Notes: generated by a model from the letters alone, not told the origin. DNA of 64,000 bases from a virus (IMGVR_UViG_3300028829_004116:1-64000); one strand, 5' to 3'. Numbered from the stretch's first letter, positions 1 through 64,000 are shown. Numbers and translations are program-made.

Positions 1-150
1 AAGGGACAAGTAGCGGGAGAAGTAGCGGATAAGGCTGATTATACTTCTAAGACAAGAATGCCCTCCCCACCTGATAAAAGATTTAGTGGACTTCCCGGTG
101 ATGCTGGAAATAAAAATGTTGACAAAAGAACAGAGAGGAGAGTAGGATGA
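1..150 (+). CDS. 3' end of an upstream gene, probably portal protein (partial)
   Basis: Frame 1 is open from the window start to TGA at 148-150 (...PDKRFSGLPGDAGNKNVDKRTERRVG*) and overlaps the next ATG. The portal call rests on position at the start of the head module. Confidence 0.4.
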   Translation, partial: KGQVAGEVADKADYTSKTRMPSPPDKRFSGLPGDAGNKNVDKRTERRVG

Positions 151-2963
151 TTTACAAAGGTATAATGGGGGAACAAGAAGTTACATTATTGTATAATTCA
201 TTTAAAAGAATATATAGATTTGTCTCAAGGGGTTCAAGAGTTATGTTATTAACTAGAGAAGAATTAGCAGAAGTAGATATAGAACCAGAAGTTTATAATA
301 ATATATTTTCTACTGACAGAGACTCTTCTCTAGTTAATAACCCTAATAGTATATTAATTCTAAATTCTAATTCGGACAAATCTATTGTAACAAAATTTGC
401 CATATATAATGCTATTCAAATTTCCAGTTGGTTGACGGAAAAATTAAAGCACCCCGATTTTACCGAATTAATTTCAGATAATTCTATTTTTGTAATGTCC
501 GACACACAAACACCTACATCAGATGTTAAAACAGTTGGAGGAAAAACGGGGAATAAAATCTTTTATATGTACGATAGGGCTCCAGTTGATGCTATTTCGG
601 AAATGGAACTAAATACCATAGAAAGTAGAATTCAAGATTCTACGACGAATAATTTTAATATTTCTACTTTTCAAGAATACAAAACTGTAATTTCTGCTAT
701 TAATAATTATAAAAGACATTTAACAACAAGTGGTGTTGATAAAAATGTAAAGCCTATTTTATTTATCGTTATAAGAAAACAAAGATTTGATTTCTTTTCA
801 CTAATTAATATAGGTATTTCTAAGAGTAAATTAGGAAAGAATAACGATATAGTGCCGGGTTATTTGAATAATTCTTTTAGATTAAAACAAAAATTTACAT
901 TAACTGAAAATTTTGAAGTTCCTAATTTTAATGATTTAGTAGATTCCGATGCCCAATCCCTTCTATTAAAGAAGGTCAAGAATTACATTAATCGTAGAGT
1001 CCAAAAAATACCGACAACTGAAACTGATTTGTTTGAATTATATGGTTATTTTCACAAAAGAACAAAATTTGATAAAAATTTCTTTAAACCAACAAATAAA
1101 ATACTTAACAGTGTTTATACAGGTGATATAATAGGAAAAGACACTGTTGTTATTAATGACGAAATTAAGGAATTAAAAATGCGTTCTTTAAATGTTGAAA
1201 ATGAAAGAATCGAAGGAAAATTGGAAGCAGCAATAACGGAGTCTATTAAATCATATCAAGAAATATGGGGAAGTTATAGACCCATACAAAAGGTTTTCTT
1301 TACAGGAAAACATAAAGACTATATGAGAGTAAGAGAATTATTCTATAATGTACTCTATGCTTATATTGATAGGGCATTGGGGGGCTATATATCCGGTTCT
1401 GGAAAGCGTAAATATACACCTAAACTTGTGGAAAAAATACTTAAAGCATTACCCGCCTTAGATGATAATGAAAAAGAAGTTTTGCGGTTTATGAATAGGG
1501 CAGATAAAATAGATAAAGAAACATATAAAAAATATTTTACAATAATTGAAAAATTTATGTCGGACAGAGCAGATGCTTTAATTTCTGAAAATATTGCTAT
1601 CAATATTATAAAGGGTCATAGTAGTAAGATGTCAATAAAAAGGTTGCTTCAAAGAAGTGGTTTTTCGCTTAAAGGTAGAGATAATGATGATTTATATTTA
1701 ATAACTATGGTAGGAATAGAAAGTTCTAGCGCAAAACATTTTGAATATTTTAAGGAAAATTTTAAATTAACGGATAGCCCGTTTCCAAACCGTATTAAAA
1801 GAAATTTCTACCAATATGTATTAGAAATAGATACAATTAATAAGGATTTAAATGTAATAAGACCGTCTTTGGTTGACAATGCTACGCAGTTTAAAATTAA
1901 TTTTCAAGATTGGGATATTAGAGTAGAATTAGTTAATCTAATTAATAATCTTATTTCCAAACCCAAACAATTAATAACCAATAAAAAAAGAGCGGGGCTG
2001 AGTGCAATTGCTAGTCCGAGAGAAAAGGCGTTAGAAGTCTTATCGGAAGAACGGATGATAAATCAAAATGTAGCGAACAATCCACTCACCTTGCATTACG
2101 ACCCCTTGAGATTTAATAAAGTAACAAGACAAATATCTGGACATTTATTTTTTGAAAATATGGATGGTAAATTAGTTATATTTCCATTTGACAACTTCTA
2201 CCATGATATAGAAGGTCAAAGTAATAAAACTGTTGATGTATGTTATACCTCAGTTGAATCTATAGATGATAGACAATTATTTAATGGAGTTGTGGAAAAT
2301 ATAGTAGAGGCATTTTATACTTGGATTACCGATAATGCCTATAAAATAACTGTGGAACCAAATGACGAAGATAGACCGTGGGAAGTGACGGGAAATTATC
2401 AACCTATAACACCGCAAGTTTATAAGGCTTTATTTATAAAAGCGTTACAGTCAAGATTAGATGGGCATATTTTTAATAATAATTGGGCGGCAAGAGCCGC
2501 TTGTGTTTTTGTGAACCCGTGGAAAGAAGGTTTTTATTCATCAGCAGATGAGGGAATGAGAATGGGTCAGGAGAATTTCCCTTTCGATTGGAAAGTATTT
2601 AATAGAATTACCGGTGAAAAGCGCACTACAAGTTTAGGTTCGAGAGATGGAGATGAATATAAAAAAGAAATATCAAGATTGTATGCGGGTATAATTAATT
2701 TAGAATTAAAGGAATATCTTTTAGTTGAAATACAAAAATACAATGTTTGGGATTTGGATTTGGGGGAGATTCGCAATAGAAGTAGTCGGGCTGCAAACGA
2801 AGTAATTTTTAGATTATTTAAAGAATTTATATCGGAATCTTACTCATTATCACCTGACGATTATCACGAACTTAGGAGAGAAGAAATAAAAAAATATCTT
2901 AAAAGGAATCCAGAAGCAATACAATTAAAGCAAATAGCAAGAAGAAATTTAAGTAGAGATTAA
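147..2963 (+). CDS. large hypothetical protein (938 aa) in head module
   Basis: Long AT-rich ORF with ATGA overlap and a GGAG upstream; no motif recognised. Confidence 0.75.
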   Translation: MIYKGIMGEQEVTLLYNSFKRIYRFVSRGSRVMLLTREELAEVDIEPEVYNNIFSTDRDSSLVNNPNSILILNSNSDKSIVTKFAIYNAIQISSWLTEKLKHPDFTELISDNSIFVMSDTQTPTSDVKTVGGKTGNKIFYMYDRAPVDAISEMELNTIESRIQDSTTNNFNISTFQEYKTVISAINNYKRHLTTSGVDKNVKPILFIVIRKQRFDFFSLINIGISKSKLGKNNDIVPGYLNNSFRLKQKFTLTENFEVPNFNDLVDSDAQSLLLKKVKNYINRRVQKIPTTETDLFELYGYFHKRTKFDKNFFKPTNKILNSVYTGDIIGKDTVVINDEIKELKMRSLNVENERIEGKLEAAITESIKSYQEIWGSYRPIQKVFFTGKHKDYMRVRELFYNVLYAYIDRALGGYISGSGKRKYTPKLVEKILKALPALDDNEKEVLRFMNRADKIDKETYKKYFTIIEKFMSDRADALISENIAINIIKGHSSKMSIKRLLQRSGFSLKGRDNDDLYLITMVGIESSSAKHFEYFKENFKLTDSPFPNRIKRNFYQYVLEIDTINKDLNVIRPSLVDNATQFKINFQDWDIRVELVNLINNLISKPKQLITNKKRAGLSAIASPREKALEVLSEERMINQNVANNPLTLHYDPLRFNKVTRQISGHLFFENMDGKLVIFPFDNFYHDIEGQSNKTVDVCYTSVESIDDRQLFNGVVENIVEAFYTWITDNAYKITVEPNDEDRPWEVTGNYQPITPQVYKALFIKALQSRLDGHIFNNNWAARAACVFVNPWKEGFYSSADEGMRMGQENFPFDWKVFNRITGEKRTTSLGSRDGDEYKKEISRLYAGIINLELKEYLLVEIQKYNVWDLDLGEIRNRSSRAANEVIFRLFKEFISESYSLSPDDYHELRREEIKKYLKRNPEAIQLKQIARRNLSRD

Positions 2964-2975
2964 GGAGAAATAAAT

Positions 2976-3191
2976 ATGAGCAATATAATAAGAAGAAAAT
3001 TAGATGAAGCAAAGAAACAATTGGCAGACATTGAGCGAAAGGCTAATAAACCGGAACCTACGCCTAAGAAAACTGTGAACTTAACAATGAATGTACCGGA
3101 AGTTCCTCCGGATAACTTTGAGGCAGACCCTGTTATCCCCGGAATTATTCGGCCCGGCCCAAAAATGTCCAAGAAATTTAAACAGGTGTAA
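2976..3191 (+). CDS. small hypothetical head-module protein (coiled coil plus Pro-rich tail)
   Basis: AAGGAG Shine-Dalgarno upstream; tightly packed. Confidence 0.7.
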   Translation: MSNIIRRKLDEAKKQLADIERKANKPEPTPKKTVNLTMNVPEVPPDNFEADPVIPGIIRPGPKMSKKFKQV

Positions 3192-3193
3192 GT

Positions 3194-5617
3194 ATGTGGG
3201 AAACAATTCTAAAGAGGAATATTCCTGAAAAAGGAACAAGTGTAGATGATATTATTTATTTAATTACACAAGCAAGACAATTACCTGATTTAGAATTAAA
3301 ACTTATAGATACTAAAGGTAAGGCTGCTAATGAAATAAGACCCATTAGAAATAAAATGGAAGATATAAATAGTCAAATAAAAGGTATCAAAAAAGAGATT
3401 ACAGAAGCCAACAAAAATAAAGGTGGAGAGGGAGTAGAATCTTTAGAAAAAAAGATAAAGGCATTACAAAAATTAAATATACCTTTAAGGGAAGAAATTT
3501 TAAAAATTGAAAGACAACTAAAGAAAGATTTGGCTAAAATACAAAGTGCTTTAGATAGCCCTGTTATGAAAAAAAACCCCTTTACACCAATTATTACTAG
3601 AAGGGCAACATATTCAGGAAATGCTAAATTTTCTAAGAAAGAAATAAAGTTTGATGAATCAGGTAATATTTTAGACGATGGTTATGGTAATGAACAATTC
3701 TACGGAAAGGCCACACCACTTACTTTACAAGAAGCGGCTGAACATTATAAAGAAACAGTGGTAGATTATGATGAAGTAAATGTTAACAGGGTTATGCCTG
3801 AAGATAAGCCTTATGACGCACCTTACGCTCAATTAGTCGATAAACCGAAGCGTGAAATTTCTACAAATGAAGAACCTGTAAGTAATATGAAAGCGACTCT
3901 ACCACAGATAAGAACTATTCTACAACCTATCTCCAATGCTGATTTTAATGACTTTGTTATCTCATTAGATGAATTTATTGACACAGGTTCTGCACCAATT
4001 ATAGATGCTTACAAAGAAGAAAACCCTGAAAAGTTTGCAGAAATTATGGATTTAGTAGAAACATCTTCTTCCACTACATCGGTAGATGAAGATAGATATT
4101 TAGATAAATTACTTATGATGGTAAATAAGAAATCAATTGATTTTAATAGAAGTGCCGGTAATAATAGAGTTTCCTTACAGGTTACAGAAAAAGACGGATA
4201 TAGAAAAGAAACTAATAGATTAATTTTACCTGTCAATGAAGACCTATCCAATAGATTTGGTGAAATTTCACAATGGTTGGCTAAACATTATGAACCAGTT
4301 CCAGAAGTAAAAGACGAGAATTTATTTATTCAAAAACTCGTAAGAGGTATCAATGAAACAGTAGATGATAAGGGTGGTAATAATTCTATTGCCTACGCAA
4401 TCCAACACATGATAAATAATAACTTGGCTAATAGATTCTCGAATCAAATAGTAGTCACCGGAAGATATTTAGATGCTAATACAGAACAGCAAAAGTTTAG
4501 GGAATTCATCGGCACACAGGCAAGAAGAAATATGAAATTATTGGAAAATGTAGCCACCTTCCTACATAGAGGAAAGCAAATGTCAAGTTTTCTTACAGAA
4601 GACCAAATGAATCAAGCAAATGAAATGCTACAACAACAGGTAGGTAGTAAGGCGTTTGGTAGATATTTCCTCGCAGAAATACCTTCTGCTCAATTACAGA
4701 GAAAACCCAAGAGTGGTTTAGCAACAAGATTGGGTGCTACGGGTAAAAAGAAAACAGGTAAGGGTCAAACAGTAATTCCTAAAAAATTTCAAGGACCGTC
4801 AAGACAATCTAAGCAGGGTCCAGAAAATAGACCAAAACAAACTAAACCAACCCTTTACCCTAAAGAACCTAAGTTTAAAGTTCCAGTTGGGACTAAATTA
4901 GATTATCCTAAAGATTACGAACCCATGAGAGGAAATTATTCCGGGGAACTTACAGAAAATCAAAAAGAAGTATTAGCGGATATTAGACAATCGTATAAAA
5001 TTAACATACCTCCTTCTACTAAGACTATTGAAGAAAATAAAAAGAAACTTGAACAGACAAGAGCCGAAGTCGAAGAAATGTCACCCGAAGAAAAGGAGTC
5101 AAACCTCCAAGAATGGGTAGACCGACTTGTAGAAATTGCCTTGAAGAATAAAGGAAAAACTGATTACGAACCATATACGGCTAGAAAAAGAACCTTAATG
5201 CTGGGTCGTATGGTAGGTGAAGAAAATAATAAAAAGTTTGAACTATACACTCAAGCCGAACTAAGAGAAAAAATACTCGAAAATGTTAAGGATGGTGGAG
5301 AACCATTTTCAGGTTTGTATCTAAAATCGGGTTCAGTTTCAAAGGCAGACCTATCGGGACTTTCTACTAAAGAAAGGCGCAAGGTTAAAACCATGCTTCA
5401 AAACGCTCATCCAACGGAATACTTTGGTGAAGACTACCTTCGTTTGGGCAAAGTTATAAATATAATTGACGGTTTAGCGGAAGATGAAGAGGCCGAACTC
5501 TTGGAGAAGTTGGGAGTCAAAAACCTACAAATGGTAAAAACAGCCGCATCACTAAGAAAGAAATATGAGAATCTATACAAAAAACTATACGACATGGTAT
5601 ATGATGAGGAGGAATAA
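3194..5617 (+). CDS. putative internal head protein with N-terminal MWETILK tag (807 aa)
   Basis: Begins MWETILK; coiled coil, Lys/Pro-rich segment, YLK|S and VSK|A sites before the C-terminal domain. Confidence 0.6.
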   Translation: MWETILKRNIPEKGTSVDDIIYLITQARQLPDLELKLIDTKGKAANEIRPIRNKMEDINSQIKGIKKEITEANKNKGGEGVESLEKKIKALQKLNIPLREEILKIERQLKKDLAKIQSALDSPVMKKNPFTPIITRRATYSGNAKFSKKEIKFDESGNILDDGYGNEQFYGKATPLTLQEAAEHYKETVVDYDEVNVNRVMPEDKPYDAPYAQLVDKPKREISTNEEPVSNMKATLPQIRTILQPISNADFNDFVISLDEFIDTGSAPIIDAYKEENPEKFAEIMDLVETSSSTTSVDEDRYLDKLLMMVNKKSIDFNRSAGNNRVSLQVTEKDGYRKETNRLILPVNEDLSNRFGEISQWLAKHYEPVPEVKDENLFIQKLVRGINETVDDKGGNNSIAYAIQHMINNNLANRFSNQIVVTGRYLDANTEQQKFREFIGTQARRNMKLLENVATFLHRGKQMSSFLTEDQMNQANEMLQQQVGSKAFGRYFLAEIPSAQLQRKPKSGLATRLGATGKKKTGKGQTVIPKKFQGPSRQSKQGPENRPKQTKPTLYPKEPKFKVPVGTKLDYPKDYEPMRGNYSGELTENQKEVLADIRQSYKINIPPSTKTIEENKKKLEQTRAEVEEMSPEEKESNLQEWVDRLVEIALKNKGKTDYEPYTARKRTLMLGRMVGEENNKKFELYTQAELREKILENVKDGGEPFSGLYLKSGSVSKADLSGLSTKERRKVKTMLQNAHPTEYFGEDYLRLGKVINIIDGLAEDEEAELLEKLGVKNLQMVKTAASLRKKYENLYKKLYDMVYDEEE

Positions 5618-5620
5618 AAA

Positions 5621-5857
5621 ATGGAAGAAGAAACAACAATTGAAATTTTAGAAATATTAAAGGCCCTATCCGACAAGGTTAAGGATTTAGAGAGAAAATT
5701 AGCAGATTCGGACACAGCAATTATGAAGGCCGGATTTGTTCGAAGTCCAAGACCGAGTGCAAAAACCCAAGCAGGTATGCCAAACGGTGATGTGATTTCA
5801 AAAATGGATTGGAGTGATTTAGATTCACTTGTTAAAAATTTGGAGGGAACAATATGA
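5621..5857 (+). CDS. small scaffold-like coiled-coil protein
   Basis: GAGGAGG SD; coiled coil, IMK|A site; C-terminal KMDWSDLDSLV resembles scaffold end EMSWNEVHELM. Confidence 0.55.
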   Translation: MEEETTIEILEILKALSDKVKDLERKLADSDTAIMKAGFVRSPRPSAKTQAGMPNGDVISKMDWSDLDSLVKNLEGTI

Positions 5858-6279
5858 GTAAGAAAGAAGATATGGTAGCCGACGAAGCCGATATACAGGG
5901 AGTAGATGTTTTAACTCAATTAACAGAACTTACAGTTTTACTTACAAACGCATTGGGTTATGAACCAGCAGACGCACAAAAGAATGAAAAGGCTGGTAAG
6001 CAAGTCAATGTTGAACGATTGGCGGCTAAACCAATTACAAAGGAACAGACAATGGTTAAGAGAAATTACGAATCTAAATTAATGCCTAAAAATATGACCT
6101 ATAAAGCAGAACCGGACCAAGAAGAAATACGCATTGAATCCGATGGTAATGCAGAAGATTCACAGGATAAAGATGTTGAAGCCGCATTGGAAACAGCACT
6201 TGGGAAACTTAAGCGTCTTCGCCACACATTAACAATTAATGAAGATGCGGCATTAACTCCAAGCGATGAAATGGTGTGA
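5854..6279 (+). CDS. hypothetical acidic head-module protein
   Basis: GGAGG SD, ATGA overlap; MVK|R and TYK|A sites. Confidence 0.65.
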   Translation: MSKKEDMVADEADIQGVDVLTQLTELTVLLTNALGYEPADAQKNEKAGKQVNVERLAAKPITKEQTMVKRNYESKLMPKNMTYKAEPDQEEIRIESDGNAEDSQDKDVEAALETALGKLKRLRHTLTINEDAALTPSDEMV

Positions 6280-6284
6280 GGGTA

Positions 6285-8381
6285 ATGGTATTTACTCAAT
6301 TTGATAGTGTAGTAAAAAATGTTTCTTCATTAAAAAATATGGTTCGTGCTACATTTTTAAGTGCGAGAGAAAATCCTAAAGCATATGAAAAGGATTGGCA
6401 GAAATTAGTAGTCGAACTTAGAGAATTGTTGAAGGACCCGAAACTTAAGCAACAATTTCCTAATATAGATGATAGCATTTTATTTTCAGATGAATCATTT
6501 TCGGTAGGGAATGAAAAGGCGAGTAGTTTGTATGGCTCTTTTAATAACCAATCTTCACCGGCTGTTTTAGTTAAACAGGATAGACCTGAAAAATTTATAG
6601 AACCCAATAAACCAATGTATCGTATATTTGAGATAGACGACATGAAAGAAATTAAGGGTCTTACAACTGAATATGTTGTTCAAGAAAAATACGATGGCCT
6701 ACGAATACAGATTCATAAATTTGATAACAATGTTAAAATTTACACATTTAATGCGAGGGACATTACAGAAAAAATGCCTCAATGTGTTAAGGTATTAGAA
6801 GACCGTGTTTTTCCCAATTGTATTTTAGATGCAGAAGCAGTAATGTATAAAGATGGAGAGGCATTAGTTCGTGCTGAAACTCTCGCACATATTAATAGAA
6901 AGGTGACAGATGAGGCAGATATAAAGGCCCATGTGTTTGATATTATGTACTTTGAGGATAAGTCTGTTGCTTCGGATAAATTAGAAGAACGACTAATGAT
7001 TCTTATGAAAAACTTTTCAGCAAATGCAGACGAATATGTATTGTTCCCTAATAAGAATAATACAAGAGAGGCTGATTCATTAGCAGAAATTGAAGAATAT
7101 GCTATGGAGATAATGAAAAATCCTGCCTCCGAAGGAGTAGTAATTAAGGATTCTAAATCCTCGTATGTTATCGGTAAAAAGAAAAACCCTAAGTGGATTA
7201 AGTGGAAAAAATTTGTTGACTTAGATGTTATGGTTTTAGATAAAAAGGAAAATAAGAATGGGACATTTGGTTATACTATGGGTATCGGCCCTGTTGAAGA
7301 AGATTCTATTAAGGCAGTAGAAATAGATGGTGATTTTTATATGAATGTAGGAAAGACTACCAACACTAAAAAAGATGTTGAGGTTGGAACTATTATTCGT
7401 GTTATGGCTGATGAAATTATGGGCAATACTAAGAAGGGTTTCTCATTATTTAATTCAAAGTTTCACGAAATCCCCGAAGTAAAGTTGCCCGATAAATTAA
7501 TTACTCTTGAATTTTTAACAACGGGTGGTAAGAAAAGTCTTGGCGACTACAAAATTGACGCTCTTACAAAGTCGTATGAAATTACAGACGGAATACATGG
7601 TGTTGCTAAATTAAACACAGAACTAGATTTAGAAGGATTTGTATTTCATGGATTCAAAGACGATAATCTAATGTCTAAAAATGCTTCTTTGGATATAGAT
7701 TTTTGGAAGCAGGAATTAAAGGAAGCCTATGGAAAAGACAATGGTAGATTTTTTGTCTTCGTAAAACAATTACTCATAGACTACGGGACTCTATCAGCAA
7801 ATGATATTTTTGGCAGGGCAGTTAAACATGATGCTAAAATGATGAACAGACTTTTTGGTAATGATGCAAAGGCAGAAGGAAAAATGAAAGAGCGTTTGAT
7901 GAAAGCCGGAGATACATACGGTATTTTATATTCTGCTGGTAAATTTTCTCACAATGATGATGTATTAAATAAGGCTGAAAGTAGAAATGCTGAATTTGAA
8001 CTTTGGATTACAGATAGTGGGTATTTACATTTTGTCATAATTTATAAGGGTAGAAAAATGGCTTGGGAAATACGAGTAAGTGGTGATGAACAGATTTACG
8101 ATTTCTTGGGTGAATCTGGAAAATACCCTTGTAAGCAAATAACAAAACCTGAAACGGACAACCTTCTTGAAAGGGGTCCGATGATTTTAGGCGCACAAAG
8201 AAAGGGCTACCATGAGTATATTCTTAACGGGAAAGAGGTAAAAACAAAATTACATTGTAGATATTTACCAGTTAAAGGTAAAGAAATGTGGCTTGCTTGG
8301 ACTGGTTATGAAACAAAACCTGCACCAAAATCAAGCGACTCCGGACTAATAAATATCTATGAAGACGATTCATCAGATTAA
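6285..8381 (+). CDS. lig: ATP-dependent DNA ligase with N- and C-terminal extensions
   Basis: Motif I QEKYDGLR, III ILDAEAV, IIIa HVFDIM, IV EGVVIKD, V WIKWK, then an OB-like region. ATG 6285 preferred over GTG 6276. Confidence 0.9.
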   Translation: MVFTQFDSVVKNVSSLKNMVRATFLSARENPKAYEKDWQKLVVELRELLKDPKLKQQFPNIDDSILFSDESFSVGNEKASSLYGSFNNQSSPAVLVKQDRPEKFIEPNKPMYRIFEIDDMKEIKGLTTEYVVQEKYDGLRIQIHKFDNNVKIYTFNARDITEKMPQCVKVLEDRVFPNCILDAEAVMYKDGEALVRAETLAHINRKVTDEADIKAHVFDIMYFEDKSVASDKLEERLMILMKNFSANADEYVLFPNKNNTREADSLAEIEEYAMEIMKNPASEGVVIKDSKSSYVIGKKKNPKWIKWKKFVDLDVMVLDKKENKNGTFGYTMGIGPVEEDSIKAVEIDGDFYMNVGKTTNTKKDVEVGTIIRVMADEIMGNTKKGFSLFNSKFHEIPEVKLPDKLITLEFLTTGGKKSLGDYKIDALTKSYEITDGIHGVAKLNTELDLEGFVFHGFKDDNLMSKNASLDIDFWKQELKEAYGKDNGRFFVFVKQLLIDYGTLSANDIFGRAVKHDAKMMNRLFGNDAKAEGKMKERLMKAGDTYGILYSAGKFSHNDDVLNKAESRNAEFELWITDSGYLHFVIIYKGRKMAWEIRVSGDEQIYDFLGESGKYPCKQITKPETDNLLERGPMILGAQRKGYHEYILNGKEVKTKLHCRYLPVKGKEMWLAWTGYETKPAPKSSDSGLINIYEDDSSD

Positions 8382-8385
8382 ATAC

Positions 8386-8395
8386 TTTTATATAG
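8386..8395 (+). promoter_or_regulatory. archaeal-type TATA box, probably leaderless transcript for protease/MCP operon
   Basis: TTTTATATAG in an intergenic gap about 23 nt upstream of ATG 8418, which has no clear SD. Confidence 0.6.
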
Positions 8396-8417
8396 TTCAT
8401 AGAATACAGGACCTATT

Positions 8418-9578
8418 ATGCAGTTGAGAACTCCTATGTTTGGTAATGAGCCAAATAGTGGCGGGGAACTTGTAATTCTTAAGTCAAATAACGAATGTGT
8501 TATTGCTGGCTACGCATCAGTTGATGTAGTGGATAAGCAGAATGATAAGATTACATTAGGTGCAATCCGTGAAGCGGCTGACAAGTTTATGAAACAAGAC
8601 CGATATAGAAATGTAATGATTACTCATTCTAATGTTCAAGTCGGTGAAGTAGTAGACCAATATACAGATTCCAATGGTAAAGTCCTAAAAACAGGCGTTG
8701 ATGATACAGGGTTTTTTGTAGTGATAAAATTAAGAAATGATATTGAAAAGGCTAAAGAGGTTGCACGAGATATAAGAAAAGGCAACCTTCGCTCTTTTTC
8801 GATAGGTGGACAGGCGATAAACAAGACAAATAGATATGATGCCGATACCGGTAGTTATAAGGAAATTGATAAACTTGAATTGCATGAAATCACCATATGT
8901 GAAGAGGGCATAAACCCTGAAGCAAAGTTTAATCTAATAAAGGAGGACAAAAAAATGAATACAGAAATAGAAAAGGCTCTTAACGAGTTTAATGAAGTAA
9001 TGGCTGAACTTAAGAACAGTTCAATCTTGAAAGACGACAATGAAGATGTTGACTTGATGGAAGAACTGCCAGAAGAAGAGTCCGTCGAAACCGAAAGTTA
9101 CGGCGAAAAAGAATTGAAAGCAGAAGAAGATGATGATGATGTTGAAGAAGAAAACTACGGTGAAAAGGGTGAAATGAATGCCGAGTTCAAGGAATTTGTT
9201 GAACATAAGGCTGAAGAAATTAACACACTTGACCTATCAACTGCAAACATCGAAAAGGCTTACGAACAATTTAAGGCTGAAAGAGAAGAGGCTCGTGCTT
9301 ACGAAGTTATTAAGGCTGAATTTGATGCACGATATGATAACGAACTTAAGGCTGAGGCTGATGCAATTGCTAAGTCTAAGTTTAATGCCGCAGACGCTGT
9401 TCTTTCTCTTAAGGAAGAATTTTCTCAATTGAAGAAGTCACTTGAGAACAACACTATCGCTAAGGCCGCAGAAACTCAATCTGTGTCCAATCAACTTAGT
9501 GAGGACTTCGGTAACATTTCAGAAATGTCATGGAATGAAGTTCACGAATTAATGGACAAATACAACAGAGGTGCTTAA
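8418..9578 (+). CDS. HK97-type prohead protease fused to acidic coiled-coil scaffold
   Basis: IAGYASVDVVDKQND, MITHSN (His), LRSFSIGG (Ser), LHEITIC...NPEA; acidic coiled-coil C-terminal half; directly upstream of MCP. Confidence 0.9.
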   Translation: MQLRTPMFGNEPNSGGELVILKSNNECVIAGYASVDVVDKQNDKITLGAIREAADKFMKQDRYRNVMITHSNVQVGEVVDQYTDSNGKVLKTGVDDTGFFVVIKLRNDIEKAKEVARDIRKGNLRSFSIGGQAINKTNRYDADTGSYKEIDKLELHEITICEEGINPEAKFNLIKEDKKMNTEIEKALNEFNEVMAELKNSSILKDDNEDVDLMEELPEEESVETESYGEKELKAEEDDDDVEEENYGEKGEMNAEFKEFVEHKAEEINTLDLSTANIEKAYEQFKAEREEARAYEVIKAEFDARYDNELKAEADAIAKSKFNAADAVLSLKEEFSQLKKSLENNTIAKAAETQSVSNQLSEDFGNISEMSWNEVHELMDKYNRGA

Positions 9579-9579
9579 A

Positions 9580-10818
9580 ATGACAGGATATTTTAGAACA
9601 ATTGAAGACTTAGAGCGAGCGACCTACGGACTATCCGGAGGAAGTAATATTTTGAAAGCCGCACTTACGGGTATTCACCCTATTCACGATGGTTCGGATG
9701 CAGGATTAACGGGTGGAGATGCTACTTTGTATAACTTGGTTTATGGACAAAAAGTTTGGTCTATGATTAACCGAGAAATTAACGCACTTTCGATGCTTCC
9801 TAAGAAGCCGTGGAAGAGTAGTGGTTGGAGAGTTTTGAAGGGCCGTTCTATCGGTGGAAACGGTGATACTTTTGAACTTGCTGACTTAGACCTTTTGGGT
9901 GGACAAGCAGAAAACACACAGATTTCTGCTATTGATGAAATTGCACCTTCTTTCGCAAACCTAAGTATTTCACCTAAGACAATTGCACACACCTTCGAAC
10001 TTTCGGAGATTGCACAACTTCTTGGAGGAATGGATGATGGTATTGGAGATATTATGTCTACCTATCGAGAAGAAGTTGGTATTTCACACGCAGAAGCGAT
10101 GAACAAAATGGTTCTTACAGATTTAACTGCTAATGGTTTAAATGCACCTGCCGCAAGTGGAAAAGACTACGACAATCCAGAACGCTCTTTGCTTTCACTT
10201 TACAAGATTGTCACTACCTATGCAGAAATTAATGCCGCTTTGACAGAAACTCCAAGAGATGAAGACAGACATAACATTTTTGGTGTTTCTCGTGCTTCGA
10301 CAGGAACAGAATACCTTGAAGCATATGTTGATTCAAATTCGGGAACTGCTCGAAATTTGACTGTTAATATGCTTAATACTGCTCTACGAAACTTAATGGC
10401 TCGTGGCGGTTCACCAAAGGTTATTCTAACTGGATATGACACCATTCAAACATTAGGAGAACTTCTCCAAGCCCAAGAAAGATTCATGGGTCGAACAGAA
10501 GTTGTTCCTTCTCATGCTGGTATTAAGGGAGTTAAGGGAAGAGAAGTCGGATTTAAGGTTGCTACCTATCACGACATTCCTATTATTCCTACTAAGGATA
10601 TGCCAACAGGTGGTAGCGGAATTTCGGATATTCTTATTCTTGATACCGACCATTTGTTCTTGTGTACTCTTAAGCCTACTGAATACTTTGAAGGCGGTAT
10701 GAATACTAAGGAGATTTTCGGTCACGGATTCTTGGGACACCGTGGACTTTACCGAACAATCGCAGAAACAATGTGTACTTATGTGCGTGGACAAGGCAAG
10801 TTAATTGACCTTCAATGA
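9580..10818 (+). CDS. major capsid protein (HK97 fold)
   Basis: Follows the protease; about 412 aa; GAGGTG SD before ATG 9580; LPKKPWKSSGWRV and TYHDIPII...ILILDTDHL; N-terminal ILK|A candidate processing site. Confidence 0.85.
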   Translation: MTGYFRTIEDLERATYGLSGGSNILKAALTGIHPIHDGSDAGLTGGDATLYNLVYGQKVWSMINREINALSMLPKKPWKSSGWRVLKGRSIGGNGDTFELADLDLLGGQAENTQISAIDEIAPSFANLSISPKTIAHTFELSEIAQLLGGMDDGIGDIMSTYREEVGISHAEAMNKMVLTDLTANGLNAPAASGKDYDNPERSLLSLYKIVTTYAEINAALTETPRDEDRHNIFGVSRASTGTEYLEAYVDSNSGTARNLTVNMLNTALRNLMARGGSPKVILTGYDTIQTLGELLQAQERFMGRTEVVPSHAGIKGVKGREVGFKVATYHDIPIIPTKDMPTGGSGISDILILDTDHLFLCTLKPTEYFEGGMNTKEIFGHGFLGHRGLYRTIAETMCTYVRGQGKLIDLQ

Positions 10819-10829
10819 GGTGATTTAGT

Positions 10830-11189
10830 ATGGCAAGTACATTAGCACTATTAAATGACCACCACGGTCAAAGTTCACCTACTGTTATGGGACACCATTA
10901 CTGCGTTGATGCTACACTAAATATTACTGATTATGCAGTTGCTGGAGAAGTTATTACAGCCGCATCTTTGGGATTAAGTAGTATTACACAGGCTATGATT
11001 TGTGGCTATGAAAGTGTGGCTTATGTTCCTAAAATTAAGGTTGATACCGATGGAACATATACAAGTAGTAGTAGTATTACTGTTCTAGTAATAAATCCAA
11101 GTGGTTCCGATGCTGATGCTATGGCAACAGGTGCAGACGGACTTACTGATTTAGGAATGGTAAGACTACGAGTTTGGGGAACACTTTGA
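10830..11189 (+). CDS. putative capsid decoration/minor head protein
   Basis: GAGGTGA SD; small beta-rich protein right after MCP. Confidence 0.5.
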   Translation: MASTLALLNDHHGQSSPTVMGHHYCVDATLNITDYAVAGEVITAASLGLSSITQAMICGYESVAYVPKIKVDTDGTYTSSSSITVLVINPSGSDADAMATGADGLTDLGMVRLRVWGTL

Positions 11190-11198
11190 GGTGAACCC

Positions 11199-11519
11199 AT
11201 GTTAAGAGTAAAAAATATCACAGGCGGAACTAAGACAATTTTTGGGACTCAATACTTAGGTGGATTGACTTACGAAGTTGATGAGCGTTTGTTGGAATTT
11301 TTTATTAAGAATAAATTTGAAATCTTGGACTCCGTTGAGGCAGAATCAGCACCGGTTGAAGAAACCGTTGTTAAAGAAGTCGATGAAACGGAAGTCCTTG
11401 ATTTCTCTTCTATGACTAAGCGTGAATTACAGGCTTGGTTAAAAGAGCAAGGAATTTCTTATAAATTATCCGACAATAAGGCCGCTTTACTTGGTTTAAC
11501 TGTGACAGAAGAAGAGTAA
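11199..11519 (+). CDS. HeH/LEM(SAP-like) domain protein
   Basis: C-terminal FSSMTKRELQAWLKEQGISYKLSDNKAALLGL; a common gene type downstream of phage MCPs. Confidence 0.65.
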   Translation: MLRVKNITGGTKTIFGTQYLGGLTYEVDERLLEFFIKNKFEILDSVEAESAPVEETVVKEVDETEVLDFSSMTKRELQAWLKEQGISYKLSDNKAALLGLTVTEEE

Positions 11520-11521
11520 GG

Positions 11522-11528
11522 TTTAATA
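11522..11528 (+). promoter_or_regulatory. putative TATA box
   Basis: AAGG-TTTAATA-CC in an intergenic gap about 25 nt upstream of the GAGGAG SD of gene 11565. Confidence 0.45.
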
Positions 11529-11564
11529 CCTAACGCTTCTTAACGATAAATAAGAGGAGATACC

Positions 11565-12038
11565 ATGCCATTTAATTCAACCAAAGTAGACACGACAAGT
11601 AAAGTAATTGCCAACACAGGTGGTAATTTTGAAGGAGTAAATATTTTTAACGGGGCTACGGCATCCGTTGTTTATATTTGTGATAATATTTTTGACCAAG
11701 AAATTCAAGTAAGTACCTATAATAACGACCCAACAGTAACTGTTGAAGACAGTGCGTTATTAACCGTGGGTGATTTAGTGACGGGAACTGGGATTCCTGC
11801 TGATACAAAGGTTTTATCTATTACAGATGGGACTACCATTGAACTTACTGCATCTACAACAGGTGGAAGTTTAAACGGTCCTTTAACATTTGAACCATTA
11901 GATAATACTTTATGTAAATTTCACATAGCCGCAGACAGTACATATTTTTACCGAGGCTTTGACATCATATGTAGAAACGGTATTAGAGTTGTAGCAACCG
12001 ATTGGTCTAATTTAGAAGTTTTTACACTACACAATTGA
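11565..12038 (+). CDS. putative virion structural protein with GTGIP beta module
   Basis: Thr/Val-rich; insert LLTVGDLVTGTGIPADTKVLSI. Confidence 0.6.
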   Translation: MPFNSTKVDTTSKVIANTGGNFEGVNIFNGATASVVYICDNIFDQEIQVSTYNNDPTVTVEDSALLTVGDLVTGTGIPADTKVLSITDGTTIELTASTTGGSLNGPLTFEPLDNTLCKFHIAADSTYFYRGFDIICRNGIRVVATDWSNLEVFTLHN

Positions 12039-12048
12039 GGTGGTGTAA

Positions 12049-14739
12049 ATTCCTACTAATATTCCAACCTTTCGTGACCTAACACTTAATAGTCAATGGG
12101 ATATTCAAGTGGCTACGGAGTATATGGCTGACTATATTACTGGGGACAAAGCAGACCTCCCCGGTTTTATTTCGACAAACCATACAGATAGTAGAGGACT
12201 TAAGGGTTATGATGATGATACCTTTGATAGTATAAATCGTAAGGCTTTTGAGATAATTAAAAATAGTAAAATTATAGATTTTTATAATGAAACACAGGCT
12301 GACCAAATTGCGGAAGCACTTGCAAAAACAATAAGAGGACCCGAAGACGACCTTACTATCGGTGATGCTTTAGCGGGTAATGCTCGTAATTTTTTTACAA
12401 CATTAGATTTAGAGAACCCCAATGTAATGAGGTCGATAGGTCAATATGGCTTCGCCCAAGCAATTTCAGCGGGAGGAATGGTTGAACCCGTAAAGGCTTT
12501 ATTGTTTATGAAAAAGGATGAAGCGGGTAGGCCCGTTAGGGATGAAGAGGGAAATCTTGTGCAAAGTGAAGATGCAAAAAATTGGAAAATACGACAAATG
12601 CTTGAAGGTTTGAAGGATGCACAAAATACTTATTTTACAAATACGGCTGAAAGAATGATAAACGCAGAATATTATTCCGATATGAAAGGTTTAATTGGAG
12701 ATAAAATAGAATTGACTAATAATGAATACGATGCCTTTGGTAAAGAATTTGCTAATTGGTCTAATGTTAATATGCCTGAAATTGCAGTAGAAGAAAAAAG
12801 TGATTTAAAGGGTAATGTCTATTATCAACTTCCAAAGCCGGGAGATAAATATATTATAGGTATGGCTAATCTTGACAATGAAGATGTAGGATTTGTTTTA
12901 GATATTATCCGTGAACTAAATATAAACAAGTGGAAGCGTCTTATGAAAAAGGCAGTAAATAATTTAATTAAATTAGATGGAGCAAAACCTCAAGTAAGAG
13001 GTATTACAGAAAAAGAATTAGAAGAAATTCTTGGTGGGGCTAAAAATATTGAAGAAGAATTAACACAAGAATTGAATGATTTAGTTGATGAAGTTGATGA
13101 AAGTGGTATGCCTAAACAAATGGTTGCAGGTCGTAGAGGGTCAAGAGAAAGAGTTACGCCCGGAAATTTAAGTTCGGATAAGCCAAATTTTGAAAGAGAT
13201 TTTACAGAAGATAAACCTGATGAATTTGACGAAAAGGGAAGACTCATTAAACCTCCCGTGAAGGGTAGTGATTATGACCCAGAAAACCCAAGAGTTGACC
13301 GAGATATACAAAGAATTGAAACTGTTAATGTAGAAGATTTAACAAGAGAGTTAACACCTATTACTACATTAAAACAATTTATGGATAATTCTACAATTGA
13401 TGTAAAAATTAATAAAAAAAGTAAAGTCTATACAGTCACAACGAAAGAAGAGGATTGGAATTTATACGAAGAATTTTTGGGAGTTACAGAAGCAGATAGG
13501 GCAGTTATGAAAATTTCAAGCCCCGGAAAATTTGTTAATAAAATGGAAATAAAATCTTTGAAAGGTGAAGATATTGAAGAAGTAGAAGAAGGACTTTCAG
13601 TTGAAATAATTGAAGGAATGTTGGAAATTAAGGAAGATTCCAATAAATTATTTGTAAATATTAAAGATACTTTATCAAGTCTTCTTGAAGATAAGGATAT
13701 TATTTTAAAATATTATAAAATGGTTTCCGAAGATGAAATTAATGATGATGAAATTGAAGAAACAATTAAACCCTTAGAAGAGTACATAGGTGATTTAACT
13801 GAGGAAGAATTATTAGATAAATTAAGTAATTATAGTGATTCGGAAACTTTAAAAAGCGTGTTAATACCCTTTAACAGACTAATTGGAAAAATGAATAACG
13901 CCTTTATTAATTATACAGAAAGTGTAAGAGAATCAAAAGAAGAACAAATTAGGCAGGACAAAGAGGCTGATGAAAGGGGAGAGGAGATTCAAGTAGAAGG
14001 AGAAACTCAAGAAGATAGAATGGACATTAGAGATAATACCGCTATTCAAACATTTGATAATCTATTATCAGCCTATGAAAAAGATATTAAAAAGTTAAGA
14101 GATTACGAATCCTCCGATGATTCAATAGAAGACTTACAAGAAGCGATGGATGAATTTTTGGCTACACCGAAAGGGCTACCCTTTAAAGAAACATATGTAG
14201 ATATTTTAAATGGTGAGGACTTAAACGAAACAAATAGACCTGCTGTTTTACAGCGTTTTAGGGAGTATTATAATATCGAAGAAAGCCGTACAGATGAAGA
14301 TACTAAGAGTATTGTTGAATCTTTAATTAGAGATGATTTAATGGAAGACAAAACTTTGGTTGATATATTTACAGTTGTAATTACAAATGAAAACACTAAT
14401 CCTAAACGATGGGGACAAATGACAAAATATACTTCGGCTGGTAAAATACAATTTAGATTAATTTTTAGAGTATCGGACACGGGAAAAACAACAGCAGAAG
14501 CGCAAATTATATACAATCAAGAGTTTGAAATTAAACCTGTATTAAGTGAAAGTTCAAGAATAGACTTTACCGATAATAAACAACAAGCGGCGGCTTCGAT
14601 AGACAGAAGAGGTGGACAAAGAAGTGTAACCGCTCTCGGAAGAGAGATTAAAGAAAACGGTTTCGGTATAGATAAGAAAAGGAAAGCCTTTATAGACAAG
14701 ATAGTAGAAAGACTACAACAGTTGGAGATGGTGATTTAA
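12049..14739 (+). CDS. large acidic hypothetical virion protein (possible ATT start)
   Basis: Track ORF starts at GTG 12109, but the frame is open to ATT 12049 just after GAGGTGGTG SD; very Asp/Glu rich. Confidence 0.7.
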   Translation: MPTNIPTFRDLTLNSQWDIQVATEYMADYITGDKADLPGFISTNHTDSRGLKGYDDDTFDSINRKAFEIIKNSKIIDFYNETQADQIAEALAKTIRGPEDDLTIGDALAGNARNFFTTLDLENPNVMRSIGQYGFAQAISAGGMVEPVKALLFMKKDEAGRPVRDEEGNLVQSEDAKNWKIRQMLEGLKDAQNTYFTNTAERMINAEYYSDMKGLIGDKIELTNNEYDAFGKEFANWSNVNMPEIAVEEKSDLKGNVYYQLPKPGDKYIIGMANLDNEDVGFVLDIIRELNINKWKRLMKKAVNNLIKLDGAKPQVRGITEKELEEILGGAKNIEEELTQELNDLVDEVDESGMPKQMVAGRRGSRERVTPGNLSSDKPNFERDFTEDKPDEFDEKGRLIKPPVKGSDYDPENPRVDRDIQRIETVNVEDLTRELTPITTLKQFMDNSTIDVKINKKSKVYTVTTKEEDWNLYEEFLGVTEADRAVMKISSPGKFVNKMEIKSLKGEDIEEVEEGLSVEIIEGMLEIKEDSNKLFVNIKDTLSSLLEDKDIILKYYKMVSEDEINDDEIEETIKPLEEYIGDLTEEELLDKLSNYSDSETLKSVLIPFNRLIGKMNNAFINYTESVRESKEEQIRQDKEADERGEEIQVEGETQEDRMDIRDNTAIQTFDNLLSAYEKDIKKLRDYESSDDSIEDLQEAMDEFLATPKGLPFKETYVDILNGEDLNETNRPAVLQRFREYYNIEESRTDEDTKSIVESLIRDDLMEDKTLVDIFTVVITNENTNPKRWGQMTKYTSAGKIQFRLIFRVSDTGKTTAEAQIIYNQEFEIKPVLSESSRIDFTDNKQQAAASIDRRGGQRSVTALGREIKENGFGIDKKRKAFIDKIVERLQQLEMVI

Positions 14740-15827
14740 TGGTTAAAATGATGACACCTTCGGATTCCGGTCTAAATGTAGTTAATTATACACTCGGCAA
14801 CGGGGCTTATACAACGGCTGTAAAGGTAGCCGCACTATTAGGTATTGCAGATTTTACTTCTTCCACTTCTCCTACATTGGCAGAAGTTGGAGATTTGATG
14901 AGAAGGTCCGAGGATTTTATTGACGAATTTACAAACGCTTCATGGAGAGATAATTTAGTAGAAAATGAATTTCACGATTTTACAAGAAGTAATAATTACA
15001 CTTATTTTTACGAAGACTACATTGGCAAAATTAGACTTCACCATGAGAATACTCGGAAAATTTTACGAATTGCTATTTGGGATGGCTCGACATATACAGA
15101 TATAGCATCCGTAGTAGCAACATTGACAGTAGATGATTATACCAATCTTACATCTATTGTTCTTACAGGTGGGGGATTAACTTGGACCCTATCGCCGGAC
15201 AGTTCCGGAATAACCGATAATGATAAGTTTAACAAGGCTTACGGACAAAGAACTACGGCACAGGAAATTTGCTACCTTATTAATGAACAAGTGCCTACAA
15301 TTACCGCCCCCTTTACAGGTGGAACTGGTAAAAAGGTTTTAACAGATGGAACAGACGCATATAATATATCCGACTTCTTTTATGCTAATTTAGAAGAAGA
15401 TGAAACAATTACAATTGTTTCTTTACTCCCCGGTTCGGATGGTTCTAATTGCACACTTGCAGTTAACGGGGGAACTAATTCTCGCACTCAATTTACAAAT
15501 AAAGAAGACTATGACCGTAATGCGGCATGGTGGGATATGAAAGATACGGGAGATATTTTCTTCCGTAGTGAATTTCCTACATATCATAAACATTCGGTAA
15601 AGGTCACATATACTTTTGGACAGACTCGCATTCCTGCCATTATCGAAGATGCGGCTACAAAACTTACCGCCTGTGAACTTATCACAAGTGATGATTCTTA
15701 TGTTTTATTAGGAAATGATTCTACTAATGGCATAGATTTAAAAAGTAAATACGATTCTTATAAAGCAGATGTGGATAAAATTCTACGCATGAAACGCCGA
15801 GTGGTGTATTATTTGGATAGTGATTGA
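14739..15827 (+). CDS. head-tail adaptor/connector protein
   Basis: N-terminal YTTAVKVAALL...SEDFIDEFT and C-terminal VKVTYTFG...PAIIEDAATKL, typical of gp6/gp15-like adaptors with an insertion. Confidence 0.7.
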   Translation: MVKMMTPSDSGLNVVNYTLGNGAYTTAVKVAALLGIADFTSSTSPTLAEVGDLMRRSEDFIDEFTNASWRDNLVENEFHDFTRSNNYTYFYEDYIGKIRLHHENTRKILRIAIWDGSTYTDIASVVATLTVDDYTNLTSIVLTGGGLTWTLSPDSSGITDNDKFNKAYGQRTTAQEICYLINEQVPTITAPFTGGTGKKVLTDGTDAYNISDFFYANLEEDETITIVSLLPGSDGSNCTLAVNGGTNSRTQFTNKEDYDRNAAWWDMKDTGDIFFRSEFPTYHKHSVKVTYTFGQTRIPAIIEDAATKLTACELITSDDSYVLLGNDSTNGIDLKSKYDSYKADVDKILRMKRRVVYYLDSD

Positions 15828-15828
15828 T

Positions 15829-16695
15829 ATGTGGGAAAGTCTACTAAAGCAAAACAAAATTCAAAAGGCTGGAAAGAGTACTAGTTATAAAATGTATAGA
15901 GATGCTTTACGAACAGCAGCATTTACGGTTATGGAAAATAAACCTGCTGGAACAGAATTTGACGCTAATGATTTAATTTTAATGAAAGAAGAGATAACAG
16001 AAATTGCTAAAACTTTGGTTCCTGCAAGATTTTTAGGTGGATTTGCTCAATTTAGAAAAAATAAATTTGACAATCAAATGCAAGTAGCGGCAAGAATGAT
16101 GGTCTCTAATGGTATGGCTGAAAAATTAAAAACAGGTAGGGTGGGATATAAACTTACAGGGCAGATGAGAAAGTCTAAAGATTACGGTAAGTCTCCAAAA
16201 AAAATTAGCCCTAAAATGGAAGAAGACATAGAAGAAGTTGTAGCCGATAACGAGTTTGAAAATAACCCCACTCTTTCGGACAAAATTAAACACATACTAA
16301 TGGAAGGTCGTAAAAGCAATAAACCTGCAAGAACTCAAGAAGAAATGGATGAGTTTAAAAGAAAATATCCTAATGTTGATAAGGCTGAAGGTGGTTGTGG
16401 CTGTGGCTGTGATGGTAAAGAAGTTACAAAGGCTTCATCAAAATGTACTAAAAGAACCAAGAAAACTAGTTCTAAAGTAAAGGGGAAAAAATGGACTCAA
16501 TGTGTTCCAACAGCAGAAAAAGGTAAATTTCGCAGGGCAAATTGGGGTCAAGCGGGTGTCAAAGTTACAGGAGATAGTGGAGATACTGAGCGTAAAAAAA
16601 CATTTAGAGCAAGACATAAATGTGAGACTTGTAAATTAAAAAATGGAAAGAAGCGTTATTATTCAAATCAATGTTTGGCTTGTAGGGATTGGTGA
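15829..16695 (+). CDS. tagged basic multidomain protein (MWESLLK) with Cys/His-rich C-terminal domain
   Basis: GTGA SD; K|A/S sites between modules; C-terminal WGQAG...RKKTFRARHKC...CLACRDW. Confidence 0.65.
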   Translation: MWESLLKQNKIQKAGKSTSYKMYRDALRTAAFTVMENKPAGTEFDANDLILMKEEITEIAKTLVPARFLGGFAQFRKNKFDNQMQVAARMMVSNGMAEKLKTGRVGYKLTGQMRKSKDYGKSPKKISPKMEEDIEEVVADNEFENNPTLSDKIKHILMEGRKSNKPARTQEEMDEFKRKYPNVDKAEGGCGCGCDGKEVTKASSKCTKRTKKTSSKVKGKKWTQCVPTAEKGKFRRANWGQAGVKVTGDSGDTERKKTFRARHKCETCKLKNGKKRYYSNQCLACRDW

Positions 16696-16700
16696 TTAAA

Positions 16701-17711
16701 ATGTGGGCGGATATTCTTAAGGCAAGAGCAACAATCAAAGTTAAAGGGGACATTTTTAGAAGATTGCTTCTTAGACATGTGGAAGAAACAGGTTATCAAA
16801 ATGAATATAGAATTAAAGATGTATTAGACAGTATATTCGAGGAATATAAAAGACTATACAGGGAAGATAATGAGGGTAAATCCCCCTCTAAATCGAAGGG
16901 GTCGGGGAGAATAGGAAGCGGACCCACATGGTCAATTCAAAGAGAAAAAATGGGTAGATATATAAATAAATATTTTCCTGAAGGATATAAAAGACAACAT
17001 AGAACAAATGAAATGATTAAACTAAATCAACAAGAAGACCTCGAAAAAATTCGCACAAGTAGAGGTGACAGATTAAGACTTAAAGATTGGGAAGCGTTTA
17101 AAAAGAGTTTAAGGGCCGGTCTTAATACAATAGTTCCAAGAGATATTTATGGTCGTAAATCATCGGTAAGAATAGTTGATGGTAAATTTATTGATAATAA
17201 GGCTACCATTAATATTTCTTTTAGGTCTTTACAAAAAGATAGAAGATATATTCATATTAATTTTATAGAAGAAGACGGTGATTATTATTTTACGACAATA
17301 GAGGGTAATATACAAGTTTTTGATAATGAAGTAATACAAACTGAAGCCCAATTAAGAGAAAAGGTTATAGATTTAGTTGAAGAAATTTACAAAGATGAAA
17401 GAGAGGAATACGATTTAAGGCAAAAGGAAGAAGATGAACTTACAGAAGAAGAAAATATTCGACAATTAGAGGCCGCTAATCCCGATTCTTACTGGGATAG
17501 AGAACGGGCAATGTTGGTTCCTAAAGAAAAACCTCCAGAAGAAGAGGAAACAAGAAGTTTAAATTTGGAAGAAGCGGCTAAATTAGGTGCTAAGGCTAAG
17601 GAAAAGGCAGATAAATTAAAAAATTTACTTGCGGAAAGAAAAAGAAAGAAGTCTTCTATGTCAAATATTAAGCCTACAAGAGGAAAGCGGGGTCGTAAAG
17701 ATGTTCCGTAA
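16701..17711 (+). CDS. tagged hypothetical protein (MWADILK)
   Basis: GGTGA SD before ATG 16701; N-terminal domain paralogous to 37633-37968. Confidence 0.7.
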   Translation: MWADILKARATIKVKGDIFRRLLLRHVEETGYQNEYRIKDVLDSIFEEYKRLYREDNEGKSPSKSKGSGRIGSGPTWSIQREKMGRYINKYFPEGYKRQHRTNEMIKLNQQEDLEKIRTSRGDRLRLKDWEAFKKSLRAGLNTIVPRDIYGRKSSVRIVDGKFIDNKATINISFRSLQKDRRYIHINFIEEDGDYYFTTIEGNIQVFDNEVIQTEAQLREKVIDLVEEIYKDEREEYDLRQKEEDELTEEENIRQLEAANPDSYWDRERAMLVPKEKPPEEEETRSLNLEEAAKLGAKAKEKADKLKNLLAERKRKKSSMSNIKPTRGKRGRKDVP

Positions 17712-17907
17712 AATTTTAGAAAAAATGCGTTTGGTTCAACTTGACATGGAAAGCATCTTAGAAACTGTGGTTCAGCAAAATGAAGACATACAGGATTACA
17801 CTGAGAGAACTCTTGGTGAAAAAATGAGCGACGAGATAATGGAACAAGTTATCGAGCAAGAGGTTGTTCAAGTTATTCAAAGAAGAATTGAGGAGGCATT
17901 TGAATGA
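17701..17907 (+). CDS. small acidic helical protein
   Basis: ATG 17701 (MFRKILEK...) preferred over the track's TTG 17629; overlaps the next gene by ATGA. Confidence 0.6.
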   Translation: MFRKILEKMRLVQLDMESILETVVQQNEDIQDYTERTLGEKMSDEIMEQVIEQEVVQVIQRRIEEAFE

Positions 17908-18941
17908 ATTGGTTTGATACTATCTCTAAGAAAAGAGAGAAAGGTATGCGTAAATTAGAAGAAGCCTTGCTTGCCGAGGGATATAAAATTGTTGAAATTG
18001 GTTCAGGTAAACATATAAAAATTAAAGTTAAGCGTTTATCGGAAGTAGACGACCCGAATGCACAAGAAGTACAAACAACTGTAAGTCATGCTGTTTCTCA
18101 GGGTAGAAAAAATGCCGCTATGGTTGTAAATGAAATTATTAATAAATTTACAGGAAGAAGGCGTAGAGGGCAAGGTTCATTTAAATTATCTAATGATAAA
18201 ATTAATACATGGCAAAGTATTCTTAAGATAGAACCGAAAGATAATCCACTGTCGGATGAGTTTGAAACACCGGAAATACCCCAATTAGATAGAGTAAAAT
18301 TAAACCCAAAGGGAAAACCGCACAGACTAATAAACAACTTTCCCATAGCCAAAAAATTTTTTGAAATAAGGAATAGTAGCGATTATAATAATATTTTAAG
18401 AGTAGAAGGTAATTATTGGATTTATGATAACTCCTATTTAGCCTTAGCGTTTAATACTCAATTTAATAAATCAATAATTAACGAACATGATTTAAAATCA
18501 GCCGTTAGAGAAATAGATTTATTTTTAGACGCTGTTCTTGAATTTTACTTGACTATTGATTCTAATTATGAAGAAAGAACTGAGGCAATAGAGGTATATG
18601 CAACTGCTATTTATGAATTTTTAGTTGGAGAATATGAAGGTTCTGCAAGAAGTAAAGCAGTTATTGAAGGCACTGTTGAAGAGGCTATGGAAATTTTAGA
18701 ATCGTTTAAGGGTAAAGTGAAACCTTTAGAAGTAGTTATACAACAAACCTTAGAAGATATAGAAGAAGGCGATACAGAAATAGATTGGGAAACTTTATCG
18801 CAGTTATATGATACGAACTTAGACTTTGACAATCCCCTTGAGGGGGTAGAAGAAGCAGAAAGTGAAGAAGGTATGTCGGCAGTAGACTACGAAGAATTAA
18901 CAACAGAAGAAGAATTAAGGAGGCGAAGAAACCGTGGATGA
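17904..18941 (+). CDS. double-tagged protein: HicA-like domain plus acidic domain
   Basis: MNWFDTISK, then LLAEGYKIVEIGSGKHIKIK (HicA-like); second tag NTWQSILK precedes an acidic domain. Confidence 0.55.
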   Translation: MNWFDTISKKREKGMRKLEEALLAEGYKIVEIGSGKHIKIKVKRLSEVDDPNAQEVQTTVSHAVSQGRKNAAMVVNEIINKFTGRRRRGQGSFKLSNDKINTWQSILKIEPKDNPLSDEFETPEIPQLDRVKLNPKGKPHRLINNFPIAKKFFEIRNSSDYNNILRVEGNYWIYDNSYLALAFNTQFNKSIINEHDLKSAVREIDLFLDAVLEFYLTIDSNYEERTEAIEVYATAIYEFLVGEYEGSARSKAVIEGTVEEAMEILESFKGKVKPLEVVIQQTLEDIEEGDTEIDWETLSQLYDTNLDFDNPLEGVEEAESEEGMSAVDYEELTTEEELRRRRNRG

Positions 18942-19527
18942 AGTTACATATTTAGTCACATTACTTGACGAATATTGGAATACTGCTGTAACGGCTTTAG
19001 GTTCTACCATTCCCGCAATTCATAGAGTTAAACCGCAAATTATGGATATACGAAGTATGGATTCTACTCGTAATACTTCAAAGCCCGGAAGAGGTGGTAA
19101 TAGAGTAAGAATTAGTGCGGCTTCCGAAGTTACAGCAGATGGAGTTACACCTTCTTTAGATGTTATTGTAGTTATGCAAAACTCACAAACAATAGAATAC
19201 CCTACTACTACATTTGATGTAAGAAATGAAACTCACGAAATGTCTGTAAGTATTCGTACAAAGCAAGACGATAGACGAACTAACGATAATGCGAGAATAA
19301 CTCCTTCCGGTTCTACCTTTGGTAGGGACAGAATAGAAAACCTTTATAAGATAGTGCGATACATCATTGAAACAAACCGGAGGGGCTGGTTTCGTAATGC
19401 GGGGACTTTAGAAGAAAATATTAAAACTCTCATATTAGGAAGCAGAACTGACAGTAATGATAAAAAATCAAGAATATTTGGATATAGAATAAATGTAACT
19501 ATGAAAAGATACGCCGTTAGTTTGTAA
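18934..19527 (+). CDS. putative tail terminator/completion protein
   Basis: Size and position directly upstream of the tail tube; alpha/beta pattern ending FGYRINVTM. Confidence 0.55.
   Translation: MDEVTYLVTLLDEYWNTAVTALGSTIPAIHRVKPQIMDIRSMDSTRNTSKPGRGGNRVRISAASEVTADGVTPSLDVIVVMQNSQTIEYPTTTFDVRNETHEMSVSIRTKQDDRRTNDNARITPSGSTFGRDRIENLYKIVRYIIETNRRGWFRNAGTLEENIKTLILGSRTDSNDKKSRIFGYRINVTMKRYAVSL
19336..19350 (+). promoter_or_regulatory. possible internal BRE-TATA promoter for tail tube gene
   Basis: GAAAACCTTTATAAG matches a euryarchaeal BRE/TATA consensus but lies inside a CDS. Confidence 0.3.
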
Positions 19528-19545
19528 GTAAAAGGGTGATTAAAA

Positions 19546-21825
19546 ATGGTAAATAACGAAATTTGGATGGACAGCGGGGCGATGGTATCTATGATACCTG
19601 AACAAGATATATACTTGGGAATTTTTAAAGACGGTGGAGAAACCGATAACGGTAGTTCTCTTACAGTGACATTAAATGATACTTTTACAGGTTCATTTGC
19701 ATTAGTTACAAATCTATATCGAGGTTGTGAATTAGAACTTTATTTACAAGCCGATGATACATTCCAAGACAAGACAATTATTATGTCCAATGATGCTACT
19801 ACCATTACCTTTAACGATAGTGTTATTGCAGGTATGACAGCAGATTCGCAAGATTATTATGGTATTATTAAAGGGCATGGTGCGCCAATTCCTGCACCAA
19901 AAGGCATAGGTTCTTCGGTTTTAGAAACTGCCACTATTACAACTGCTGGAGATGATTTGTTAGCAAGTCAAGCGATAGTAGGAAATGGAACAATTACTGG
20001 AGTTTCAGGTTTAACTACAACAGGTGCTGAACTTCAATTAACATTAAGTTCTGCTTCAACACCTGTCACCTTTGCTGCTGAAAGTGGCACTAATTATGAT
20101 ACAGGATATTTAGTGATTTATTTAGCAAATTCTGGTGGAGATAGAACTTTGGCTGTTGCATTTAATTGTACTGCTGGGACAACTCATCCTGCAACGGGTT
20201 TCGATGAATATGTTGAAGTAAATGTTGCTGATGGCACTACTGCTGTAAATATGGCTCGTGCTGTTCAAACCGCTTTGGCAAATGAAAGTGTTACTGTTAC
20301 AAGAGCAGGTGCTGTATTAACAATTACCAATGATACAGGTGGATATGTTAACAGTGGAGTTCACATGACAAAAAATACAACTGCTTCTGATGGAACTTTA
20401 GCAGGTGTAACTCTTGGAACTGATACTGATGGTGGAATTATTACAGCAGTTGAAATTACAAACTCAGGTTCTTCTGTTTCCGGTAGCGGAAATTTACCAA
20501 TTACAAGTGCCGCAGGTACTGATGCTGAATTGGCATTAGCCGCAGGTCCATCTTCGGGTAATCCTCGACTTCTTGCAGATTCATGGTTAGGACTTACAGA
20601 TACAGTAGGTATTCCTACAACAAGTATTGCAGTTACACCTATTAATATTTCTTCAGGTTCTCGAAATATTGCATACAATCTTAAAGGTGCAGAATCAACA
20701 GCAAGTGGTAATTTGAATGTTTCAGCAAATCACTTTACATGGCTTTACTACGCATTAGGGGATATGGATATTACATCATCCCTAAATGAAACAGCAGTAG
20801 TAGTTCCAAGTCTTGACACAGGCAAAGTAGGCAAGGATATAACTTCTATTGACGGAAGTTCATTATCCAGTGGAAGCGGAAATAACTTTATTTACGATTC
20901 CGCAAGTGCAAGTCCCGGTGGAAAGAGATTTTATCGTGTTGTTGGAAATACTATTTGCCCTCCTATTCATAGAATTGATGATGATTATGCTTCGGCTGAT
21001 TTAAAGGCAGTTAATCACACTTTGACAAATAAAATTACTTACGAATTTAGTGAATCAAATGAACAAACTTTACCAACATTCGCATTAGAATATTCTCTAA
21101 AGAAACCTTCGAGTATGTCCACAGTGGCAACAGATGTTTCGGGAACAGGTATTTCGGAAACTGTATTTACAAAGATTTTCCCCGGCTGTATGGTTGATAC
21201 ACTTAATTTAACAGCAACAGCAGGTGAACCAGTTAGTATGAATGTAGCATTTTCTCCTAAGAAAACATTTACAGCACCTAATAACTACGATACTGCAAAT
21301 GCAAAAACAGATGTTAAGGACTTCGTTAACTTTGGTTCTCCAAAGGGAGGGGCAGCAAATGTTACAGAATCACAACTACAACCGTTTTTCTTCTCCGATG
21401 GTTCTATTGAAATGTTTGGGCAGGATTATATTAGAATTGAAAGTATTGATTTGTCTATTAGTAATGCACTACAAGAGAAGAGATTTATTGGTCGAACAGA
21501 CAACACAAGCATGGCTCATATTCCTTCACAACGAATCTACGGACTTTCCTTCACGGGACTTGTAACTGATAACGCAATTTTTGAAGAACTAAGAAACACT
21601 TCTGCAACTTCTCTAAGTGGAACTGATGGAAACCAAATTAAGTTAAACTTCGTAAAGAACAGTGCTACCGATGAAACCTTGTCTATGGTATTCAAGGATT
21701 ACATGGTTGTTGAAGCAGATTTCCCTCTCACAAATGATAAAGGGCCGGTGTCCGTTACATGGAGAATACAACCTCTACAATTACACAGTTGCACACACGC
21801 AACAAATTGGGTTCTACAAGGATAA
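19546..21825 (+). CDS. major tail tube protein with large Thr/Ala/Gly-rich insertion
   Basis: LPTFALEY, FPGCMVDTLNL, PFFFSDGSI, IDLSISNAL; followed by chaperones and tape measure; no sheath gene seen, suggesting a non-contractile tail. Confidence 0.75.
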   Translation: MVNNEIWMDSGAMVSMIPEQDIYLGIFKDGGETDNGSSLTVTLNDTFTGSFALVTNLYRGCELELYLQADDTFQDKTIIMSNDATTITFNDSVIAGMTADSQDYYGIIKGHGAPIPAPKGIGSSVLETATITTAGDDLLASQAIVGNGTITGVSGLTTTGAELQLTLSSASTPVTFAAESGTNYDTGYLVIYLANSGGDRTLAVAFNCTAGTTHPATGFDEYVEVNVADGTTAVNMARAVQTALANESVTVTRAGAVLTITNDTGGYVNSGVHMTKNTTASDGTLAGVTLGTDTDGGIITAVEITNSGSSVSGSGNLPITSAAGTDAELALAAGPSSGNPRLLADSWLGLTDTVGIPTTSIAVTPINISSGSRNIAYNLKGAESTASGNLNVSANHFTWLYYALGDMDITSSLNETAVVVPSLDTGKVGKDITSIDGSSLSSGSGNNFIYDSASASPGGKRFYRVVGNTICPPIHRIDDDYASADLKAVNHTLTNKITYEFSESNEQTLPTFALEYSLKKPSSMSTVATDVSGTGISETVFTKIFPGCMVDTLNLTATAGEPVSMNVAFSPKKTFTAPNNYDTANAKTDVKDFVNFGSPKGGAANVTESQLQPFFFSDGSIEMFGQDYIRIESIDLSISNALQEKRFIGRTDNTSMAHIPSQRIYGLSFTGLVTDNAIFEELRNTSATSLSGTDGNQIKLNFVKNSATDETLSMVFKDYMVVEADFPLTNDKGPVSVTWRIQPLQLHSCTHATNWVLQG

Positions 21826-21826
21826 G

Positions 21827-21834
21827 TTTAAAGA
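21827..21834 (+). promoter_or_regulatory. putative TATA box for chaperone/TMP operon
   Basis: AAG-TTTAAAGA-CC in an intergenic gap about 23 nt before the GGTGA SD. Confidence 0.45.
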
Positions 21835-21867
21835 CCTACCCTTAGTATTAACAAACGGTGAAAACCT

Positions 21868-22236
21868 ATGGATAAAAAGACAGTGAAAAATAAGAGTGCT
21901 TTATTTGCTACGGCAGACCCTAAACTACATTATGTTAAGGTATCGCCGGATAGTGATGAATACCTAAAGGTATGGATTAAGGAACCAACCTTTTTACAAT
22001 TAGAAAAGGCACAGGCAAAACTAATTAACCTGAATGCTAAAACAAAGGACATTTCGCTTGAAATGGACACACTGTTCCGTTATCTATGGGAAGCGTTTGT
22101 TGAAAAAACAGAACCCTCTCTATCATCAATTGAAATTCTAAGGTTAAGCCCCTATGTTGGAAATCAAATTAAAGATATTCTCCCCGACCCCTTCGATTTA
22201 GAGGGGGATGAAGATTTAAAAGAAAGTTCCGAATAG
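21868..22236 (+). CDS. tail assembly chaperone (gpG-like)
   Basis: Between tail tube and TMP; ends with a slippery heptamer. Confidence 0.75.
   Translation: MDKKTVKNKSALFATADPKLHYVKVSPDSDEYLKVWIKEPTFLQLEKAQAKLINLNAKTKDISLEMDTLFRYLWEAFVEKTEPSLSSIEILRLSPYVGNQIKDILPDPFDLEGDEDLKESSE
22215..22221 (+). other. -1 programmed ribosomal frameshift site T TTA AAA
   Basis: Correctly phased XXXYYYZ heptamer; the -1 frame is open into ORF 22239-22424. Confidence 0.8.
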
Positions 22237-22238
22237 CG

Positions 22239-22424
22239 TTGAGGGGAGGAAAAATTGCTGACCCTACTATCGCTTCTCGTATAACTTTATATATCTTGAC
22301 AAAGGAACTACATATTAGTCCGGCTGAGGCATACCAAATGCCTTATTCTATGGTCCGTGATTTTATGGTTTTATTTACTATCACAAAGGAAGCCGAAGCC
22401 GAAGCACTTAAAAAGCAGGTGTGA
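22239..22424 (+). CDS. tail assembly chaperone frameshift extension (gpGT-like)
   Basis: Weak TTG start without SD; -1 frame relative to 21868; KELHISPAEAYQMP resembles gpT-like segments. Confidence 0.75.
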   Translation: MRGGKIADPTIASRITLYILTKELHISPAEAYQMPYSMVRDFMVLFTITKEAEAEALKKQV

Positions 22425-24904
22425 ATATGGGATTAGAAGGTATTAGAAAATCATTAGCCGAAATGACGGCTGATATTTCTAATGTCCAAACGGCCATTAC
22501 AGAAACTTCGGAGGCTTCCGATTCTCTTACTCAAAAAATTGCAGGTTTAGCATCTGCAAATACAAAGGCAGGTTCGGTTTGGTCTGTAATTGGTAGAATG
22601 AGTTCGGGTTCAGGTCTGTATGATATACAGAATAAAACTCGTTCAATTGCTTTCTTATTTAAAGTGAAGCAAAATTTTGATAAGGATAGAATTAAGAATG
22701 AAAATAGAATTAATGAAATTTTATCCAACGGTATTAAAAGAAGAGAAAAACTTTTTGAAATTACTAAGTTAGCAAACATTAATGAAATAAAGGCTCTTAC
22801 TAAGGGTAAATTATTACATGATGATACTTTAAAATTACAAATGAAACAATATGGATTTGCTGAAGCAATATCTAAAGAGGCATTTAGAGCAAATAAAGCA
22901 CTTGAAGAAAGTGTGCTATCGGAAGCATCTACTTTAGATGCAAGAGATTATGGTCGCAGGGCGGATAAAGGTTCTCTTTTTAATAAATTAGGTGGACCTT
23001 TTGGCGGTAACTTAGCGGAAAGGCAAGATATGGCTGTCGGTATTGATAGTAAGACTGATGAACTCAATGAACAGATTAACAATTTAAGGGAACTAAGAAT
23101 ACTTAGGATGAAAGAGCAAGGAAAAAGAGAAAATATTGAAAATAAGTTACAAGAAAATTTCAATAAAAAGGAAAGGCTTAAGGAATTAAAAGCGTCTTTA
23201 GCAAAAGAAAAAAATGTAAAAATTGAATCAACAAGTAATAAAATGTTATTAGACCTCAAAGAATTACACATTGAGGAAGAAAAAAACAGAATTTCTAAGT
23301 TAGATATAGAAAATAGAGTCTCGGCAGAGAGATTAAAGGGATATAAAAAGGCTCTCTATGAGGCTAAAATGAAGGCCAAACCTGACCCAGTTACACATTA
23401 TGTGAGTATGGATGCCGAAAAGGCAGTATCAAAGGCAGAAGAAAATCTTGCTAAGGCTCGAACAGATATAATCGCCCATACTGAGTTAAGGAAGACAATT
23501 GCTAAACAACTAGCAAAACTTGAGGCAGAAAAAGCAGATATAGAAGAAGAACGATTTAGAGATAATGAAGAATTAGAAACAAGAAAGGCCCTCCATGCAC
23601 AAAAAATTGCGGAGATAGAAACCAAAATTTTAGACAATAAAGAATTATCACTTGCTGAAGAACAAGAATTAAAAGATATACTTTCATTACACAAAGAAAA
23701 ACAACAGGTTATAATTGCCGAACTGGAACAGTCAGAAGACTTGATTAAAGCGTATAATGGTGAACTTAATATATTAATTGATGCGGCAGAAAAAACTGGA
23801 AAGGTCTTAGTTACAAGAAAAGATGATGGGTTTAAGATTAAAAAAAGTGGAAAAATAAGAATAGGTAGAGGAATTGAAACAGAAACTCGTAAAGGTGACA
23901 AACTTTCTTTTTCGGAAAGATTTAACCCCATAAAAGCGTTTAAAAGAGCCGATGAAAGATATAAAGAAAATACCGGAAAGGAAGGTGAAACCAGCCTTAA
24001 AACTTTTGTAATGGATAAGTTAGGAATAGATAAGAGAAAAATATCCAACATATTTAAATTCGCAAAGTTAGGTTTTGCACTATTTGGTAAGGTATTACTT
24101 ATAATTACTGGCATTGGGGTTCTCGTATATATGGCAAAGCGTTTAGGTATTTTTGATAAAATTTCAGAAGCATATGATTTCCTTGTTACATCGGGAATAA
24201 TAGACGATATAAAACAAACATTTAGTGAATACATAGGTGGTGTCTCAAGTGTTTTGGGTGGTTTGTTTGATTTAGCAACCGCTTTATTCTCAGGTGGAGA
24301 AAACGGAAGTGTTATGGAGGCTCTTACTAAAATTTTAGTAGGGCTGTGGACAGTGGTTTCAAAATCAGTAGAACTTACTCTTAAACTCTTAGTTGCTTTA
24401 TTGGGTAGTATTGCCCTTTCTATTGTAAATACAGCGGTTTCAAATATTAAATCTTTTCTTAAGACATGGAACGCTGATGGTCCAATGGCGGCATTAGAAA
24501 AGTTGATTGAATATTTAGCAAAAAGAGTTTTATTTACAATAATTGCTGCGGCTGTTGGTGCTGGTATTGGATTCTTTTTCGGTGGACCTCCGGGTGCTAT
24601 TCTTGGTGTAAAGGCTGGTTCAGCAGTTGGAGGATTAGCGGCGGCTATGGAAACAGGGGGAACTACATTTAAAGCCGGTAATTATTTAGTTGGTGAAAAC
24701 GGACCTGAGATTATTTCTCTCCCCGGAAATGCAACTGTTCATAATAATAACAACACACAAAGAATGTTAGGTAATAGTATTAATGTGACAGTACAGGGAA
24801 GAGTAGGTGCATCGGACCAAGAACTTAACGATATAGCAAGAAAGATAGGACAAAAGGTTAGCCTTGAAATGAACCGATACAGCAACAGTGGATATAGAGG
24901 ATGA
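22421..24904 (+). CDS. tail tape measure protein
   Basis: 827 aa helical coiled coil, hydrophobic Gly/Ala segments, C-terminal YLVGENGPEII motif. Confidence 0.85.
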   Translation: MNMGLEGIRKSLAEMTADISNVQTAITETSEASDSLTQKIAGLASANTKAGSVWSVIGRMSSGSGLYDIQNKTRSIAFLFKVKQNFDKDRIKNENRINEILSNGIKRREKLFEITKLANINEIKALTKGKLLHDDTLKLQMKQYGFAEAISKEAFRANKALEESVLSEASTLDARDYGRRADKGSLFNKLGGPFGGNLAERQDMAVGIDSKTDELNEQINNLRELRILRMKEQGKRENIENKLQENFNKKERLKELKASLAKEKNVKIESTSNKMLLDLKELHIEEEKNRISKLDIENRVSAERLKGYKKALYEAKMKAKPDPVTHYVSMDAEKAVSKAEENLAKARTDIIAHTELRKTIAKQLAKLEAEKADIEEERFRDNEELETRKALHAQKIAEIETKILDNKELSLAEEQELKDILSLHKEKQQVIIAELEQSEDLIKAYNGELNILIDAAEKTGKVLVTRKDDGFKIKKSGKIRIGRGIETETRKGDKLSFSERFNPIKAFKRADERYKENTGKEGETSLKTFVMDKLGIDKRKISNIFKFAKLGFALFGKVLLIITGIGVLVYMAKRLGIFDKISEAYDFLVTSGIIDDIKQTFSEYIGGVSSVLGGLFDLATALFSGGENGSVMEALTKILVGLWTVVSKSVELTLKLLVALLGSIALSIVNTAVSNIKSFLKTWNADGPMAALEKLIEYLAKRVLFTIIAAAVGAGIGFFFGGPPGAILGVKAGSAVGGLAAAMETGGTTFKAGNYLVGENGPEIISLPGNATVHNNNNTQRMLGNSINVTVQGRVGASDQELNDIARKIGQKVSLEMNRYSNSGYRG

Positions 24905-24908
24905 TATA

Positions 24909-25628
24909 ATGGCAATTAGTACAAATCAAGTTTTAGGAAATATGGGTGGAGATTCTTATTCGGTGGACCATGCGGTATTTTTAAACTTTGCCTCAAGAGA
25001 AGAAGGTACTTCTTCAAGCATTACAAACCGTATTATGTTAAAATGTGACACTATCGGTATTTCTACTAATAGAAATGTTCCTTCTTTCCCCGTTCCTTTT
25101 TCAGGATTAGTAAGAGGGGAGTCAACTACTATTGCCATAGATTTAGGTATTGCTTCAAAGTCTGTTCAATTAGGTGGAGTAATTACAGACCAAATTATTA
25201 GCAAACAAAAAGGAAGTGAACCTCCTATTAATGTTTCTATGACAGCACAGGAAGTAGCACAATTAATAGCCTCGTCAGTAGACTCTTCCTTTCTTCAAAA
25301 TATGCAAAATTTAAATGAATTAATTATTCTCTATCCTTCTCGTGTGGGAAATAATTACGATTATCATACCGGCGTTGATGCAAATACAAAACACGCAGAT
25401 TTACCTTTAGTGCCTTTTACTTGGAAATCACGCACACTTGATGAAGCAGGGTCGGTGGCAACAGGAGATTTTCCAAATCCATCCGCAAATGAATATAAAG
25501 GAATTACAGGTTTTATATCTCAATTTGGGTTCGAGTTTGTAGGTGGACAGTTAATTTCATTTACTCTCTCATTTACCGAATCAATTGTAGCAAGTGGTTC
25601 AGCAATTAAAGATGCAATTACTGGGTGA
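24909..25628 (+). CDS. distal tail (Dit-like) protein
   Basis: Directly after TMP; beta-rich, ends GFISQFGFEF...FTLSFTE. Confidence 0.55.
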   Translation: MAISTNQVLGNMGGDSYSVDHAVFLNFASREEGTSSSITNRIMLKCDTIGISTNRNVPSFPVPFSGLVRGESTTIAIDLGIASKSVQLGGVITDQIISKQKGSEPPINVSMTAQEVAQLIASSVDSSFLQNMQNLNELIILYPSRVGNNYDYHTGVDANTKHADLPLVPFTWKSRTLDEAGSVATGDFPNPSANEYKGITGFISQFGFEFVGGQLISFTLSFTESIVASGSAIKDAITG

Positions 25629-25633
25629 TTAAA

Positions 25634-26665
25634 ATGTATAATATTAATTCTACAGAAAAAAAATCATTACAATTTCCTGCTATGTCCGATGGATATGTTC
25701 AAATTCCGTGGGGTGACGGCTCTAATACTCCTGCACAAAATGTGGGGCTTTGGGGATACACAGGAGGTATAACTTTAGAATTTTTAATTACACCTTATGA
25801 TATTTACAATAATTCCGTCACACCTTATTCAGGAAGTCAAAAATCTTTATCTCAATCTACCAAAGGTTTAGCGTATCTACCAGCATCGTCAAGAAGAAGC
25901 ACTCTTATGAATGTACTTTATAATACCAATCTAAAGGTTACATTACAATCATTAGAAGGTTCTTCCACACCAAACACCCCAGCCTCATATTCTATATCAT
26001 TTACAGTAGTTATTGGAACTACCTCTACAACTATTACTACTGAAAATATTATTACTCCTGAAGTAATTGATAATACTTCTTCCGCACCTACCGATTATCT
26101 TTATTCATCTCACACTCCCTTTGCCCTCAAATCTGCAAGAACTGTAAGTTCTGTAAGTAGTAATACTATTAATCTATCAGGTTCATCTGTTTCCTTTATA
26201 GTCGGTGAAAGGATTTATACTAACGCAGGGGCTTTAATAGGAACAATATCATCACTTGGTTCAAACTCAGTGACCGTAAGTTCTATAACAAATACACCGA
26301 GTAATTCTACATATGTTTATACAGAACTACCCAAAGAACCTACCTATGTTGATGTCCCTCATCATATAGCCGTAAGTTATTCCCCTGCTGGAACTATGAT
26401 AATATATTACGATGGGCAGGAAGTAAAAAGGGGAATTCATTCATTAGGTGGGGATTTTTCATTTCACCCTTCCGATATTTATTTGGCTCAAAATCCTACC
26501 GGAAATTATGCGGCAAATCGTAGAACACAATTTATAGGAGAGTATCACGAGATAGCGATTACCGGAGGTGTTAATAAAAGTTTTAGAAGCACTAATAGCC
26601 TATTACCAAATTTTAAGAACACTTTATTATATATGGATTTTGAGGAGGCTAACTTAGATGGCTGA
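25634..26665 (+). CDS. LamG/ConA-like domain tail protein
   Basis: ITLEFLITP, HHIAVSY...IYYDGQEV, FIGEYHEIAI, LYMDFEE. Confidence 0.7.
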   Translation: MYNINSTEKKSLQFPAMSDGYVQIPWGDGSNTPAQNVGLWGYTGGITLEFLITPYDIYNNSVTPYSGSQKSLSQSTKGLAYLPASSRRSTLMNVLYNTNLKVTLQSLEGSSTPNTPASYSISFTVVIGTTSTTITTENIITPEVIDNTSSAPTDYLYSSHTPFALKSARTVSSVSSNTINLSGSSVSFIVGERIYTNAGALIGTISSLGSNSVTVSSITNTPSNSTYVYTELPKEPTYVDVPHHIAVSYSPAGTMIIYYDGQEVKRGIHSLGGDFSFHPSDIYLAQNPTGNYAANRRTQFIGEYHEIAITGGVNKSFRSTNSLLPNFKNTLLYMDFEEANLDG

Positions 26666-29600
26666 AAATGTATATGTTCTTAACACTGGTGTAGATATTC
26701 CTGATAATTTTGCGCTGCGTTCAGGCTCTTTCAATGTTAAGACTTCTACTAATCCAAGAATAGTAACTCAAGAAGCAAATGATAGTGATGTGCTTGGTAT
26801 TTATTCATATGAAATTCACACTGACGATGCTTCTGCTATGGGAAGTGGGATAGTTTCGGGTAGTCTACTTAATAGATTATTTCCACTTGGTTCACAACCC
26901 GCAGATGTTACAAAGTATGCGACTAATTTATTTGAAAACCCCGGATATAGAATTACAATAGACACTGGAACTGCTGGTGTAACTCTCGCTACTGATAGAG
27001 ATTACTTTGTATTAATATACGCTGATAATTTACTTAAGCATCACATAGCAAAAATTACTGAAAAGCAGGAATACGAGGGTGATATTTTTAACTTTGATTT
27101 TGAACCTGCCTTACCAGAAAATATATCTGCCGGAACTAAAGTCGCAATATATCAAGGTCCTTTTAATATAAATAAAGTAGGTGCTGGTGCTGATAATGTT
27201 GTAGCAGTAGCGTATGGATTGCTAAATGATACTGCTACCAGTGAAGAGAGACATGATAAATATGTTGAAGCGAGTCGCCCCACTTTTTATTTTTACAATG
27301 GTAAAACTGCTCTCGACCATGACAGAAAATATACTGTTCTTAAAACAAGTACAAATACAGCAGGTGGTCCTTTAAAAAGTGTTTTTGTTACTGACAGTCC
27401 TACATCGGGATATATTTTAGATAAAAGTATATTTACACAAAATGCTAATTTGGTAGATAATAATAAATTAAACGACAGACTTCTAAATGGTTCTAATGAG
27501 GCTACCCCAAGAGGGATAAATAGTGGCACAGCACAAGGTTCTTTATATGATTTCGACCATACAACTTGGGCTACTTCCTCTAAAAATTACGATGATTCCG
27601 ATGGAGGTTTAAAAACTTATATTTCCTATATAGATTCTCCATTAAGAACTCAGAGTCTTTCTACACCTTACCAACTTACTACTAAAAAAACAATTACTAA
27701 AAAGGGTAATATATTTGAGGCAAAGTATTACGATACAGAAAGAATGCTTGAGAAAAAAATAAATGAAAATGAGAGTATTCAAATTAAAGAACTAATTGGT
27801 AGTAAAGAGATTAAAGATGAACCCACAGCACAACTTCCGGGGACTTATGATAGAGTTGATACAAACGCTTTTAGAGCAGAAGGTTTAGATTCGGGTGTTG
27901 ACTTGAGAAGATTGTTAGGGTCAAGCGCACCCTATGAACCTATTCTAATAGACGGAGTGTATTATATTATTTCATCAATAGGCGTACCTTTAGATGGCGA
28001 CCAAACAATTTCTGTTACACATAAAAGAGCAATTGCTTCTACTGCCTATGAATCAGTAGGAACATTGAGTACAGACCTTCTTGGTAAGAAAGCATTTAGA
28101 AAGGTATGGTCCCCTTTAACATTAAATTATTTAATTGGACATGATATTGATACAACAATACTTAATGACGGTAGCGGCGACATTACTAGAAATGGGAAGA
28201 ATTTAGTTGTCACACCGGCTACTGTTTTTCAATCTACAAGACACGCCCTTGATTCGGACATACATGGATTAGAATATGTATATGAAGGAAGGTATTACGG
28301 CTATAATGCTAAGGTTATTACTGGCGATAAACCTAACGGATTTACAACTTTAGACTTTGAACCCGAATCTTCCTACTATTCAAACTCTCATATTTTAAAT
28401 TCACTTAAAGGAAATTTATTAGTATATAGGACTATCTTTGAAGGTAAGATAGAATCAACAGAAACTAAGGTTGAACAGGGTCAATTTAAATATGAGATAA
28501 CTGGTAGAGATGTAATAGGCGACCTTTTAAATACTGCTGTAAATACCAATTATACTTATTCCGATGAATTCGTTTATAGTACAATGAACCCCTTTAATGA
28601 AAATTATACAGACATAGGAAGAAATGTTAGTAGTATTTCAGGTGCAGTAGTAACAGCCGATGGTGCGCCTAATGTAAATTTTGGAGATGTTCTTTATCTT
28701 AAGGGAACTCATGGTAGTTTAGACCCTTCTTATTATTTACTTGGTGTTGTAAAAAGTGTAAGTGGGAATGATATTACCTTAGTTAAGGATTGCTATATAC
28801 GCAAACACACTACCTTCGTTGGAGATACAACATTAGCCACTGATATATACAAGGCGAGAAGGAGTGTATTGGCAGGTAAGACATTAGAAACTTCTCTTAG
28901 AAATACCGACAGGGCCACGACTTTAATAGGTAGTGCTGATAAAGGGGCGGTATTTACAACTGGAAAATATTTTGATTACGGAACTGCGTATGCCGATAAT
29001 GGTAAATTAAATACAATTACAAGTAGGACAATAGAAGGCTGTACTTTTAGTAATACTTCAACAACCATAACAACACCTGCGGATGGAACTGCTGATTTAA
29101 TAGCAGGAATGTTAGTAAGGGGAACGGGCATTCCTGATAAAGCAACCATTGTTAGTATAACAAATACAACTACTTTCACCTTATCGGCTAATACAACTTC
29201 TGCTTCTGCAACAGGGGGCAACTCTTTAATTTTTGGAGACTTAAATGGTTTTGAAATTAATAATTTAATTACAACAATTAGTGATGATACCGATTATACC
29301 GACTCACCAATTGCTTTTGATTTTCACTATAATACTATTTCTTCTATGGTTGACTTTCCGGTATTAAGTGAAGTAGACACAAAGGATGGATTAACACAGT
29401 TTGAGATAGGTTATGTTTCCCCTATTGTTGTAGGTAGAATAGAAACAGATAATTTATTAGATACCTTTATTGAAAGTAGCGATACCGCACAAGCGAGTAG
29501 AAAGAATAATAGTATTTATTTAATTAACGGACAGGGTATGCCTCTCGGTGGTTTCTTACATTTACTTGGTGGTGAAGTTAATACTGATAAATCGCCCAAG

Positions 29601-32600
29601 ACATTTAATAATGACTTTGAAGAGGACCCTACATTAAATGGAACAGTTAATAGTCAATATGCTTTAAGATTTAATTCACCTATTTGGAGATATGTAAATA
29701 AGTGTTTTGGTAGATTAACCAGAAATCTTGCTACTAAAATAACAAGTGCTAACACTACTTATCCATTTCACTACAATGACTACTATGAAAAGGTAAGTAA
29801 TTATCATTTTTATGCTTCCGGCTACAAAGCAAGTGTTGGTAGAATACCTACGGCTGATGAACATAAGGATGATACAGATGCCGATAAACCTTACAGGATA
29901 GAACTACCGACAGAAAGAACCGGTCTTTTACCAGCAGTAGGTTCGAGGTCATACGATATTACCCGCTATCCTGATAATTTTAATACTTCTGAAAATCACT
30001 ACGGAAGAAGGTTAGAAATTGACGACACCGGAATTAGTATGGTTGATAGATATAAGGCTACATATGAATTATATGATAACGATAGTGGCCCTTTACATAT
30101 TTTTTCCATAGGTGACATTTACCCTGAAAGTAAAAAGAACCCTAATAATATAGGATTTACCGAAGGAACTTACAGTAGAAGTATTGCTGACTACGGAGTT
30201 GTTTTTAAAGGGCAACCCAAAGGTGCTGAAGTGGTTCTTAGCCATACTAATTGGTCTGGAGTTTCTACTATTAAAAATAGATTAAACGATGATTATTTTT
30301 ATCAACCTATTGAATCTTCTAAAGGTGATTTAAAAAGAATGAACCTTGTAAGATTAACTGATGTTACTTATGACATGATGATGAATGAAGTAGACTATGA
30401 AAATTACAAATTTGATAATTTTGGTGGACCTAAAACACATCAAATTATTAGTGAACAAATTACCAAAAATAGTCACATAATTAAAAGTTTTACTGAATCA
30501 GGATTTAGTCCGATTGACATTACACTTACTTCTAATATTTCAGCAGGAACTACTATTGCAGTAAATGATGATGGCTGGTTTGACACTGGAGGTAATTATA
30601 TATATACTCTCTATACTGACCCTTTTGATTCATATTCAGCAAATAGCGCACACAATGATTTTGATTACGGAGTCCCATTATTAATAGGGCAGGTTGCGAG
30701 TGTAAGTAATAATACTATTACTATTCCTGCTATAAGTGTTTCTCACCCAGCAGTAGGTTATACTTCCGGTTCAAAACTTTATGTTACAGTTAAGTTAGCC
30801 GCAGAAAGCGCAACTACAAATACTTTAAGTATTTCTGGAAATAATAGACAGCAATTTCCTATAATAAAGGTAACAGAAGTAGATAATGGTGATGGTGTAA
30901 TGGACCATAATTACAATACAACTATGGCTTTAGTTAATGTTGGTGACGGAAATACTACCGGTCCGGACCTCGATGCCGGTGATGGTGATATTGCTGAAGA
31001 AAATAGATTCCCACTTAATGTTGATAATGGTACTATTGCTGCAACACTTCACGATATTAACGGCATTGTTAAACTTCCTTATATTCCTGATTCCATAACA
31101 GATGGAAGTCATTTTAACGGTAATAATGGACTCGAAACAACTACTGGAACTAATACCCATATGTTTAGATGGAATTTTGATGCTAACTTTAATGGTGCTG
31201 TAATGACTATTACAAATGGAAAGGCTTTAGATTTTTTCCAATCAAACGGGCAGGGTAAAATGTGGTTTAACGGTACTACAATGGATATAGGTGCTGTTAC
31301 AACTTCACAAGTATTTAGCCTTACGGTTGGTTCGGACAGCAGTTATAATCAAGTAACATTGAGATTAACAAATGTAACTAATACGGCATTAACCTTTGCT
31401 ACTGACACGGGGAGTACAAGTCCCGGTTGGTCTAATTCGGATGAAACAAATTGTGTATTAACAATAAAAGGTCACTCTACAACAGTGAGTAAATCTGCAC
31501 AGAGATTATTCCCAATAAGAGCAATACAGGACAGCAAACATGGAGGTGCATTTACATTTAAAAATATGCACCCAGTTATTTTAGACATACCTACCTATTC
31601 TGGAAATACAGGGTCCGACGCATTAGGAACAAGTATTGAATGTAAGGCTACTGGTGCTATTATTACAGAAGAACCTGAAAGTATTTCACATTTTTCTATA
31701 CAAGTAGGTGGGTTTAAACATGATGAAAGCGTATATGATGTAGACGGATTAGAAATTTTAGTTCATAACGATTCAACAAGTAGTTCTGCTACCCCCGGAA
31801 TATATGAAAATAATATTGGTGGAACAAATTTTGCTGGAGTAAGACCGATAGAAGTTTTATTCAAACCATTTATAGATGTATCAGATTTCACAGTAACAAC
31901 ACATGCCGATGATGCTAGTTTAAAAACTACTGAAAAGATTTTATCTACTAATATGAAGGTAGATGTTTTAGATTATAACGCCGGTAGCGGCACTAATGAA
32001 TGGTTATGTTATTCTAATAATTTGACAGGTTACTATTTATATGGAAATAATAAATTATATAAAATTATTTCTCACACTGTTGCTAAAGACTCTACAACAT
32101 TTAAACATTATTTAAAAATAGATAATACCAATATTGCCAGCACAGGTCCTACGGTAGCCGCTACCCCAAGTGGTAATTTAACTCTTATGAAAATTAATCA
32201 AACCTGTACTTACGATTATTCACCTAAAGAAATACAATTAAATAAGCCTTCTTATCTTTACACTAAAAAACCCGGACATGATAAAATGACAGATAAAGTA
32301 CCTTCAGCACTTGATATAAGAGGTGGAAAGGAAATTCTTAATGGTGGATATTATTTAAGTGGTATCGCAAGGGGAGGTATTGAATCTTTATATACTGTAA
32401 TTGAACCTGATGGCACTGGAGGTAGTTATTTAATACCTCGGACAAATTCTGATATTTCATTTACAAATAGTTTTTCAATTAATAGCGAACATTCAGTGTA
32501 TATAACTGACGGTATTAATTCACTAAGAACTTCTATGTTTGTAAGTAATAATAAGTCGTTGTCATTTACAGATATGAAAGAGATGAAAGGCACACCTTCT

Positions 32601-33548
32601 ATCGGAAGTATTTTTACTATTACTACTAACCAAAATCCAGACTTTAAACCTGAATCAATTAGTATCTGCGCCCCGTTTAAAGTCGTGAGAGAAGCAGAAG
32701 AAATTGCCGATGATATTTTATCTAAGGTTGGATTACCGTATAATAAATCAGATAATACCGACAGATATTATTTAGCGGCAAATTACACAGGAGAGAATGC
32801 TCTTACTGCCACTAATAATGCCTTATCATTTAAAGGTTTAAAATTAAAAACAGCAGGGCAGGATATAATTATTACCAGTGATGAAGATGAAAAGGATTAT
32901 AGAGATATTGTTTTTGATGAAGATGATGATAAATATTCTATCATTAGTATTAAAAAGGACAAAACTCTCTATGATAGATTTAACAAAGTAATTTTATACG
33001 GAGATGGAGTTAGAGGGTTTGCTTCTAATTACAGAGATATTAAAAAACGCAATAGAGAATATGTTAAAGAAGTCTACGACTTTTCAATTGTAGATTCAAA
33101 ACAAGTACAAGAAAAGGCAATTAAATTATTAAAATTATTTACAAATTTACAGGAAGCCGTTGAGATTGAAGTTGGCAATAGAATACCTTTCTTAGAATCA
33201 GGACATATAGTTACAGTTAGTTTCCCAACTGAGGGTATTGATAGAGGGGAATATGTGGTAATAGAAGTTAATAGAGAAATGGCCTACCCCGTTAAAATAC
33301 TGCTTGGACAATATAATAGAGATTTAGCAAATACATTTTCCATGTTACTTTCGGAAACACGCAATTTACAAGGGAGGTCTAAGCAAAAAGTTTATACGAG
33401 TGTGACCTCTCCTAATGTTGATATACAAGCGATGAAGGTGAAATTAGTTAGGGCGAGCATAACTAAAACAACACAAGCAACTGCCAGTAGTGGTTCAACA
33501 TTAGGATTAACAAAGGGATTAGGTTTAGATTCGGGGATGGGACTATGA
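26658..33548 (+). CDS. giant tail tip/baseplate hub protein (2296 aa)
   Basis: IFEGKIE...ITGRD hub-like motif; C-terminal NKVILYG...LESGHIVTV...EYVVIEV typical of Tal/hub proteins; long Thr/Ser/Asn-rich inserts. Confidence 0.7.
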   Translation: MAENVYVLNTGVDIPDNFALRSGSFNVKTSTNPRIVTQEANDSDVLGIYSYEIHTDDASAMGSGIVSGSLLNRLFPLGSQPADVTKYATNLFENPGYRITIDTGTAGVTLATDRDYFVLIYADNLLKHHIAKITEKQEYEGDIFNFDFEPALPENISAGTKVAIYQGPFNINKVGAGADNVVAVAYGLLNDTATSEERHDKYVEASRPTFYFYNGKTALDHDRKYTVLKTSTNTAGGPLKSVFVTDSPTSGYILDKSIFTQNANLVDNNKLNDRLLNGSNEATPRGINSGTAQGSLYDFDHTTWATSSKNYDDSDGGLKTYISYIDSPLRTQSLSTPYQLTTKKTITKKGNIFEAKYYDTERMLEKKINENESIQIKELIGSKEIKDEPTAQLPGTYDRVDTNAFRAEGLDSGVDLRRLLGSSAPYEPILIDGVYYIISSIGVPLDGDQTISVTHKRAIASTAYESVGTLSTDLLGKKAFRKVWSPLTLNYLIGHDIDTTILNDGSGDITRNGKNLVVTPATVFQSTRHALDSDIHGLEYVYEGRYYGYNAKVITGDKPNGFTTLDFEPESSYYSNSHILNSLKGNLLVYRTIFEGKIESTETKVEQGQFKYEITGRDVIGDLLNTAVNTNYTYSDEFVYSTMNPFNENYTDIGRNVSSISGAVVTADGAPNVNFGDVLYLKGTHGSLDPSYYLLGVVKSVSGNDITLVKDCYIRKHTTFVGDTTLATDIYKARRSVLAGKTLETSLRNTDRATTLIGSADKGAVFTTGKYFDYGTAYADNGKLNTITSRTIEGCTFSNTSTTITTPADGTADLIAGMLVRGTGIPDKATIVSITNTTTFTLSANTTSASATGGNSLIFGDLNGFEINNLITTISDDTDYTDSPIAFDFHYNTISSMVDFPVLSEVDTKDGLTQFEIGYVSPIVVGRIETDNLLDTFIESSDTAQASRKNNSIYLINGQGMPLGGFLHLLGGEVNTDKSPKTFNNDFEEDPTLNGTVNSQYALRFNSPIWRYVNKCFGRLTRNLATKITSANTTYPFHYNDYYEKVSNYHFYASGYKASVGRIPTADEHKDDTDADKPYRIELPTERTGLLPAVGSRSYDITRYPDNFNTSENHYGRRLEIDDTGISMVDRYKATYELYDNDSGPLHIFSIGDIYPESKKNPNNIGFTEGTYSRSIADYGVVFKGQPKGAEVVLSHTNWSGVSTIKNRLNDDYFYQPIESSKGDLKRMNLVRLTDVTYDMMMNEVDYENYKFDNFGGPKTHQIISEQITKNSHIIKSFTESGFSPIDITLTSNISAGTTIAVNDDGWFDTGGNYIYTLYTDPFDSYSANSAHNDFDYGVPLLIGQVASVSNNTITIPAISVSHPAVGYTSGSKLYVTVKLAAESATTNTLSISGNNRQQFPIIKVTEVDNGDGVMDHNYNTTMALVNVGDGNTTGPDLDAGDGDIAEENRFPLNVDNGTIAATLHDINGIVKLPYIPDSITDGSHFNGNNGLETTTGTNTHMFRWNFDANFNGAVMTITNGKALDFFQSNGQGKMWFNGTTMDIGAVTTSQVFSLTVGSDSSYNQVTLRLTNVTNTALTFATDTGSTSPGWSNSDETNCVLTIKGHSTTVSKSAQRLFPIRAIQDSKHGGAFTFKNMHPVILDIPTYSGNTGSDALGTSIECKATGAIITEEPESISHFSIQVGGFKHDESVYDVDGLEILVHNDSTSSSATPGIYENNIGGTNFAGVRPIEVLFKPFIDVSDFTVTTHADDASLKTTEKILSTNMKVDVLDYNAGSGTNEWLCYSNNLTGYYLYGNNKLYKIISHTVAKDSTTFKHYLKIDNTNIASTGPTVAATPSGNLTLMKINQTCTYDYSPKEIQLNKPSYLYTKKPGHDKMTDKVPSALDIRGGKEILNGGYYLSGIARGGIESLYTVIEPDGTGGSYLIPRTNSDISFTNSFSINSEHSVYITDGINSLRTSMFVSNNKSLSFTDMKEMKGTPSIGSIFTITTNQNPDFKPESISICAPFKVVREAEEIADDILSKVGLPYNKSDNTDRYYLAANYTGENALTATNNALSFKGLKLKTAGQDIIITSDEDEKDYRDIVFDEDDDKYSIISIKKDKTLYDRFNKVILYGDGVRGFASNYRDIKKRNREYVKEVYDFSIVDSKQVQEKAIKLLKLFTNLQEAVEIEVGNRIPFLESGHIVTVSFPTEGIDRGEYVVIEVNREMAYPVKILLGQYNRDLANTFSMLLSETRNLQGRSKQKVYTSVTSPNVDIQAMKVKLVRASITKTTQATASSGSTLGLTKGLGLDSGMGL

Positions 33549-33889
33549 TTACAAAACAAGCAAGGGCTACAATAAAAGCAGATGTAATTTCTACATACAC
33601 TCATTTTGAAGTAGGAACAGGTGGAGATTCTACAAACCCTAATGCTAATTCCTTAGACGCACCTTTAGCAAACAGGGCTACTGTAACTTCTGTTTCAAGT
33701 GGCGAATCCTCAGTAGATTTTTCTTTTACAGTTCAAGGTTCTACATTTGTAGGACACACGATTAAAGAAGTAGGAATCTTTTCAGCATCAACGGGTGGTA
33801 ATATGTTGTTAAGAGTTAATTACGATGGCATTGGGCCATTAACATCACTCGATGAAATAGAATTTATTATAACAGTGGAAGTGGACTAA
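33545..33889 (+). CDS. small tail/baseplate (collar-like) protein
   Basis: THFEVGTGG...IKEVGIF...GNML motif common in tail-fibre collar proteins. Confidence 0.6.
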   Translation: MITKQARATIKADVISTYTHFEVGTGGDSTNPNANSLDAPLANRATVTSVSSGESSVDFSFTVQGSTFVGHTIKEVGIFSASTGGNMLLRVNYDGIGPLTSLDEIEFIITVEVD

Positions 33890-36207
33890 TGACAATAACG
33901 ACAGCAAATCAAAAAGGAATAACAACTTTGGGTGGAACCAGCGGTTTAGTAGACCAAACAGATAAAATGCACAGTGGACTTATAAAGGCTTTAGAGGTAT
34001 TTGGACAGGGTAGAAAAATTATGGGACACGCTGGATTTGAAATATATGATTCGGGTTCCTATGTGGGTTATAGACTTAAACAACCTATACACTTTTTAGA
34101 TTTAGGTCGCCATGTTACATATGAAACAAATTTAGAAGTTTCATATACTTCTCAACAAAGAGATGCTAATTATGATAAATATGATTGGGTTGTATTAGTT
34201 CCTAATCATGGTGGTAATCCTGCACTTCTTATTGTTCCGGGGACTCTCGACGGTGCTAACGCTTTAGTTTCGGATATAACAGAAGGTTGTATTCCCGTTG
34301 CTTTGATTAAGGTTCCTGCTGGAACAGATACCGACGATACCACCGGTTATCAAGCACAGTTATATACATTTAATAATCGTCGCCAAGATTTATCACTTGG
34401 ATATGATGACGGGGCAACGCCACCTTATTATAAAAATACATTAACTGCTATTTCATCCGCAGGAGGAACTACTTTTACTAATACTATTGGAGATTTAATT
34501 TTTGACAATACAGATGTTAACGACCAAATTGTTATGAGATTAGGAACTGATACTACTGCTACCGCTTTTGAAGTTAGAAACGATTCCGACACAGCCGCTT
34601 TTAAAGTTAATGGTTTATCCGCTACTGATGTTGTAGGTAATTTAGTTGTCACACAGGGTTCAGCAGGTGGACAAATAGCACTTAAGATTGATAATGATGA
34701 TGTTGATAAAGTTGCTTTAGGTATTGAAGCCGCAAATACAACTGCTAATGTTTTAGATATTACTGCTAATGCTTTGACTACCGGTGCGGTTATTAAAAGT
34801 TCTTCGACGGCATTAACTACTGGGGCGGCTATTGATTTAATTTCTACTTCTACACCTGCTGATGGTAGTGGTTCTACACCCCACACTTTTAAAACTACTC
34901 AAGCGGGAACTGGAACTCATACAGTAAAGGGGCTACTTGTAGATGTAAATAAAACCGGAGTTACGGATAATGGGAAAACAACTACTCTTACTGGAATACA
35001 TTTAGATGTTGATGATACGGCTACAAATAATTCAGTAGGAACAGTAACTATGACAGGTTTAGATATAGATGTGAACTCGGCTAGTGATACTGGAACCATA
35101 AAAAACATTGGATTAGATGTAGAGGTTGCAGGGGCAGATACTAATTATGCCGCTTTATTTAATGGTGGTAATGTTGGTATTGGGACAACAGCACCAGAAA
35201 GAGCATTAGAAATAGAAGCCGCTTCAAACCCCGGAATTAGATTACAAGAAACGGGTCAATCGGGATATTTAGAGATGTTTGGTTTAGCAGATAGCCAAGC
35301 ACAGATTAAAGCCACTAACGCAACTTCGGGAGAAACATGTAGTCTTGATATAGATGTATCAACTGTATCGGGTAATAATCAAGTAATAAGATTTTTCCGT
35401 AATGCTAATACATCTTCTGCTGGTATTATCCAAGTTCACGACCCCGGAGAAGTAACAACAACTTTAGCAGTTGTAGCCGCTAATGGAAAGACCTCGATAG
35501 GAAGTGGAACAGTTGATGCTAATTCAATGCTAACAGTCGAAGGGGCAATTTCTTTAGATGAAATAGGAGTTGCACCTACTAATACTGCTGATAGAGCGCA
35601 ACTATATGCAATACAGGGAGATAGACATTTGCGTTATGTAGATGGTGCTGGTGTTGATTTACCTATATTATTAGGAGGAAAACATTCTATTTGGATTCCC
35701 GCAGAAGCAATTAGTCCGAGAAGTAATGCTGGTTGTGGTGCTTTGGCTACAACAGCCGCCGCTACAAATGGAAGACCTGATATTAGAGCATTACCTTTTG
35801 ATAAAGATTCAGATGAACATGGACAATTTACAATAGCGATGCCCGCTACTTGGAATGGAGGAACTGTGACAGCACAATTTTATTGGACTTCAACTTCTTC
35901 AACAACTTCCCATGATGTAACTTGGGCTATTCAAGGTGTTTCTTTAGCAAATGATAATCCAATTGACACCGCTTTTGGAACTGCCGTGGTTAAACACGAT
36001 ACAGTAATAGCGGCTAAAGACCTTCATATTAGTGGTGAAACAGGTGCAATAACTGTTGCAGGTGCAGGTGCAGGAGAATTAGTTTGTTTTCAAGTTTATC
36101 GAGATGTTGATGGAAACGGAACTGCCGCTAATGATGATTTAAATGTTGATGCTTTATTAATGGGAGTTAAAATATTTTATACTATTTCAAGAGGAAATGA
36201 GTCGTGA
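33889..36207 (+). CDS. tail fibre/receptor-binding protein
   Basis: PVALIKVPAG anchor, beta-helix-like L-D-[VI]-[DE]-[VD] repeats, GNVGIGTTAPERALEI fibre repeat, C-terminal beta domain. Confidence 0.75.
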   Translation: MTITTANQKGITTLGGTSGLVDQTDKMHSGLIKALEVFGQGRKIMGHAGFEIYDSGSYVGYRLKQPIHFLDLGRHVTYETNLEVSYTSQQRDANYDKYDWVVLVPNHGGNPALLIVPGTLDGANALVSDITEGCIPVALIKVPAGTDTDDTTGYQAQLYTFNNRRQDLSLGYDDGATPPYYKNTLTAISSAGGTTFTNTIGDLIFDNTDVNDQIVMRLGTDTTATAFEVRNDSDTAAFKVNGLSATDVVGNLVVTQGSAGGQIALKIDNDDVDKVALGIEAANTTANVLDITANALTTGAVIKSSSTALTTGAAIDLISTSTPADGSGSTPHTFKTTQAGTGTHTVKGLLVDVNKTGVTDNGKTTTLTGIHLDVDDTATNNSVGTVTMTGLDIDVNSASDTGTIKNIGLDVEVAGADTNYAALFNGGNVGIGTTAPERALEIEAASNPGIRLQETGQSGYLEMFGLADSQAQIKATNATSGETCSLDIDVSTVSGNNQVIRFFRNANTSSAGIIQVHDPGEVTTTLAVVAANGKTSIGSGTVDANSMLTVEGAISLDEIGVAPTNTADRAQLYAIQGDRHLRYVDGAGVDLPILLGGKHSIWIPAEAISPRSNAGCGALATTAAATNGRPDIRALPFDKDSDEHGQFTIAMPATWNGGTVTAQFYWTSTSSTTSHDVTWAIQGVSLANDNPIDTAFGTAVVKHDTVIAAKDLHISGETGAITVAGAGAGELVCFQVYRDVDGNGTAANDDLNVDALLMGVKIFYTISRGNES

Positions 36208-36673
36208 TACTATGTTTGGTAGAACAGTAAATGGGTTTGGTTCTTATGCAAATAGAACAGTAGCGGTTTCAGCAGTATCGGATATTTACAGTGAAGATGA
36301 TATTGGAACAGGTGCAACAGGTGATGGTAATAGTAAGTTCACTAAAACCGTAGGAGGTTCTGCAACACATAATCAAAGGGTATTAGAACCATTAGAGGTT
36401 TCAGGAGGACAAGCAGTTACAGTTGGATTAAATGGTGAATGGACTGGAACGGAAACTTCTATAAGTTGGTCTATATTAGAACTGGATAATGGTGCGGGTT
36501 TAGTTACTGGTATTTCTCCATCAAGCGGAACATCGGCAGGTTTTGACCCAGTATTTACAATAGCAGGTGGTAATCAACAAGGTAATCAGGCACTTTATCA
36601 ACTTACATTACAGGTAGTAAATAGCGGTGGAACTACAACTAAAAATTGGGATTTTATAATACTCGTTCCGTGA
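36190..36673 (+). CDS. Ig/PKD-like fibre-associated protein (ATG 36197)
   Basis: GAGG SD then ATG 36197; SISWSI...YQLTLQVVNSGG is PKD-like. Confidence 0.5.
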
Positions 36674-36683
36674 TAATAGACAA

Positions 36684-36694
36684 ATATTAAATAG
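36684..36694 (+). promoter_or_regulatory. putative TATA box, leaderless
   Basis: ATATTAAATAG about 24 nt upstream of GTG 36718. Confidence 0.45.
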
Positions 36695-36717
36695 TCGTTA
36701 TTAGTTCGTTTATAATA

Positions 36718-36936
36718 GTGGTAGGCATGTCTGATTTAGATGAAGTCCTTGAAAGAGATTCGGATGGTAAGATTAATTGGCTTGTCTCGAAAGTGAATGA
36801 CATTGACACACGAGTTCACACTATTGAAACAAACCATTTATTTCACATGGAAAAAGACATGGCTATGTTACGAAAGGGAGTTTATCTTCTTGCCGCAATC
36901 GGTATTACATATTTAACGGGAGTACAATTACTATGA
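36718..36936 (+). CDS. coiled-coil plus C-terminal TM protein (XhlA/holin-like)
   Basis: IETNHLFHMEKDM followed by hydrophobic GVYLLAAIGITYLTGVQLL. Confidence 0.55.
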   Translation: MVGMSDLDEVLERDSDGKINWLVSKVNDIDTRVHTIETNHLFHMEKDMAMLRKGVYLLAAIGITYLTGVQLL

Positions 36937-37373
36937 AACAAACAAAAGATACATTTAATGACAGAATGGTTAAGCGAACAGTATTACCAGCAATTTATCT
37001 ATGGCTTTTAGCCGCAGGTTCAGTAGTGGCTATGGGTATTTTAAAACCCGATGTAGTCTTGAATAACCTTGATGGGTTTATTGCTCTTATAGCAATTATT
37101 GGTGGAACTGCCGCCCCTGCTCTTTCAACAGTTTTGCGTATGTGGGAATCCGAACAGACCATTGAGATTGATAATATGGGCGTTGAAATGGAACATGAGC
37201 GTGACCGTGATGCACTAAAGAAGCAACACTTAATTGACTTAGAAAAGGTTCAACAGAAGCATGAACACGCCCTACTTACTGCGGCTCAAGAGCATAAACA
37301 TATTGTTGAGAAGCATAAAGAAACCATTGTTAAACTTACACCTATCCATAAGATGGGTGAAAATACGGAGTAA
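36933..37373 (+). CDS. two-TM membrane protein with His-periodic coiled coil
   Basis: Two hydrophobic helices, then a His-rich helix. Confidence 0.7.
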   Translation: MKQTKDTFNDRMVKRTVLPAIYLWLLAAGSVVAMGILKPDVVLNNLDGFIALIAIIGGTAAPALSTVLRMWESEQTIEIDNMGVEMEHERDRDALKKQHLIDLEKVQQKHEHALLTAAQEHKHIVEKHKETIVKLTPIHKMGENTE

Positions 37374-37378
37374 TAAAT

Positions 37379-37522
37379 ATGTGGCGAGATACTTTAAAAA
37401 AGGATGCTGAAACTTATTTTAGAGAAAAAATTGCGGAGTATGAGCGCAGATTAAAAAGGGACCCGAAAGATGTTAAGGCTAAAAATGCCTTGAAATATTA
37501 TAGAGAACAATTAGGTGAGTAA
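37379..37522 (+). CDS. small tagged protein (MWRDTLK, 47 aa; not in ORF track)
   Basis: GGAG SD; MWRDTLKKDAETYFREKIAEYERRLKRDPKDVKAKNALKYYREQLGE*. Confidence 0.65.
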   Translation: MWRDTLKKDAETYFREKIAEYERRLKRDPKDVKAKNALKYYREQLGE

Positions 37523-37636
37523 ATGACACGATGTAATTTTTTAGATACTTGGTTTGATGAACAGTCAAAGATAATAGATAAAAAAGAAGAGAAAACTAAG
37601 AAAGATTTTGTAACTGGAAAGGAGGTAAAAAAATGA
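37523..37636 (+). CDS. small hypothetical protein (37 aa; not in ORF track)
   Basis: AGGTGAG SD; MTRCNFLDTWFDEQSK...; fills the gap exactly, with ATGA overlap. Confidence 0.55.
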   Translation: MTRCNFLDTWFDEQSKIIDKKEEKTKKDFVTGKEVKK

Positions 37637-37968
37637 GTTGGCAAGATATATTAAAAGTTCATCCCATGTCACTAAAAGTTATAGGTTCTGCTATAAGACA
37701 GGCAATTAGTAATCATTTAGAAGAAACGGGTAGAAAAGATGTGTATGAGTTTGAAGAAATTATAAAACTGTTTCCTAAATATTTAGAAATAACGGGACAA
37801 AAATCTAAAGCAAGGTTAAAAAATAAATTTGAAAAGATGGTGATGAGATATATTCCCGAAGGATATGGAAAATTAAAAGAATTATTAACCGATAAAAAAG
37901 GTTATGCTATACCGAGTTCTATTGAATCCGCAATTACCGGATGGAAAAAAATAGGTGAAAACGAATGA
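37633..37968 (+). CDS. tagged basic protein (MSWQDILK)
   Basis: GGAGGT SD; paralogous to the N-terminal domain of 16701-17711. Confidence 0.7.
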   Translation: MSWQDILKVHPMSLKVIGSAIRQAISNHLEETGRKDVYEFEEIIKLFPKYLEITGQKSKARLKNKFEKMVMRYIPEGYGKLKELLTDKKGYAIPSSIESAITGWKKIGENE

Positions 37969-38141
37969 GTTGGCAGGACATTCTAAAATACAATCGAAAA
38001 CATTATGTTCGTGCAGGTCGTAAGCATAATGACCCTAAAACAATTAGTGTTCATCAAAAAATTTTAGAAATAGTTAATGACCCTAATATTCCAAGAAGAG
38101 AATTAGGTGCAAGAATAAAACAAATTTTAGAAGAGGAATAA
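37965..38141 (+). CDS. small tagged basic protein (MSWQDILK, 58 aa; not in ORF track)
   Basis: AGGTGA SD, ATGA overlap; MSWQDILKYNRKHYVRAGRKH...QILEEE*. Confidence 0.7.
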   Translation: MSWQDILKYNRKHYVRAGRKHNDPKTISVHQKILEIVNDPNIPRRELGARIKQILEEE

Positions 38142-38176
38142 CTTTAGGCTAAAAAATCAAATCGAAAAATTTGCAT

Positions 38177-38209
38177 AAAAAAAGCCCCGACCCCCTATGG
38201 GGCCGAGGC
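38177..38209 (-). terminator. GC hairpin plus U-tract terminator at the convergence of the two arms
   Basis: Minus strand GCCUCGGCCCC-AUAG-GGGGUCGGGGC-UUUUUUU; 11-bp stem with 2 G-U pairs. Confidence 0.7.
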
Positions 38210-38300
38210 CAAAAAAAGTATCTTTCTAACTGTTATCTTTCTTCATAGGGTATATGACCCCCCGAAATTGAACAGAACATTTTTTTAGGTTGAAACTCAA

Positions 38301-38894
38301 TTACCACTCCAAATCAATCTTCACCAACTCTCCTAAGTCTTCATCAAAAAAACTTAGATTGCCATTTTCCACACCCATTTTCCACACATCTAAAGTAAGT
38401 TGAGAATCCTTTAGGCAATACTTTGCCACATCTTCATACTTACCTTCACTCCACCACCGGACAGCCATAAGTCCATCACCAGACTTTTGCGAATTAAGAT
38501 TACACTTAGCGAGATTATCTAATTGAACTCGCTTACCTGCCGCCTTTGTCACCATTCTTGATGTATCAATACAACGGGTTTCTTTCTCTTCGAGATACTT
38601 ACGGACAATGTAAATGTCCATTGAATCTCGCAACGCAGGTAAATCAAATGCTACAATATTGTGTCCAAGTAATTTACCTCCTTTTTGAAAGTGGTCGTCT
38701 AAGTCATACTTTAATTGCTTTAACTCCTTAACAACCGCACCTTCTATTTCCATAGGCTTATCAATATAAACCGTATTATTCTCTCCATCCGTAGTAGTAA
38801 CACAAGTTACTTGCCACATATGGGTATTCTGCCAACCGCCTATATCAGCGGCTGTATTTCCTGTTTCTATATCAAACGACAATATATTATTCAT
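38301..38894 (-). CDS. DnaQ/RNase H-like 3'-5' exonuclease
   Basis: FDIET, GHNIVAFD, YCLKD (DEDDy-like). Confidence 0.85.
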   Translation of the reverse strand: MNNILSFDIETGNTAADIGGWQNTHMWQVTCVTTTDGENNTVYIDKPMEIEGAVVKELKQLKYDLDDHFQKGGKLLGHNIVAFDLPALRDSMDIYIVRKYLEEKETRCIDTSRMVTKAAGKRVQLDNLAKCNLNSQKSGDGLMAVRWWSEGKYEDVAKYCLKDSQLTLDVWKMGVENGNLSFFDEDLGELVKIDLEW

Positions 38895-39075
38895 TTTTTT
38901 TCACTTCCATATTTTTAATTACATCAACGGGATAATTCATGTCCATCATTTCTATGATTTTCAATAACATTTCTTCATCTATGTAATTAATAAATAAATC
39001 AATTATATCTTCCCTTGAAACTTCTTCTTCATCTAACACTTGTCTAAAGCGTAGTATTCTATTTTTCATATACAT
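38887..39075 (-). CDS. hypothetical protein
   Basis: AGGAGG SD; tightly packed. Confidence 0.55.
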   Translation of the reverse strand: MYMKNRILRFRQVLDEEEVSREDIIDLFINYIDEEMLLKIIEMMDMNYPVDVIKNMEVKKNE

Positions 39076-40577
39076 TACTGCTTCCTCCTAATATACACTC
39101 GGTTGTTCATCTTTTTATTCTCGAACAAATGTTCTACATTATTCCATTCCCTATAAAAGGTTGGGCGACTTTTCTTAGTCATCTTCATATAGTTATTCAC
39201 CAATTCGGTTTTTGAAACCCAGCCGTCTTTCTTTGAAGCAGATTGATAAACCTTAGCAATCATCTGCTCACGACCCTTTTCTGCTATACGCTTAGGACTC
39301 TTTTTCAATTTATCACTGAACCAAGTAGTAATTGAATCAAAACTTTGGTCTGTAAGAATCCTTGCTTGGTCAATGTGTCTTGCTGTGACAACCGGACTTT
39401 TTTCAGCACAAGCACAAAGAGCCGCCGCATTACACATATTATTAATTGTATTCATCAAGAAAGTATTCAGTGCGGCATAAATATGGTCGGGAAAACCTTC
39501 CATGTATTTACGCATACCACGCCAAACAGTCTTTAATCTTTTTTGAGCATCCGGTGTAAAGGTTACAACTTTTCTTTTATCTCCAGTTTGTTTGTAACGC
39601 TCATCAGCCCAACAATAAATATCGTAAAGCATTTCCGAAAACTCTACTGTAAAGGCATCGGAACCATTTTCGTCTTCAACGATATTACCTACCATGTCTA
39701 AATATTCTTCTTCCATTTGCATCTTTAATGATTCGGGAACTTCACGGACATATAACCACATACGCTGAAAGACACCCTTTGTAAGAATAACCTTTTCTAA
39801 TCCCTGTGGAGGTAATGTCGTGGCCCACAAACTTCGCTGACAATCTACAACTAAATCTTTACCCCATTCAGTCAAACGCTTTTTAATTAAATGGGTATCG
39901 GAATCCAACCGATTCATAAACTTTTGAAACATCATCACCGTGTCTTGCTTATGTTGTGTTTCCTTAAAGATACCTGAATGTTCAAACTCATCAAATGCAA
40001 TAATACCTGAACCGAATAAAGCCCCGTTAATATTTATATCTATTTCTTCAGGCATTGGGTTTCCATCAATATCTAAATTTTCTTCACCTCGCACCCAATC
40101 AGGATTAGGTTGACCCATTTTAATAGTTCCTAATAATGCTTGGTCTGTAAATGCGTCGGGATTTTGAAGGTTAAATTCATTTACACCATTTAGTGGACCT
40201 CTTGGGTTTTCTCCCTTTAGTGGGTGTTCATTTACTAATGTAAATGTTCTATTCCATACGGGAGAAAGAAAGTCAAACATTGTTGTCTTTCCACTACGGG
40301 CTGTTTGAATCCAACAGTAATGTATTCTTGGGTCAAGTGAAAGACGACCTACGGGAACCCGTAATTTATCTTTTAATAATTGCCCAAGTGTAACAAAAAA
40401 GGCCATCTGTGCTGGATAGTCATTATACAGTGAAAACTGAGTTACAACTTCTGTCCACCTTTCTACAACTTTAGGCATCGTAACTGCACTTCTTCTTTCT
40501 GTTTCTATATCACCAACTTGCATTTTTTCCAATGCTTCATATAATTCCCATTCATCTACTTCTAAATCTTCTGCCAT
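39075..40577 (-). CDS. MCM-like AAA+ ATPase, putative replicative helicase
   Basis: Walker A QTARSGKT, Walker B IAFDEFE, GVFQRM Arg finger, C-terminal winged helix; near the primase. Confidence 0.65.
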   Translation of the reverse strand: MAEDLEVDEWELYEALEKMQVGDIETERRSAVTMPKVVERWTEVVTQFSLYNDYPAQMAFFVTLGQLLKDKLRVPVGRLSLDPRIHYCWIQTARSGKTTMFDFLSPVWNRTFTLVNEHPLKGENPRGPLNGVNEFNLQNPDAFTDQALLGTIKMGQPNPDWVRGEENLDIDGNPMPEEIDININGALFGSGIIAFDEFEHSGIFKETQHKQDTVMMFQKFMNRLDSDTHLIKKRLTEWGKDLVVDCQRSLWATTLPPQGLEKVILTKGVFQRMWLYVREVPESLKMQMEEEYLDMVGNIVEDENGSDAFTVEFSEMLYDIYCWADERYKQTGDKRKVVTFTPDAQKRLKTVWRGMRKYMEGFPDHIYAALNTFLMNTINNMCNAAALCACAEKSPVVTARHIDQARILTDQSFDSITTWFSDKLKKSPKRIAEKGREQMIAKVYQSASKKDGWVSKTELVNNYMKMTKKSRPTFYREWNNVEHLFENKKMNNRVYIRRKQ

Positions 40578-41257
40578 TAGTATTTCACCTCTTGTTCTTC
40601 ATTTAACGCTTTTGATATATTGGTGGCCGTCACTTTACCAATACCTTTTACTTTCATAATATCCTTAATTTCGCATGTAGCGATTTCTAATAATGACCCG
40701 AACTCTTCTAAAAGAATACGAGCCTTTTCTACTGTTACACCTTGAATCGTGCAAAGTATATCCAACCTCACATCATCCGTTCTTGTTTTCTTTGGTAACA
40801 TTTTCTGTAAATCAATTTCTTTATCACAGTGATGTTCACAAGCAACAATAAAGTGTGCGGCTGATTCTACATCTGCTACCCATATAGGTGTTGTTTTTGT
40901 ATTCAATGCTATGCTGGATAATGCACCTATAAACATTTTTTGCAGTTTAATCCGCCACCCTCTATTATTATACGAGTTTTTTACATGGTTAAGATACGAA
41001 CCCGCATCCGATAGATTACCATAAATAATAATATAATTTCTCGCATACGAGTCTTCCATGTTGCTAATTTGATTAAACATTCTTTTATTACGCACTGATT
41101 GTAAAAAGTCTTCAACACTTTTTGCTTCAATACACACATCACCTATAATGTAATCCCCCACTTCTAAGAATACTTTTTCTGCACTGATATTAGATAGCAT
41201 AGAATACTGTATTACCAACTCGCTTAACACTGAATCTTCTCTACTGTCTATCATCAT
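40577..41257 (-). CDS. ERCC4/XPF-family nuclease with HhH2
   Basis: IDSRE, GDY, IEAKSVEDF, C-terminal HhH (VKGIGKVTA). Confidence 0.9.
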   Translation of the reverse strand: MMIDSREDSVLSELVIQYSMLSNISAEKVFLEVGDYIIGDVCIEAKSVEDFLQSVRNKRMFNQISNMEDSYARNYIIIYGNLSDAGSYLNHVKNSYNNRGWRIKLQKMFIGALSSIALNTKTTPIWVADVESAAHFIVACEHHCDKEIDLQKMLPKKTRTDDVRLDILCTIQGVTVEKARILLEEFGSLLEIATCEIKDIMKVKGIGKVTATNISKALNEEQEVKY

Positions 41258-42297
41258 TCTAAAGCCCCCTGTGGGTATCTCCAGCACTTTCCTATGCAAT
41301 ACCCCTTACTGATTAAAGTTTGACAAGACGGGGCCATATAACGCTTATTTACTACATAAGAAACAGCCTGTCTCGTTATTCTTTCATCATAGTCAATCCA
41401 TACATCTTCATCCGATGCAATCTTTTTAATCTCACCTGATATAATACCGGTAATATCTACAAGTGCATCCCCACCTACTTCTCTTGGTGAACAATCTAAA
41501 CCCTTCTCAACAACTGCTAAGTCGGATAAGAACTCATTATACCATTGAACTAAGTAATGTCGAGATTCATGTAATGGGTTATGAGTCATTACTGCCGCAT
41601 TAAGACATGGAAGGATAGGTAAATCTCCCGGACTATCTACATTATCTATTTCTATTTCTGCCGCTTCCATTTCTTTTACCTGCGGCCATTGAACTAAATT
41701 ATTACCGTAAAATTGCGTAGGTTGCTTTCGTGGTTTCCTTGCTAATTCTGTAATTTCCTTTAGCGATTTTTTCAAATCAGCACGAATTAGATTTATTGAA
41801 AACAACTTAGCCCCCATATGATATGTGTTCTGTGTTCTTCTCAACCTTGCTGTGTTAATAACTCGATTGTCTAAACGAGGTGATTTATTACAAACATCGT
41901 GACAAATATTAAAAAAAGCCTTTACTCTTCTAAGGTCCCATGTTCTTTTACCATAAACAAATATGTAGAAACCCCGACCACTGAAAGCCATACTGTGTTT
42001 GTAGTTGTTTTCTGTAAGCCATTTATGTAAAACTCTCATATCTTCTAATGCCTCGTCTAAGGATTCATCTCCATGTGCGTCGATGTCTAAAAACAATCTG
42101 TCGATATTTACTGTATGTTCAAGTCCCCGGTCTTTTGAAAACTCATCGTAATCATAGACTGAGGTATAAACATTCATGCGCCCGTTGTGCGCTTTTACGA
42201 AGTTTGTATATTGTTCTTTATTTTGCACTACAACTCTTCTTGGTTGTATTGCATTTTCTAATGGGCTACCTGCCCACATTTCTCTCGGATAATTCAT
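41254..42297 (-). CDS. archaeo-eukaryotic primase, PriS fused to a PriL-CTD-like domain
   Basis: LFLDID, FSGRGFY, RLRR; C-terminal PC...HESR...PSC...C..C. Confidence 0.85.
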   Translation of the reverse strand: MNYPREMWAGSPLENAIQPRRVVVQNKEQYTNFVKAHNGRMNVYTSVYDYDEFSKDRGLEHTVNIDRLFLDIDAHGDESLDEALEDMRVLHKWLTENNYKHSMAFSGRGFYIFVYGKRTWDLRRVKAFFNICHDVCNKSPRLDNRVINTARLRRTQNTYHMGAKLFSINLIRADLKKSLKEITELARKPRKQPTQFYGNNLVQWPQVKEMEAAEIEIDNVDSPGDLPILPCLNAAVMTHNPLHESRHYLVQWYNEFLSDLAVVEKGLDCSPREVGGDALVDITGIISGEIKKIASDEDVWIDYDERITRQAVSYVVNKRYMAPSCQTLISKGYCIGKCWRYPQGALE

Positions 42298-42305
42298 CTC
42301 ATCAC

Positions 42306-42407
42306 CTAATCTATCATATCTAAAAAGTCCCTTGAGTCGCATAGCGAACAAAGTTCTTTATCTTTGTCTGTAAGTTCTGCCTTACAGTATTTGCATTTCT
42401 TTTTCAA
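42306..42407 (-). CDS. tiny Zn-finger protein (33 aa; not in ORF track)
   Basis: AGGTG SD, TTG start; KCKYC...LCSLC; fills the gap exactly. Confidence 0.5.
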   Translation of the reverse strand: MKKKCKYCKAELTDKDKELCSLCDSRDFLDMID

Positions 42408-42758
42408 CTATAACACCTTCGTATCTTTTTTAATCTGTTTTTTCAACTCTTCCTTTGTAAGAGTAATCTTATCTTTCTGTTCTTCTATGGTAGGGGGGAC
42501 TTGTGGAACTTGTGAAAGCATTACAGGTGCTTCGTCGATAAGTTCAAGCATCTGCGTCTTAGCATAAAAGGTAGCCTTTTCCTTCCACCAACCTTTTACT
42601 AAGTCTTTCTGTTCTTGGCCTAAGAAATCAAGCATCTCTCCCCAAGAAGGTTCTTCCATATTATTTATAATTTGAGATATAACATCTTCCATTTTCATTA
42701 ACTCCTTGAATGTCCACTTGTATTCTGTAATTTCTTTGAGAATTTTAGAACCAATCAT
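42408..42758 (-). CDS. hypothetical protein
   Basis: GGTGG SD before ATG 42758. Confidence 0.6.
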   Translation of the reverse strand: MIGSKILKEITEYKWTFKELMKMEDVISQIINNMEEPSWGEMLDFLGQEQKDLVKGWWKEKATFYAKTQMLELIDEAPVMLSQVPQVPPTIEEQKDKITLTKEELKKQIKKDTKVL

Positions 42759-43644
42759 AATTTGTCCCACCACCGGTTGCTTCACAATGTTCAAAATGTC
42801 CACAGTGAATACACTTTTTATGGAAATACGAGAAAGGAAACTCCTTTAGCATATATCCGTCTACTAACTTTTGTATAGAATTTTCAACAGAAGTCATTGA
42901 CCTCTTCTTTGTTTCCTCTACAAATATGTAATTACTCTTAGGAAAAATCCAACCCCAATGTGTAATTGCGTATTGAGGGTCTAACCCTGCGGCTATTAAA
43001 TCATCTTCATCTGCGTTTTCATAAAGCATTTGATAGAAGGCCATTTCTTTTCTCATATTAGTTTTCTTACTATCTTTCCATGCACCCGTCTTTAACTCAA
43101 ATGGGATATAACCATTGTCGTCAAAAAACATTCTATCAATAATACCCTGCAAATGGATATTAATTCCATTAACTCTAATACTAGCGTTTAGTAGTATTTC
43201 ATTACCAACGGGTATAAAGTGTTCTACTGTTCCTTCGTGGACACACTCGATAAATCTTTCTGCTTGCCATGCTGACAAAGCCCTATACAAATCCTTAGTA
43301 TCTTCATCTTTACCTTCTGGGTAGTAATCTCTAAAGTGTTTAACAAGTTTATTGGAATCATCAATAAAAGGCATAGCCTTTTCTGTATCAACCATTTTCC
43401 AAAAATCTTCTTGAGCGTTGTGAACTATTGTTCCCCTTAACATAGCCTCCGATGTTTTTTGTTTCTTTTTACCTTCGGCAAATGGGTCATAACTATAACG
43501 ATAAGAACCGTTGCAGAAGTTAAATGTTCCAAGAGAAGACTTTGTAATCTTCAAAGTTGGTCCATCTACATCATCGGGGTTCCATTGATAGGTAAATCCA
43601 TTGTCTAAATCTTTTTTTGTCCATTCTGTTGCGTATTCAATCAT
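42745..43644 (-). CDS. Cas4/RecB-like PD-(D/E)XK nuclease
   Basis: RGTIVH, GIIDR, ELKTG; N-terminal Cys plus C-terminal CxxCxxxxxC. Confidence 0.85.
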   Translation of the reverse strand: MIEYATEWTKKDLDNGFTYQWNPDDVDGPTLKITKSSLGTFNFCNGSYRYSYDPFAEGKKKQKTSEAMLRGTIVHNAQEDFWKMVDTEKAMPFIDDSNKLVKHFRDYYPEGKDEDTKDLYRALSAWQAERFIECVHEGTVEHFIPVGNEILLNASIRVNGINIHLQGIIDRMFFDDNGYIPFELKTGAWKDSKKTNMRKEMAFYQMLYENADEDDLIAAGLDPQYAITHWGWIFPKSNYIFVEETKKRSMTSVENSIQKLVDGYMLKEFPFSYFHKKCIHCGHFEHCEATGGGTNYDWF

Positions 43645-44126
43645 TGTTTCACTTCCTTTAATTCATCAATTAAGGCTGATGCTTCACCTCTTGTCATATC
43701 CTCTCGGATAGATTCTTCACCACCTAATTTAATTATGTAATTTCTTTGGGCTTCGGTCACAGGACCGTTATGGTTCTTTACAGTCTTTGTTTGAGTAATG
43801 CCCTTTTCTTCAAAAGCGGCTCTACGCAAACTTGCTGTTGTATTGTCATGGCATTCTTTACAAACTTCAACAACATTACTGCGGGAGTGGATAAGATATT
43901 CCTTACCTATCTCTCTACATCTATGCTGTGAAATAATATGATGCCATTCGGTCTTTCCTTCTGCAAAACAAATATTACAATGCCCTTGTTTTTTCCAAAA
44001 CTGTCTTTCTTCTTTAACAACTTTTAAAAACTCCTGTTCAATAGTTTCTATTTCTTCTTGCTTCTTTTTCTTGCGTTGCTGTAATGCCCTTAATGTCTTA
44101 TAATATGTTCCTTCTTTTTTTCCCAT
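43641..44126 (-). CDS. HNH endonuclease with C-terminal helical DNA-binding module
   Basis: CNIC, EWHHII, SNVVEVCKECH; C-terminal TEAQRNYI...TRGEASALIDEL. Confidence 0.8.
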   Translation of the reverse strand: MGKKEGTYYKTLRALQQRKKKKQEEIETIEQEFLKVVKEERQFWKKQGHCNICFAEGKTEWHHIISQHRCREIGKEYLIHSRSNVVEVCKECHDNTTASLRRAAFEEKGITQTKTVKNHNGPVTEAQRNYIIKLGGEESIREDMTRGEASALIDELKEVKQ

Positions 44127-46591
44127 TACCACCACTCCTCTAAAGTTGTTTGGTTTATGTCTTTCTTTATGAGTTTAATAGGCCACTCCATGCTTTCAAA
44201 TACAAGCAAAGCCTTCTTAATAATTTCTCCATTAGCGATAAACTCCCAATCAGGTGTGAACATATCTTTAATATCCTTAAATTTTAAGAACGAAATATAT
44301 TCACACGATTTAGATACACCGTTTAAGATGTAACATTTTTCTTCTAAGTCTGTATTATTAATTTTAAAATAATAATACGCATCACCTTTCTTAATTTTAC
44401 CTAAACCCTGTTGGTTATGGTAAATAATTCCTGCTGAACCTCCAGCAATCATATCGTAGTCCTCAATATTTCTTCGAAGTCTACTACGCTTACTAATTTC
44501 TCTCAAAGATACCTCACCTTTGACTACTTTTGCATACTCTTTATTACAATAATCTATGACTTCCTTTTCCTCTTTGAAAGAAGCAACCATTCTTAGTAGG
44601 TTTTCTTGAAATTTCTTAGCAACTTTTGTCTCATTTGACTTTTTCATTTCGAACCCCATTACGAAGAACTTATCTTCCGGTAAATACTCCCCATCCTTCC
44701 AAGAAAGATAGCCGCAATAGCGATTTTTCTTCTTAGAAAGGAAAAACTTACTGGCAAACTTTTCAAACTCTAATTCTACTGGTTCTCGGAAGATTTCTCG
44801 TGAAATATAGTCATTTAACAGGACTCTTAGTTGTTTTGCATCGTCAACATCACGAACTTTAACAAAAACTGAATCCGTATGTCCATAAATAACTTCGTAG
44901 CCCAACTCTTGCGCTTTAAAAGCAGTTTCACGCATAGCATGACGAGCAGAAGCAGTAATTGATTGAACCATTTCCATATCAGCCCAACCAAAACCTTCTT
45001 TTGCGAGAATACCGTAGAAAGCATTTACGGCTCTCTTCGTAGCCATCTGTGCTGAGTCCCACTTAATATATTCTTCGTCTGTTTTAGCCTCTTTACGCAG
45101 AGTTTTGTATTCATCCCGTAAAGCCATCATGTCGATAACTGCTTGTGGTAAAAGACCAAGTGTATCTTTTTCGTAGTAATATGTTGGCTTTTCATCAAAG
45201 CCCCCTAAATTTTTAGGTGTATTTACCCACACTGGATAACCATGACCACGCTTAGTTTCCCATGAGATATTTACTGCGGCCATCATAGAAGGGTAAAGTG
45301 ATTTGAAATCAAACACGGCTACATTTTCATGTAGTCCGTAAGTCCCTTCTAATGTTGGGTCCATAACGAAAGCACCGTCATATCTTTCCTTTTCGGTTTT
45401 AACTCCCGTTGGGGGAATCCATCCAGACTTACGCATAAAATATACTCCACCCATTTGAGAATTATGATATGTATTCTCGAAAGGACATACGATAAGTCTT
45501 TGTAGGGCAAGACTGTTTTCACTTACATTCAATTTATTATCAATGTTCACACACAAATCTACATCTACCTTAGCATATTCAAGGTAAGTCTTAGTGTCTT
45601 CTAACCATGCCCGTTCATAGAACTCTAAGTCTTCAAATTTAGAACTCTCAACCTTACGCTCACTGAGAACAAGATTAGCACAATCATCCAACTTTAGAGA
45701 GGGCAATGTACCGTTTTGAGAATCAGTCCAAAGGCGTTCAAATCTATCCATTAGACAGAAAGTTAATCTGCCACGAATAGGCTGTGCGCTATTAAAGTAT
45801 TTTTCATCTCCTGTACCTTTTCCTAATTGCCAACCTGTGGTTTCTCCATTACTAAACTTTCTACGAACATCTTTAATTTCCCCACAAGGAGACATGCGAT
45901 TAGGGTCAATACCTAATTTACACATACGCTTGATAATTTGAGGAATATCGTAGCCGAGAACATACCAACCAATAATCATATCAGGGTCTTGTTCCTCCAT
46001 CATTTCAATAAATGCGTAAAACATTTCTGTTTCACTTTGATAAACCTGCACATAATCAAGGCTGGAAAACTTTACATTTTTGTAATCCACACGGGCCTCT
46101 TTAGGAAACCAAGTCATCACCGTATTCTTTTTAGTAAATGAATCGTAGATACTTAGCACTGTTGTTTTACCATCATGCACTCCACCTACTTGAGACTCAA
46201 TATCAAAATACCATTTACGGTGTTCGTATTCTTTAATCTCAGTCATTCGGTCAACAGCATAAAGACGCTTAATATCAACATCTGCTTGATAGGTAGCGAT
46301 TCCCTGATTATGAAATTCATTCATAAGAGTCCAACGGTCTTTAGGGTTATGATAAGTAATCTTTTTTAGTCCTTTACCGTGTAGGCTTTCCCAATCCCCC
46401 CATTCAATATCTACGGGTATTGCTCTTTTCTTCCCATAGTTTTTAACAACCATTTGAGACTGATGCCAATGAGATGCGCCGGAGATAAAGAAATAAGGTT
46501 TGTAGTCCTTTATTGTTTCTTCCTTTCTTTTCCCACCTTCTCTCCATCGTAGATGTATATTACTGCCCTTCGTGTCTATTATCATTTTCAA
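44126..46591 (-). CDS. polB: family B DNA polymerase
   Basis: FDIES, YAKVD, DFKSLYPS, KRAVNAFYG, YGHTDS, KKKNRY. Confidence 0.95.
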   Translation of the reverse strand: MKMIIDTKGSNIHLRWREGGKRKEETIKDYKPYFFISGASHWHQSQMVVKNYGKKRAIPVDIEWGDWESLHGKGLKKITYHNPKDRWTLMNEFHNQGIATYQADVDIKRLYAVDRMTEIKEYEHRKWYFDIESQVGGVHDGKTTVLSIYDSFTKKNTVMTWFPKEARVDYKNVKFSSLDYVQVYQSETEMFYAFIEMMEEQDPDMIIGWYVLGYDIPQIIKRMCKLGIDPNRMSPCGEIKDVRRKFSNGETTGWQLGKGTGDEKYFNSAQPIRGRLTFCLMDRFERLWTDSQNGTLPSLKLDDCANLVLSERKVESSKFEDLEFYERAWLEDTKTYLEYAKVDVDLCVNIDNKLNVSENSLALQRLIVCPFENTYHNSQMGGVYFMRKSGWIPPTGVKTEKERYDGAFVMDPTLEGTYGLHENVAVFDFKSLYPSMMAAVNISWETKRGHGYPVWVNTPKNLGGFDEKPTYYYEKDTLGLLPQAVIDMMALRDEYKTLRKEAKTDEEYIKWDSAQMATKRAVNAFYGILAKEGFGWADMEMVQSITASARHAMRETAFKAQELGYEVIYGHTDSVFVKVRDVDDAKQLRVLLNDYISREIFREPVELEFEKFASKFFLSKKKNRYCGYLSWKDGEYLPEDKFFVMGFEMKKSNETKVAKKFQENLLRMVASFKEEKEVIDYCNKEYAKVVKGEVSLREISKRSRLRRNIEDYDMIAGGSAGIIYHNQQGLGKIKKGDAYYYFKINNTDLEEKCYILNGVSKSCEYISFLKFKDIKDMFTPDWEFIANGEIIKKALLVFESMEWPIKLIKKDINQTTLEEWW

Positions 46592-46733
46592 TCACTATCC
46601 ATTCATTAATCTTGAAACTTATTCCTTCACCTTGAAGGTATTCCATAAACAAATACTCTAAATGCTCTCGCAAATAATTAGTATCTTCCCATTCCTCACC
46701 GACTTCAATGTGTCCGTTAATATTAATTTTCAT
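46560..46733 (-). CDS. small hypothetical protein (57 aa; not in ORF track)
   Basis: GGAGG SD, TAATG overlap; MKININGHIEVGEEWED... Confidence 0.5.
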   Translation of the reverse strand: MKININGHIEVGEEWEDTNYLREHLEYLFMEYLQGEGISFKINEWIVIENDNRHEGQ

Positions 46734-46972
46734 TAAACTTCCTCCATTAAGTCTGCAAATTCTTCACCATATTTAGCGGCTAACTTCAATCTCTCAAAGT
46801 CTCTCATTAGTCTTTCAACATATACAGCCGCATCCATTAGTTCTTCTTGTAAGTGAACAAGCCATTCAAGTGTGTTTAAATCAGTGCGTTCCATTGTAAC
46901 GCCGTATTTATTCTTACCCACTTCGGCTCTTTCACGAATTTTTTTAATTACCTGTTCTTCGTATTTACTCAT
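46733..46972 (-). CDS. MazG-like/all-alpha NTP-PPase-like viral protein
   Basis: GKNKYG...WLVHLQEELMDAAVY (EExxD). Confidence 0.55.
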   Translation of the reverse strand: MSKYEEQVIKKIRERAEVGKNKYGVTMERTDLNTLEWLVHLQEELMDAAVYVERLMRDFERLKLAAKYGEEFADLMEEV

Positions 46973-46978
46973 TCTTTT

Positions 46979-47242
46979 TCACCAACTTAAACCACTTGGG
47001 TATTGAGAAGGATTGTAGCCCCCTCCAAAATTCCATACTATCGTGTAACCTAAACCCTTCCAGTGTCTAATAATAGAATCCCAATGATGTTGATTCTTAA
47101 AGTGAAGTCCTGAACTACATTTCATTCTTCCATCTTTTATGGCTCTTTTTATACAGCGTTCACCTTCTTCGATAATTAATCTTTCTTCTATTTGGTATAG
47201 TTCTGTTTGTTCAACTATTTTTCTTGCTTCATCTGCTCTCAT
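46979..47242 (-). CDS. hypothetical protein
   Basis: GGTGA SD, ATGA overlap. Confidence 0.6.
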   Translation of the reverse strand: MRADEARKIVEQTELYQIEERLIIEEGERCIKRAIKDGRMKCSSGLHFKNQHHWDSIIRHWKGLGYTIVWNFGGGYNPSQYPSGLSW

Positions 47243-47439
47243 TCTTCTTCACCCATTTGTTTTAATACGCTATCAGCCATCATTATAGCCATACTTCGAC
47301 TACCCATAGCAAATGCGATTTGAACAGACTTACTCTTAGCATACATTCTTAGAAACTGCGCTTCATCTATGTTCTTACTTTGTAGTAATTGTTGTATTCT
47401 TGCATCTAATTGTCTTACTGTTTCTACTAATTCATCCAT
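47239..47439 (-). CDS. hypothetical protein
   Basis: ATG 47439 after GGGTG SD. Confidence 0.55.
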   Translation of the reverse strand: MDELVETVRQLDARIQQLLQSKNIDEAQFLRMYAKSKSVQIAFAMGSRSMAIMMADSVLKQMGEEE

Positions 47440-47440
47440 A

Positions 47441-48214
47441 TTAAACACCCAACCTCGGCGCACGAAGCACAGTTACTTGCTCATTAGCAAAGATAACGGG
47501 TTTTTCATCGTCGTAAAGAATGATAACTTCTCGTTCTCTACTTACTAATTTGCTAATAGGTAAAGAGATTTCAACAGTAGCCTTTCTGTCTGTACCAACG
47601 GCAGCAATTTCTGTAAATACACTTTCGTTATTCTTGGTAGAACTGACGAGAAGTTTATCTCCATCCCATTCAATTCTATAAATTGAATTACCTACCTTCT
47701 CGGCAAGCATCATCGCTTCTGTAAGTTCGTCGGATTCAACATCAAGCATTGTTTTTAGTGCAAGTTTTTCAGTAACAAAAATGTCCTGTTCCTCTCTTAC
47801 CATTTTTCTAATTGACCTACGGGTTAAGTTTCGCAACTTGTCTTTTAATCTGTATATAACATGAAGTTCTTCATGTCTACCCAATACCGGCAGGGTTACA
47901 ATACTATTACCTGAAGCCAATTCTATTTTTCCATCATCACTTCTAAACACTAAGTCGGTATCTGTTAAATACTTTTCAAGTGTAGAGCCGGACAAATTAA
48001 CCATTCCGTTAACCGCCTCTTCATCGTTGTGTCTATAAACCACATAAGTAAAATTATTTGCATTTTGAATATACACCATTCCGTCTTCCACTTCGATAAA
48101 TAAATCGTCGCATAAGACACTGGTTTTATTACTCATACCTTCATTGTATTTTCCCCGTAGTCTGCAAATATTAATTGCTTCTTTTAATTCTTTTCCATTC
48201 ATTCTAAATTCCAT
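47441..48214 (-). CDS. pcn: DNA sliding clamp (PCNA-like)
   Basis: 257 aa; repeated alpha/beta clamp pattern; ends EKPVIF...VLRAPR; near PolB and RFC genes. Confidence 0.7.
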   Translation of the reverse strand: MEFRMNGKELKEAINICRLRGKYNEGMSNKTSVLCDDLFIEVEDGMVYIQNANNFTYVVYRHNDEEAVNGMVNLSGSTLEKYLTDTDLVFRSDDGKIELASGNSIVTLPVLGRHEELHVIYRLKDKLRNLTRRSIRKMVREEQDIFVTEKLALKTMLDVESDELTEAMMLAEKVGNSIYRIEWDGDKLLVSSTKNNESVFTEIAAVGTDRKATVEISLPISKLVSREREVIILYDDEKPVIFANEQVTVLRAPRLGV

Positions 48215-48274
48215 TTAAATTCCTCCATAATATAACATAACATAACAGCACCCCTATATCAAAAACCATTACAC

Positions 48275-49183
48275 TCAAAGGTTGTTTTCTTTGATTGGCA
48301 CTAAGCCATTCCAAGTAACCTTACCTTTGTTGTTTTCAAACAACATGAAGGATTGTCCCTCATTGTCTGCGTTGGTCTTTGACTTGAGAACCTTAGCGTG
48401 TAATTTTGTCGTGTTGTTTCTTTCTTCACGATATGTGTGGATATGTTGAAACAACTTTGCAGTAGTAGACTTTTCCCAATCGGGCTTTTGTCCAACAACT
48501 TCAAATCCATCATGCACTTCTTTCATATGTGTGATGAAAAACTTATGACATTGGAGTTGACAAGCGGCCTTAAACAATCGCTTGTATTCTTCTGTTCGTG
48601 CATACCATTGTGTCGGAACCATTTTGACTTTATCAGCCGCTCTTGGGTCCTTACCTTTAATGTGGTTTAGTCTGGCAATCATATTTGTAGTATCAAGCCA
48701 AGTATCAAGACCATCAAAAACGATAGCCTTTACACCTTCAACTTCAATTGTTTCTTCACCGTATTCAATTTTCTTTGTTTCAATTGCTTCCTTAACCATT
48801 CCCATAAAGAAACGGGCCATATCAGCAGTAGCCAAGTAATCCACTGTCATGTCTTCTTTGTAGACATGAGGATTATAGATAAACACTTTATCATCACTCG
48901 ACCAATGTTGCCTCCATGTAGGTTCTGCACCTTCATCAAAGTCAAGAATAAAAACCCAATGGGTTTCTTTTTCTTCATCAGTTCTGCAATCAATTGCTAA
49001 TCCGGTTTTTCCAGTACCGGGGTCTCCGCTAATTCCACACAACATATATGCTGATTCATTTTCCATCAAACGCTTTCGCTGATTAAAAGCCTTAGCCTTT
49101 GCACTTGCGAAAGCACTTTTCACATCTTCTTCTTTTGCACTCTTTACGAGATTACTCGCCTTTCCTTTTCCTTTCAAACTCAT
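48275..49183 (-). CDS. AAA_24/Sak4-like P-loop ATPase (recombinase-like)
   Basis: GDPGTGKT, ILDFDEG, IVFDGLD, FITH. Confidence 0.75.
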   Translation of the reverse strand: MSLKGKGKASNLVKSAKEEDVKSAFASAKAKAFNQRKRLMENESAYMLCGISGDPGTGKTGLAIDCRTDEEKETHWVFILDFDEGAEPTWRQHWSSDDKVFIYNPHVYKEDMTVDYLATADMARFFMGMVKEAIETKKIEYGEETIEVEGVKAIVFDGLDTWLDTTNMIARLNHIKGKDPRAADKVKMVPTQWYARTEEYKRLFKAACQLQCHKFFITHMKEVHDGFEVVGQKPDWEKSTTAKLFQHIHTYREERNNTTKLHAKVLKSKTNADNEGQSFMLFENNKGKVTWNGLVPIKENNL

Positions 49184-49371
49184 TATTCTTCCTCCTTAAA
49201 TTGTTCACTTAATATTTTTAGTTGTTTTTCATGCACTAAGCGTGTGAACATTTTACCGCTTTTCATGTGAAAACGAACACTGTATCTGTCGTATTCGTTA
49301 TCATCTTCTTTCCATTCTATTGTTTCTACCTCTTCGAGGTCTAGTAGTATTTCATTCATTTTAATTATCAT
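49183..49371 (-). CDS. small hypothetical beta-rich protein
   Basis: AGGTGA SD. Confidence 0.6.
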   Translation of the reverse strand: MIIKMNEILLDLEEVETIEWKEDDNEYDRYSVRFHMKSGKMFTRLVHEKQLKILSEQFKEEE

Positions 49372-49387
49372 CTTTTCACCTTTTTAA

Positions 49388-49442
49388 ATATAGGCTTCGC
49401 ACCTATCCGAATGTCATTCAGCCGCCAACATTTACACGGAAG
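49388..49442 (-). ncRNA. candidate structured intergenic RNA element
   Basis: Minus strand: bulged stem UCCG..AAUGUU/GACAUU-CGGA followed by the hairpin AUAGG-UGCGAAG-CCUAU. Confidence 0.3.
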
Positions 49443-49447
49443 TTAAA

Positions 49448-49603
49448 TCAAAGCATATCTTCAATCTTGTCCGAGAGCAACAATAAGGTTGAAGCCCACA
49501 GACCAACAAAAATACCCAAGTTTTCATCGTAAGCGGCATAAACACCGATACTAAGCAAAATCGAGGCAACGCTTGTAATCAAACCAATTTTCTTGTAATT
49601 CAT
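49448..49603 (-). CDS. small two-TM membrane protein (51 aa; not in ORF track)
   Basis: GGTGA SD; MNYKKIGLITSVASILLSIGVYAAYDENLGIFVGLWASTLLLLSDKIEDML*. Confidence 0.65.
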   Translation of the reverse strand: MNYKKIGLITSVASILLSIGVYAAYDENLGIFVGLWASTLLLLSDKIEDML

Positions 49604-49608
49604 TTAAA

Positions 49609-50847
49609 TCACCAAAACTCCATTGATTCGCCTTCTGCTTCTTCTTCAACGACTACACCGGTTGCACTTCGAGCATAAACACCATACAAGTTAATTGTCA
49701 CAGGGTTATATTCACCGTCAATAGGCATTCCGTCTTCATCCTTCTTTTGGGTTTGATTTGTTCGCCCAACAATAATAACATCGGAACCAACTCCGAAGTT
49801 AATATCAATATGAGAAGGAACCCAAATAGGTGTTGATTCAGGAATATCGTCTTCATCGAAACCGTAATTAGCATCGACAGGTTCAACCCAAATAACTCGG
49901 TTTCCACTTCGCTCATTAGGAGTAAGATTCATACTCGTAACAATTCCATCAGTAACTACAAGGCGCAAACCTTGTTGTTGAGAAATTAGGTCATGGTAAG
50001 AATCCAACTCAATCATATCTGCAAGGTATTCTGCTGTATGCTCAACGAGAATGTCTTCCATAGATTCACCGGAAACATCAATCCATCGAGGGTCTTCTTC
50101 ATCAAGAACATCGAGATAATTCATACTCGATAGAGTCTTGTTGCGAATACCGTAAATTGCATTTCTTTCTTCATTAAACAAACCATAAATGGTAGTCCAA
50201 CGGAATGTTTCAACATTGAAATTCTTTGCTTGGTCGTTCTTCAATTGAAGGGACCAAAGTTGCATATCGCCATCTTCTTTCATTCCAATGAAATGCGCTC
50301 GAAGTTTAAACTCTTCTTTAGGCAAAGGCTTTCCGTAATTCTTATTTGTATCGCCAGATGCCCAAGACTTAACAGGGTCAACAGGAACAATCCAATGGTC
50401 TTCACCAACTTCCATAGCCGAAGCCGGAAGTTGAGGAATAACTCTTGTGTCCCATTCACCATTCTTAACTTGAGTCTTTTCGTAAGACCCACCTTCTGTA
50501 AGTGTCACTTCTGCAATCAATTCATCTTTCAATGCTTGTGAAGAATCACTGTTAAACTTACTCAACACATTCTTTCGCTTCCATTCCATTACATCACGGG
50601 CCGGTTCAATACCGATAAAGAAACCTGTTCCCGCATTACCGAAACCTGTTGAGGCTGTTCGATTAGATGCAAGACGGCCACGAACATAATTACGAGTCAA
50701 AGTCAAAGCAACAAGTTGTTGTCGCTCATCTTCCAAGTCGAGATTATTGCTACTGCCAATCTCCGTGTATTTTTCATTCATTTCTCCGACTTCAATACTT
50801 AGTCGGGTCGCCAAACTGTTCAGTTCTTTTTCTACTCTTTCAATCAT
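49609..50847 (-). CDS. OB-fold ssDNA-binding protein (RPA-like)
   Basis: DGIVTSM...VGSDVIIVGRT OB pattern; acidic C-terminus EEEAEGESMEFW; replication context. Confidence 0.6.
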   Translation of the reverse strand: MIERVEKELNSLATRLSIEVGEMNEKYTEIGSSNNLDLEDERQQLVALTLTRNYVRGRLASNRTASTGFGNAGTGFFIGIEPARDVMEWKRKNVLSKFNSDSSQALKDELIAEVTLTEGGSYEKTQVKNGEWDTRVIPQLPASAMEVGEDHWIVPVDPVKSWASGDTNKNYGKPLPKEEFKLRAHFIGMKEDGDMQLWSLQLKNDQAKNFNVETFRWTTIYGLFNEERNAIYGIRNKTLSSMNYLDVLDEEDPRWIDVSGESMEDILVEHTAEYLADMIELDSYHDLISQQQGLRLVVTDGIVTSMNLTPNERSGNRVIWVEPVDANYGFDEDDIPESTPIWVPSHIDINFGVGSDVIIVGRTNQTQKKDEDGMPIDGEYNPVTINLYGVYARSATGVVVEEEAEGESMEFW

Positions 50848-50876
50848 ATTTTTCACTTTCCTTTTTTTTATTTTTT

Positions 50877-51782
50877 TTATTTCATAAACTGTGCTGTGAA
50901 CCAAGCCACAAGCACCTTTGGAGTCACACTTCTGCTTCTCCACTCCATTTCTCCTACTGCACCTACTACCTTAAACTTCTCGGTAGCAGATAATTCCATA
51001 TCCAAAACACATTGTAAGAGTTTCCCACATATATCTTTTACAGTATGACCTGCAAAAACAAGCCTATGTAAAAAGTCTAATGCTTCGGGGTTCTTATCAA
51101 GAAGTTGCTTCAAACAATTCTTGTAAGGTCCCATGTGTTCATTAAGTAGATTATCCGGTGTTTTTCCGGAATAAATACACGCCTGTAATTCATTGATTGC
51201 TCGGCGCATATCCCCCCCACAAATATCTACAATTTTGCGAGCGTTTTCTTCAGTAAAATCTGCATTATTCTCGGTAATAATTTCCATTAAACGATTTACC
51301 TGAACATCTTCAGGGATTGGTGTAAAGAAATAGTTCGCACAACGAGAACGAATTGCGTCATCAACAGCATATGGGTCGTTGCAAGCAATAATAAAACGAA
51401 CATTGGTCGCCCGTTCCATTACTCTTTTCAAGGCCCGTTGCGAATCACGAGTCATTCCTTCTAATTCATCAAGAAAACAAATTTTAAACTTGTTCCCAGT
51501 TACTGAACGAGTGTTGACAAAGTTGGTAATAGTCTGTCGAACTGTTTCTAATTTACGGTCTTGACTCGCATTAATTTCTAAGAAGTCTGTGTCTTTATCA
51601 TCACCAAGAAAGTGATTAGCCAATACATGGGCCGCAGTTGTTTTACCAATCCCCGGAACTCCATACATAAGAACCGGAGGTAAATTACCTTTACTTATCC
51701 ATGTTTCTGCATCGGCAACAAACTTATGTTGTCCAATCAAATCTCCTATTACATTCGGTCTATATTTTTCTGTCCAATTCAT
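50877..51782 (-). CDS. rfcS: replication factor C small subunit (clamp loader)
   Basis: WTEKYRP, GVPGIGKT, EINAS, FLDELE, ALKRVME, SRC, GDMRRAINELQ. Confidence 0.95.
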   Translation of the reverse strand: MNWTEKYRPNVIGDLIGQHKFVADAETWISKGNLPPVLMYGVPGIGKTTAAHVLANHFLGDDKDTDFLEINASQDRKLETVRQTITNFVNTRSVTGNKFKICFLDELEGMTRDSQRALKRVMERATNVRFIIACNDPYAVDDAIRSRCANYFFTPIPEDVQVNRLMEIITENNADFTEENARKIVDICGGDMRRAINELQACIYSGKTPDNLLNEHMGPYKNCLKQLLDKNPEALDFLHRLVFAGHTVKDICGKLLQCVLDMELSATEKFKVVGAVGEMEWRSRSVTPKVLVAWFTAQFMK

Positions 51783-51969
51783 TCAAATCTCTCCTTACTA
51801 TATTTATCGCATTTGATGGGTCAGTTGCCATCACTTCGACTATTTTTTCTTCTCCATTTATTTTAAATTTTACAACATGTAATACTGTTTCCATCATATC
51901 CGTTTCTGGAGTATTTGGATATTTGGTATATGAAATAAAGTTTGTAAAGTAGTATGGTTCACCCTCCAT
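51760..51969 (-). CDS. hypothetical protein
   Basis: GGTGAG SD; tightly packed. Confidence 0.55.
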   Translation of the reverse strand: MEGEPYYFTNFISYTKYPNTPETDMMETVLHVVKFKINGEEKIVEVMATDPSNAINIVRRDLNELDRKI

Positions 51970-51971
51970 TA

Positions 51972-53513
51972 CTACTCACCTATCAAACAATTTGCTGTTA
52001 AGACATAACCTGCCACACTAACAGCCGAGCGTAGTGAAGACTTTACAACTCGAACAGGGTCAAAAATTTCACCATTTTCTATGAAAGTGTTGGTAATACC
52101 GTCGTAAAAGTGTCCCTTCATAATGTCTTTATTAAATGATGAATCCATTCTTTTTCCATTAATATTATAATATATCTTTTTCAAAGGAGACTTTAATGCT
52201 TCATAGAAAACTTTTTGAACACCTAAAGATTGTATATTATTATTACTAATCGAAGGGGTCAAGTTATAAAGTTCAACACCTGCACCTCGGATAACTCCTT
52301 CTGCAATAGCCGCCCTTGTAGCATTCAAGGCATCGTCTACCCTTTCTAATTTATTTTGAATCTCTTGTTCGGACATTCCACTAATACCAATAACTGCGGC
52401 ACTACCTTGAAGTTTTCCATAACGAACTGAGTGTTTCTTTTGGTAAAACTCATTCTCGGCCATAGATTCTTCAACTGCAATTTCATCAAGGCGTTCTAAA
52501 AGTAAATCATCATTACCCATGAATCCCAAGAATGCGGCCTTCTTGGATGAAATAATTGCCTTATTACATTGTCCGTAGTATGAGGCGTTAATATCAAGTA
52601 GCGACATATCTAATTCTTTGTTAATCATTTTACCACCCGTAAAGATAGCCAAGTCGTTTAACTTCTCAGTCTGCCAAAATGAAATATCTTCTGCTTGCAC
52701 AATACAAGCGTTGATATTTCCGTTCACTTGATTCATTACAAATGTATTTAGTGCAACTGCCCCAATAGAAGTGCATAGAACAATCAAAGGTCGGTTCTTT
52801 TTCTTAGCGAATTCAAGTGCAGGAATAAGTTGAGCAAAGTCATTAATATCTGCATTTGAAATTAGTATCCACGGTTTTTCAAATGTATTGCTTTCACCAA
52901 ATATTTTTGTCAAAACAGGGTTAATATATCCCTTGTCGCATTCAAAGCCCTCGATAAAAGAAACAGTGTCCTCACCCGTAGGTGAAGGTTCAACTGAGAT
53001 AACTCCATCGTATCCTATTTTTTCTACGGCTGAGTAAATTAGTTCAGCCATATTTTCATCATTGTTTGCACTGATTTTTGCTACATGGTAAATATCTCTA
53101 CCCTCAATCTTCGAGGATAAATTATCCAATTCTTTACATGTTATTTCACACAGTCTTTCGAGTTCACTACGAATAGCAACACCTGTATATTGACTTAGTA
53201 GATTTTTACCATTTTCAATTAGAGATTGAGCCATGATTGTCGAACTCGTAGTTCCATCACCAGCATTTTCTTGCGCTCTTGATGCAACTTCGATGACAAG
53301 TTTAGCACCTGCATTAGCCATTTTATCTTCAAGAACAATATTTTTTGCAACAGTCACACCATCATTAACAACCAAAGGAGGCAAGCCATCTCTTCTATCA
53401 ATAATAACACTACGAGTTGCAGGGCCTAAAGTCACACCAACTGCATTAGCAACTGCGTTAACCCCTTCGATTAATTTTTCTCTCGCTTCATTTCCATACA
53501 AAATAGACTTCAT
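51972..53513 (-). CDS. groEL: group I chaperonin (GroEL-like)
   Basis: VTLGP, NDGVTVAK, AGDGTTS, ERVDDALNATRAA, DPVRVV. Confidence 0.92.
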   Translation of the reverse strand: MKSILYGNEAREKLIEGVNAVANAVGVTLGPATRSVIIDRRDGLPPLVVNDGVTVAKNIVLEDKMANAGAKLVIEVASRAQENAGDGTTSSTIMAQSLIENGKNLLSQYTGVAIRSELERLCEITCKELDNLSSKIEGRDIYHVAKISANNDENMAELIYSAVEKIGYDGVISVEPSPTGEDTVSFIEGFECDKGYINPVLTKIFGESNTFEKPWILISNADINDFAQLIPALEFAKKKNRPLIVLCTSIGAVALNTFVMNQVNGNINACIVQAEDISFWQTEKLNDLAIFTGGKMINKELDMSLLDINASYYGQCNKAIISSKKAAFLGFMGNDDLLLERLDEIAVEESMAENEFYQKKHSVRYGKLQGSAAVIGISGMSEQEIQNKLERVDDALNATRAAIAEGVIRGAGVELYNLTPSISNNNIQSLGVQKVFYEALKSPLKKIYYNINGKRMDSSFNKDIMKGHFYDGITNTFIENGEIFDPVRVVKSSLRSAVSVAGYVLTANCLIGE

Positions 53514-53734
53514 CCTTTCACCGCCACTACATCTTCTAATTTAATAGCAACATATTCTATTCCTTCATCGTGAAATGTATATCCATTTTTGTAATAGACA
53601 TACCTTCCAACCATATCACCAACAGGAGAATCATATACAATTCCTCCATTTTGGTTCGCATTCAATATAATACCACTGTCAGTGGTAGTTCTTCTTTCAT
53701 TTTTTATTAACACATAGTCATTCATTTGTTTCAT
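53510..53734 (-). CDS. groES: co-chaperonin (GroES-like)
   Basis: MNDYVLI, TTDSGIIL mobile loop, EDVVA; adjacent to groEL. Confidence 0.8.
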   Translation of the reverse strand: MKQMNDYVLIKNERRTTTDSGIILNANQNGGIVYDSPVGDMVGRYVYYKNGYTFHDEGIEYVAIKLEDVVAVKG

Positions 53735-53739
53735 TTTTT

Positions 53740-53880
53740 TCACCTCATTAGTCCCCACGCAATTACTACGAGGGTGATTACATTAACAATAGAAACGCTT
53801 ATTGCGATTTTATTGGTAATGTGTAATTCGCTTGCCATTTTCTTAGTCAGTTCAATTAGAGTCTTCATGTCTTCTTTCAT
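53740..53880 (-). CDS. small single-TM protein (46 aa; not in ORF track)
   Basis: GGTGA SD; ...NKIAISVSIVNVITLVVIAWGLMR*. Confidence 0.5.
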   Translation of the reverse strand: MKEDMKTLIELTKKMASELHITNKIAISVSIVNVITLVVIAWGLMR

Positions 53881-54003
53881 ACTCTTTCACCGCCTCGTCT
53901 AATGTCATCTCGTTTTCATAACACTCACGCATGAACTTATAGGGTAGCCTATTAAGCATTTCCCCAGCCCATTTTGTAAATGCTTCTCCATTTCCTTTTC
54001 TCA

Positions 54004-54843
54004 TTAAAATTCCTCTAATCCTTTCATTTTTCTTGTTGTTATTCTCTTTCTTCTTTCCTTACTAATACCCAAAACTTTACATTCTTCGGGTAATAATTTC
54101 TTAGCGGCCCACTTAGCATACTCAACATCTTTTACAAGGTTGCGAACTAAGTAGCCATCTGTTTCCTTTAGTCCTAATTTAAGACATATAGCCGGAAACA
54201 GACTCGAAGACTTTCTCTTAGGTGGAGTCATTGTGACATAACCACCCTCCCAAGAATAAGCCAATAGCGCATAGAAATAGTCCTTCGGCCATCTATGTAG
54301 CGTTGATGCTACAAATGCTAATTTATTGTTATTAGGCATTGAGGCTGAAGCCCATGAAAGTATCTGCATAGGTGGGGGTTCATGCAAACGCACACCTTTG
54401 TAAAAGTCATCACGGTCTTTCATTTTAATGTAGTTGCCCGTAAGCGACCACATATTTGCCTCAAAGGTTTTAACCTCATCACAGTTTTTAGCATATAGTG
54501 TTTTAATCACCATTTGATTTCTGTTGGTTCTGCCGCACAGTTTAACTTGACACGCATTGATAATTGCTTTAGGAACATCTTTCTTATTAATAGATGTAAG
54601 CACTACCTTTCTACCGGAATAGATTAAATCCATAATCTTTTCCTTGTCGGCTTTGTAATGCACATCTTCAATAATAATGCTCACATCAATAGGCCAAGAA
54701 TATACATCGTCGATTGGTATATCATTGGCTTGATAACGCACATATTCTTTTGTTTCTAATGCGGCTGTCGCACTGTAAGTTTTACCTGTACCGGCTTTAC
54801 CTACAAAAATTTTAGGTTTCTTCTTCTCTTCTGTTATCTTCAT
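54004..54843 (-). CDS. divergent RFC large subunit-like AAA+ protein
   Basis: GKAGTGKT, IIIEDVH; close to rfcS. Confidence 0.55.
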   Translation of the reverse strand: MKITEEKKKPKIFVGKAGTGKTYSATAALETKEYVRYQANDIPIDDVYSWPIDVSIIIEDVHYKADKEKIMDLIYSGRKVVLTSINKKDVPKAIINACQVKLCGRTNRNQMVIKTLYAKNCDEVKTFEANMWSLTGNYIKMKDRDDFYKGVRLHEPPPMQILSWASASMPNNNKLAFVASTLHRWPKDYFYALLAYSWEGGYVTMTPPKRKSSSLFPAICLKLGLKETDGYLVRNLVKDVEYAKWAAKKLLPEECKVLGISKERRKRITTRKMKGLEEF

Positions 54844-55222
54844 TTAAAATCATCTCGAACTCATATCTACTATCGTTGTTCATATGTTCACCGTTGCGAA
54901 CCATTTCCATTAACCGGATAAATTTACCCCACACTTTGCTCTTTGACGGAACATTTCGGGGAAAAATATCACATATTCGTAAAACATCAAGTCTTCTACG
55001 AATAACTATTGTATCTACTCTACGACCACGCTCTCTTTTTAACTGACAATTAACTTGTAGTCTTTCAAGTGCTTGGGTCATTGGTATTAACATCTGTTCG
55101 GGTAATCGCAACTTAATGTCATACCTCGGTTCCCAACCTCGCTTACTAATAATTCCTACCACTTTGAACTGTGGTATTCCTGCGAGTAAAAGTATTCCTT
55201 GAATCTGTCCTTCTGTATAAAT
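54812..55222 (-). CDS. LAGLIDADG-fold protein (possible ATT start)
   Basis: Extension to ATT 55222 adds YTEGQIQGILLLAG, a degenerate LAGLIDADG helix; C-terminal VRNGEHMN. Confidence 0.5.
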   Translation of the reverse strand: MYTEGQIQGILLLAGIPQFKVVGIISKRGWEPRYDIKLRLPEQMLIPMTQALERLQVNCQLKRERGRRVDTIVIRRRLDVLRICDIFPRNVPSKSKVWGKFIRLMEMVRNGEHMNNDSRYEFEMILNEDNRREEET

Positions 55223-55447
55223 TTAAAGCCCACCGAAGGTATCATACAATGTGATTTCCCATGTGTGAAACTCTTTGTGTCCTTTAATAAACATTCCGGC
55301 TTTGTCTTTTGGTCCTATGAATTTTTCTCCACAGACAAAACAATGAACGGCAACTATTTCACTACCACGCTTTACTCCGTCGTGGCTGATAATGTCTACA
55401 ATGTTGCCTTCTTCGATAGGTTGTTGGTCTAATTCTTCATCCCACAT
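55223..55447 (-). CDS. C2H2-type Zn-finger protein
   Basis: CFVC...HKEFH. Confidence 0.55.
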   Translation of the reverse strand: MWDEELDQQPIEEGNIVDIISHDGVKRGSEIVAVHCFVCGEKFIGPKDKAGMFIKGHKEFHTWEITLYDTFGGL

Positions 55448-55760
55448 ACTCTCTCATATAATCCCTGAGAGTTTTATTCTTATTATACTTTGCATCAGGA
55501 GAGGAGACAATTTTCGTTTTCACGATTTTAGTTTCCGTTTTATTATCCATCATATTTTTTAATCTTTTATACAAAACTTTTGCTGCTCTATCGTATCTTT
55601 TTTTATCTGCATCTTTCCATGAAGGATAGTTACTAAATGGGGACTTCTTATAAAGTCCCATTTCTTCTTCTAATACCTCCCACAAAATGCTTTCTAAAAG
55701 TCTACTAACTCCTTCTTCTACATTTTTAGGTGCATCTTCGTCGCCATACATAAATATCAA
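55437..55760 (-). CDS. hypothetical protein
   Basis: Packed ORF in the minus-strand operon. Confidence 0.55.
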   Translation of the reverse strand: MIFMYGDEDAPKNVEEGVSRLLESILWEVLEEEMGLYKKSPFSNYPSWKDADKKRYDRAAKVLYKRLKNMMDNKTETKIVKTKIVSSPDAKYNKNKTLRDYMREYVG

Positions 55761-55954
55761 CTCAATGGTGAAGAAGTAACTTCTTCTAATGTCCAGCGTA
55801 GGGTTTTCAAAACTCCACGCAACGCTGTGTAGTTACGCAGACATTCTGCATTTTCTTTTGTGTCCATTGTTCGTGAATGAAAACGGTCACGCCAATATTT
55901 TGCTTCACCTTCTGCTTGTAACAACATTGCCCTAATTTCTTCTTCGCTTTTCAT
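55757..55954 (-). CDS. hypothetical helical protein
   Basis: AAGGAG SD. Confidence 0.6.
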   Translation of the reverse strand: MKSEEEIRAMLLQAEGEAKYWRDRFHSRTMDTKENAECLRNYTALRGVLKTLRWTLEEVTSSPLS

Positions 55955-55956
55955 AT

Positions 55957-56205
55957 TTATTTCTCCTTATAATTCGGATGATTTTTTGGCAATCTATGTA
56001 GTCTGCGGTCACACATATTTTGCATATATTGTGCCACACTTGCTACTGATTGTCCAAACCTTTTTTCCGCTACATCATCATTAGCGGGAACCATGTCATA
56101 CTTTACACGCTCAATTGCTTCAGCAATTACTGAAGAATCGAGAAGTGCTTGTAAGATTTCATATTCACCGTGGGTCACTGTCTTGATTCTCGACAACATT
56201 TTCAC
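55957..56205 (-). CDS. hypothetical protein
   Basis: Packed ORF; start uncertain. Confidence 0.55.
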   Translation of the reverse strand: MKMLSRIKTVTHGEYEILQALLDSSVIAEAIERVKYDMVPANDDVAEKRFGQSVASVAQYMQNMCDRRLHRLPKNHPNYKEK

Positions 56206-56324
56206 CCCATAGTGCGTGTGTAAATCCTAAAGTATAGTTGCGAATCAATGTAAGTTTTGCAACCAAAGCCTTTTGACTTGATTTGTTTGCCATGTCGATT
56301 GCTTCATCAATTTGTTTAATTAAA

Positions 56325-56627
56325 TTATTCAGCATTCCAATCACCGAACTCTTCTTCAGTCATTTCTGTTTCTCTTGAAATTACTTCACCTGTATAGGCT
56401 TCTTCATCTATTTCATCCACACGATTATCCAACATTGTAAGGTATGCCAATCGAACATCTGTTGCTCGTAAGCGTGAATTATTACCACGCTTTTGTGCTT
56501 CATAGTTCGACAAGTTAACCAATGCTTCAATCAGTTGTTTCGCTCTTTCTTGAAATTCAATTGCCGCATCTTGTGTAACGCCACGCTTTCCTTTCCACAT
56601 TCTCATTATTTCTCTAATACTAACCAT
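56325..56627 (-). CDS. histone-fold protein with acidic C-terminal tail
   Basis: IREIMR...RGVTQDAAIEFQERAKQLIEALVNLSNYEAQKRGNNSRLRATDVRLA aligns by eye with the archaeal HMf pattern RVSDDA...A..AGRKTIKAEDIELA. Confidence 0.7.
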   Translation of the reverse strand: MVSIREIMRMWKGKRGVTQDAAIEFQERAKQLIEALVNLSNYEAQKRGNNSRLRATDVRLAYLTMLDNRVDEIDEEAYTGEVISRETEMTEEEFGDWNAE

Positions 56628-57031
56628 TTTTTCAGTCCTCCTTCTTTATAAAAGTGTTTTGTTTCAGCAGTTTGGATATTAATACATATCCACATTGAAC
56701 CTATTAGACTACTGACCTCTAATACTTCCCAATTCTTTTTGAGAATGCCCAATGTTTTCATAATCATTCCGGAACCATAAATTGTATTATATTCCTTAGA
56801 AAGGATGGGCAAGTTATCATGCACATACTGTATAATATGCGGTTGTTGAATACTTGCCCAAACCTCTCCACTTATTTCAAAAAATCCTGTTCCATTACAT
56901 ACGATACATTTATTTCCCTCGCATACGGGACACTCAATTTCTCTATCACCAAATGTAGGAAACCTTACAACTCGAAGGCTTCTCGGTCTACTATCTTCGT
57001 CATTCTTTCCCCTTCTGTTGTTTTCTCCCAT
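56606..57031 (-). CDS. DnaJ-type Zn-finger (CxxCxG) protein
   Basis: CPVCEGNKCIVCNGTG. Confidence 0.65.
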   Translation of the reverse strand: MGENNRRGKNDEDSRPRSLRVVRFPTFGDREIECPVCEGNKCIVCNGTGFFEISGEVWASIQQPHIIQYVHDNLPILSKEYNTIYGSGMIMKTLGILKKNWEVLEVSSLIGSMWICINIQTAETKHFYKEGGLKKWLVLEK

Positions 57032-57702
57032 ATCATGTGTTCTCCTTTTCCAATAACAATTGCTTCTTGATTAATAGGTCGCCAATTACGCAGGGTTCTA
57101 TTATCTGTTCCAGACCAAAAGGCATAACCAAAGGGATGAGTATGAATCCAACAACGGATAGGAATACTCATTCCTGTAACATTTACCCCGCCATAATCTA
57201 CATAACCCGGACTTCCACTATTCATAAATAGTTTTCCTTTACGGTCTACAATAACTGATACTTCAAGGCCCGGTAGAATACTGGTAGAAGCATTCCAAAT
57301 TGCATCTAAAAATCTACGGTCACGAGGAATATCTTCTCCTTTTCGCAATAAATGTCCCCAAACTTCATTAATTTCTTTTTGCCAGACTTCAGCAGGAATA
57401 TCTGTATGTTGAACATTTAGTGGGCCTTTTGGTTCTGTTCCACGGAAAAAGGAACTCATAGCCCCTCCTTCGTATTTAGGTTCAACTTTAGCACCGTAAG
57501 TTTGTAGGGTTTCTTGAACCCATTCGGTGTTATCTTCTTCACGAATTATTGCTACAACTTCATACCTTGAGTTGATAACTAATTCATCAATGTATTCCGC
57601 ATCGTTCTCAGGTTCCCAAGTTTCATAGAACAAGTCTATCATATCCTCGGTCACTTCTTCTTCATGTCCAATTATTTCTTCTCTTACTATTTTATCACTC
57701 AT
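56965..57702 (-). CDS. JAB/MPN+ metallopeptidase with acidic N-terminal extension
   Basis: LEVSV (catalytic Glu), WIHTHP...WSGTD (HxH-x7-SxxD). Confidence 0.85.
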   Translation of the reverse strand: MSDKIVREEIIGHEEEVTEDMIDLFYETWEPENDAEYIDELVINSRYEVVAIIREEDNTEWVQETLQTYGAKVEPKYEGGAMSSFFRGTEPKGPLNVQHTDIPAEVWQKEINEVWGHLLRKGEDIPRDRRFLDAIWNASTSILPGLEVSVIVDRKGKLFMNSGSPGYVDYGGVNVTGMSIPIRCWIHTHPFGYAFWSGTDNRTLRNWRPINQEAIVIGKGEHMIWEKTTEGERMTKIVDREAFEL

Positions 57703-58277
57703 GCGCTCACCACAATATGTTTTGGAGTATAATCTCCAGCAAAGAATCTTTGAACCCATTGTGCGCCATAACCTGCAACCGCTACATGAGTAAAGTGGAC
57801 TCCTTGATTACTTTTATCCCAATTATCACCTTGACATGAAAAAGAACCTTCCGGTCCTGCTGTTAATGTCGAGTAAAGTTTCGGGTCTTCATCCGAACTT
57901 ACAAGCAAACCGGCTCGACCCTGCGCTCTCAAATCAAGCCATCTAATGCCTGATTTATAAAGCATCTTTCGCACATCTAAGTTATCAGCACAACATATAA
58001 CTAAGTCATACCCTTCAATTTGAGAAGGTGTAAGAACCTTATATGGTTGAGATTTAAAGACAAATCTTTGTGATAGTGCTTCTGCTTTATTCAAGCCAAC
58101 ATCATCAGCATCAAAGTTTTGATAACTTAGGTTTTTCATTTCAACAACATCAGGGTCATACACTGTAATGTCGTATAACCTCGTAGTTGTAATCATTCTA
58201 TTTGGTCTATCTAATAGTGAAATCAAGTAAGACCCAATTCCACCGCATCCAATAATCATTATTTTATTTTTCTTCAT
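57699..58277 (-). CDS. ThiF/E1-like adenylyltransferase
   Basis: IIGCGGIGS, DPDVVEMKNLSYQ, NKAEAL, CADN..R, SFSCQ. Confidence 0.9.
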   Translation of the reverse strand: MKKNKIMIIGCGGIGSYLISLLDRPNRMITTTRLYDITVYDPDVVEMKNLSYQNFDADDVGLNKAEALSQRFVFKSQPYKVLTPSQIEGYDLVICCADNLDVRKMLYKSGIRWLDLRAQGRAGLLVSSDEDPKLYSTLTAGPEGSFSCQGDNWDKSNQGVHFTHVAVAGYGAQWVQRFFAGDYTPKHIVVSA

Positions 58278-58876
58278 ACATATTTCCCCATTTTTTTTAC
58301 ATGTCGCCATACGGTATTTTCACTTACATGAAACATTCTTGCTACCTTACCGTATGACAAGTCGGTAGCCAAATATATACAGGACATGAGAACTTCTTTC
58401 GTTATTTTCATGTCATCAGATACATAGGTAATTAATTTCTTCGCATTCAAATTATGTGTATCACAGAACTCATGCGCCTCTTCAACTGAATAAACTAAGT
58501 CTATGTTGAAAATGTTCTGTAATCTTTTAACAACGGTTTTAGCCCTGCGTGTTTTAACCCCCATGAAGCCGCCCAACTTTGCTAAATTGAGCGACTTGTT
58601 GTTAAGGAACACTACTGCTACTGATAGTTCCGACATAGTATAATTACCCTTGAGTAAGGCAACATAAGATGAGCGAAACATTTTTTTAATTTCTTCTGTT
58701 TTTTCTATTCCAAATTCACTACAAATTAGAGATAATTCTACTAAGTTTCTATCCACTTTAACGGAATTATTTATCTCCATAATTCTCGAAACATTAATAA
58801 AATTACAAGCCTCGCATACATAGAGGTTTATCTCCTTGTCGAATTTATTTCTACCGGAACAATATAGACAAGGCAT
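58274..58876 (-). CDS. transcription factor TFB/TFIIB-like protein
   Basis: N-terminal Zn ribbon CLYC...YVCEAC; two cyclin-like helical repeats; C-terminal HTH SYGKVARMFHVSENTVWRHVKKM. Confidence 0.7.
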   Translation of the reverse strand: MPCLYCSGRNKFDKEINLYVCEACNFINVSRIMEINNSVKVDRNLVELSLICSEFGIEKTEEIKKMFRSSYVALLKGNYTMSELSVAVVFLNNKSLNLAKLGGFMGVKTRRAKTVVKRLQNIFNIDLVYSVEEAHEFCDTHNLNAKKLITYVSDDMKITKEVLMSCIYLATDLSYGKVARMFHVSENTVWRHVKKMGKYV

Positions 58877-60137
58877 CCCAATCGACTCTATTTTTTATTT
58901 TGTATCTTTCATATCCTCTTAGGGTTGAAACTTGGGAAAAGGTATGAACATCGTTTAACAATGCCATAGACCTTGCCGCAAATTGGTCTCCAATTGAAAT
59001 ACCTGTATGTGCTTGGTCGATACATATTGGTCCGAAAAGATAGTATTTTTTACCGGATTTTTTATCTGACCACAGTTGGTCTGCCCTAACATTAGGTAGT
59101 CCAGTATCACTATTCGCCTCATACACAGGTGTACCGTTTTGTTTTGTTATTTTAAAATTACTTATACAAAACACAGCGTATGTAGAAACATCTTGTCTTC
59201 CTGCCTTATAGCCTCTATCGACTACCAACCAATCTAAGTTCTTTCCCCTAACTGCCATGCTTTGTTTTTCAACTTTATCAATAATCATAGCCTTTTCGAA
59301 GATTTTACCCTTGAACCTTTCTGTGAGGTCTTTGAATAATTCCATGCTTCTTTTTTCGACAAGTGAAGACTTGCGATTTTGTTCCAAGAACGCATATACT
59401 ACTTGTATTTCGCTTTTGGATAAGAACTCTTCACGGGATAAGTAATATAGTTCTTCGGGACTTACACCTAAGAATTTGTTTTTATTCCCTCTACATGAAT
59501 TAATAAAAGACTTGATTTGAGTGTCTTTAAATTCCACCCACACGCCTTCATAAAGTTCAATTGCAGAATGTTCCTTTCCAGTTTTTTCTAAATTGAGAAG
59601 GGTGGTAATTTTATTATTATTATTATCAAAAAATGTGTATTCAATTTTGTTAACAATTGCTGAAGAGATTTTCGGGTCTGTTTCAATAATCATATCTACG
59701 AATTTACTAAACTTTTTCTCATCTTTACTGATAGCAAGTTTCATTAAAATACCGGGAACACAAGAATTAAGGCGGGTTTTAGTTAATTTATTACCGTTCA
59801 AATAGTATTTACCTTCATAGTGTTGAAAGATAACCTTGCCATATGCACTAAAAAATGCAAAGGTTTCTTGTCTTTTAAAGCAATTATTTAACAGTTTAAC
59901 GACGGTTCTGGCAAAATAATTTATAGTTTGGTCGTTTCCTTCCCTAACCGAATGGTCGTTAACACCCCGGTTTCTATAATATCTATATCCCCGATATTCC
60001 GTATGGGTAGAAACCGTAGAAATAAAGGTCGTCAGTTGTCTTTGTCTTGCAGTAATTGTAACACTGAAAGTTTGACCGCCCCCAGCCTTTACCCTTTTAA
60101 TTAATTTTGTTACGCTTTTAATTCCTTCTTCATTCAT
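58851..60137 (-). CDS. hypothetical protein, candidate E2-like conjugating partner
   Basis: Same operon as ThiF and JAB; C-terminal GPICID...GDQFAARSMALLND with an isolated Cys. Confidence 0.4.
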   Translation of the reverse strand: MNEEGIKSVTKLIKRVKAGGGQTFSVTITARQRQLTTFISTVSTHTEYRGYRYYRNRGVNDHSVREGNDQTINYFARTVVKLLNNCFKRQETFAFFSAYGKVIFQHYEGKYYLNGNKLTKTRLNSCVPGILMKLAISKDEKKFSKFVDMIIETDPKISSAIVNKIEYTFFDNNNNKITTLLNLEKTGKEHSAIELYEGVWVEFKDTQIKSFINSCRGNKNKFLGVSPEELYYLSREEFLSKSEIQVVYAFLEQNRKSSLVEKRSMELFKDLTERFKGKIFEKAMIIDKVEKQSMAVRGKNLDWLVVDRGYKAGRQDVSTYAVFCISNFKITKQNGTPVYEANSDTGLPNVRADQLWSDKKSGKKYYLFGPICIDQAHTGISIGDQFAARSMALLNDVHTFSQVSTLRGYERYKIKNRVDWDALSILFR

Positions 60138-60369
60138 ATTCCTCATCCGCCTGTGCAAATCTAATTTGTTCTCGCAAGTAGCCATCACATAATTCTGTTA
60201 ACTTATCCTGCATTTGTTGTGCCATCCCCGGAATTGCATTTCTCATCAACCCCAACCAAACTCGGTGATGTTGGTTAATATATAATATTGGGTGTAGGCC
60301 ACCTTCATCCATAGTAATAGTCAAGGGTGGTAGTTCCATATCATCAACAATGTGAAATTCGATTCTCAT
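60130..60369 (-). CDS. hypothetical protein
   Basis: Packed ORF with ATGA overlap. Confidence 0.6.
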   Translation of the reverse strand: MRIEFHIVDDMELPPLTITMDEGGLHPILYINQHHRVWLGLMRNAIPGMAQQMQDKLTELCDGYLREQIRFAQADEEYE

Positions 60370-60566
60370 TGTTTATCCCCCAAGTCTTTTAGATATTCCA
60401 AGTGTGGCTTTTTCAGCGTTTGTCTACTTACCATCACATGAGGAAATTGCGTGTAAAGAACAGGCAATACCTCAAGTAATTTCTTTTCTTCTTCATATGT
60501 CTTAGTCCAAACCGAACCATTCGATTTGAAACTCGTCACTCTAAAAATTATATTTTCTTTCTCCAT
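60366..60566 (-). CDS. hypothetical protein
   Basis: AAGGAG SD. Confidence 0.55.
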   Translation of the reverse strand: MEKENIIFRVTSFKSNGSVWTKTYEEEKKLLEVLPVLYTQFPHVMVSRQTLKKPHLEYLKDLGDKQ

Positions 60567-60778
60567 ATTTTTTCATCTCCTTTACTTATACATTCATAAA
60601 TTGGGTTATTTTTTAGATACATGGCTACCTCCTGTGTTGTAGGTATTATTCTTCTTATTCGCCCGCCATGTGTGGGCAAATCAATTACTGCTGATATAAT
60701 TTGTTTATTGCTACGAGGTTCCCCATCCTCCATAACAGTATCAATTGGTATCAGTGCGTGTTTCTTTTTAAATTTCAC
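60548..60778 (-). CDS. winged-helix DNA-binding protein
   Basis: GEPRSNKQII...PTTQEVAMYL...KIW; GTG 60778 after GGTGGAG. Confidence 0.5.
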   Translation of the reverse strand: MKFKKKHALIPIDTVMEDGEPRSNKQIISAVIDLPTHGGRIRRIIPTTQEVAMYLKNNPIYECISKGDEKIWRKKI

Positions 60779-62645
60779 AGACTCCACCTGCACAAGCAAT
60801 TTCTCCCTTGAGGTCTGTATTGTCCTCAAGTTCAGTTATTTGTGTGAGGTCTACCTTATTCAAGGTTCCTACGAGTTCGTTGTATTGTTCTTCTGTGATT
60901 GTTTCAAATGGTGCTTGTTTGTATGAACCACCGTCATAAGGTAGTACGGAAAGACCGTTATAGTATTCACGGTTATTCCACATCCATTCTCCAACAAAAT
61001 CCCATTCTACATCCTTTAATGAAACGGTTGCAGAAACATTGTGGGTGTTAATGCCATCAACATGACCATTACGAACCCAAGTCTTTGAAAACAAACGGAT
61101 TCTTTCAAGGAGTGAAAGTGCTGACTCTTTACGAGTTGTAGAACCTTCGGGTGCTTTTTGAGGAATACTAATTACTGCCGTATCATGTGGCGAGAAGTAT
61201 TCATCTTCAACAAGTTGAGGGTGTTCATTAACAAGGTATGAGTAAATTGCCTCATTCTTTCCAACACGAATGCGTCTAATGTAGAAGTCATCGTGCCATG
61301 CGTGGATTCCGGAAGAAGTTCCTAAAACCAAACTGGTAGTTCCAGCAGGTTTGATACAGGTCAACCTACTCGCAGGTTTTATTCCAATTTTTTCTGCATA
61401 TATTCTATTAGTTTGCTTGATAACTTCTGTCCCATAATTCAATAAAGTTTCAGGATTTACCCCAAGTTTTTCATAAGTATTTGAGGCAATTCCCGTCATA
61501 CTTACACCTAAAAGTGCATCTTTTTCTGTTGCCTTTTTCCAACAATCTCGCAAATAATGGAAGTCAGAATAACCAGCCTGAAGAGTTCCTAATAATGCCG
61601 CTGCTTCGCATCGCCCATAGAAATCTAATTCCGAATCTACCGATGAAGCGTTAATTTCTGTAAGATTACAGAACTGATATGGTCTCAAAGCAATCTCGCA
61701 ACACGGGTTTGTTCCCCAATCTTTGTCATTACTAAAGTAAATACCCGGTTCTCCTGCTCCAGATTCCTGAATTCGTTTCCACAGTCCCAAAAAGAACGGT
61801 TTTGTTACACGATTTCTAATTAAAACTGCTGAATTATTTGCTCTCCCACGCTGAGGATTTTGTTCCCACCATGTTCCACTTTTACATGAAATCATATCTT
61901 TATCGTCAGCACTAAATAATGAAATTAATGCGGCTCTACGAATACCACCTGCAAGAACTGAGTCTGCAATATGACACATCATGTCGTGAACTTCGATAGG
62001 TTTTAGTGAATAACCATCAGGTTTTCCTAATAAAAGATTCTCAATCTTAACTAAACATTCCCGCAAAGGTGCAGGGCCGGGAGCCTTTCCACCACTTGTG
62101 ACTAATAGAGAACCCTTGACTCTAATATCCGAGTAATCAAATACGGGTGTGCTTAGATTTTGTCCCATGTAAGCCTTTAGTAGAATCTTAACTGCGTCTG
62201 CCCACCCTTCGATAGAGTCGCTAACTAAATATCGTCGCTTCTTATCAGGACTTGGTTTACGGATTAAAGGCAATCTTTCAACATGGTGTCTTTGGACAGA
62301 ATATCCAACTCCAGTTCCACCAAGAAGTAGAAACATTGCTTCGGAAAAACATTCCAAAGAATCAACAGGCATATATGCACAATTATAGATTCGATTCGGT
62401 GAAATTTCAATTGACTTTCCACCAAATTGTAGGCTACGCATTGAAGGCAAAACTTTCTTCTTCAACACATAATTTTCATACAACTTTCGTATATCTCCCT
62501 CAAGTTGAGGGTAATGTTGAATGTGCATATTCATGTTTCGTTCACACAGTTCATCCCATGTTTCTCTTCGTAATTTGTCCTTTTGATACTTGGCATACTT
62601 CATATGTACGGTAATATCGCTCAAAATGTCTGTTTCTTTGTTCAT
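60768..62645 (-). CDS. nrdJ: class II (B12-dependent) ribonucleotide reductase
   Basis: PSMRSL, NCAY, GGIRRAA, TNPCCEI, CNL, TCIKPAGT, C-terminal ACAGGVC. Confidence 0.92.
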   Translation of the reverse strand: MNKETDILSDITVHMKYAKYQKDKLRRETWDELCERNMNMHIQHYPQLEGDIRKLYENYVLKKKVLPSMRSLQFGGKSIEISPNRIYNCAYMPVDSLECFSEAMFLLLGGTGVGYSVQRHHVERLPLIRKPSPDKKRRYLVSDSIEGWADAVKILLKAYMGQNLSTPVFDYSDIRVKGSLLVTSGGKAPGPAPLRECLVKIENLLLGKPDGYSLKPIEVHDMMCHIADSVLAGGIRRAALISLFSADDKDMISCKSGTWWEQNPQRGRANNSAVLIRNRVTKPFFLGLWKRIQESGAGEPGIYFSNDKDWGTNPCCEIALRPYQFCNLTEINASSVDSELDFYGRCEAAALLGTLQAGYSDFHYLRDCWKKATEKDALLGVSMTGIASNTYEKLGVNPETLLNYGTEVIKQTNRIYAEKIGIKPASRLTCIKPAGTTSLVLGTSSGIHAWHDDFYIRRIRVGKNEAIYSYLVNEHPQLVEDEYFSPHDTAVISIPQKAPEGSTTRKESALSLLERIRLFSKTWVRNGHVDGINTHNVSATVSLKDVEWDFVGEWMWNNREYYNGLSVLPYDGGSYKQAPFETITEEQYNELVGTLNKVDLTQITELEDNTDLKGEIACAGGVCEI

Positions 62646-62959
62646 GCTTTTTCACTCCTTTCTTCTACTTTATCAACCTTTACTTGCCAGATTTTGACAA
62701 CTCTTTTTACCCCCAAACCACTGTTCGTTGATTCTTCTCCAACGGCTTCAAAGGGACCCTTAGATAATACATTTACGAGTGCGTTAATCTGCAATCCGTG
62801 TTTAGTATTATCGTTTAACCAGTAGTAAATATCGAGAGTATTTGCTTGACCTCCGGCCATAGATAAATACTCAGTAATCCACTGAATAAACTTTTTATGT
62901 TTGTTATTACCAACAGCGGGTGCTGGTCTTTCATGTAATTTTATTCTTCTATTATTCAT
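62642..62959 (-). CDS. winged-helix DNA-binding protein
   Basis: GAGGTGA SD before ATG 62959; NTLDIYYWL...INALVNVLSK...KIW. Confidence 0.55.
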   Translation of the reverse strand: MNNRRIKLHERPAPAVGNNKHKKFIQWITEYLSMAGGQANTLDIYYWLNDNTKHGLQINALVNVLSKGPFEAVGEESTNSGLGVKRVVKIWQVKVDKVEERSEKA

Positions 62960-62980
62960 TTTAATCACCTCAATAATAAG

Positions 62981-63064
62981 TGGCGGGGGTGGGATTCGAA
63001 CCCACGAAGCAATACGCACCGGAATTTAAGCCCGGCCCCTTTGACCGTACTTGGGAACCCCGCC
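62981..63064 (-). tRNA. tRNA-Leu(TAA)
   Basis: Acceptor GGCGGGG/CCCCGCC-A, anticodon arm CCGGG-CTTAAAT-TCCGG, long variable arm, GTGGG-TTCGAAT-CCCAC. Confidence 0.92.
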
Positions 63065-63076
63065 CTTATTATTTAT

Positions 63077-63385
63077 TTATTCTTCACCCTCTTCAACTTT
63101 AGGGTGACAGTTACATTCGCAAGAATCTTCACAAACTCTTACAGGTGCTTTACCAACAGCAAGGCGGTAGCATCCAAAATCCATTCGTTGAAACTTTTTA
63201 CAGCCTCCACCATTTTCACATTGATAACGGAAAACAGGGGCATCTGGCTTTGAGCAAGCACAAAGTTGTCGCTCGCAATCTGCCCACGGTTTTTTTAATT
63301 CTAATCTCGTACCATTAACTGTCAGCACATTCTTCTTGTCTTTACTTACAAATCTTTCATAATTCATCATATTATATTCCTCCAT
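63077..63385 (-). CDS. Cys-rich hypothetical protein
   Basis: Ten Cys in 102 aa. Confidence 0.55.
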   Translation of the reverse strand: MEEYNMMNYERFVSKDKKNVLTVNGTRLELKKPWADCERQLCACSKPDAPVFRYQCENGGGCKKFQRMDFGCYRLAVGKAPVRVCEDSCECNCHPKVEEGEE

Positions 63386-63549
63386 ATTATTTGGTTATCC
63401 TTTTTAATGGCGATAACTTTCCATTCTGTTGCATAAATTTGGTTGGTATTATTATCAACCTGCAAGTTACAACACTTACATATTCTATATCCCCGTAGGG
63501 TTTCTTTCAGTATTAATACTGTATCGCAGTTAAAACATTTTATCATCAT
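63367..63549 (-). CDS. small Zn-ribbon protein
   Basis: GAGGT SD; CFNC...CKCC. Confidence 0.55.
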   Translation of the reverse strand: MMIKCFNCDTVLILKETLRGYRICKCCNLQVDNNTNQIYATEWKVIAIKKDNQIIWRNII

Positions 63550-63568
63550 TTTAATTACCTCGAATAGG

Positions 63569-63643
63569 TGGACAATACCGGATTTGAACCGGTGGTCGCT
63601 CGGTTATGAGCCGAGTGCATTAACCATACTATGCTAATTGTCC
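63569..63643 (-). tRNA. tRNA with CAT anticodon (Ile2-like; elongator Met not excluded)
   Basis: Acceptor GGACAAT/ATTGTCC-A; anticodon arm CTCGG-CTCATAA-CCGAG; ACCGG-TTCAAAT-CCGGT. Confidence 0.9.
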
Positions 63644-63645
63644 AT

Positions 63646-63720
63646 TGGCGGGCATATCAGGAATCGAACCCGAATCTTCGGCTTAGAAGGCCAAAATGCT
63701 ATCCATTACACCATATGCCC
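63646..63720 (-). tRNA. tRNA-Arg(TCT), CCA encoded
   Basis: Acceptor GGGCATA/TATGCCC-G-CCA; anticodon arm TTGGC-CTTCTAA-GCCGA; 2 nt upstream of the CAT tRNA. Confidence 0.92.
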
Positions 63721-63727
63721 AATTGAT

Positions 63728-63988
63728 TCATTCTTCTTCCCATTTCCTCCAACTATCATCGGGTTCAACAGGGGTATCTACTCTTTTTAGAATACCATAT
63801 TCCTCACCTTTTGCAAGAAACCATTTTATTTCTTTAGGAGAATATTTTTCTTTATTATCCATAACTTCAGGTAGCATATCCATATATATTTCTACTTCAG
63901 CACTTTCAAAGGATGGGTAGGTTAACATGGTCTTGAAACCAGCAATTGAACCTTCCCTCTTCTCTACCTTCTGTATTTTGCTCATCAT
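63728..63988 (-). CDS. hypothetical protein
   Basis: ORF ends just upstream of tRNA-Arg. Confidence 0.55.
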   Translation of the reverse strand: MMSKIQKVEKREGSIAGFKTMLTYPSFESAEVEIYMDMLPEVMDNKEKYSPKEIKWFLAKGEEYGILKRVDTPVEPDDSWRKWEEE

Positions 63989-64000
63989 AATGTGTGATTT

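Follow-up and report, generated by a model that had tools for sequence, protein, structure and literature searches.

Why should proteins that have almost nothing else in common begin with the same short peptide? The question is raised by a 92,255-bp genome of an uncultured archaeal virus of the ocean, a magrovirus, in which an eight-residue N-terminal peptide, M-x-W-x-x-I-L-K (consensus M-x(0-2)-W-x-[DNE]-[IV]-[LI]-K; the tag), begins about one fifth of the genes. Magroviruses are among the most abundant archaeal viruses of the surface ocean. The window, that is, the whole stretch of DNA analyzed, comprises 64,000 nucleotides. The genome belongs to the ~100-kb size class and combines a halovirus-like head module, in which protease, major capsid protein (MCP) and portal are closest to those of the haloviruses HVTV-1 and HCTV-5, with an archaeal-type replication module. 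It encodes an ATP-dependent ligase within the structural module as well as Cpn60, a Cpn10-like protein, PolB, an RFC-like protein, RNR and ThiF. This content matches the description of magroviruses as viruses of Marine Group II/Poseidoniales (PMC5434244) and would class the genome as group B-like.

All seven window ORFs for which an earlier note on this DNA had reported the tag were found to begin M(x)W-x-x-[IT]-[LI]-(S)K at the positions given in Table 1, and the internal eighth copy is also present. Upstream of every one of these starts lies a Shine-Dalgarno-like GGAGG or GGTGA, and the preceding stop is within a few codons. The set is real but partial, since 16 more tagged genes are located outside the window, at 72,929-83,273 of the genome, giving a total of 23. 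All of them are on the plus strand, which also bears the head and tail genes. They represent 23 of the 57 plus-arm genes (40%), whereas none of the 57 genes of the minus (replication) arm is tagged (Fisher p = 1.5e-8), and 0.08 tagged genes would be expected from composition. The claim that no minus-arm protein starts this way thus holds for the entire genome. The description of the carriers as late proteins stands as far as the strand is concerned, but lateness itself is an assumption, because the largest cluster (16 genes, 72.9-83.3 kb) begins just past a putative control region, a stretch rich in repeats and poor in genes that separates the divergent arms.

Table 1. Coordinates of tagged genes and related features in the window
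Feature	Position (nt)	Strand	Remarks
Tagged 807-aa protein, MWETILK	3194..5617	+	Between portal and protease; no Pfam or PHROG match
Untagged 78-aa protein	5621..5857	+	C-terminal aa 62-72 (nt 5804-5836), MDWSDLDSLVK
Ligase domain	6285-8381		Inside structural module
Prohead protease, acidic linker and helical scaffold, fused	8418..9578	+	Pfam Peptidase_S78, aa 23-177
Protease, invariant phi-phi-K	8475-8483		aa 20-22
Protease, invariant phi-phi-K	8934-8942		aa 173-175
Protease, further phi-phi-K	9024-9032		aa 203-205
Protease, further phi-phi-K			aa 297-299
MCP	9580..10818	+	SU10-type, HK97 class
Tagged 288-aa protein, MWESLLK	15829..16695	+	Basic, Cys-containing
Tagged 336-aa protein, MWADILK	16701..17711	+	
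68-aa ORF, MFRKILEK	17701..17907	+	F replaces W
Tagged 345-aa protein, MNWFDTISK	17904..18941	+	Second tag NTWQSILK internal (nt 18204-18227)
Tagged 47-aa protein, MWRDTLK	37379..37522	+	Basic
Tagged 111-aa protein, MSWQDILK	37633..37968	+	Basic
Tagged 58-aa protein, MSWQDILK	37965..38141	+	Basic; synonymous codons unlike 37633 gene; last gene of plus arm

When compared without the tag, the window proteins are mutually unrelated, as the earlier note had stated, apart from one weak match between 16701 and 37633; outside the window there is one paralogous pair (73606 and 74288, 32% identity). Searches of the seven proteins against Pfam and PHROGs gave nothing convincing, and an ESM Atlas search with the 807-aa protein returned nothing. 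In tailed viruses the portal-protease interval, where this protein is encoded, usually contains genes for minor or internal head proteins. In the relatives L006 and L063 a separate downstream gene begins at the second tag of the 17904 ORF (MIWESILK), and this ORF is therefore a fusion of two tagged genes. The start of the 17701 ORF is possibly a degenerate tag, although this is uncertain.

The tag is conserved as a peptide. Every synonymous codon of I, L, K and D occurs in it at near background usage (Leu as TTA, CTA, CTT, TTG and CTC; Ile as ATA, ATT and ATC; Lys as AAA and AAG), and the two MSWQDILK copies differ synonymously exactly as had been claimed; selection therefore acts on the peptide, as the earlier note had proposed. 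The DNA upstream of tagged genes varies, and Lys is almost never replaced by Arg. A nucleotide-level signal was rejected on the codon evidence. It is accordingly very unlikely that the first 24 nucleotides form a translation-initiation or regulatory RNA site, for which the RegA-type operators of T4 early mRNAs are a model, or a recombination or homing site for cassette swaps. Such an element would fit a motif always at gene starts in tight arrays of small variable genes, as well as the mild A/T enrichment of the tag codons and a codon-2 Ser that is always AGT. However, the AGT bias is explained by the general purine-at-+4 start context that untagged genes also show. Apart from the diversity of Leu, Ile and Lys codons, the tag shows conservative replacements (I/V, D/N/E) instead of nucleotide conservation, its W lies one, two or three codons past the ATG, and the motif also occurs internally and, as a variant, at the C terminus of the scaffold. 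Readings of the motif as a SUMO-like psi-K-x-E site or a PIP box were abandoned, since the flanking positions that these motifs require show no conservation.

In 200 related IMG/VR stretches, 655 tagged ORFs were found that fall into 299 unrelated families with lengths of 31-806 aa. Only about 6 of 145 cluster representatives have Pfam matches, and only 4 of the 299 clusters have a TM-like segment, so that nearly all of these proteins are soluble. Homologues of tagged proteins retain the tag or a degenerate version of it, and internal tags fall at module junctions, as in the 17904 fusion. The tag is present alongside every MCP/protease group sampled and is conserved over MCP divergence down to 44% identity. 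In 79 MCP-anchored relatives, the tagged genes lie within the head module, and nearly all of them share the orientation of the MCP gene; measured from the start of that gene, they concentrate at -8 to -2 kb and +5 to +10 kb. These patterns support the reading of the tag as a modular peptide under peptide-level selection that is embedded in the head module. That it has no shared function, and is only a remnant of shared ancestry or of 5' ends duplicated repeatedly while a single gene family expanded and its protein bodies diverged beyond recognition, is highly improbable. Some tagged genes are true paralogues, like the pair mentioned above, and small-gene arrays suggest duplication, but a relic would have decayed at the rate of the remainder of each protein, whereas the eight residues are near-invariant on bodies without similarity and were kept throughout that range of MCP divergence.

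The DNA pattern of the tag was detected in at least 119 IMG/VR stretches, where a rough estimate predicts 3-4 by chance. The same pattern gave 36 scattered matches in 596 Gb of prokaryote genomes (rough chance estimate ~26), none of which is titled Poseidoniales. Because the latter number is at chance level, a host-wide signal was rejected, and by this pattern the tag is specific to these viruses. A second magrovirus lineage carries another tag, MTAFDxAWxLVK. HVTV-1, the closest cultured relative, has no N-terminal W-x-x-I-L-K tag; what a family of small HVTV-1 ORFs has in common is a C-terminal F-W-D-x-R motif, which the HVTV-1 protease lacks. Nothing was found in the literature on the motif string, on magrovirus metaproteomes or on capsid-targeting sequences (CTS) in archaeal viruses, and the magrovirus literature searched makes no mention of the tag.

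Clues to the function of the tag come from its end. The hydrophobic-hydrophobic-Lys sequence (phi-phi-K) recurs at the invariant K26 of the MCP and at K22 and K175 of the protease-scaffold, often with N, D or S before it, like the [DN]-I-L-K of the tag. The ILK motifs that the earlier note had placed in the MCP (aa 24-26) and the protease (aa 20-22 and 203-205) are thus confirmed. The conserved N-terminal segment of 25 residues of the MCP ends S-N-I-L-K26 (nt 9649-9657); Ala comes next, and beyond it a Gly/Thr-rich stretch that varies. K26, which does not vary among 41 MCPs with identities as low as 47%, is a candidate maturation cleavage site. The protease matches PF04586 at aa 23-177 with 47.4 bits (cut-off 21) as well as PHROG head maturation protease families, and a helical scaffold region follows; it is therefore an HK97-type prohead protease (Pfam Peptidase_S78) with a fused scaffold. 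However, phi-phi-K is common in this I/L/K-rich proteome (a rough estimate predicts ~2.7 per 386 aa by chance), and some conserved copies, for example V-I-K104, are probably structural.

Another clue is the distribution of proline. Pro directly follows the tag Lys in 1 of the 299 cluster representatives, as compared to 11.1 expected, and over the four positions beyond it is overrepresented 1.5- to 2.3-fold. In the MTAFDxAWxLVK lineage it was found in 0 of 183 cases directly after the Lys and in 53 of 183 one position further. The exclusion would be expected for a scissile bond after the Lys, but the pattern could equally reflect helix capping. The strict Lys, the lack of Pro directly after it and the Pro-rich linker beyond resemble a cleavage site, and the internal tags at module junctions would fit polyprotein-style processing. 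These features would also be compatible with a signal for processing or stability that involves no packaging, either a short propeptide that a Lys-specific protease of the cytoplasm removes or an N-terminal determinant of protein half-life for timed turnover. We consider this unlikely. The S78 prohead protease is the sole protease identified in the structural arm, and S78-type prohead proteases act inside proheads in known systems. Furthermore, a propeptide of eight residues is unlikely to mask activity, and neither the aromatic part of the tag nor its likeness to the tail of the scaffold would be accounted for.

This likeness concerns the motif M-[SDTN]-W-x-[DE]-[VIA], which is invariant about 15 residues from the C terminus in 70 of 70 protease-scaffold homologues. 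Here it reads M370-S-W372-N-E-V-H-E-L-M (nt 9525-9560) and is predicted, with low confidence, to lie in a discrete terminal helix, which in this lineage the tag resembles (M-S-W-x-E-V). AlphaFold2 modeled the protease-scaffold with helices at aa 255-365 and a terminal helix at 372-385 (pLDDT ~50-83 by 10-residue block); the mean pLDDT was 43 for the MCP (41 sequences) and 49 for the protease-scaffold (37 sequences), values at which K26, K22 and K175 could not be placed. When the two alignments were used as profiles, no relevant structure was retrieved from the PDB. Elsewhere in the genome the motif occurs only at the C terminus of the untagged 78-aa protein, which has the same W-helix as the scaffold C termini and is near-identical there to the scaffold tail of a magrovirus group with 45% identity; this protein is a candidate mini-scaffold or second carrier of a shell-binding motif. 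To assess co-variation, the protease-scaffold genes of the MTAFDxAWxLVK lineage were compared with the tag of that lineage. The scaffold tails of both lineages are homologous (W-x-x-phi-x-x-L-phi-x-[KR]), but the tail of the second lineage, ...D-G-W-K-A-x-E-D-L-A-R-R, is no copy of its own tag. Since scaffold tails do not track the tag across lineages, a general rule that the tag copies the scaffold tail was rejected.

Taken together, the reading that we favor, with about an even chance, is that the tag is a capsid-targeting cargo label, comparable in its action to the T4 CTS, that is clipped by the head protease. While the head assembles, the short helix would use its aromatic and hydrophobic face to dock tagged proteins inside the procapsid, with the conserved N-terminal segment of the MCP or the scaffold core as partner; in this lineage the W-helix at the protease-scaffold C terminus may use the same docking site. 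The HK97-type (S78) prohead protease would then cut after the tag Lys, and at the same phi-phi-K site it would trim the MCP after K26 and, by cuts after K22, K175 and other such residues, both free and fragment the protease-scaffold. The freed cargo, in this virus 23 mostly small, soluble and fast-evolving proteins and across the group hundreds of families, would remain in the head until it passes, along with the DNA, into the next host cell. As to the cargo system suggested by the earlier note, the modular tag, the selection on the peptide, the phi-phi-K shared with MCP and protease, and the exclusion of Pro were observed, and docking, packaging, cleavage and delivery are what we infer. Several points count against this reading: 23 cargo genes in one genome and some 300 families are far beyond any known CTS system, the 16-gene cluster could consist of early genes instead of head-assembly genes, tag and scaffold tail do not change together in the second lineage, phi-phi-K is common in this proteome, and the Pro pattern may have another cause.

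The tag might instead be a docking peptide for a partner other than the capsid, such as the viral Cpn60/Cpn10 chaperonin, a ThiF/E1-type system, a host hub protein or a viral assembly or replication compartment, and recruit or regulate changing accessory proteins inside the infected cell. A short amphipathic W-x-x-I-L helix resembles a generic linear interaction motif, the virus itself encodes Cpn60, the Cpn10-like protein and ThiF, the largest cluster next to the putative control region looks like an accessory or host-takeover block, and tagged genes are far more numerous than in any known cargo system. We nevertheless regard such docking as rather improbable. It does not explain why the tag shares its invariant phi-phi-K with the MCP N terminus and the protease/scaffold boundary, why Arg so rarely replaces Lys, or why tagged and head genes are interleaved in relatives. 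Furthermore, chaperonins were reported in only about half of the magroviruses (PMC5434244), whereas the tag accompanies every MCP/protease group sampled.

If the capsid-targeting reading is true, virion cargo would account for about one fifth of the genes in an abundant group of ocean viruses, genes that nearly all lack an assigned function so far. The tag would represent the first code of this kind in an archaeal virus, on a scale, hundreds of cargo families, unmatched in phages, and provide a simple sequence rule to find candidate injected effectors for anti-defence or takeover in metagenomes. A bolder proposal, which we advance tentatively, is that magrovirus virions are filled by means of one peptide code, in which an aromatic helix is joined to phi-phi-K and lineages have their own variants. 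The effectors so loaded would form a hypervariable arsenal, with hundreds of families unrelated to one another; the head protease would trim them, and they would be injected together with the DNA as a ready-made kit for counter-defence and host takeover. No virion cargo system known would come near it in size, and it would permit programmable protein delivery into archaea. The tag peptide could be tried as a loading signal for foreign proteins in HK97-fold shells. Even if packaging were wrong, a strict eight-residue peptide on 40% of the structural-arm genes would be an unexplained proteome-wide signal.

Among known systems, the T4 CTS, reportedly studied by Mullaney and Black in 1996, is the right functional analogy, as the earlier note had seen, although the magrovirus protease is of the HK97 type (Pfam S78) and not of the T4 gp21 type that the comparison implied. 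The CTS is present on the internal proteins IPI-III and on Alt and is removed by the gp21 prohead protease (PMC7411985, PMC9958956). Both systems feature an N-terminal peptide of about 10 residues common to otherwise unrelated proteins that are soluble, often basic and encoded in variable gene clusters. The T4 peptide ends in the head-protease consensus for capsid and core proteins, and phi-phi-K is its proposed magrovirus counterpart; the cut would occur after Lys, whereas T4 cuts after Glu ([LI]-x-E). Homology to the T4 components (gp21-type protease, [LI]-x-E sites, IP genes) was not found. Given the S78 protease and a tag ending in Lys, this is therefore an analogue of the T4 system and not a member of it. 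The magrovirus and its host are archaeal, and 23 carriers per genome and some 300 families, known from sequence, compare with a handful in T4 and are far beyond any known CTS system.

The HK97 gp4 protease is said to possess a C-terminal encapsidation signal (work of Duda, Oh and Hendrix, 2013). A C-terminal packaging signal was also inferred for the SPN3US protease gp245 (PMC7411985). The S78-type magrovirus protease likewise has a conserved extreme C terminus, situated on its fused scaffold, and by analogy this segment is expected to be a shell-binding element. The N-terminal tags of this lineage resemble it (M-S-W-x-[DE]-[VI]). Unlike in these two phages, the signal would be copied onto the N termini of many other proteins; the resemblance breaks down in the second lineage. 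An N-terminal segment of the P1 protein DarB suffices to load this protein, and a reporter, into the head, with delivery and an anti-restriction function (PMC9024508). The P1 Dar proteins have no common N-terminal consensus (PMC9024508), whereas a single consensus is common to all magrovirus carriers. The final parallel concerns encapsulins, in which short conserved terminal peptides dock diverse cargo inside an HK97-fold shell, as is proposed by analogy for the magrovirus tag. Encapsulin peptides are usually C-terminal, uncleaved and limited to a few enzyme families, and encapsulins do not package DNA, nor do they deliver any content. The magrovirus tag, in contrast, is N-terminal and found on some 300 families, and both its cleavage and the delivery of its carriers are proposed.

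The N-terminal peptide of the M-x-W-x-x-I-L-K type was found on 23 of the 57 genes of the plus arm, which holds the head and tail genes, and on none of the 57 genes of the minus arm, which holds the replication genes (Fisher p = 1.5e-8); from amino-acid composition, 0.08 tagged genes are expected by chance. The replication-arm proteins thus start otherwise, as claimed in the earlier note. At the coordinates it gave, all seven open reading frames (ORFs) that it reported as tagged start with M(x)W-x-x-[IT]-[LI]-(S)K and are each preceded by a Shine-Dalgarno-like sequence, and the internal tag copy it reported is also present. These seven represent only part of the set, since beyond the window the plus strand carries 16 further tagged genes in a near-continuous array (72,929-83,273). 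The 23 tagged proteins are 47-807 aa long, are acidic or basic, and contain no transmembrane-like segments. The claim that the sequences behind the tag are mostly unrelated was borne out: without their first ten residues, the 23 proteins are mutually unrelated, apart from a single pair of paralogues and a single weak match. Family matches were obtained for only two, namely, a PAP2 phosphatase domain, a rare case of a recognisable enzyme in the tagged set, and a weak hit to a SprT/DUF6782-type metallopeptidase under the Pfam cut-off. In one ORF, some 100 aa that bear a tag of their own are fused to a second tagged gene, and in two related IMG/VR stretches (L006 and L063) the downstream gene begins at this second tag. 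The start of the 68-aa ORF preceding this fused ORF is possibly a degenerate tag in which Phe replaces Trp.

The window takes in the first 64 kb of one virus record, 92,255 bp long. The closest sequences to the protease, major capsid protein (MCP), and portal are those of the haloarchaeal viruses HVTV-1 and HCTV-5 (about 26-32% identity), and the genome fits the magroviruses of Marine Group II archaea, group B-like, as described in PMC5434244. The head module contains a protein with an ATP-dependent ligase domain. Because the portal gene spans the record ends, the record is circularly permuted or terminally redundant, and the plus arm runs unbroken from about 72.9 kb via the record end to 38.1 kb. 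An 82-aa match to Cpn10 was also identified; in the magrovirus paper, a co-chaperonin was assumed to be absent from the encoded proteins.

Coordinates of the features discussed (window positions unless stated otherwise; L080 and L081 are parts of the same genome beyond the window, L082 is HVTV-1)
Feature	Location	Strand	Remarks
Large terminase, portal, S78 prohead protease with fused scaffold, SU10-type MCP, tail genes		+	
Cpn60, Cpn10-like protein, family-B DNA polymerase, RFC-like ATPase, ribonucleotide reductase, ThiF		-	
Portal gene	1-150 (+) and L081:9063-10255		exits record end, resumes at start
78-aa protein	5621-5857		scaffold-tail pattern at C-terminus
ORF with possible degenerate tag	17701-17907	+	68 aa; starts MFRKILEK; occupies gap between two tagged genes
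Fused tagged ORF	17904-18941	+	
Internal tag copy	18204-18227		
Cpn10 match	53510-53758	-	82 aa; directly upstream of Cpn60 gene; 24.6 bits, Pfam cut-off 21.1
Gene-poor region	L080:4000-8400 (genome 68.0-72.4 kb)		4.4 kb, outside window
Tagged PAP2 protein	L080:17692-18510 (genome 81,692-82,513)	+	273 aa; domain aa 98-185; no transmembrane-like segment
HVTV-1 ORFs with C-terminal motif	NC_020158, ~98.3-100.9 kb; L082:46000-48600		

The tag belongs to the virus group and not to this genome alone. Among 79 IMG/VR stretches retrieved via the MCP (44-98% identity), about 125 tagged ORFs were identified, nearly all of which share the orientation of the MCP gene and have a ribosome-binding site ahead of them. 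Their place is within the structural module, where they concentrate 2-8 kb upstream and 5-10 kb downstream of the MCP start. A search with a DNA pattern for M-S-W-x-D-I-L-K pointed the same way: more than 119 IMG/VR stretches were among the matches listed (rough chance estimate, 3-4), many of them contigs of about 90-100 kb, versus 36 matches in 596 Gb of prokaryote genomes (rough chance estimate, about 26). These 36 are single occurrences in unrelated taxa, and no Poseidoniales-titled entries are among them. One contig with tagged genes, L104 (IMGVR_UViG_3300021958_000021), measures 184,733 bp, almost exactly twice 92 kb, and is possibly a magrovirus genome in concatemeric form or an assembly dimer of one.

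The 655 distinct tagged ORFs from 200 loci (median length, 112 aa) fell into 299 clusters, between which similarity outside the tag is undetectable; homologues of the same cluster retain the tag, intact or degenerate. A relic of common descent is an explanation to which we attach hardly any probability. Transmembrane-like segments were predicted for 4 of the 299 cluster representatives, and Pfam matches were obtained for about 6 of 145, including a pentapeptide-repeat protein, DUF1540, DUF6943, and a metallopeptidase. Among 119 non-redundant tags, every synonymous codon of Ile, Leu, Lys, and Asp is used in approximately background proportions with a mild A/T bias, amino-acid substitutions are conservative (I/V, L/I, D/N/E), and the distance from the ATG to the Trp is one, two, or three codons. 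Selection therefore acts on the peptide, as the earlier note had proposed from fewer copies, and this codon spread makes a signal at the nucleic-acid level very unlikely. The Ser at codon 2 is always encoded by AGT, reflecting a general purine preference after the start codon that is seen in untagged genes too.

The tag ends in two hydrophobic residues and Lys, usually preceded by D or N, and the same ending recurs in the head proteins, where the earlier note had correctly read it in the MCP and the protease. In the MCP, S-N-I-L-K26 is followed by Ala; K26, which does not vary among 41 MCPs with identities as low as 47%, closes a conserved 25-residue N-terminal segment that gives way to a variable Gly/Thr-rich stretch. 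In the protease, V-I-L-K ends at the invariant K22 ahead of the protease fold, the invariant K175 (N-L-I-K) lies exactly at the end of the Pfam protease domain, and more copies occur in the linker and scaffold. Pro directly follows the tag Lys in 1 of the 299 representatives, versus 11.1 expected (1 of 655 overall), and is enriched 1.5- to 2.3-fold across the four positions beyond; small or polar residues are favoured directly after the Lys. Judged from sequence, this pattern is compatible with a scissile bond and a linker behind it, and helix capping could produce the same. A processing or stability signal independent of packaging may also be considered here and appears improbable. In a second magrovirus lineage, 183 ORFs start with a different tag, M-T-A-F-D-x-A-W-x-[LIV]-[VLM]-K. 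The Pro pattern is sharper there (0 of 183 directly after the Lys, 53 of 183 one position on), and the Lys sites are kept in the MCP (D-L-L-K, then Ala) and the protease (D-F-[IL]-L-K). The Lys-ended half of the tag is thus a general element common to head proteins.

The other, aromatic half resembles the scaffold tail in this lineage. M-[SDTN]-W-x-[DE]-[VIA] is invariant about 15 residues from the C-terminus in 70 of 70 protease-scaffold homologues, including M370 and W372, and in this genome the only other untagged plus-arm protein to carry it is one of 78 aa. A low-confidence model places it in a separate terminal helix past the long scaffold helices. In known systems, shell binding falls to the C-terminal end of a scaffold or prohead protease, as is reportedly the case for HK97 gp4. 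For the SPN3US protease, the C-terminal end has likewise been inferred to bind the shell (PMC7411985). The second-lineage tail, D-G-W-[KR]-A-x-E-D-L-A-R-R-A-L, is homologous to the present one (W-x-x-phi-x-x-L-phi-x-[KR], where phi is hydrophobic) and is not a copy of its own lineage's tag, so that the likeness, suggestive in the present lineage, is not general.

The best-supported reading, to which we give about an even chance, is that the tag would act as a capsid-targeting peptide removed by the prohead protease. Two observations count against it. The number of carriers is far above that of any known system, and the largest tagged array opens, at 72,929, directly after a gene-poor region between the divergent arms, a position that would also suit early accessory genes. 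The palindrome ACCATATGGT / (T)TACCATATGGTA(A) occurs in this region in many copies (a dozen or more), alongside CCCACCC-type repeats; the region is a candidate for an origin or an operator array. That the tag is instead a docking peptide for another partner seems rather unlikely.

An N-terminal motif is not mentioned in the magrovirus papers checked, and full-text literature searches for the tag motif, an archaeal-virus capsid targeting sequence, and magrovirus metaproteomes returned none. HVTV-1, the closest cultured relative, has a terminal W-motif family, but at the opposite protein end: fifteen small ORFs share the motif [FY]-W-[DE]-x-[RY] at the C-terminus, with a single exception 7-12 residues from the stop, and 14 of the 15 form one tandem array; the motif is absent from the HVTV-1 protease. 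Functionally, the capsid-targeting peptide favoured here would be like the capsid targeting sequence of the T4 internal proteins (PMC7411985, PMC9958956) and the N-terminal signal of P1 DarB (PMC9024508). The cargo-tag proposal of the earlier note is thus retained as the best supported. With a protease of the HK97/S78 type and a proposed cut after Lys, its relation to the T4 system is one of analogy and not of membership.
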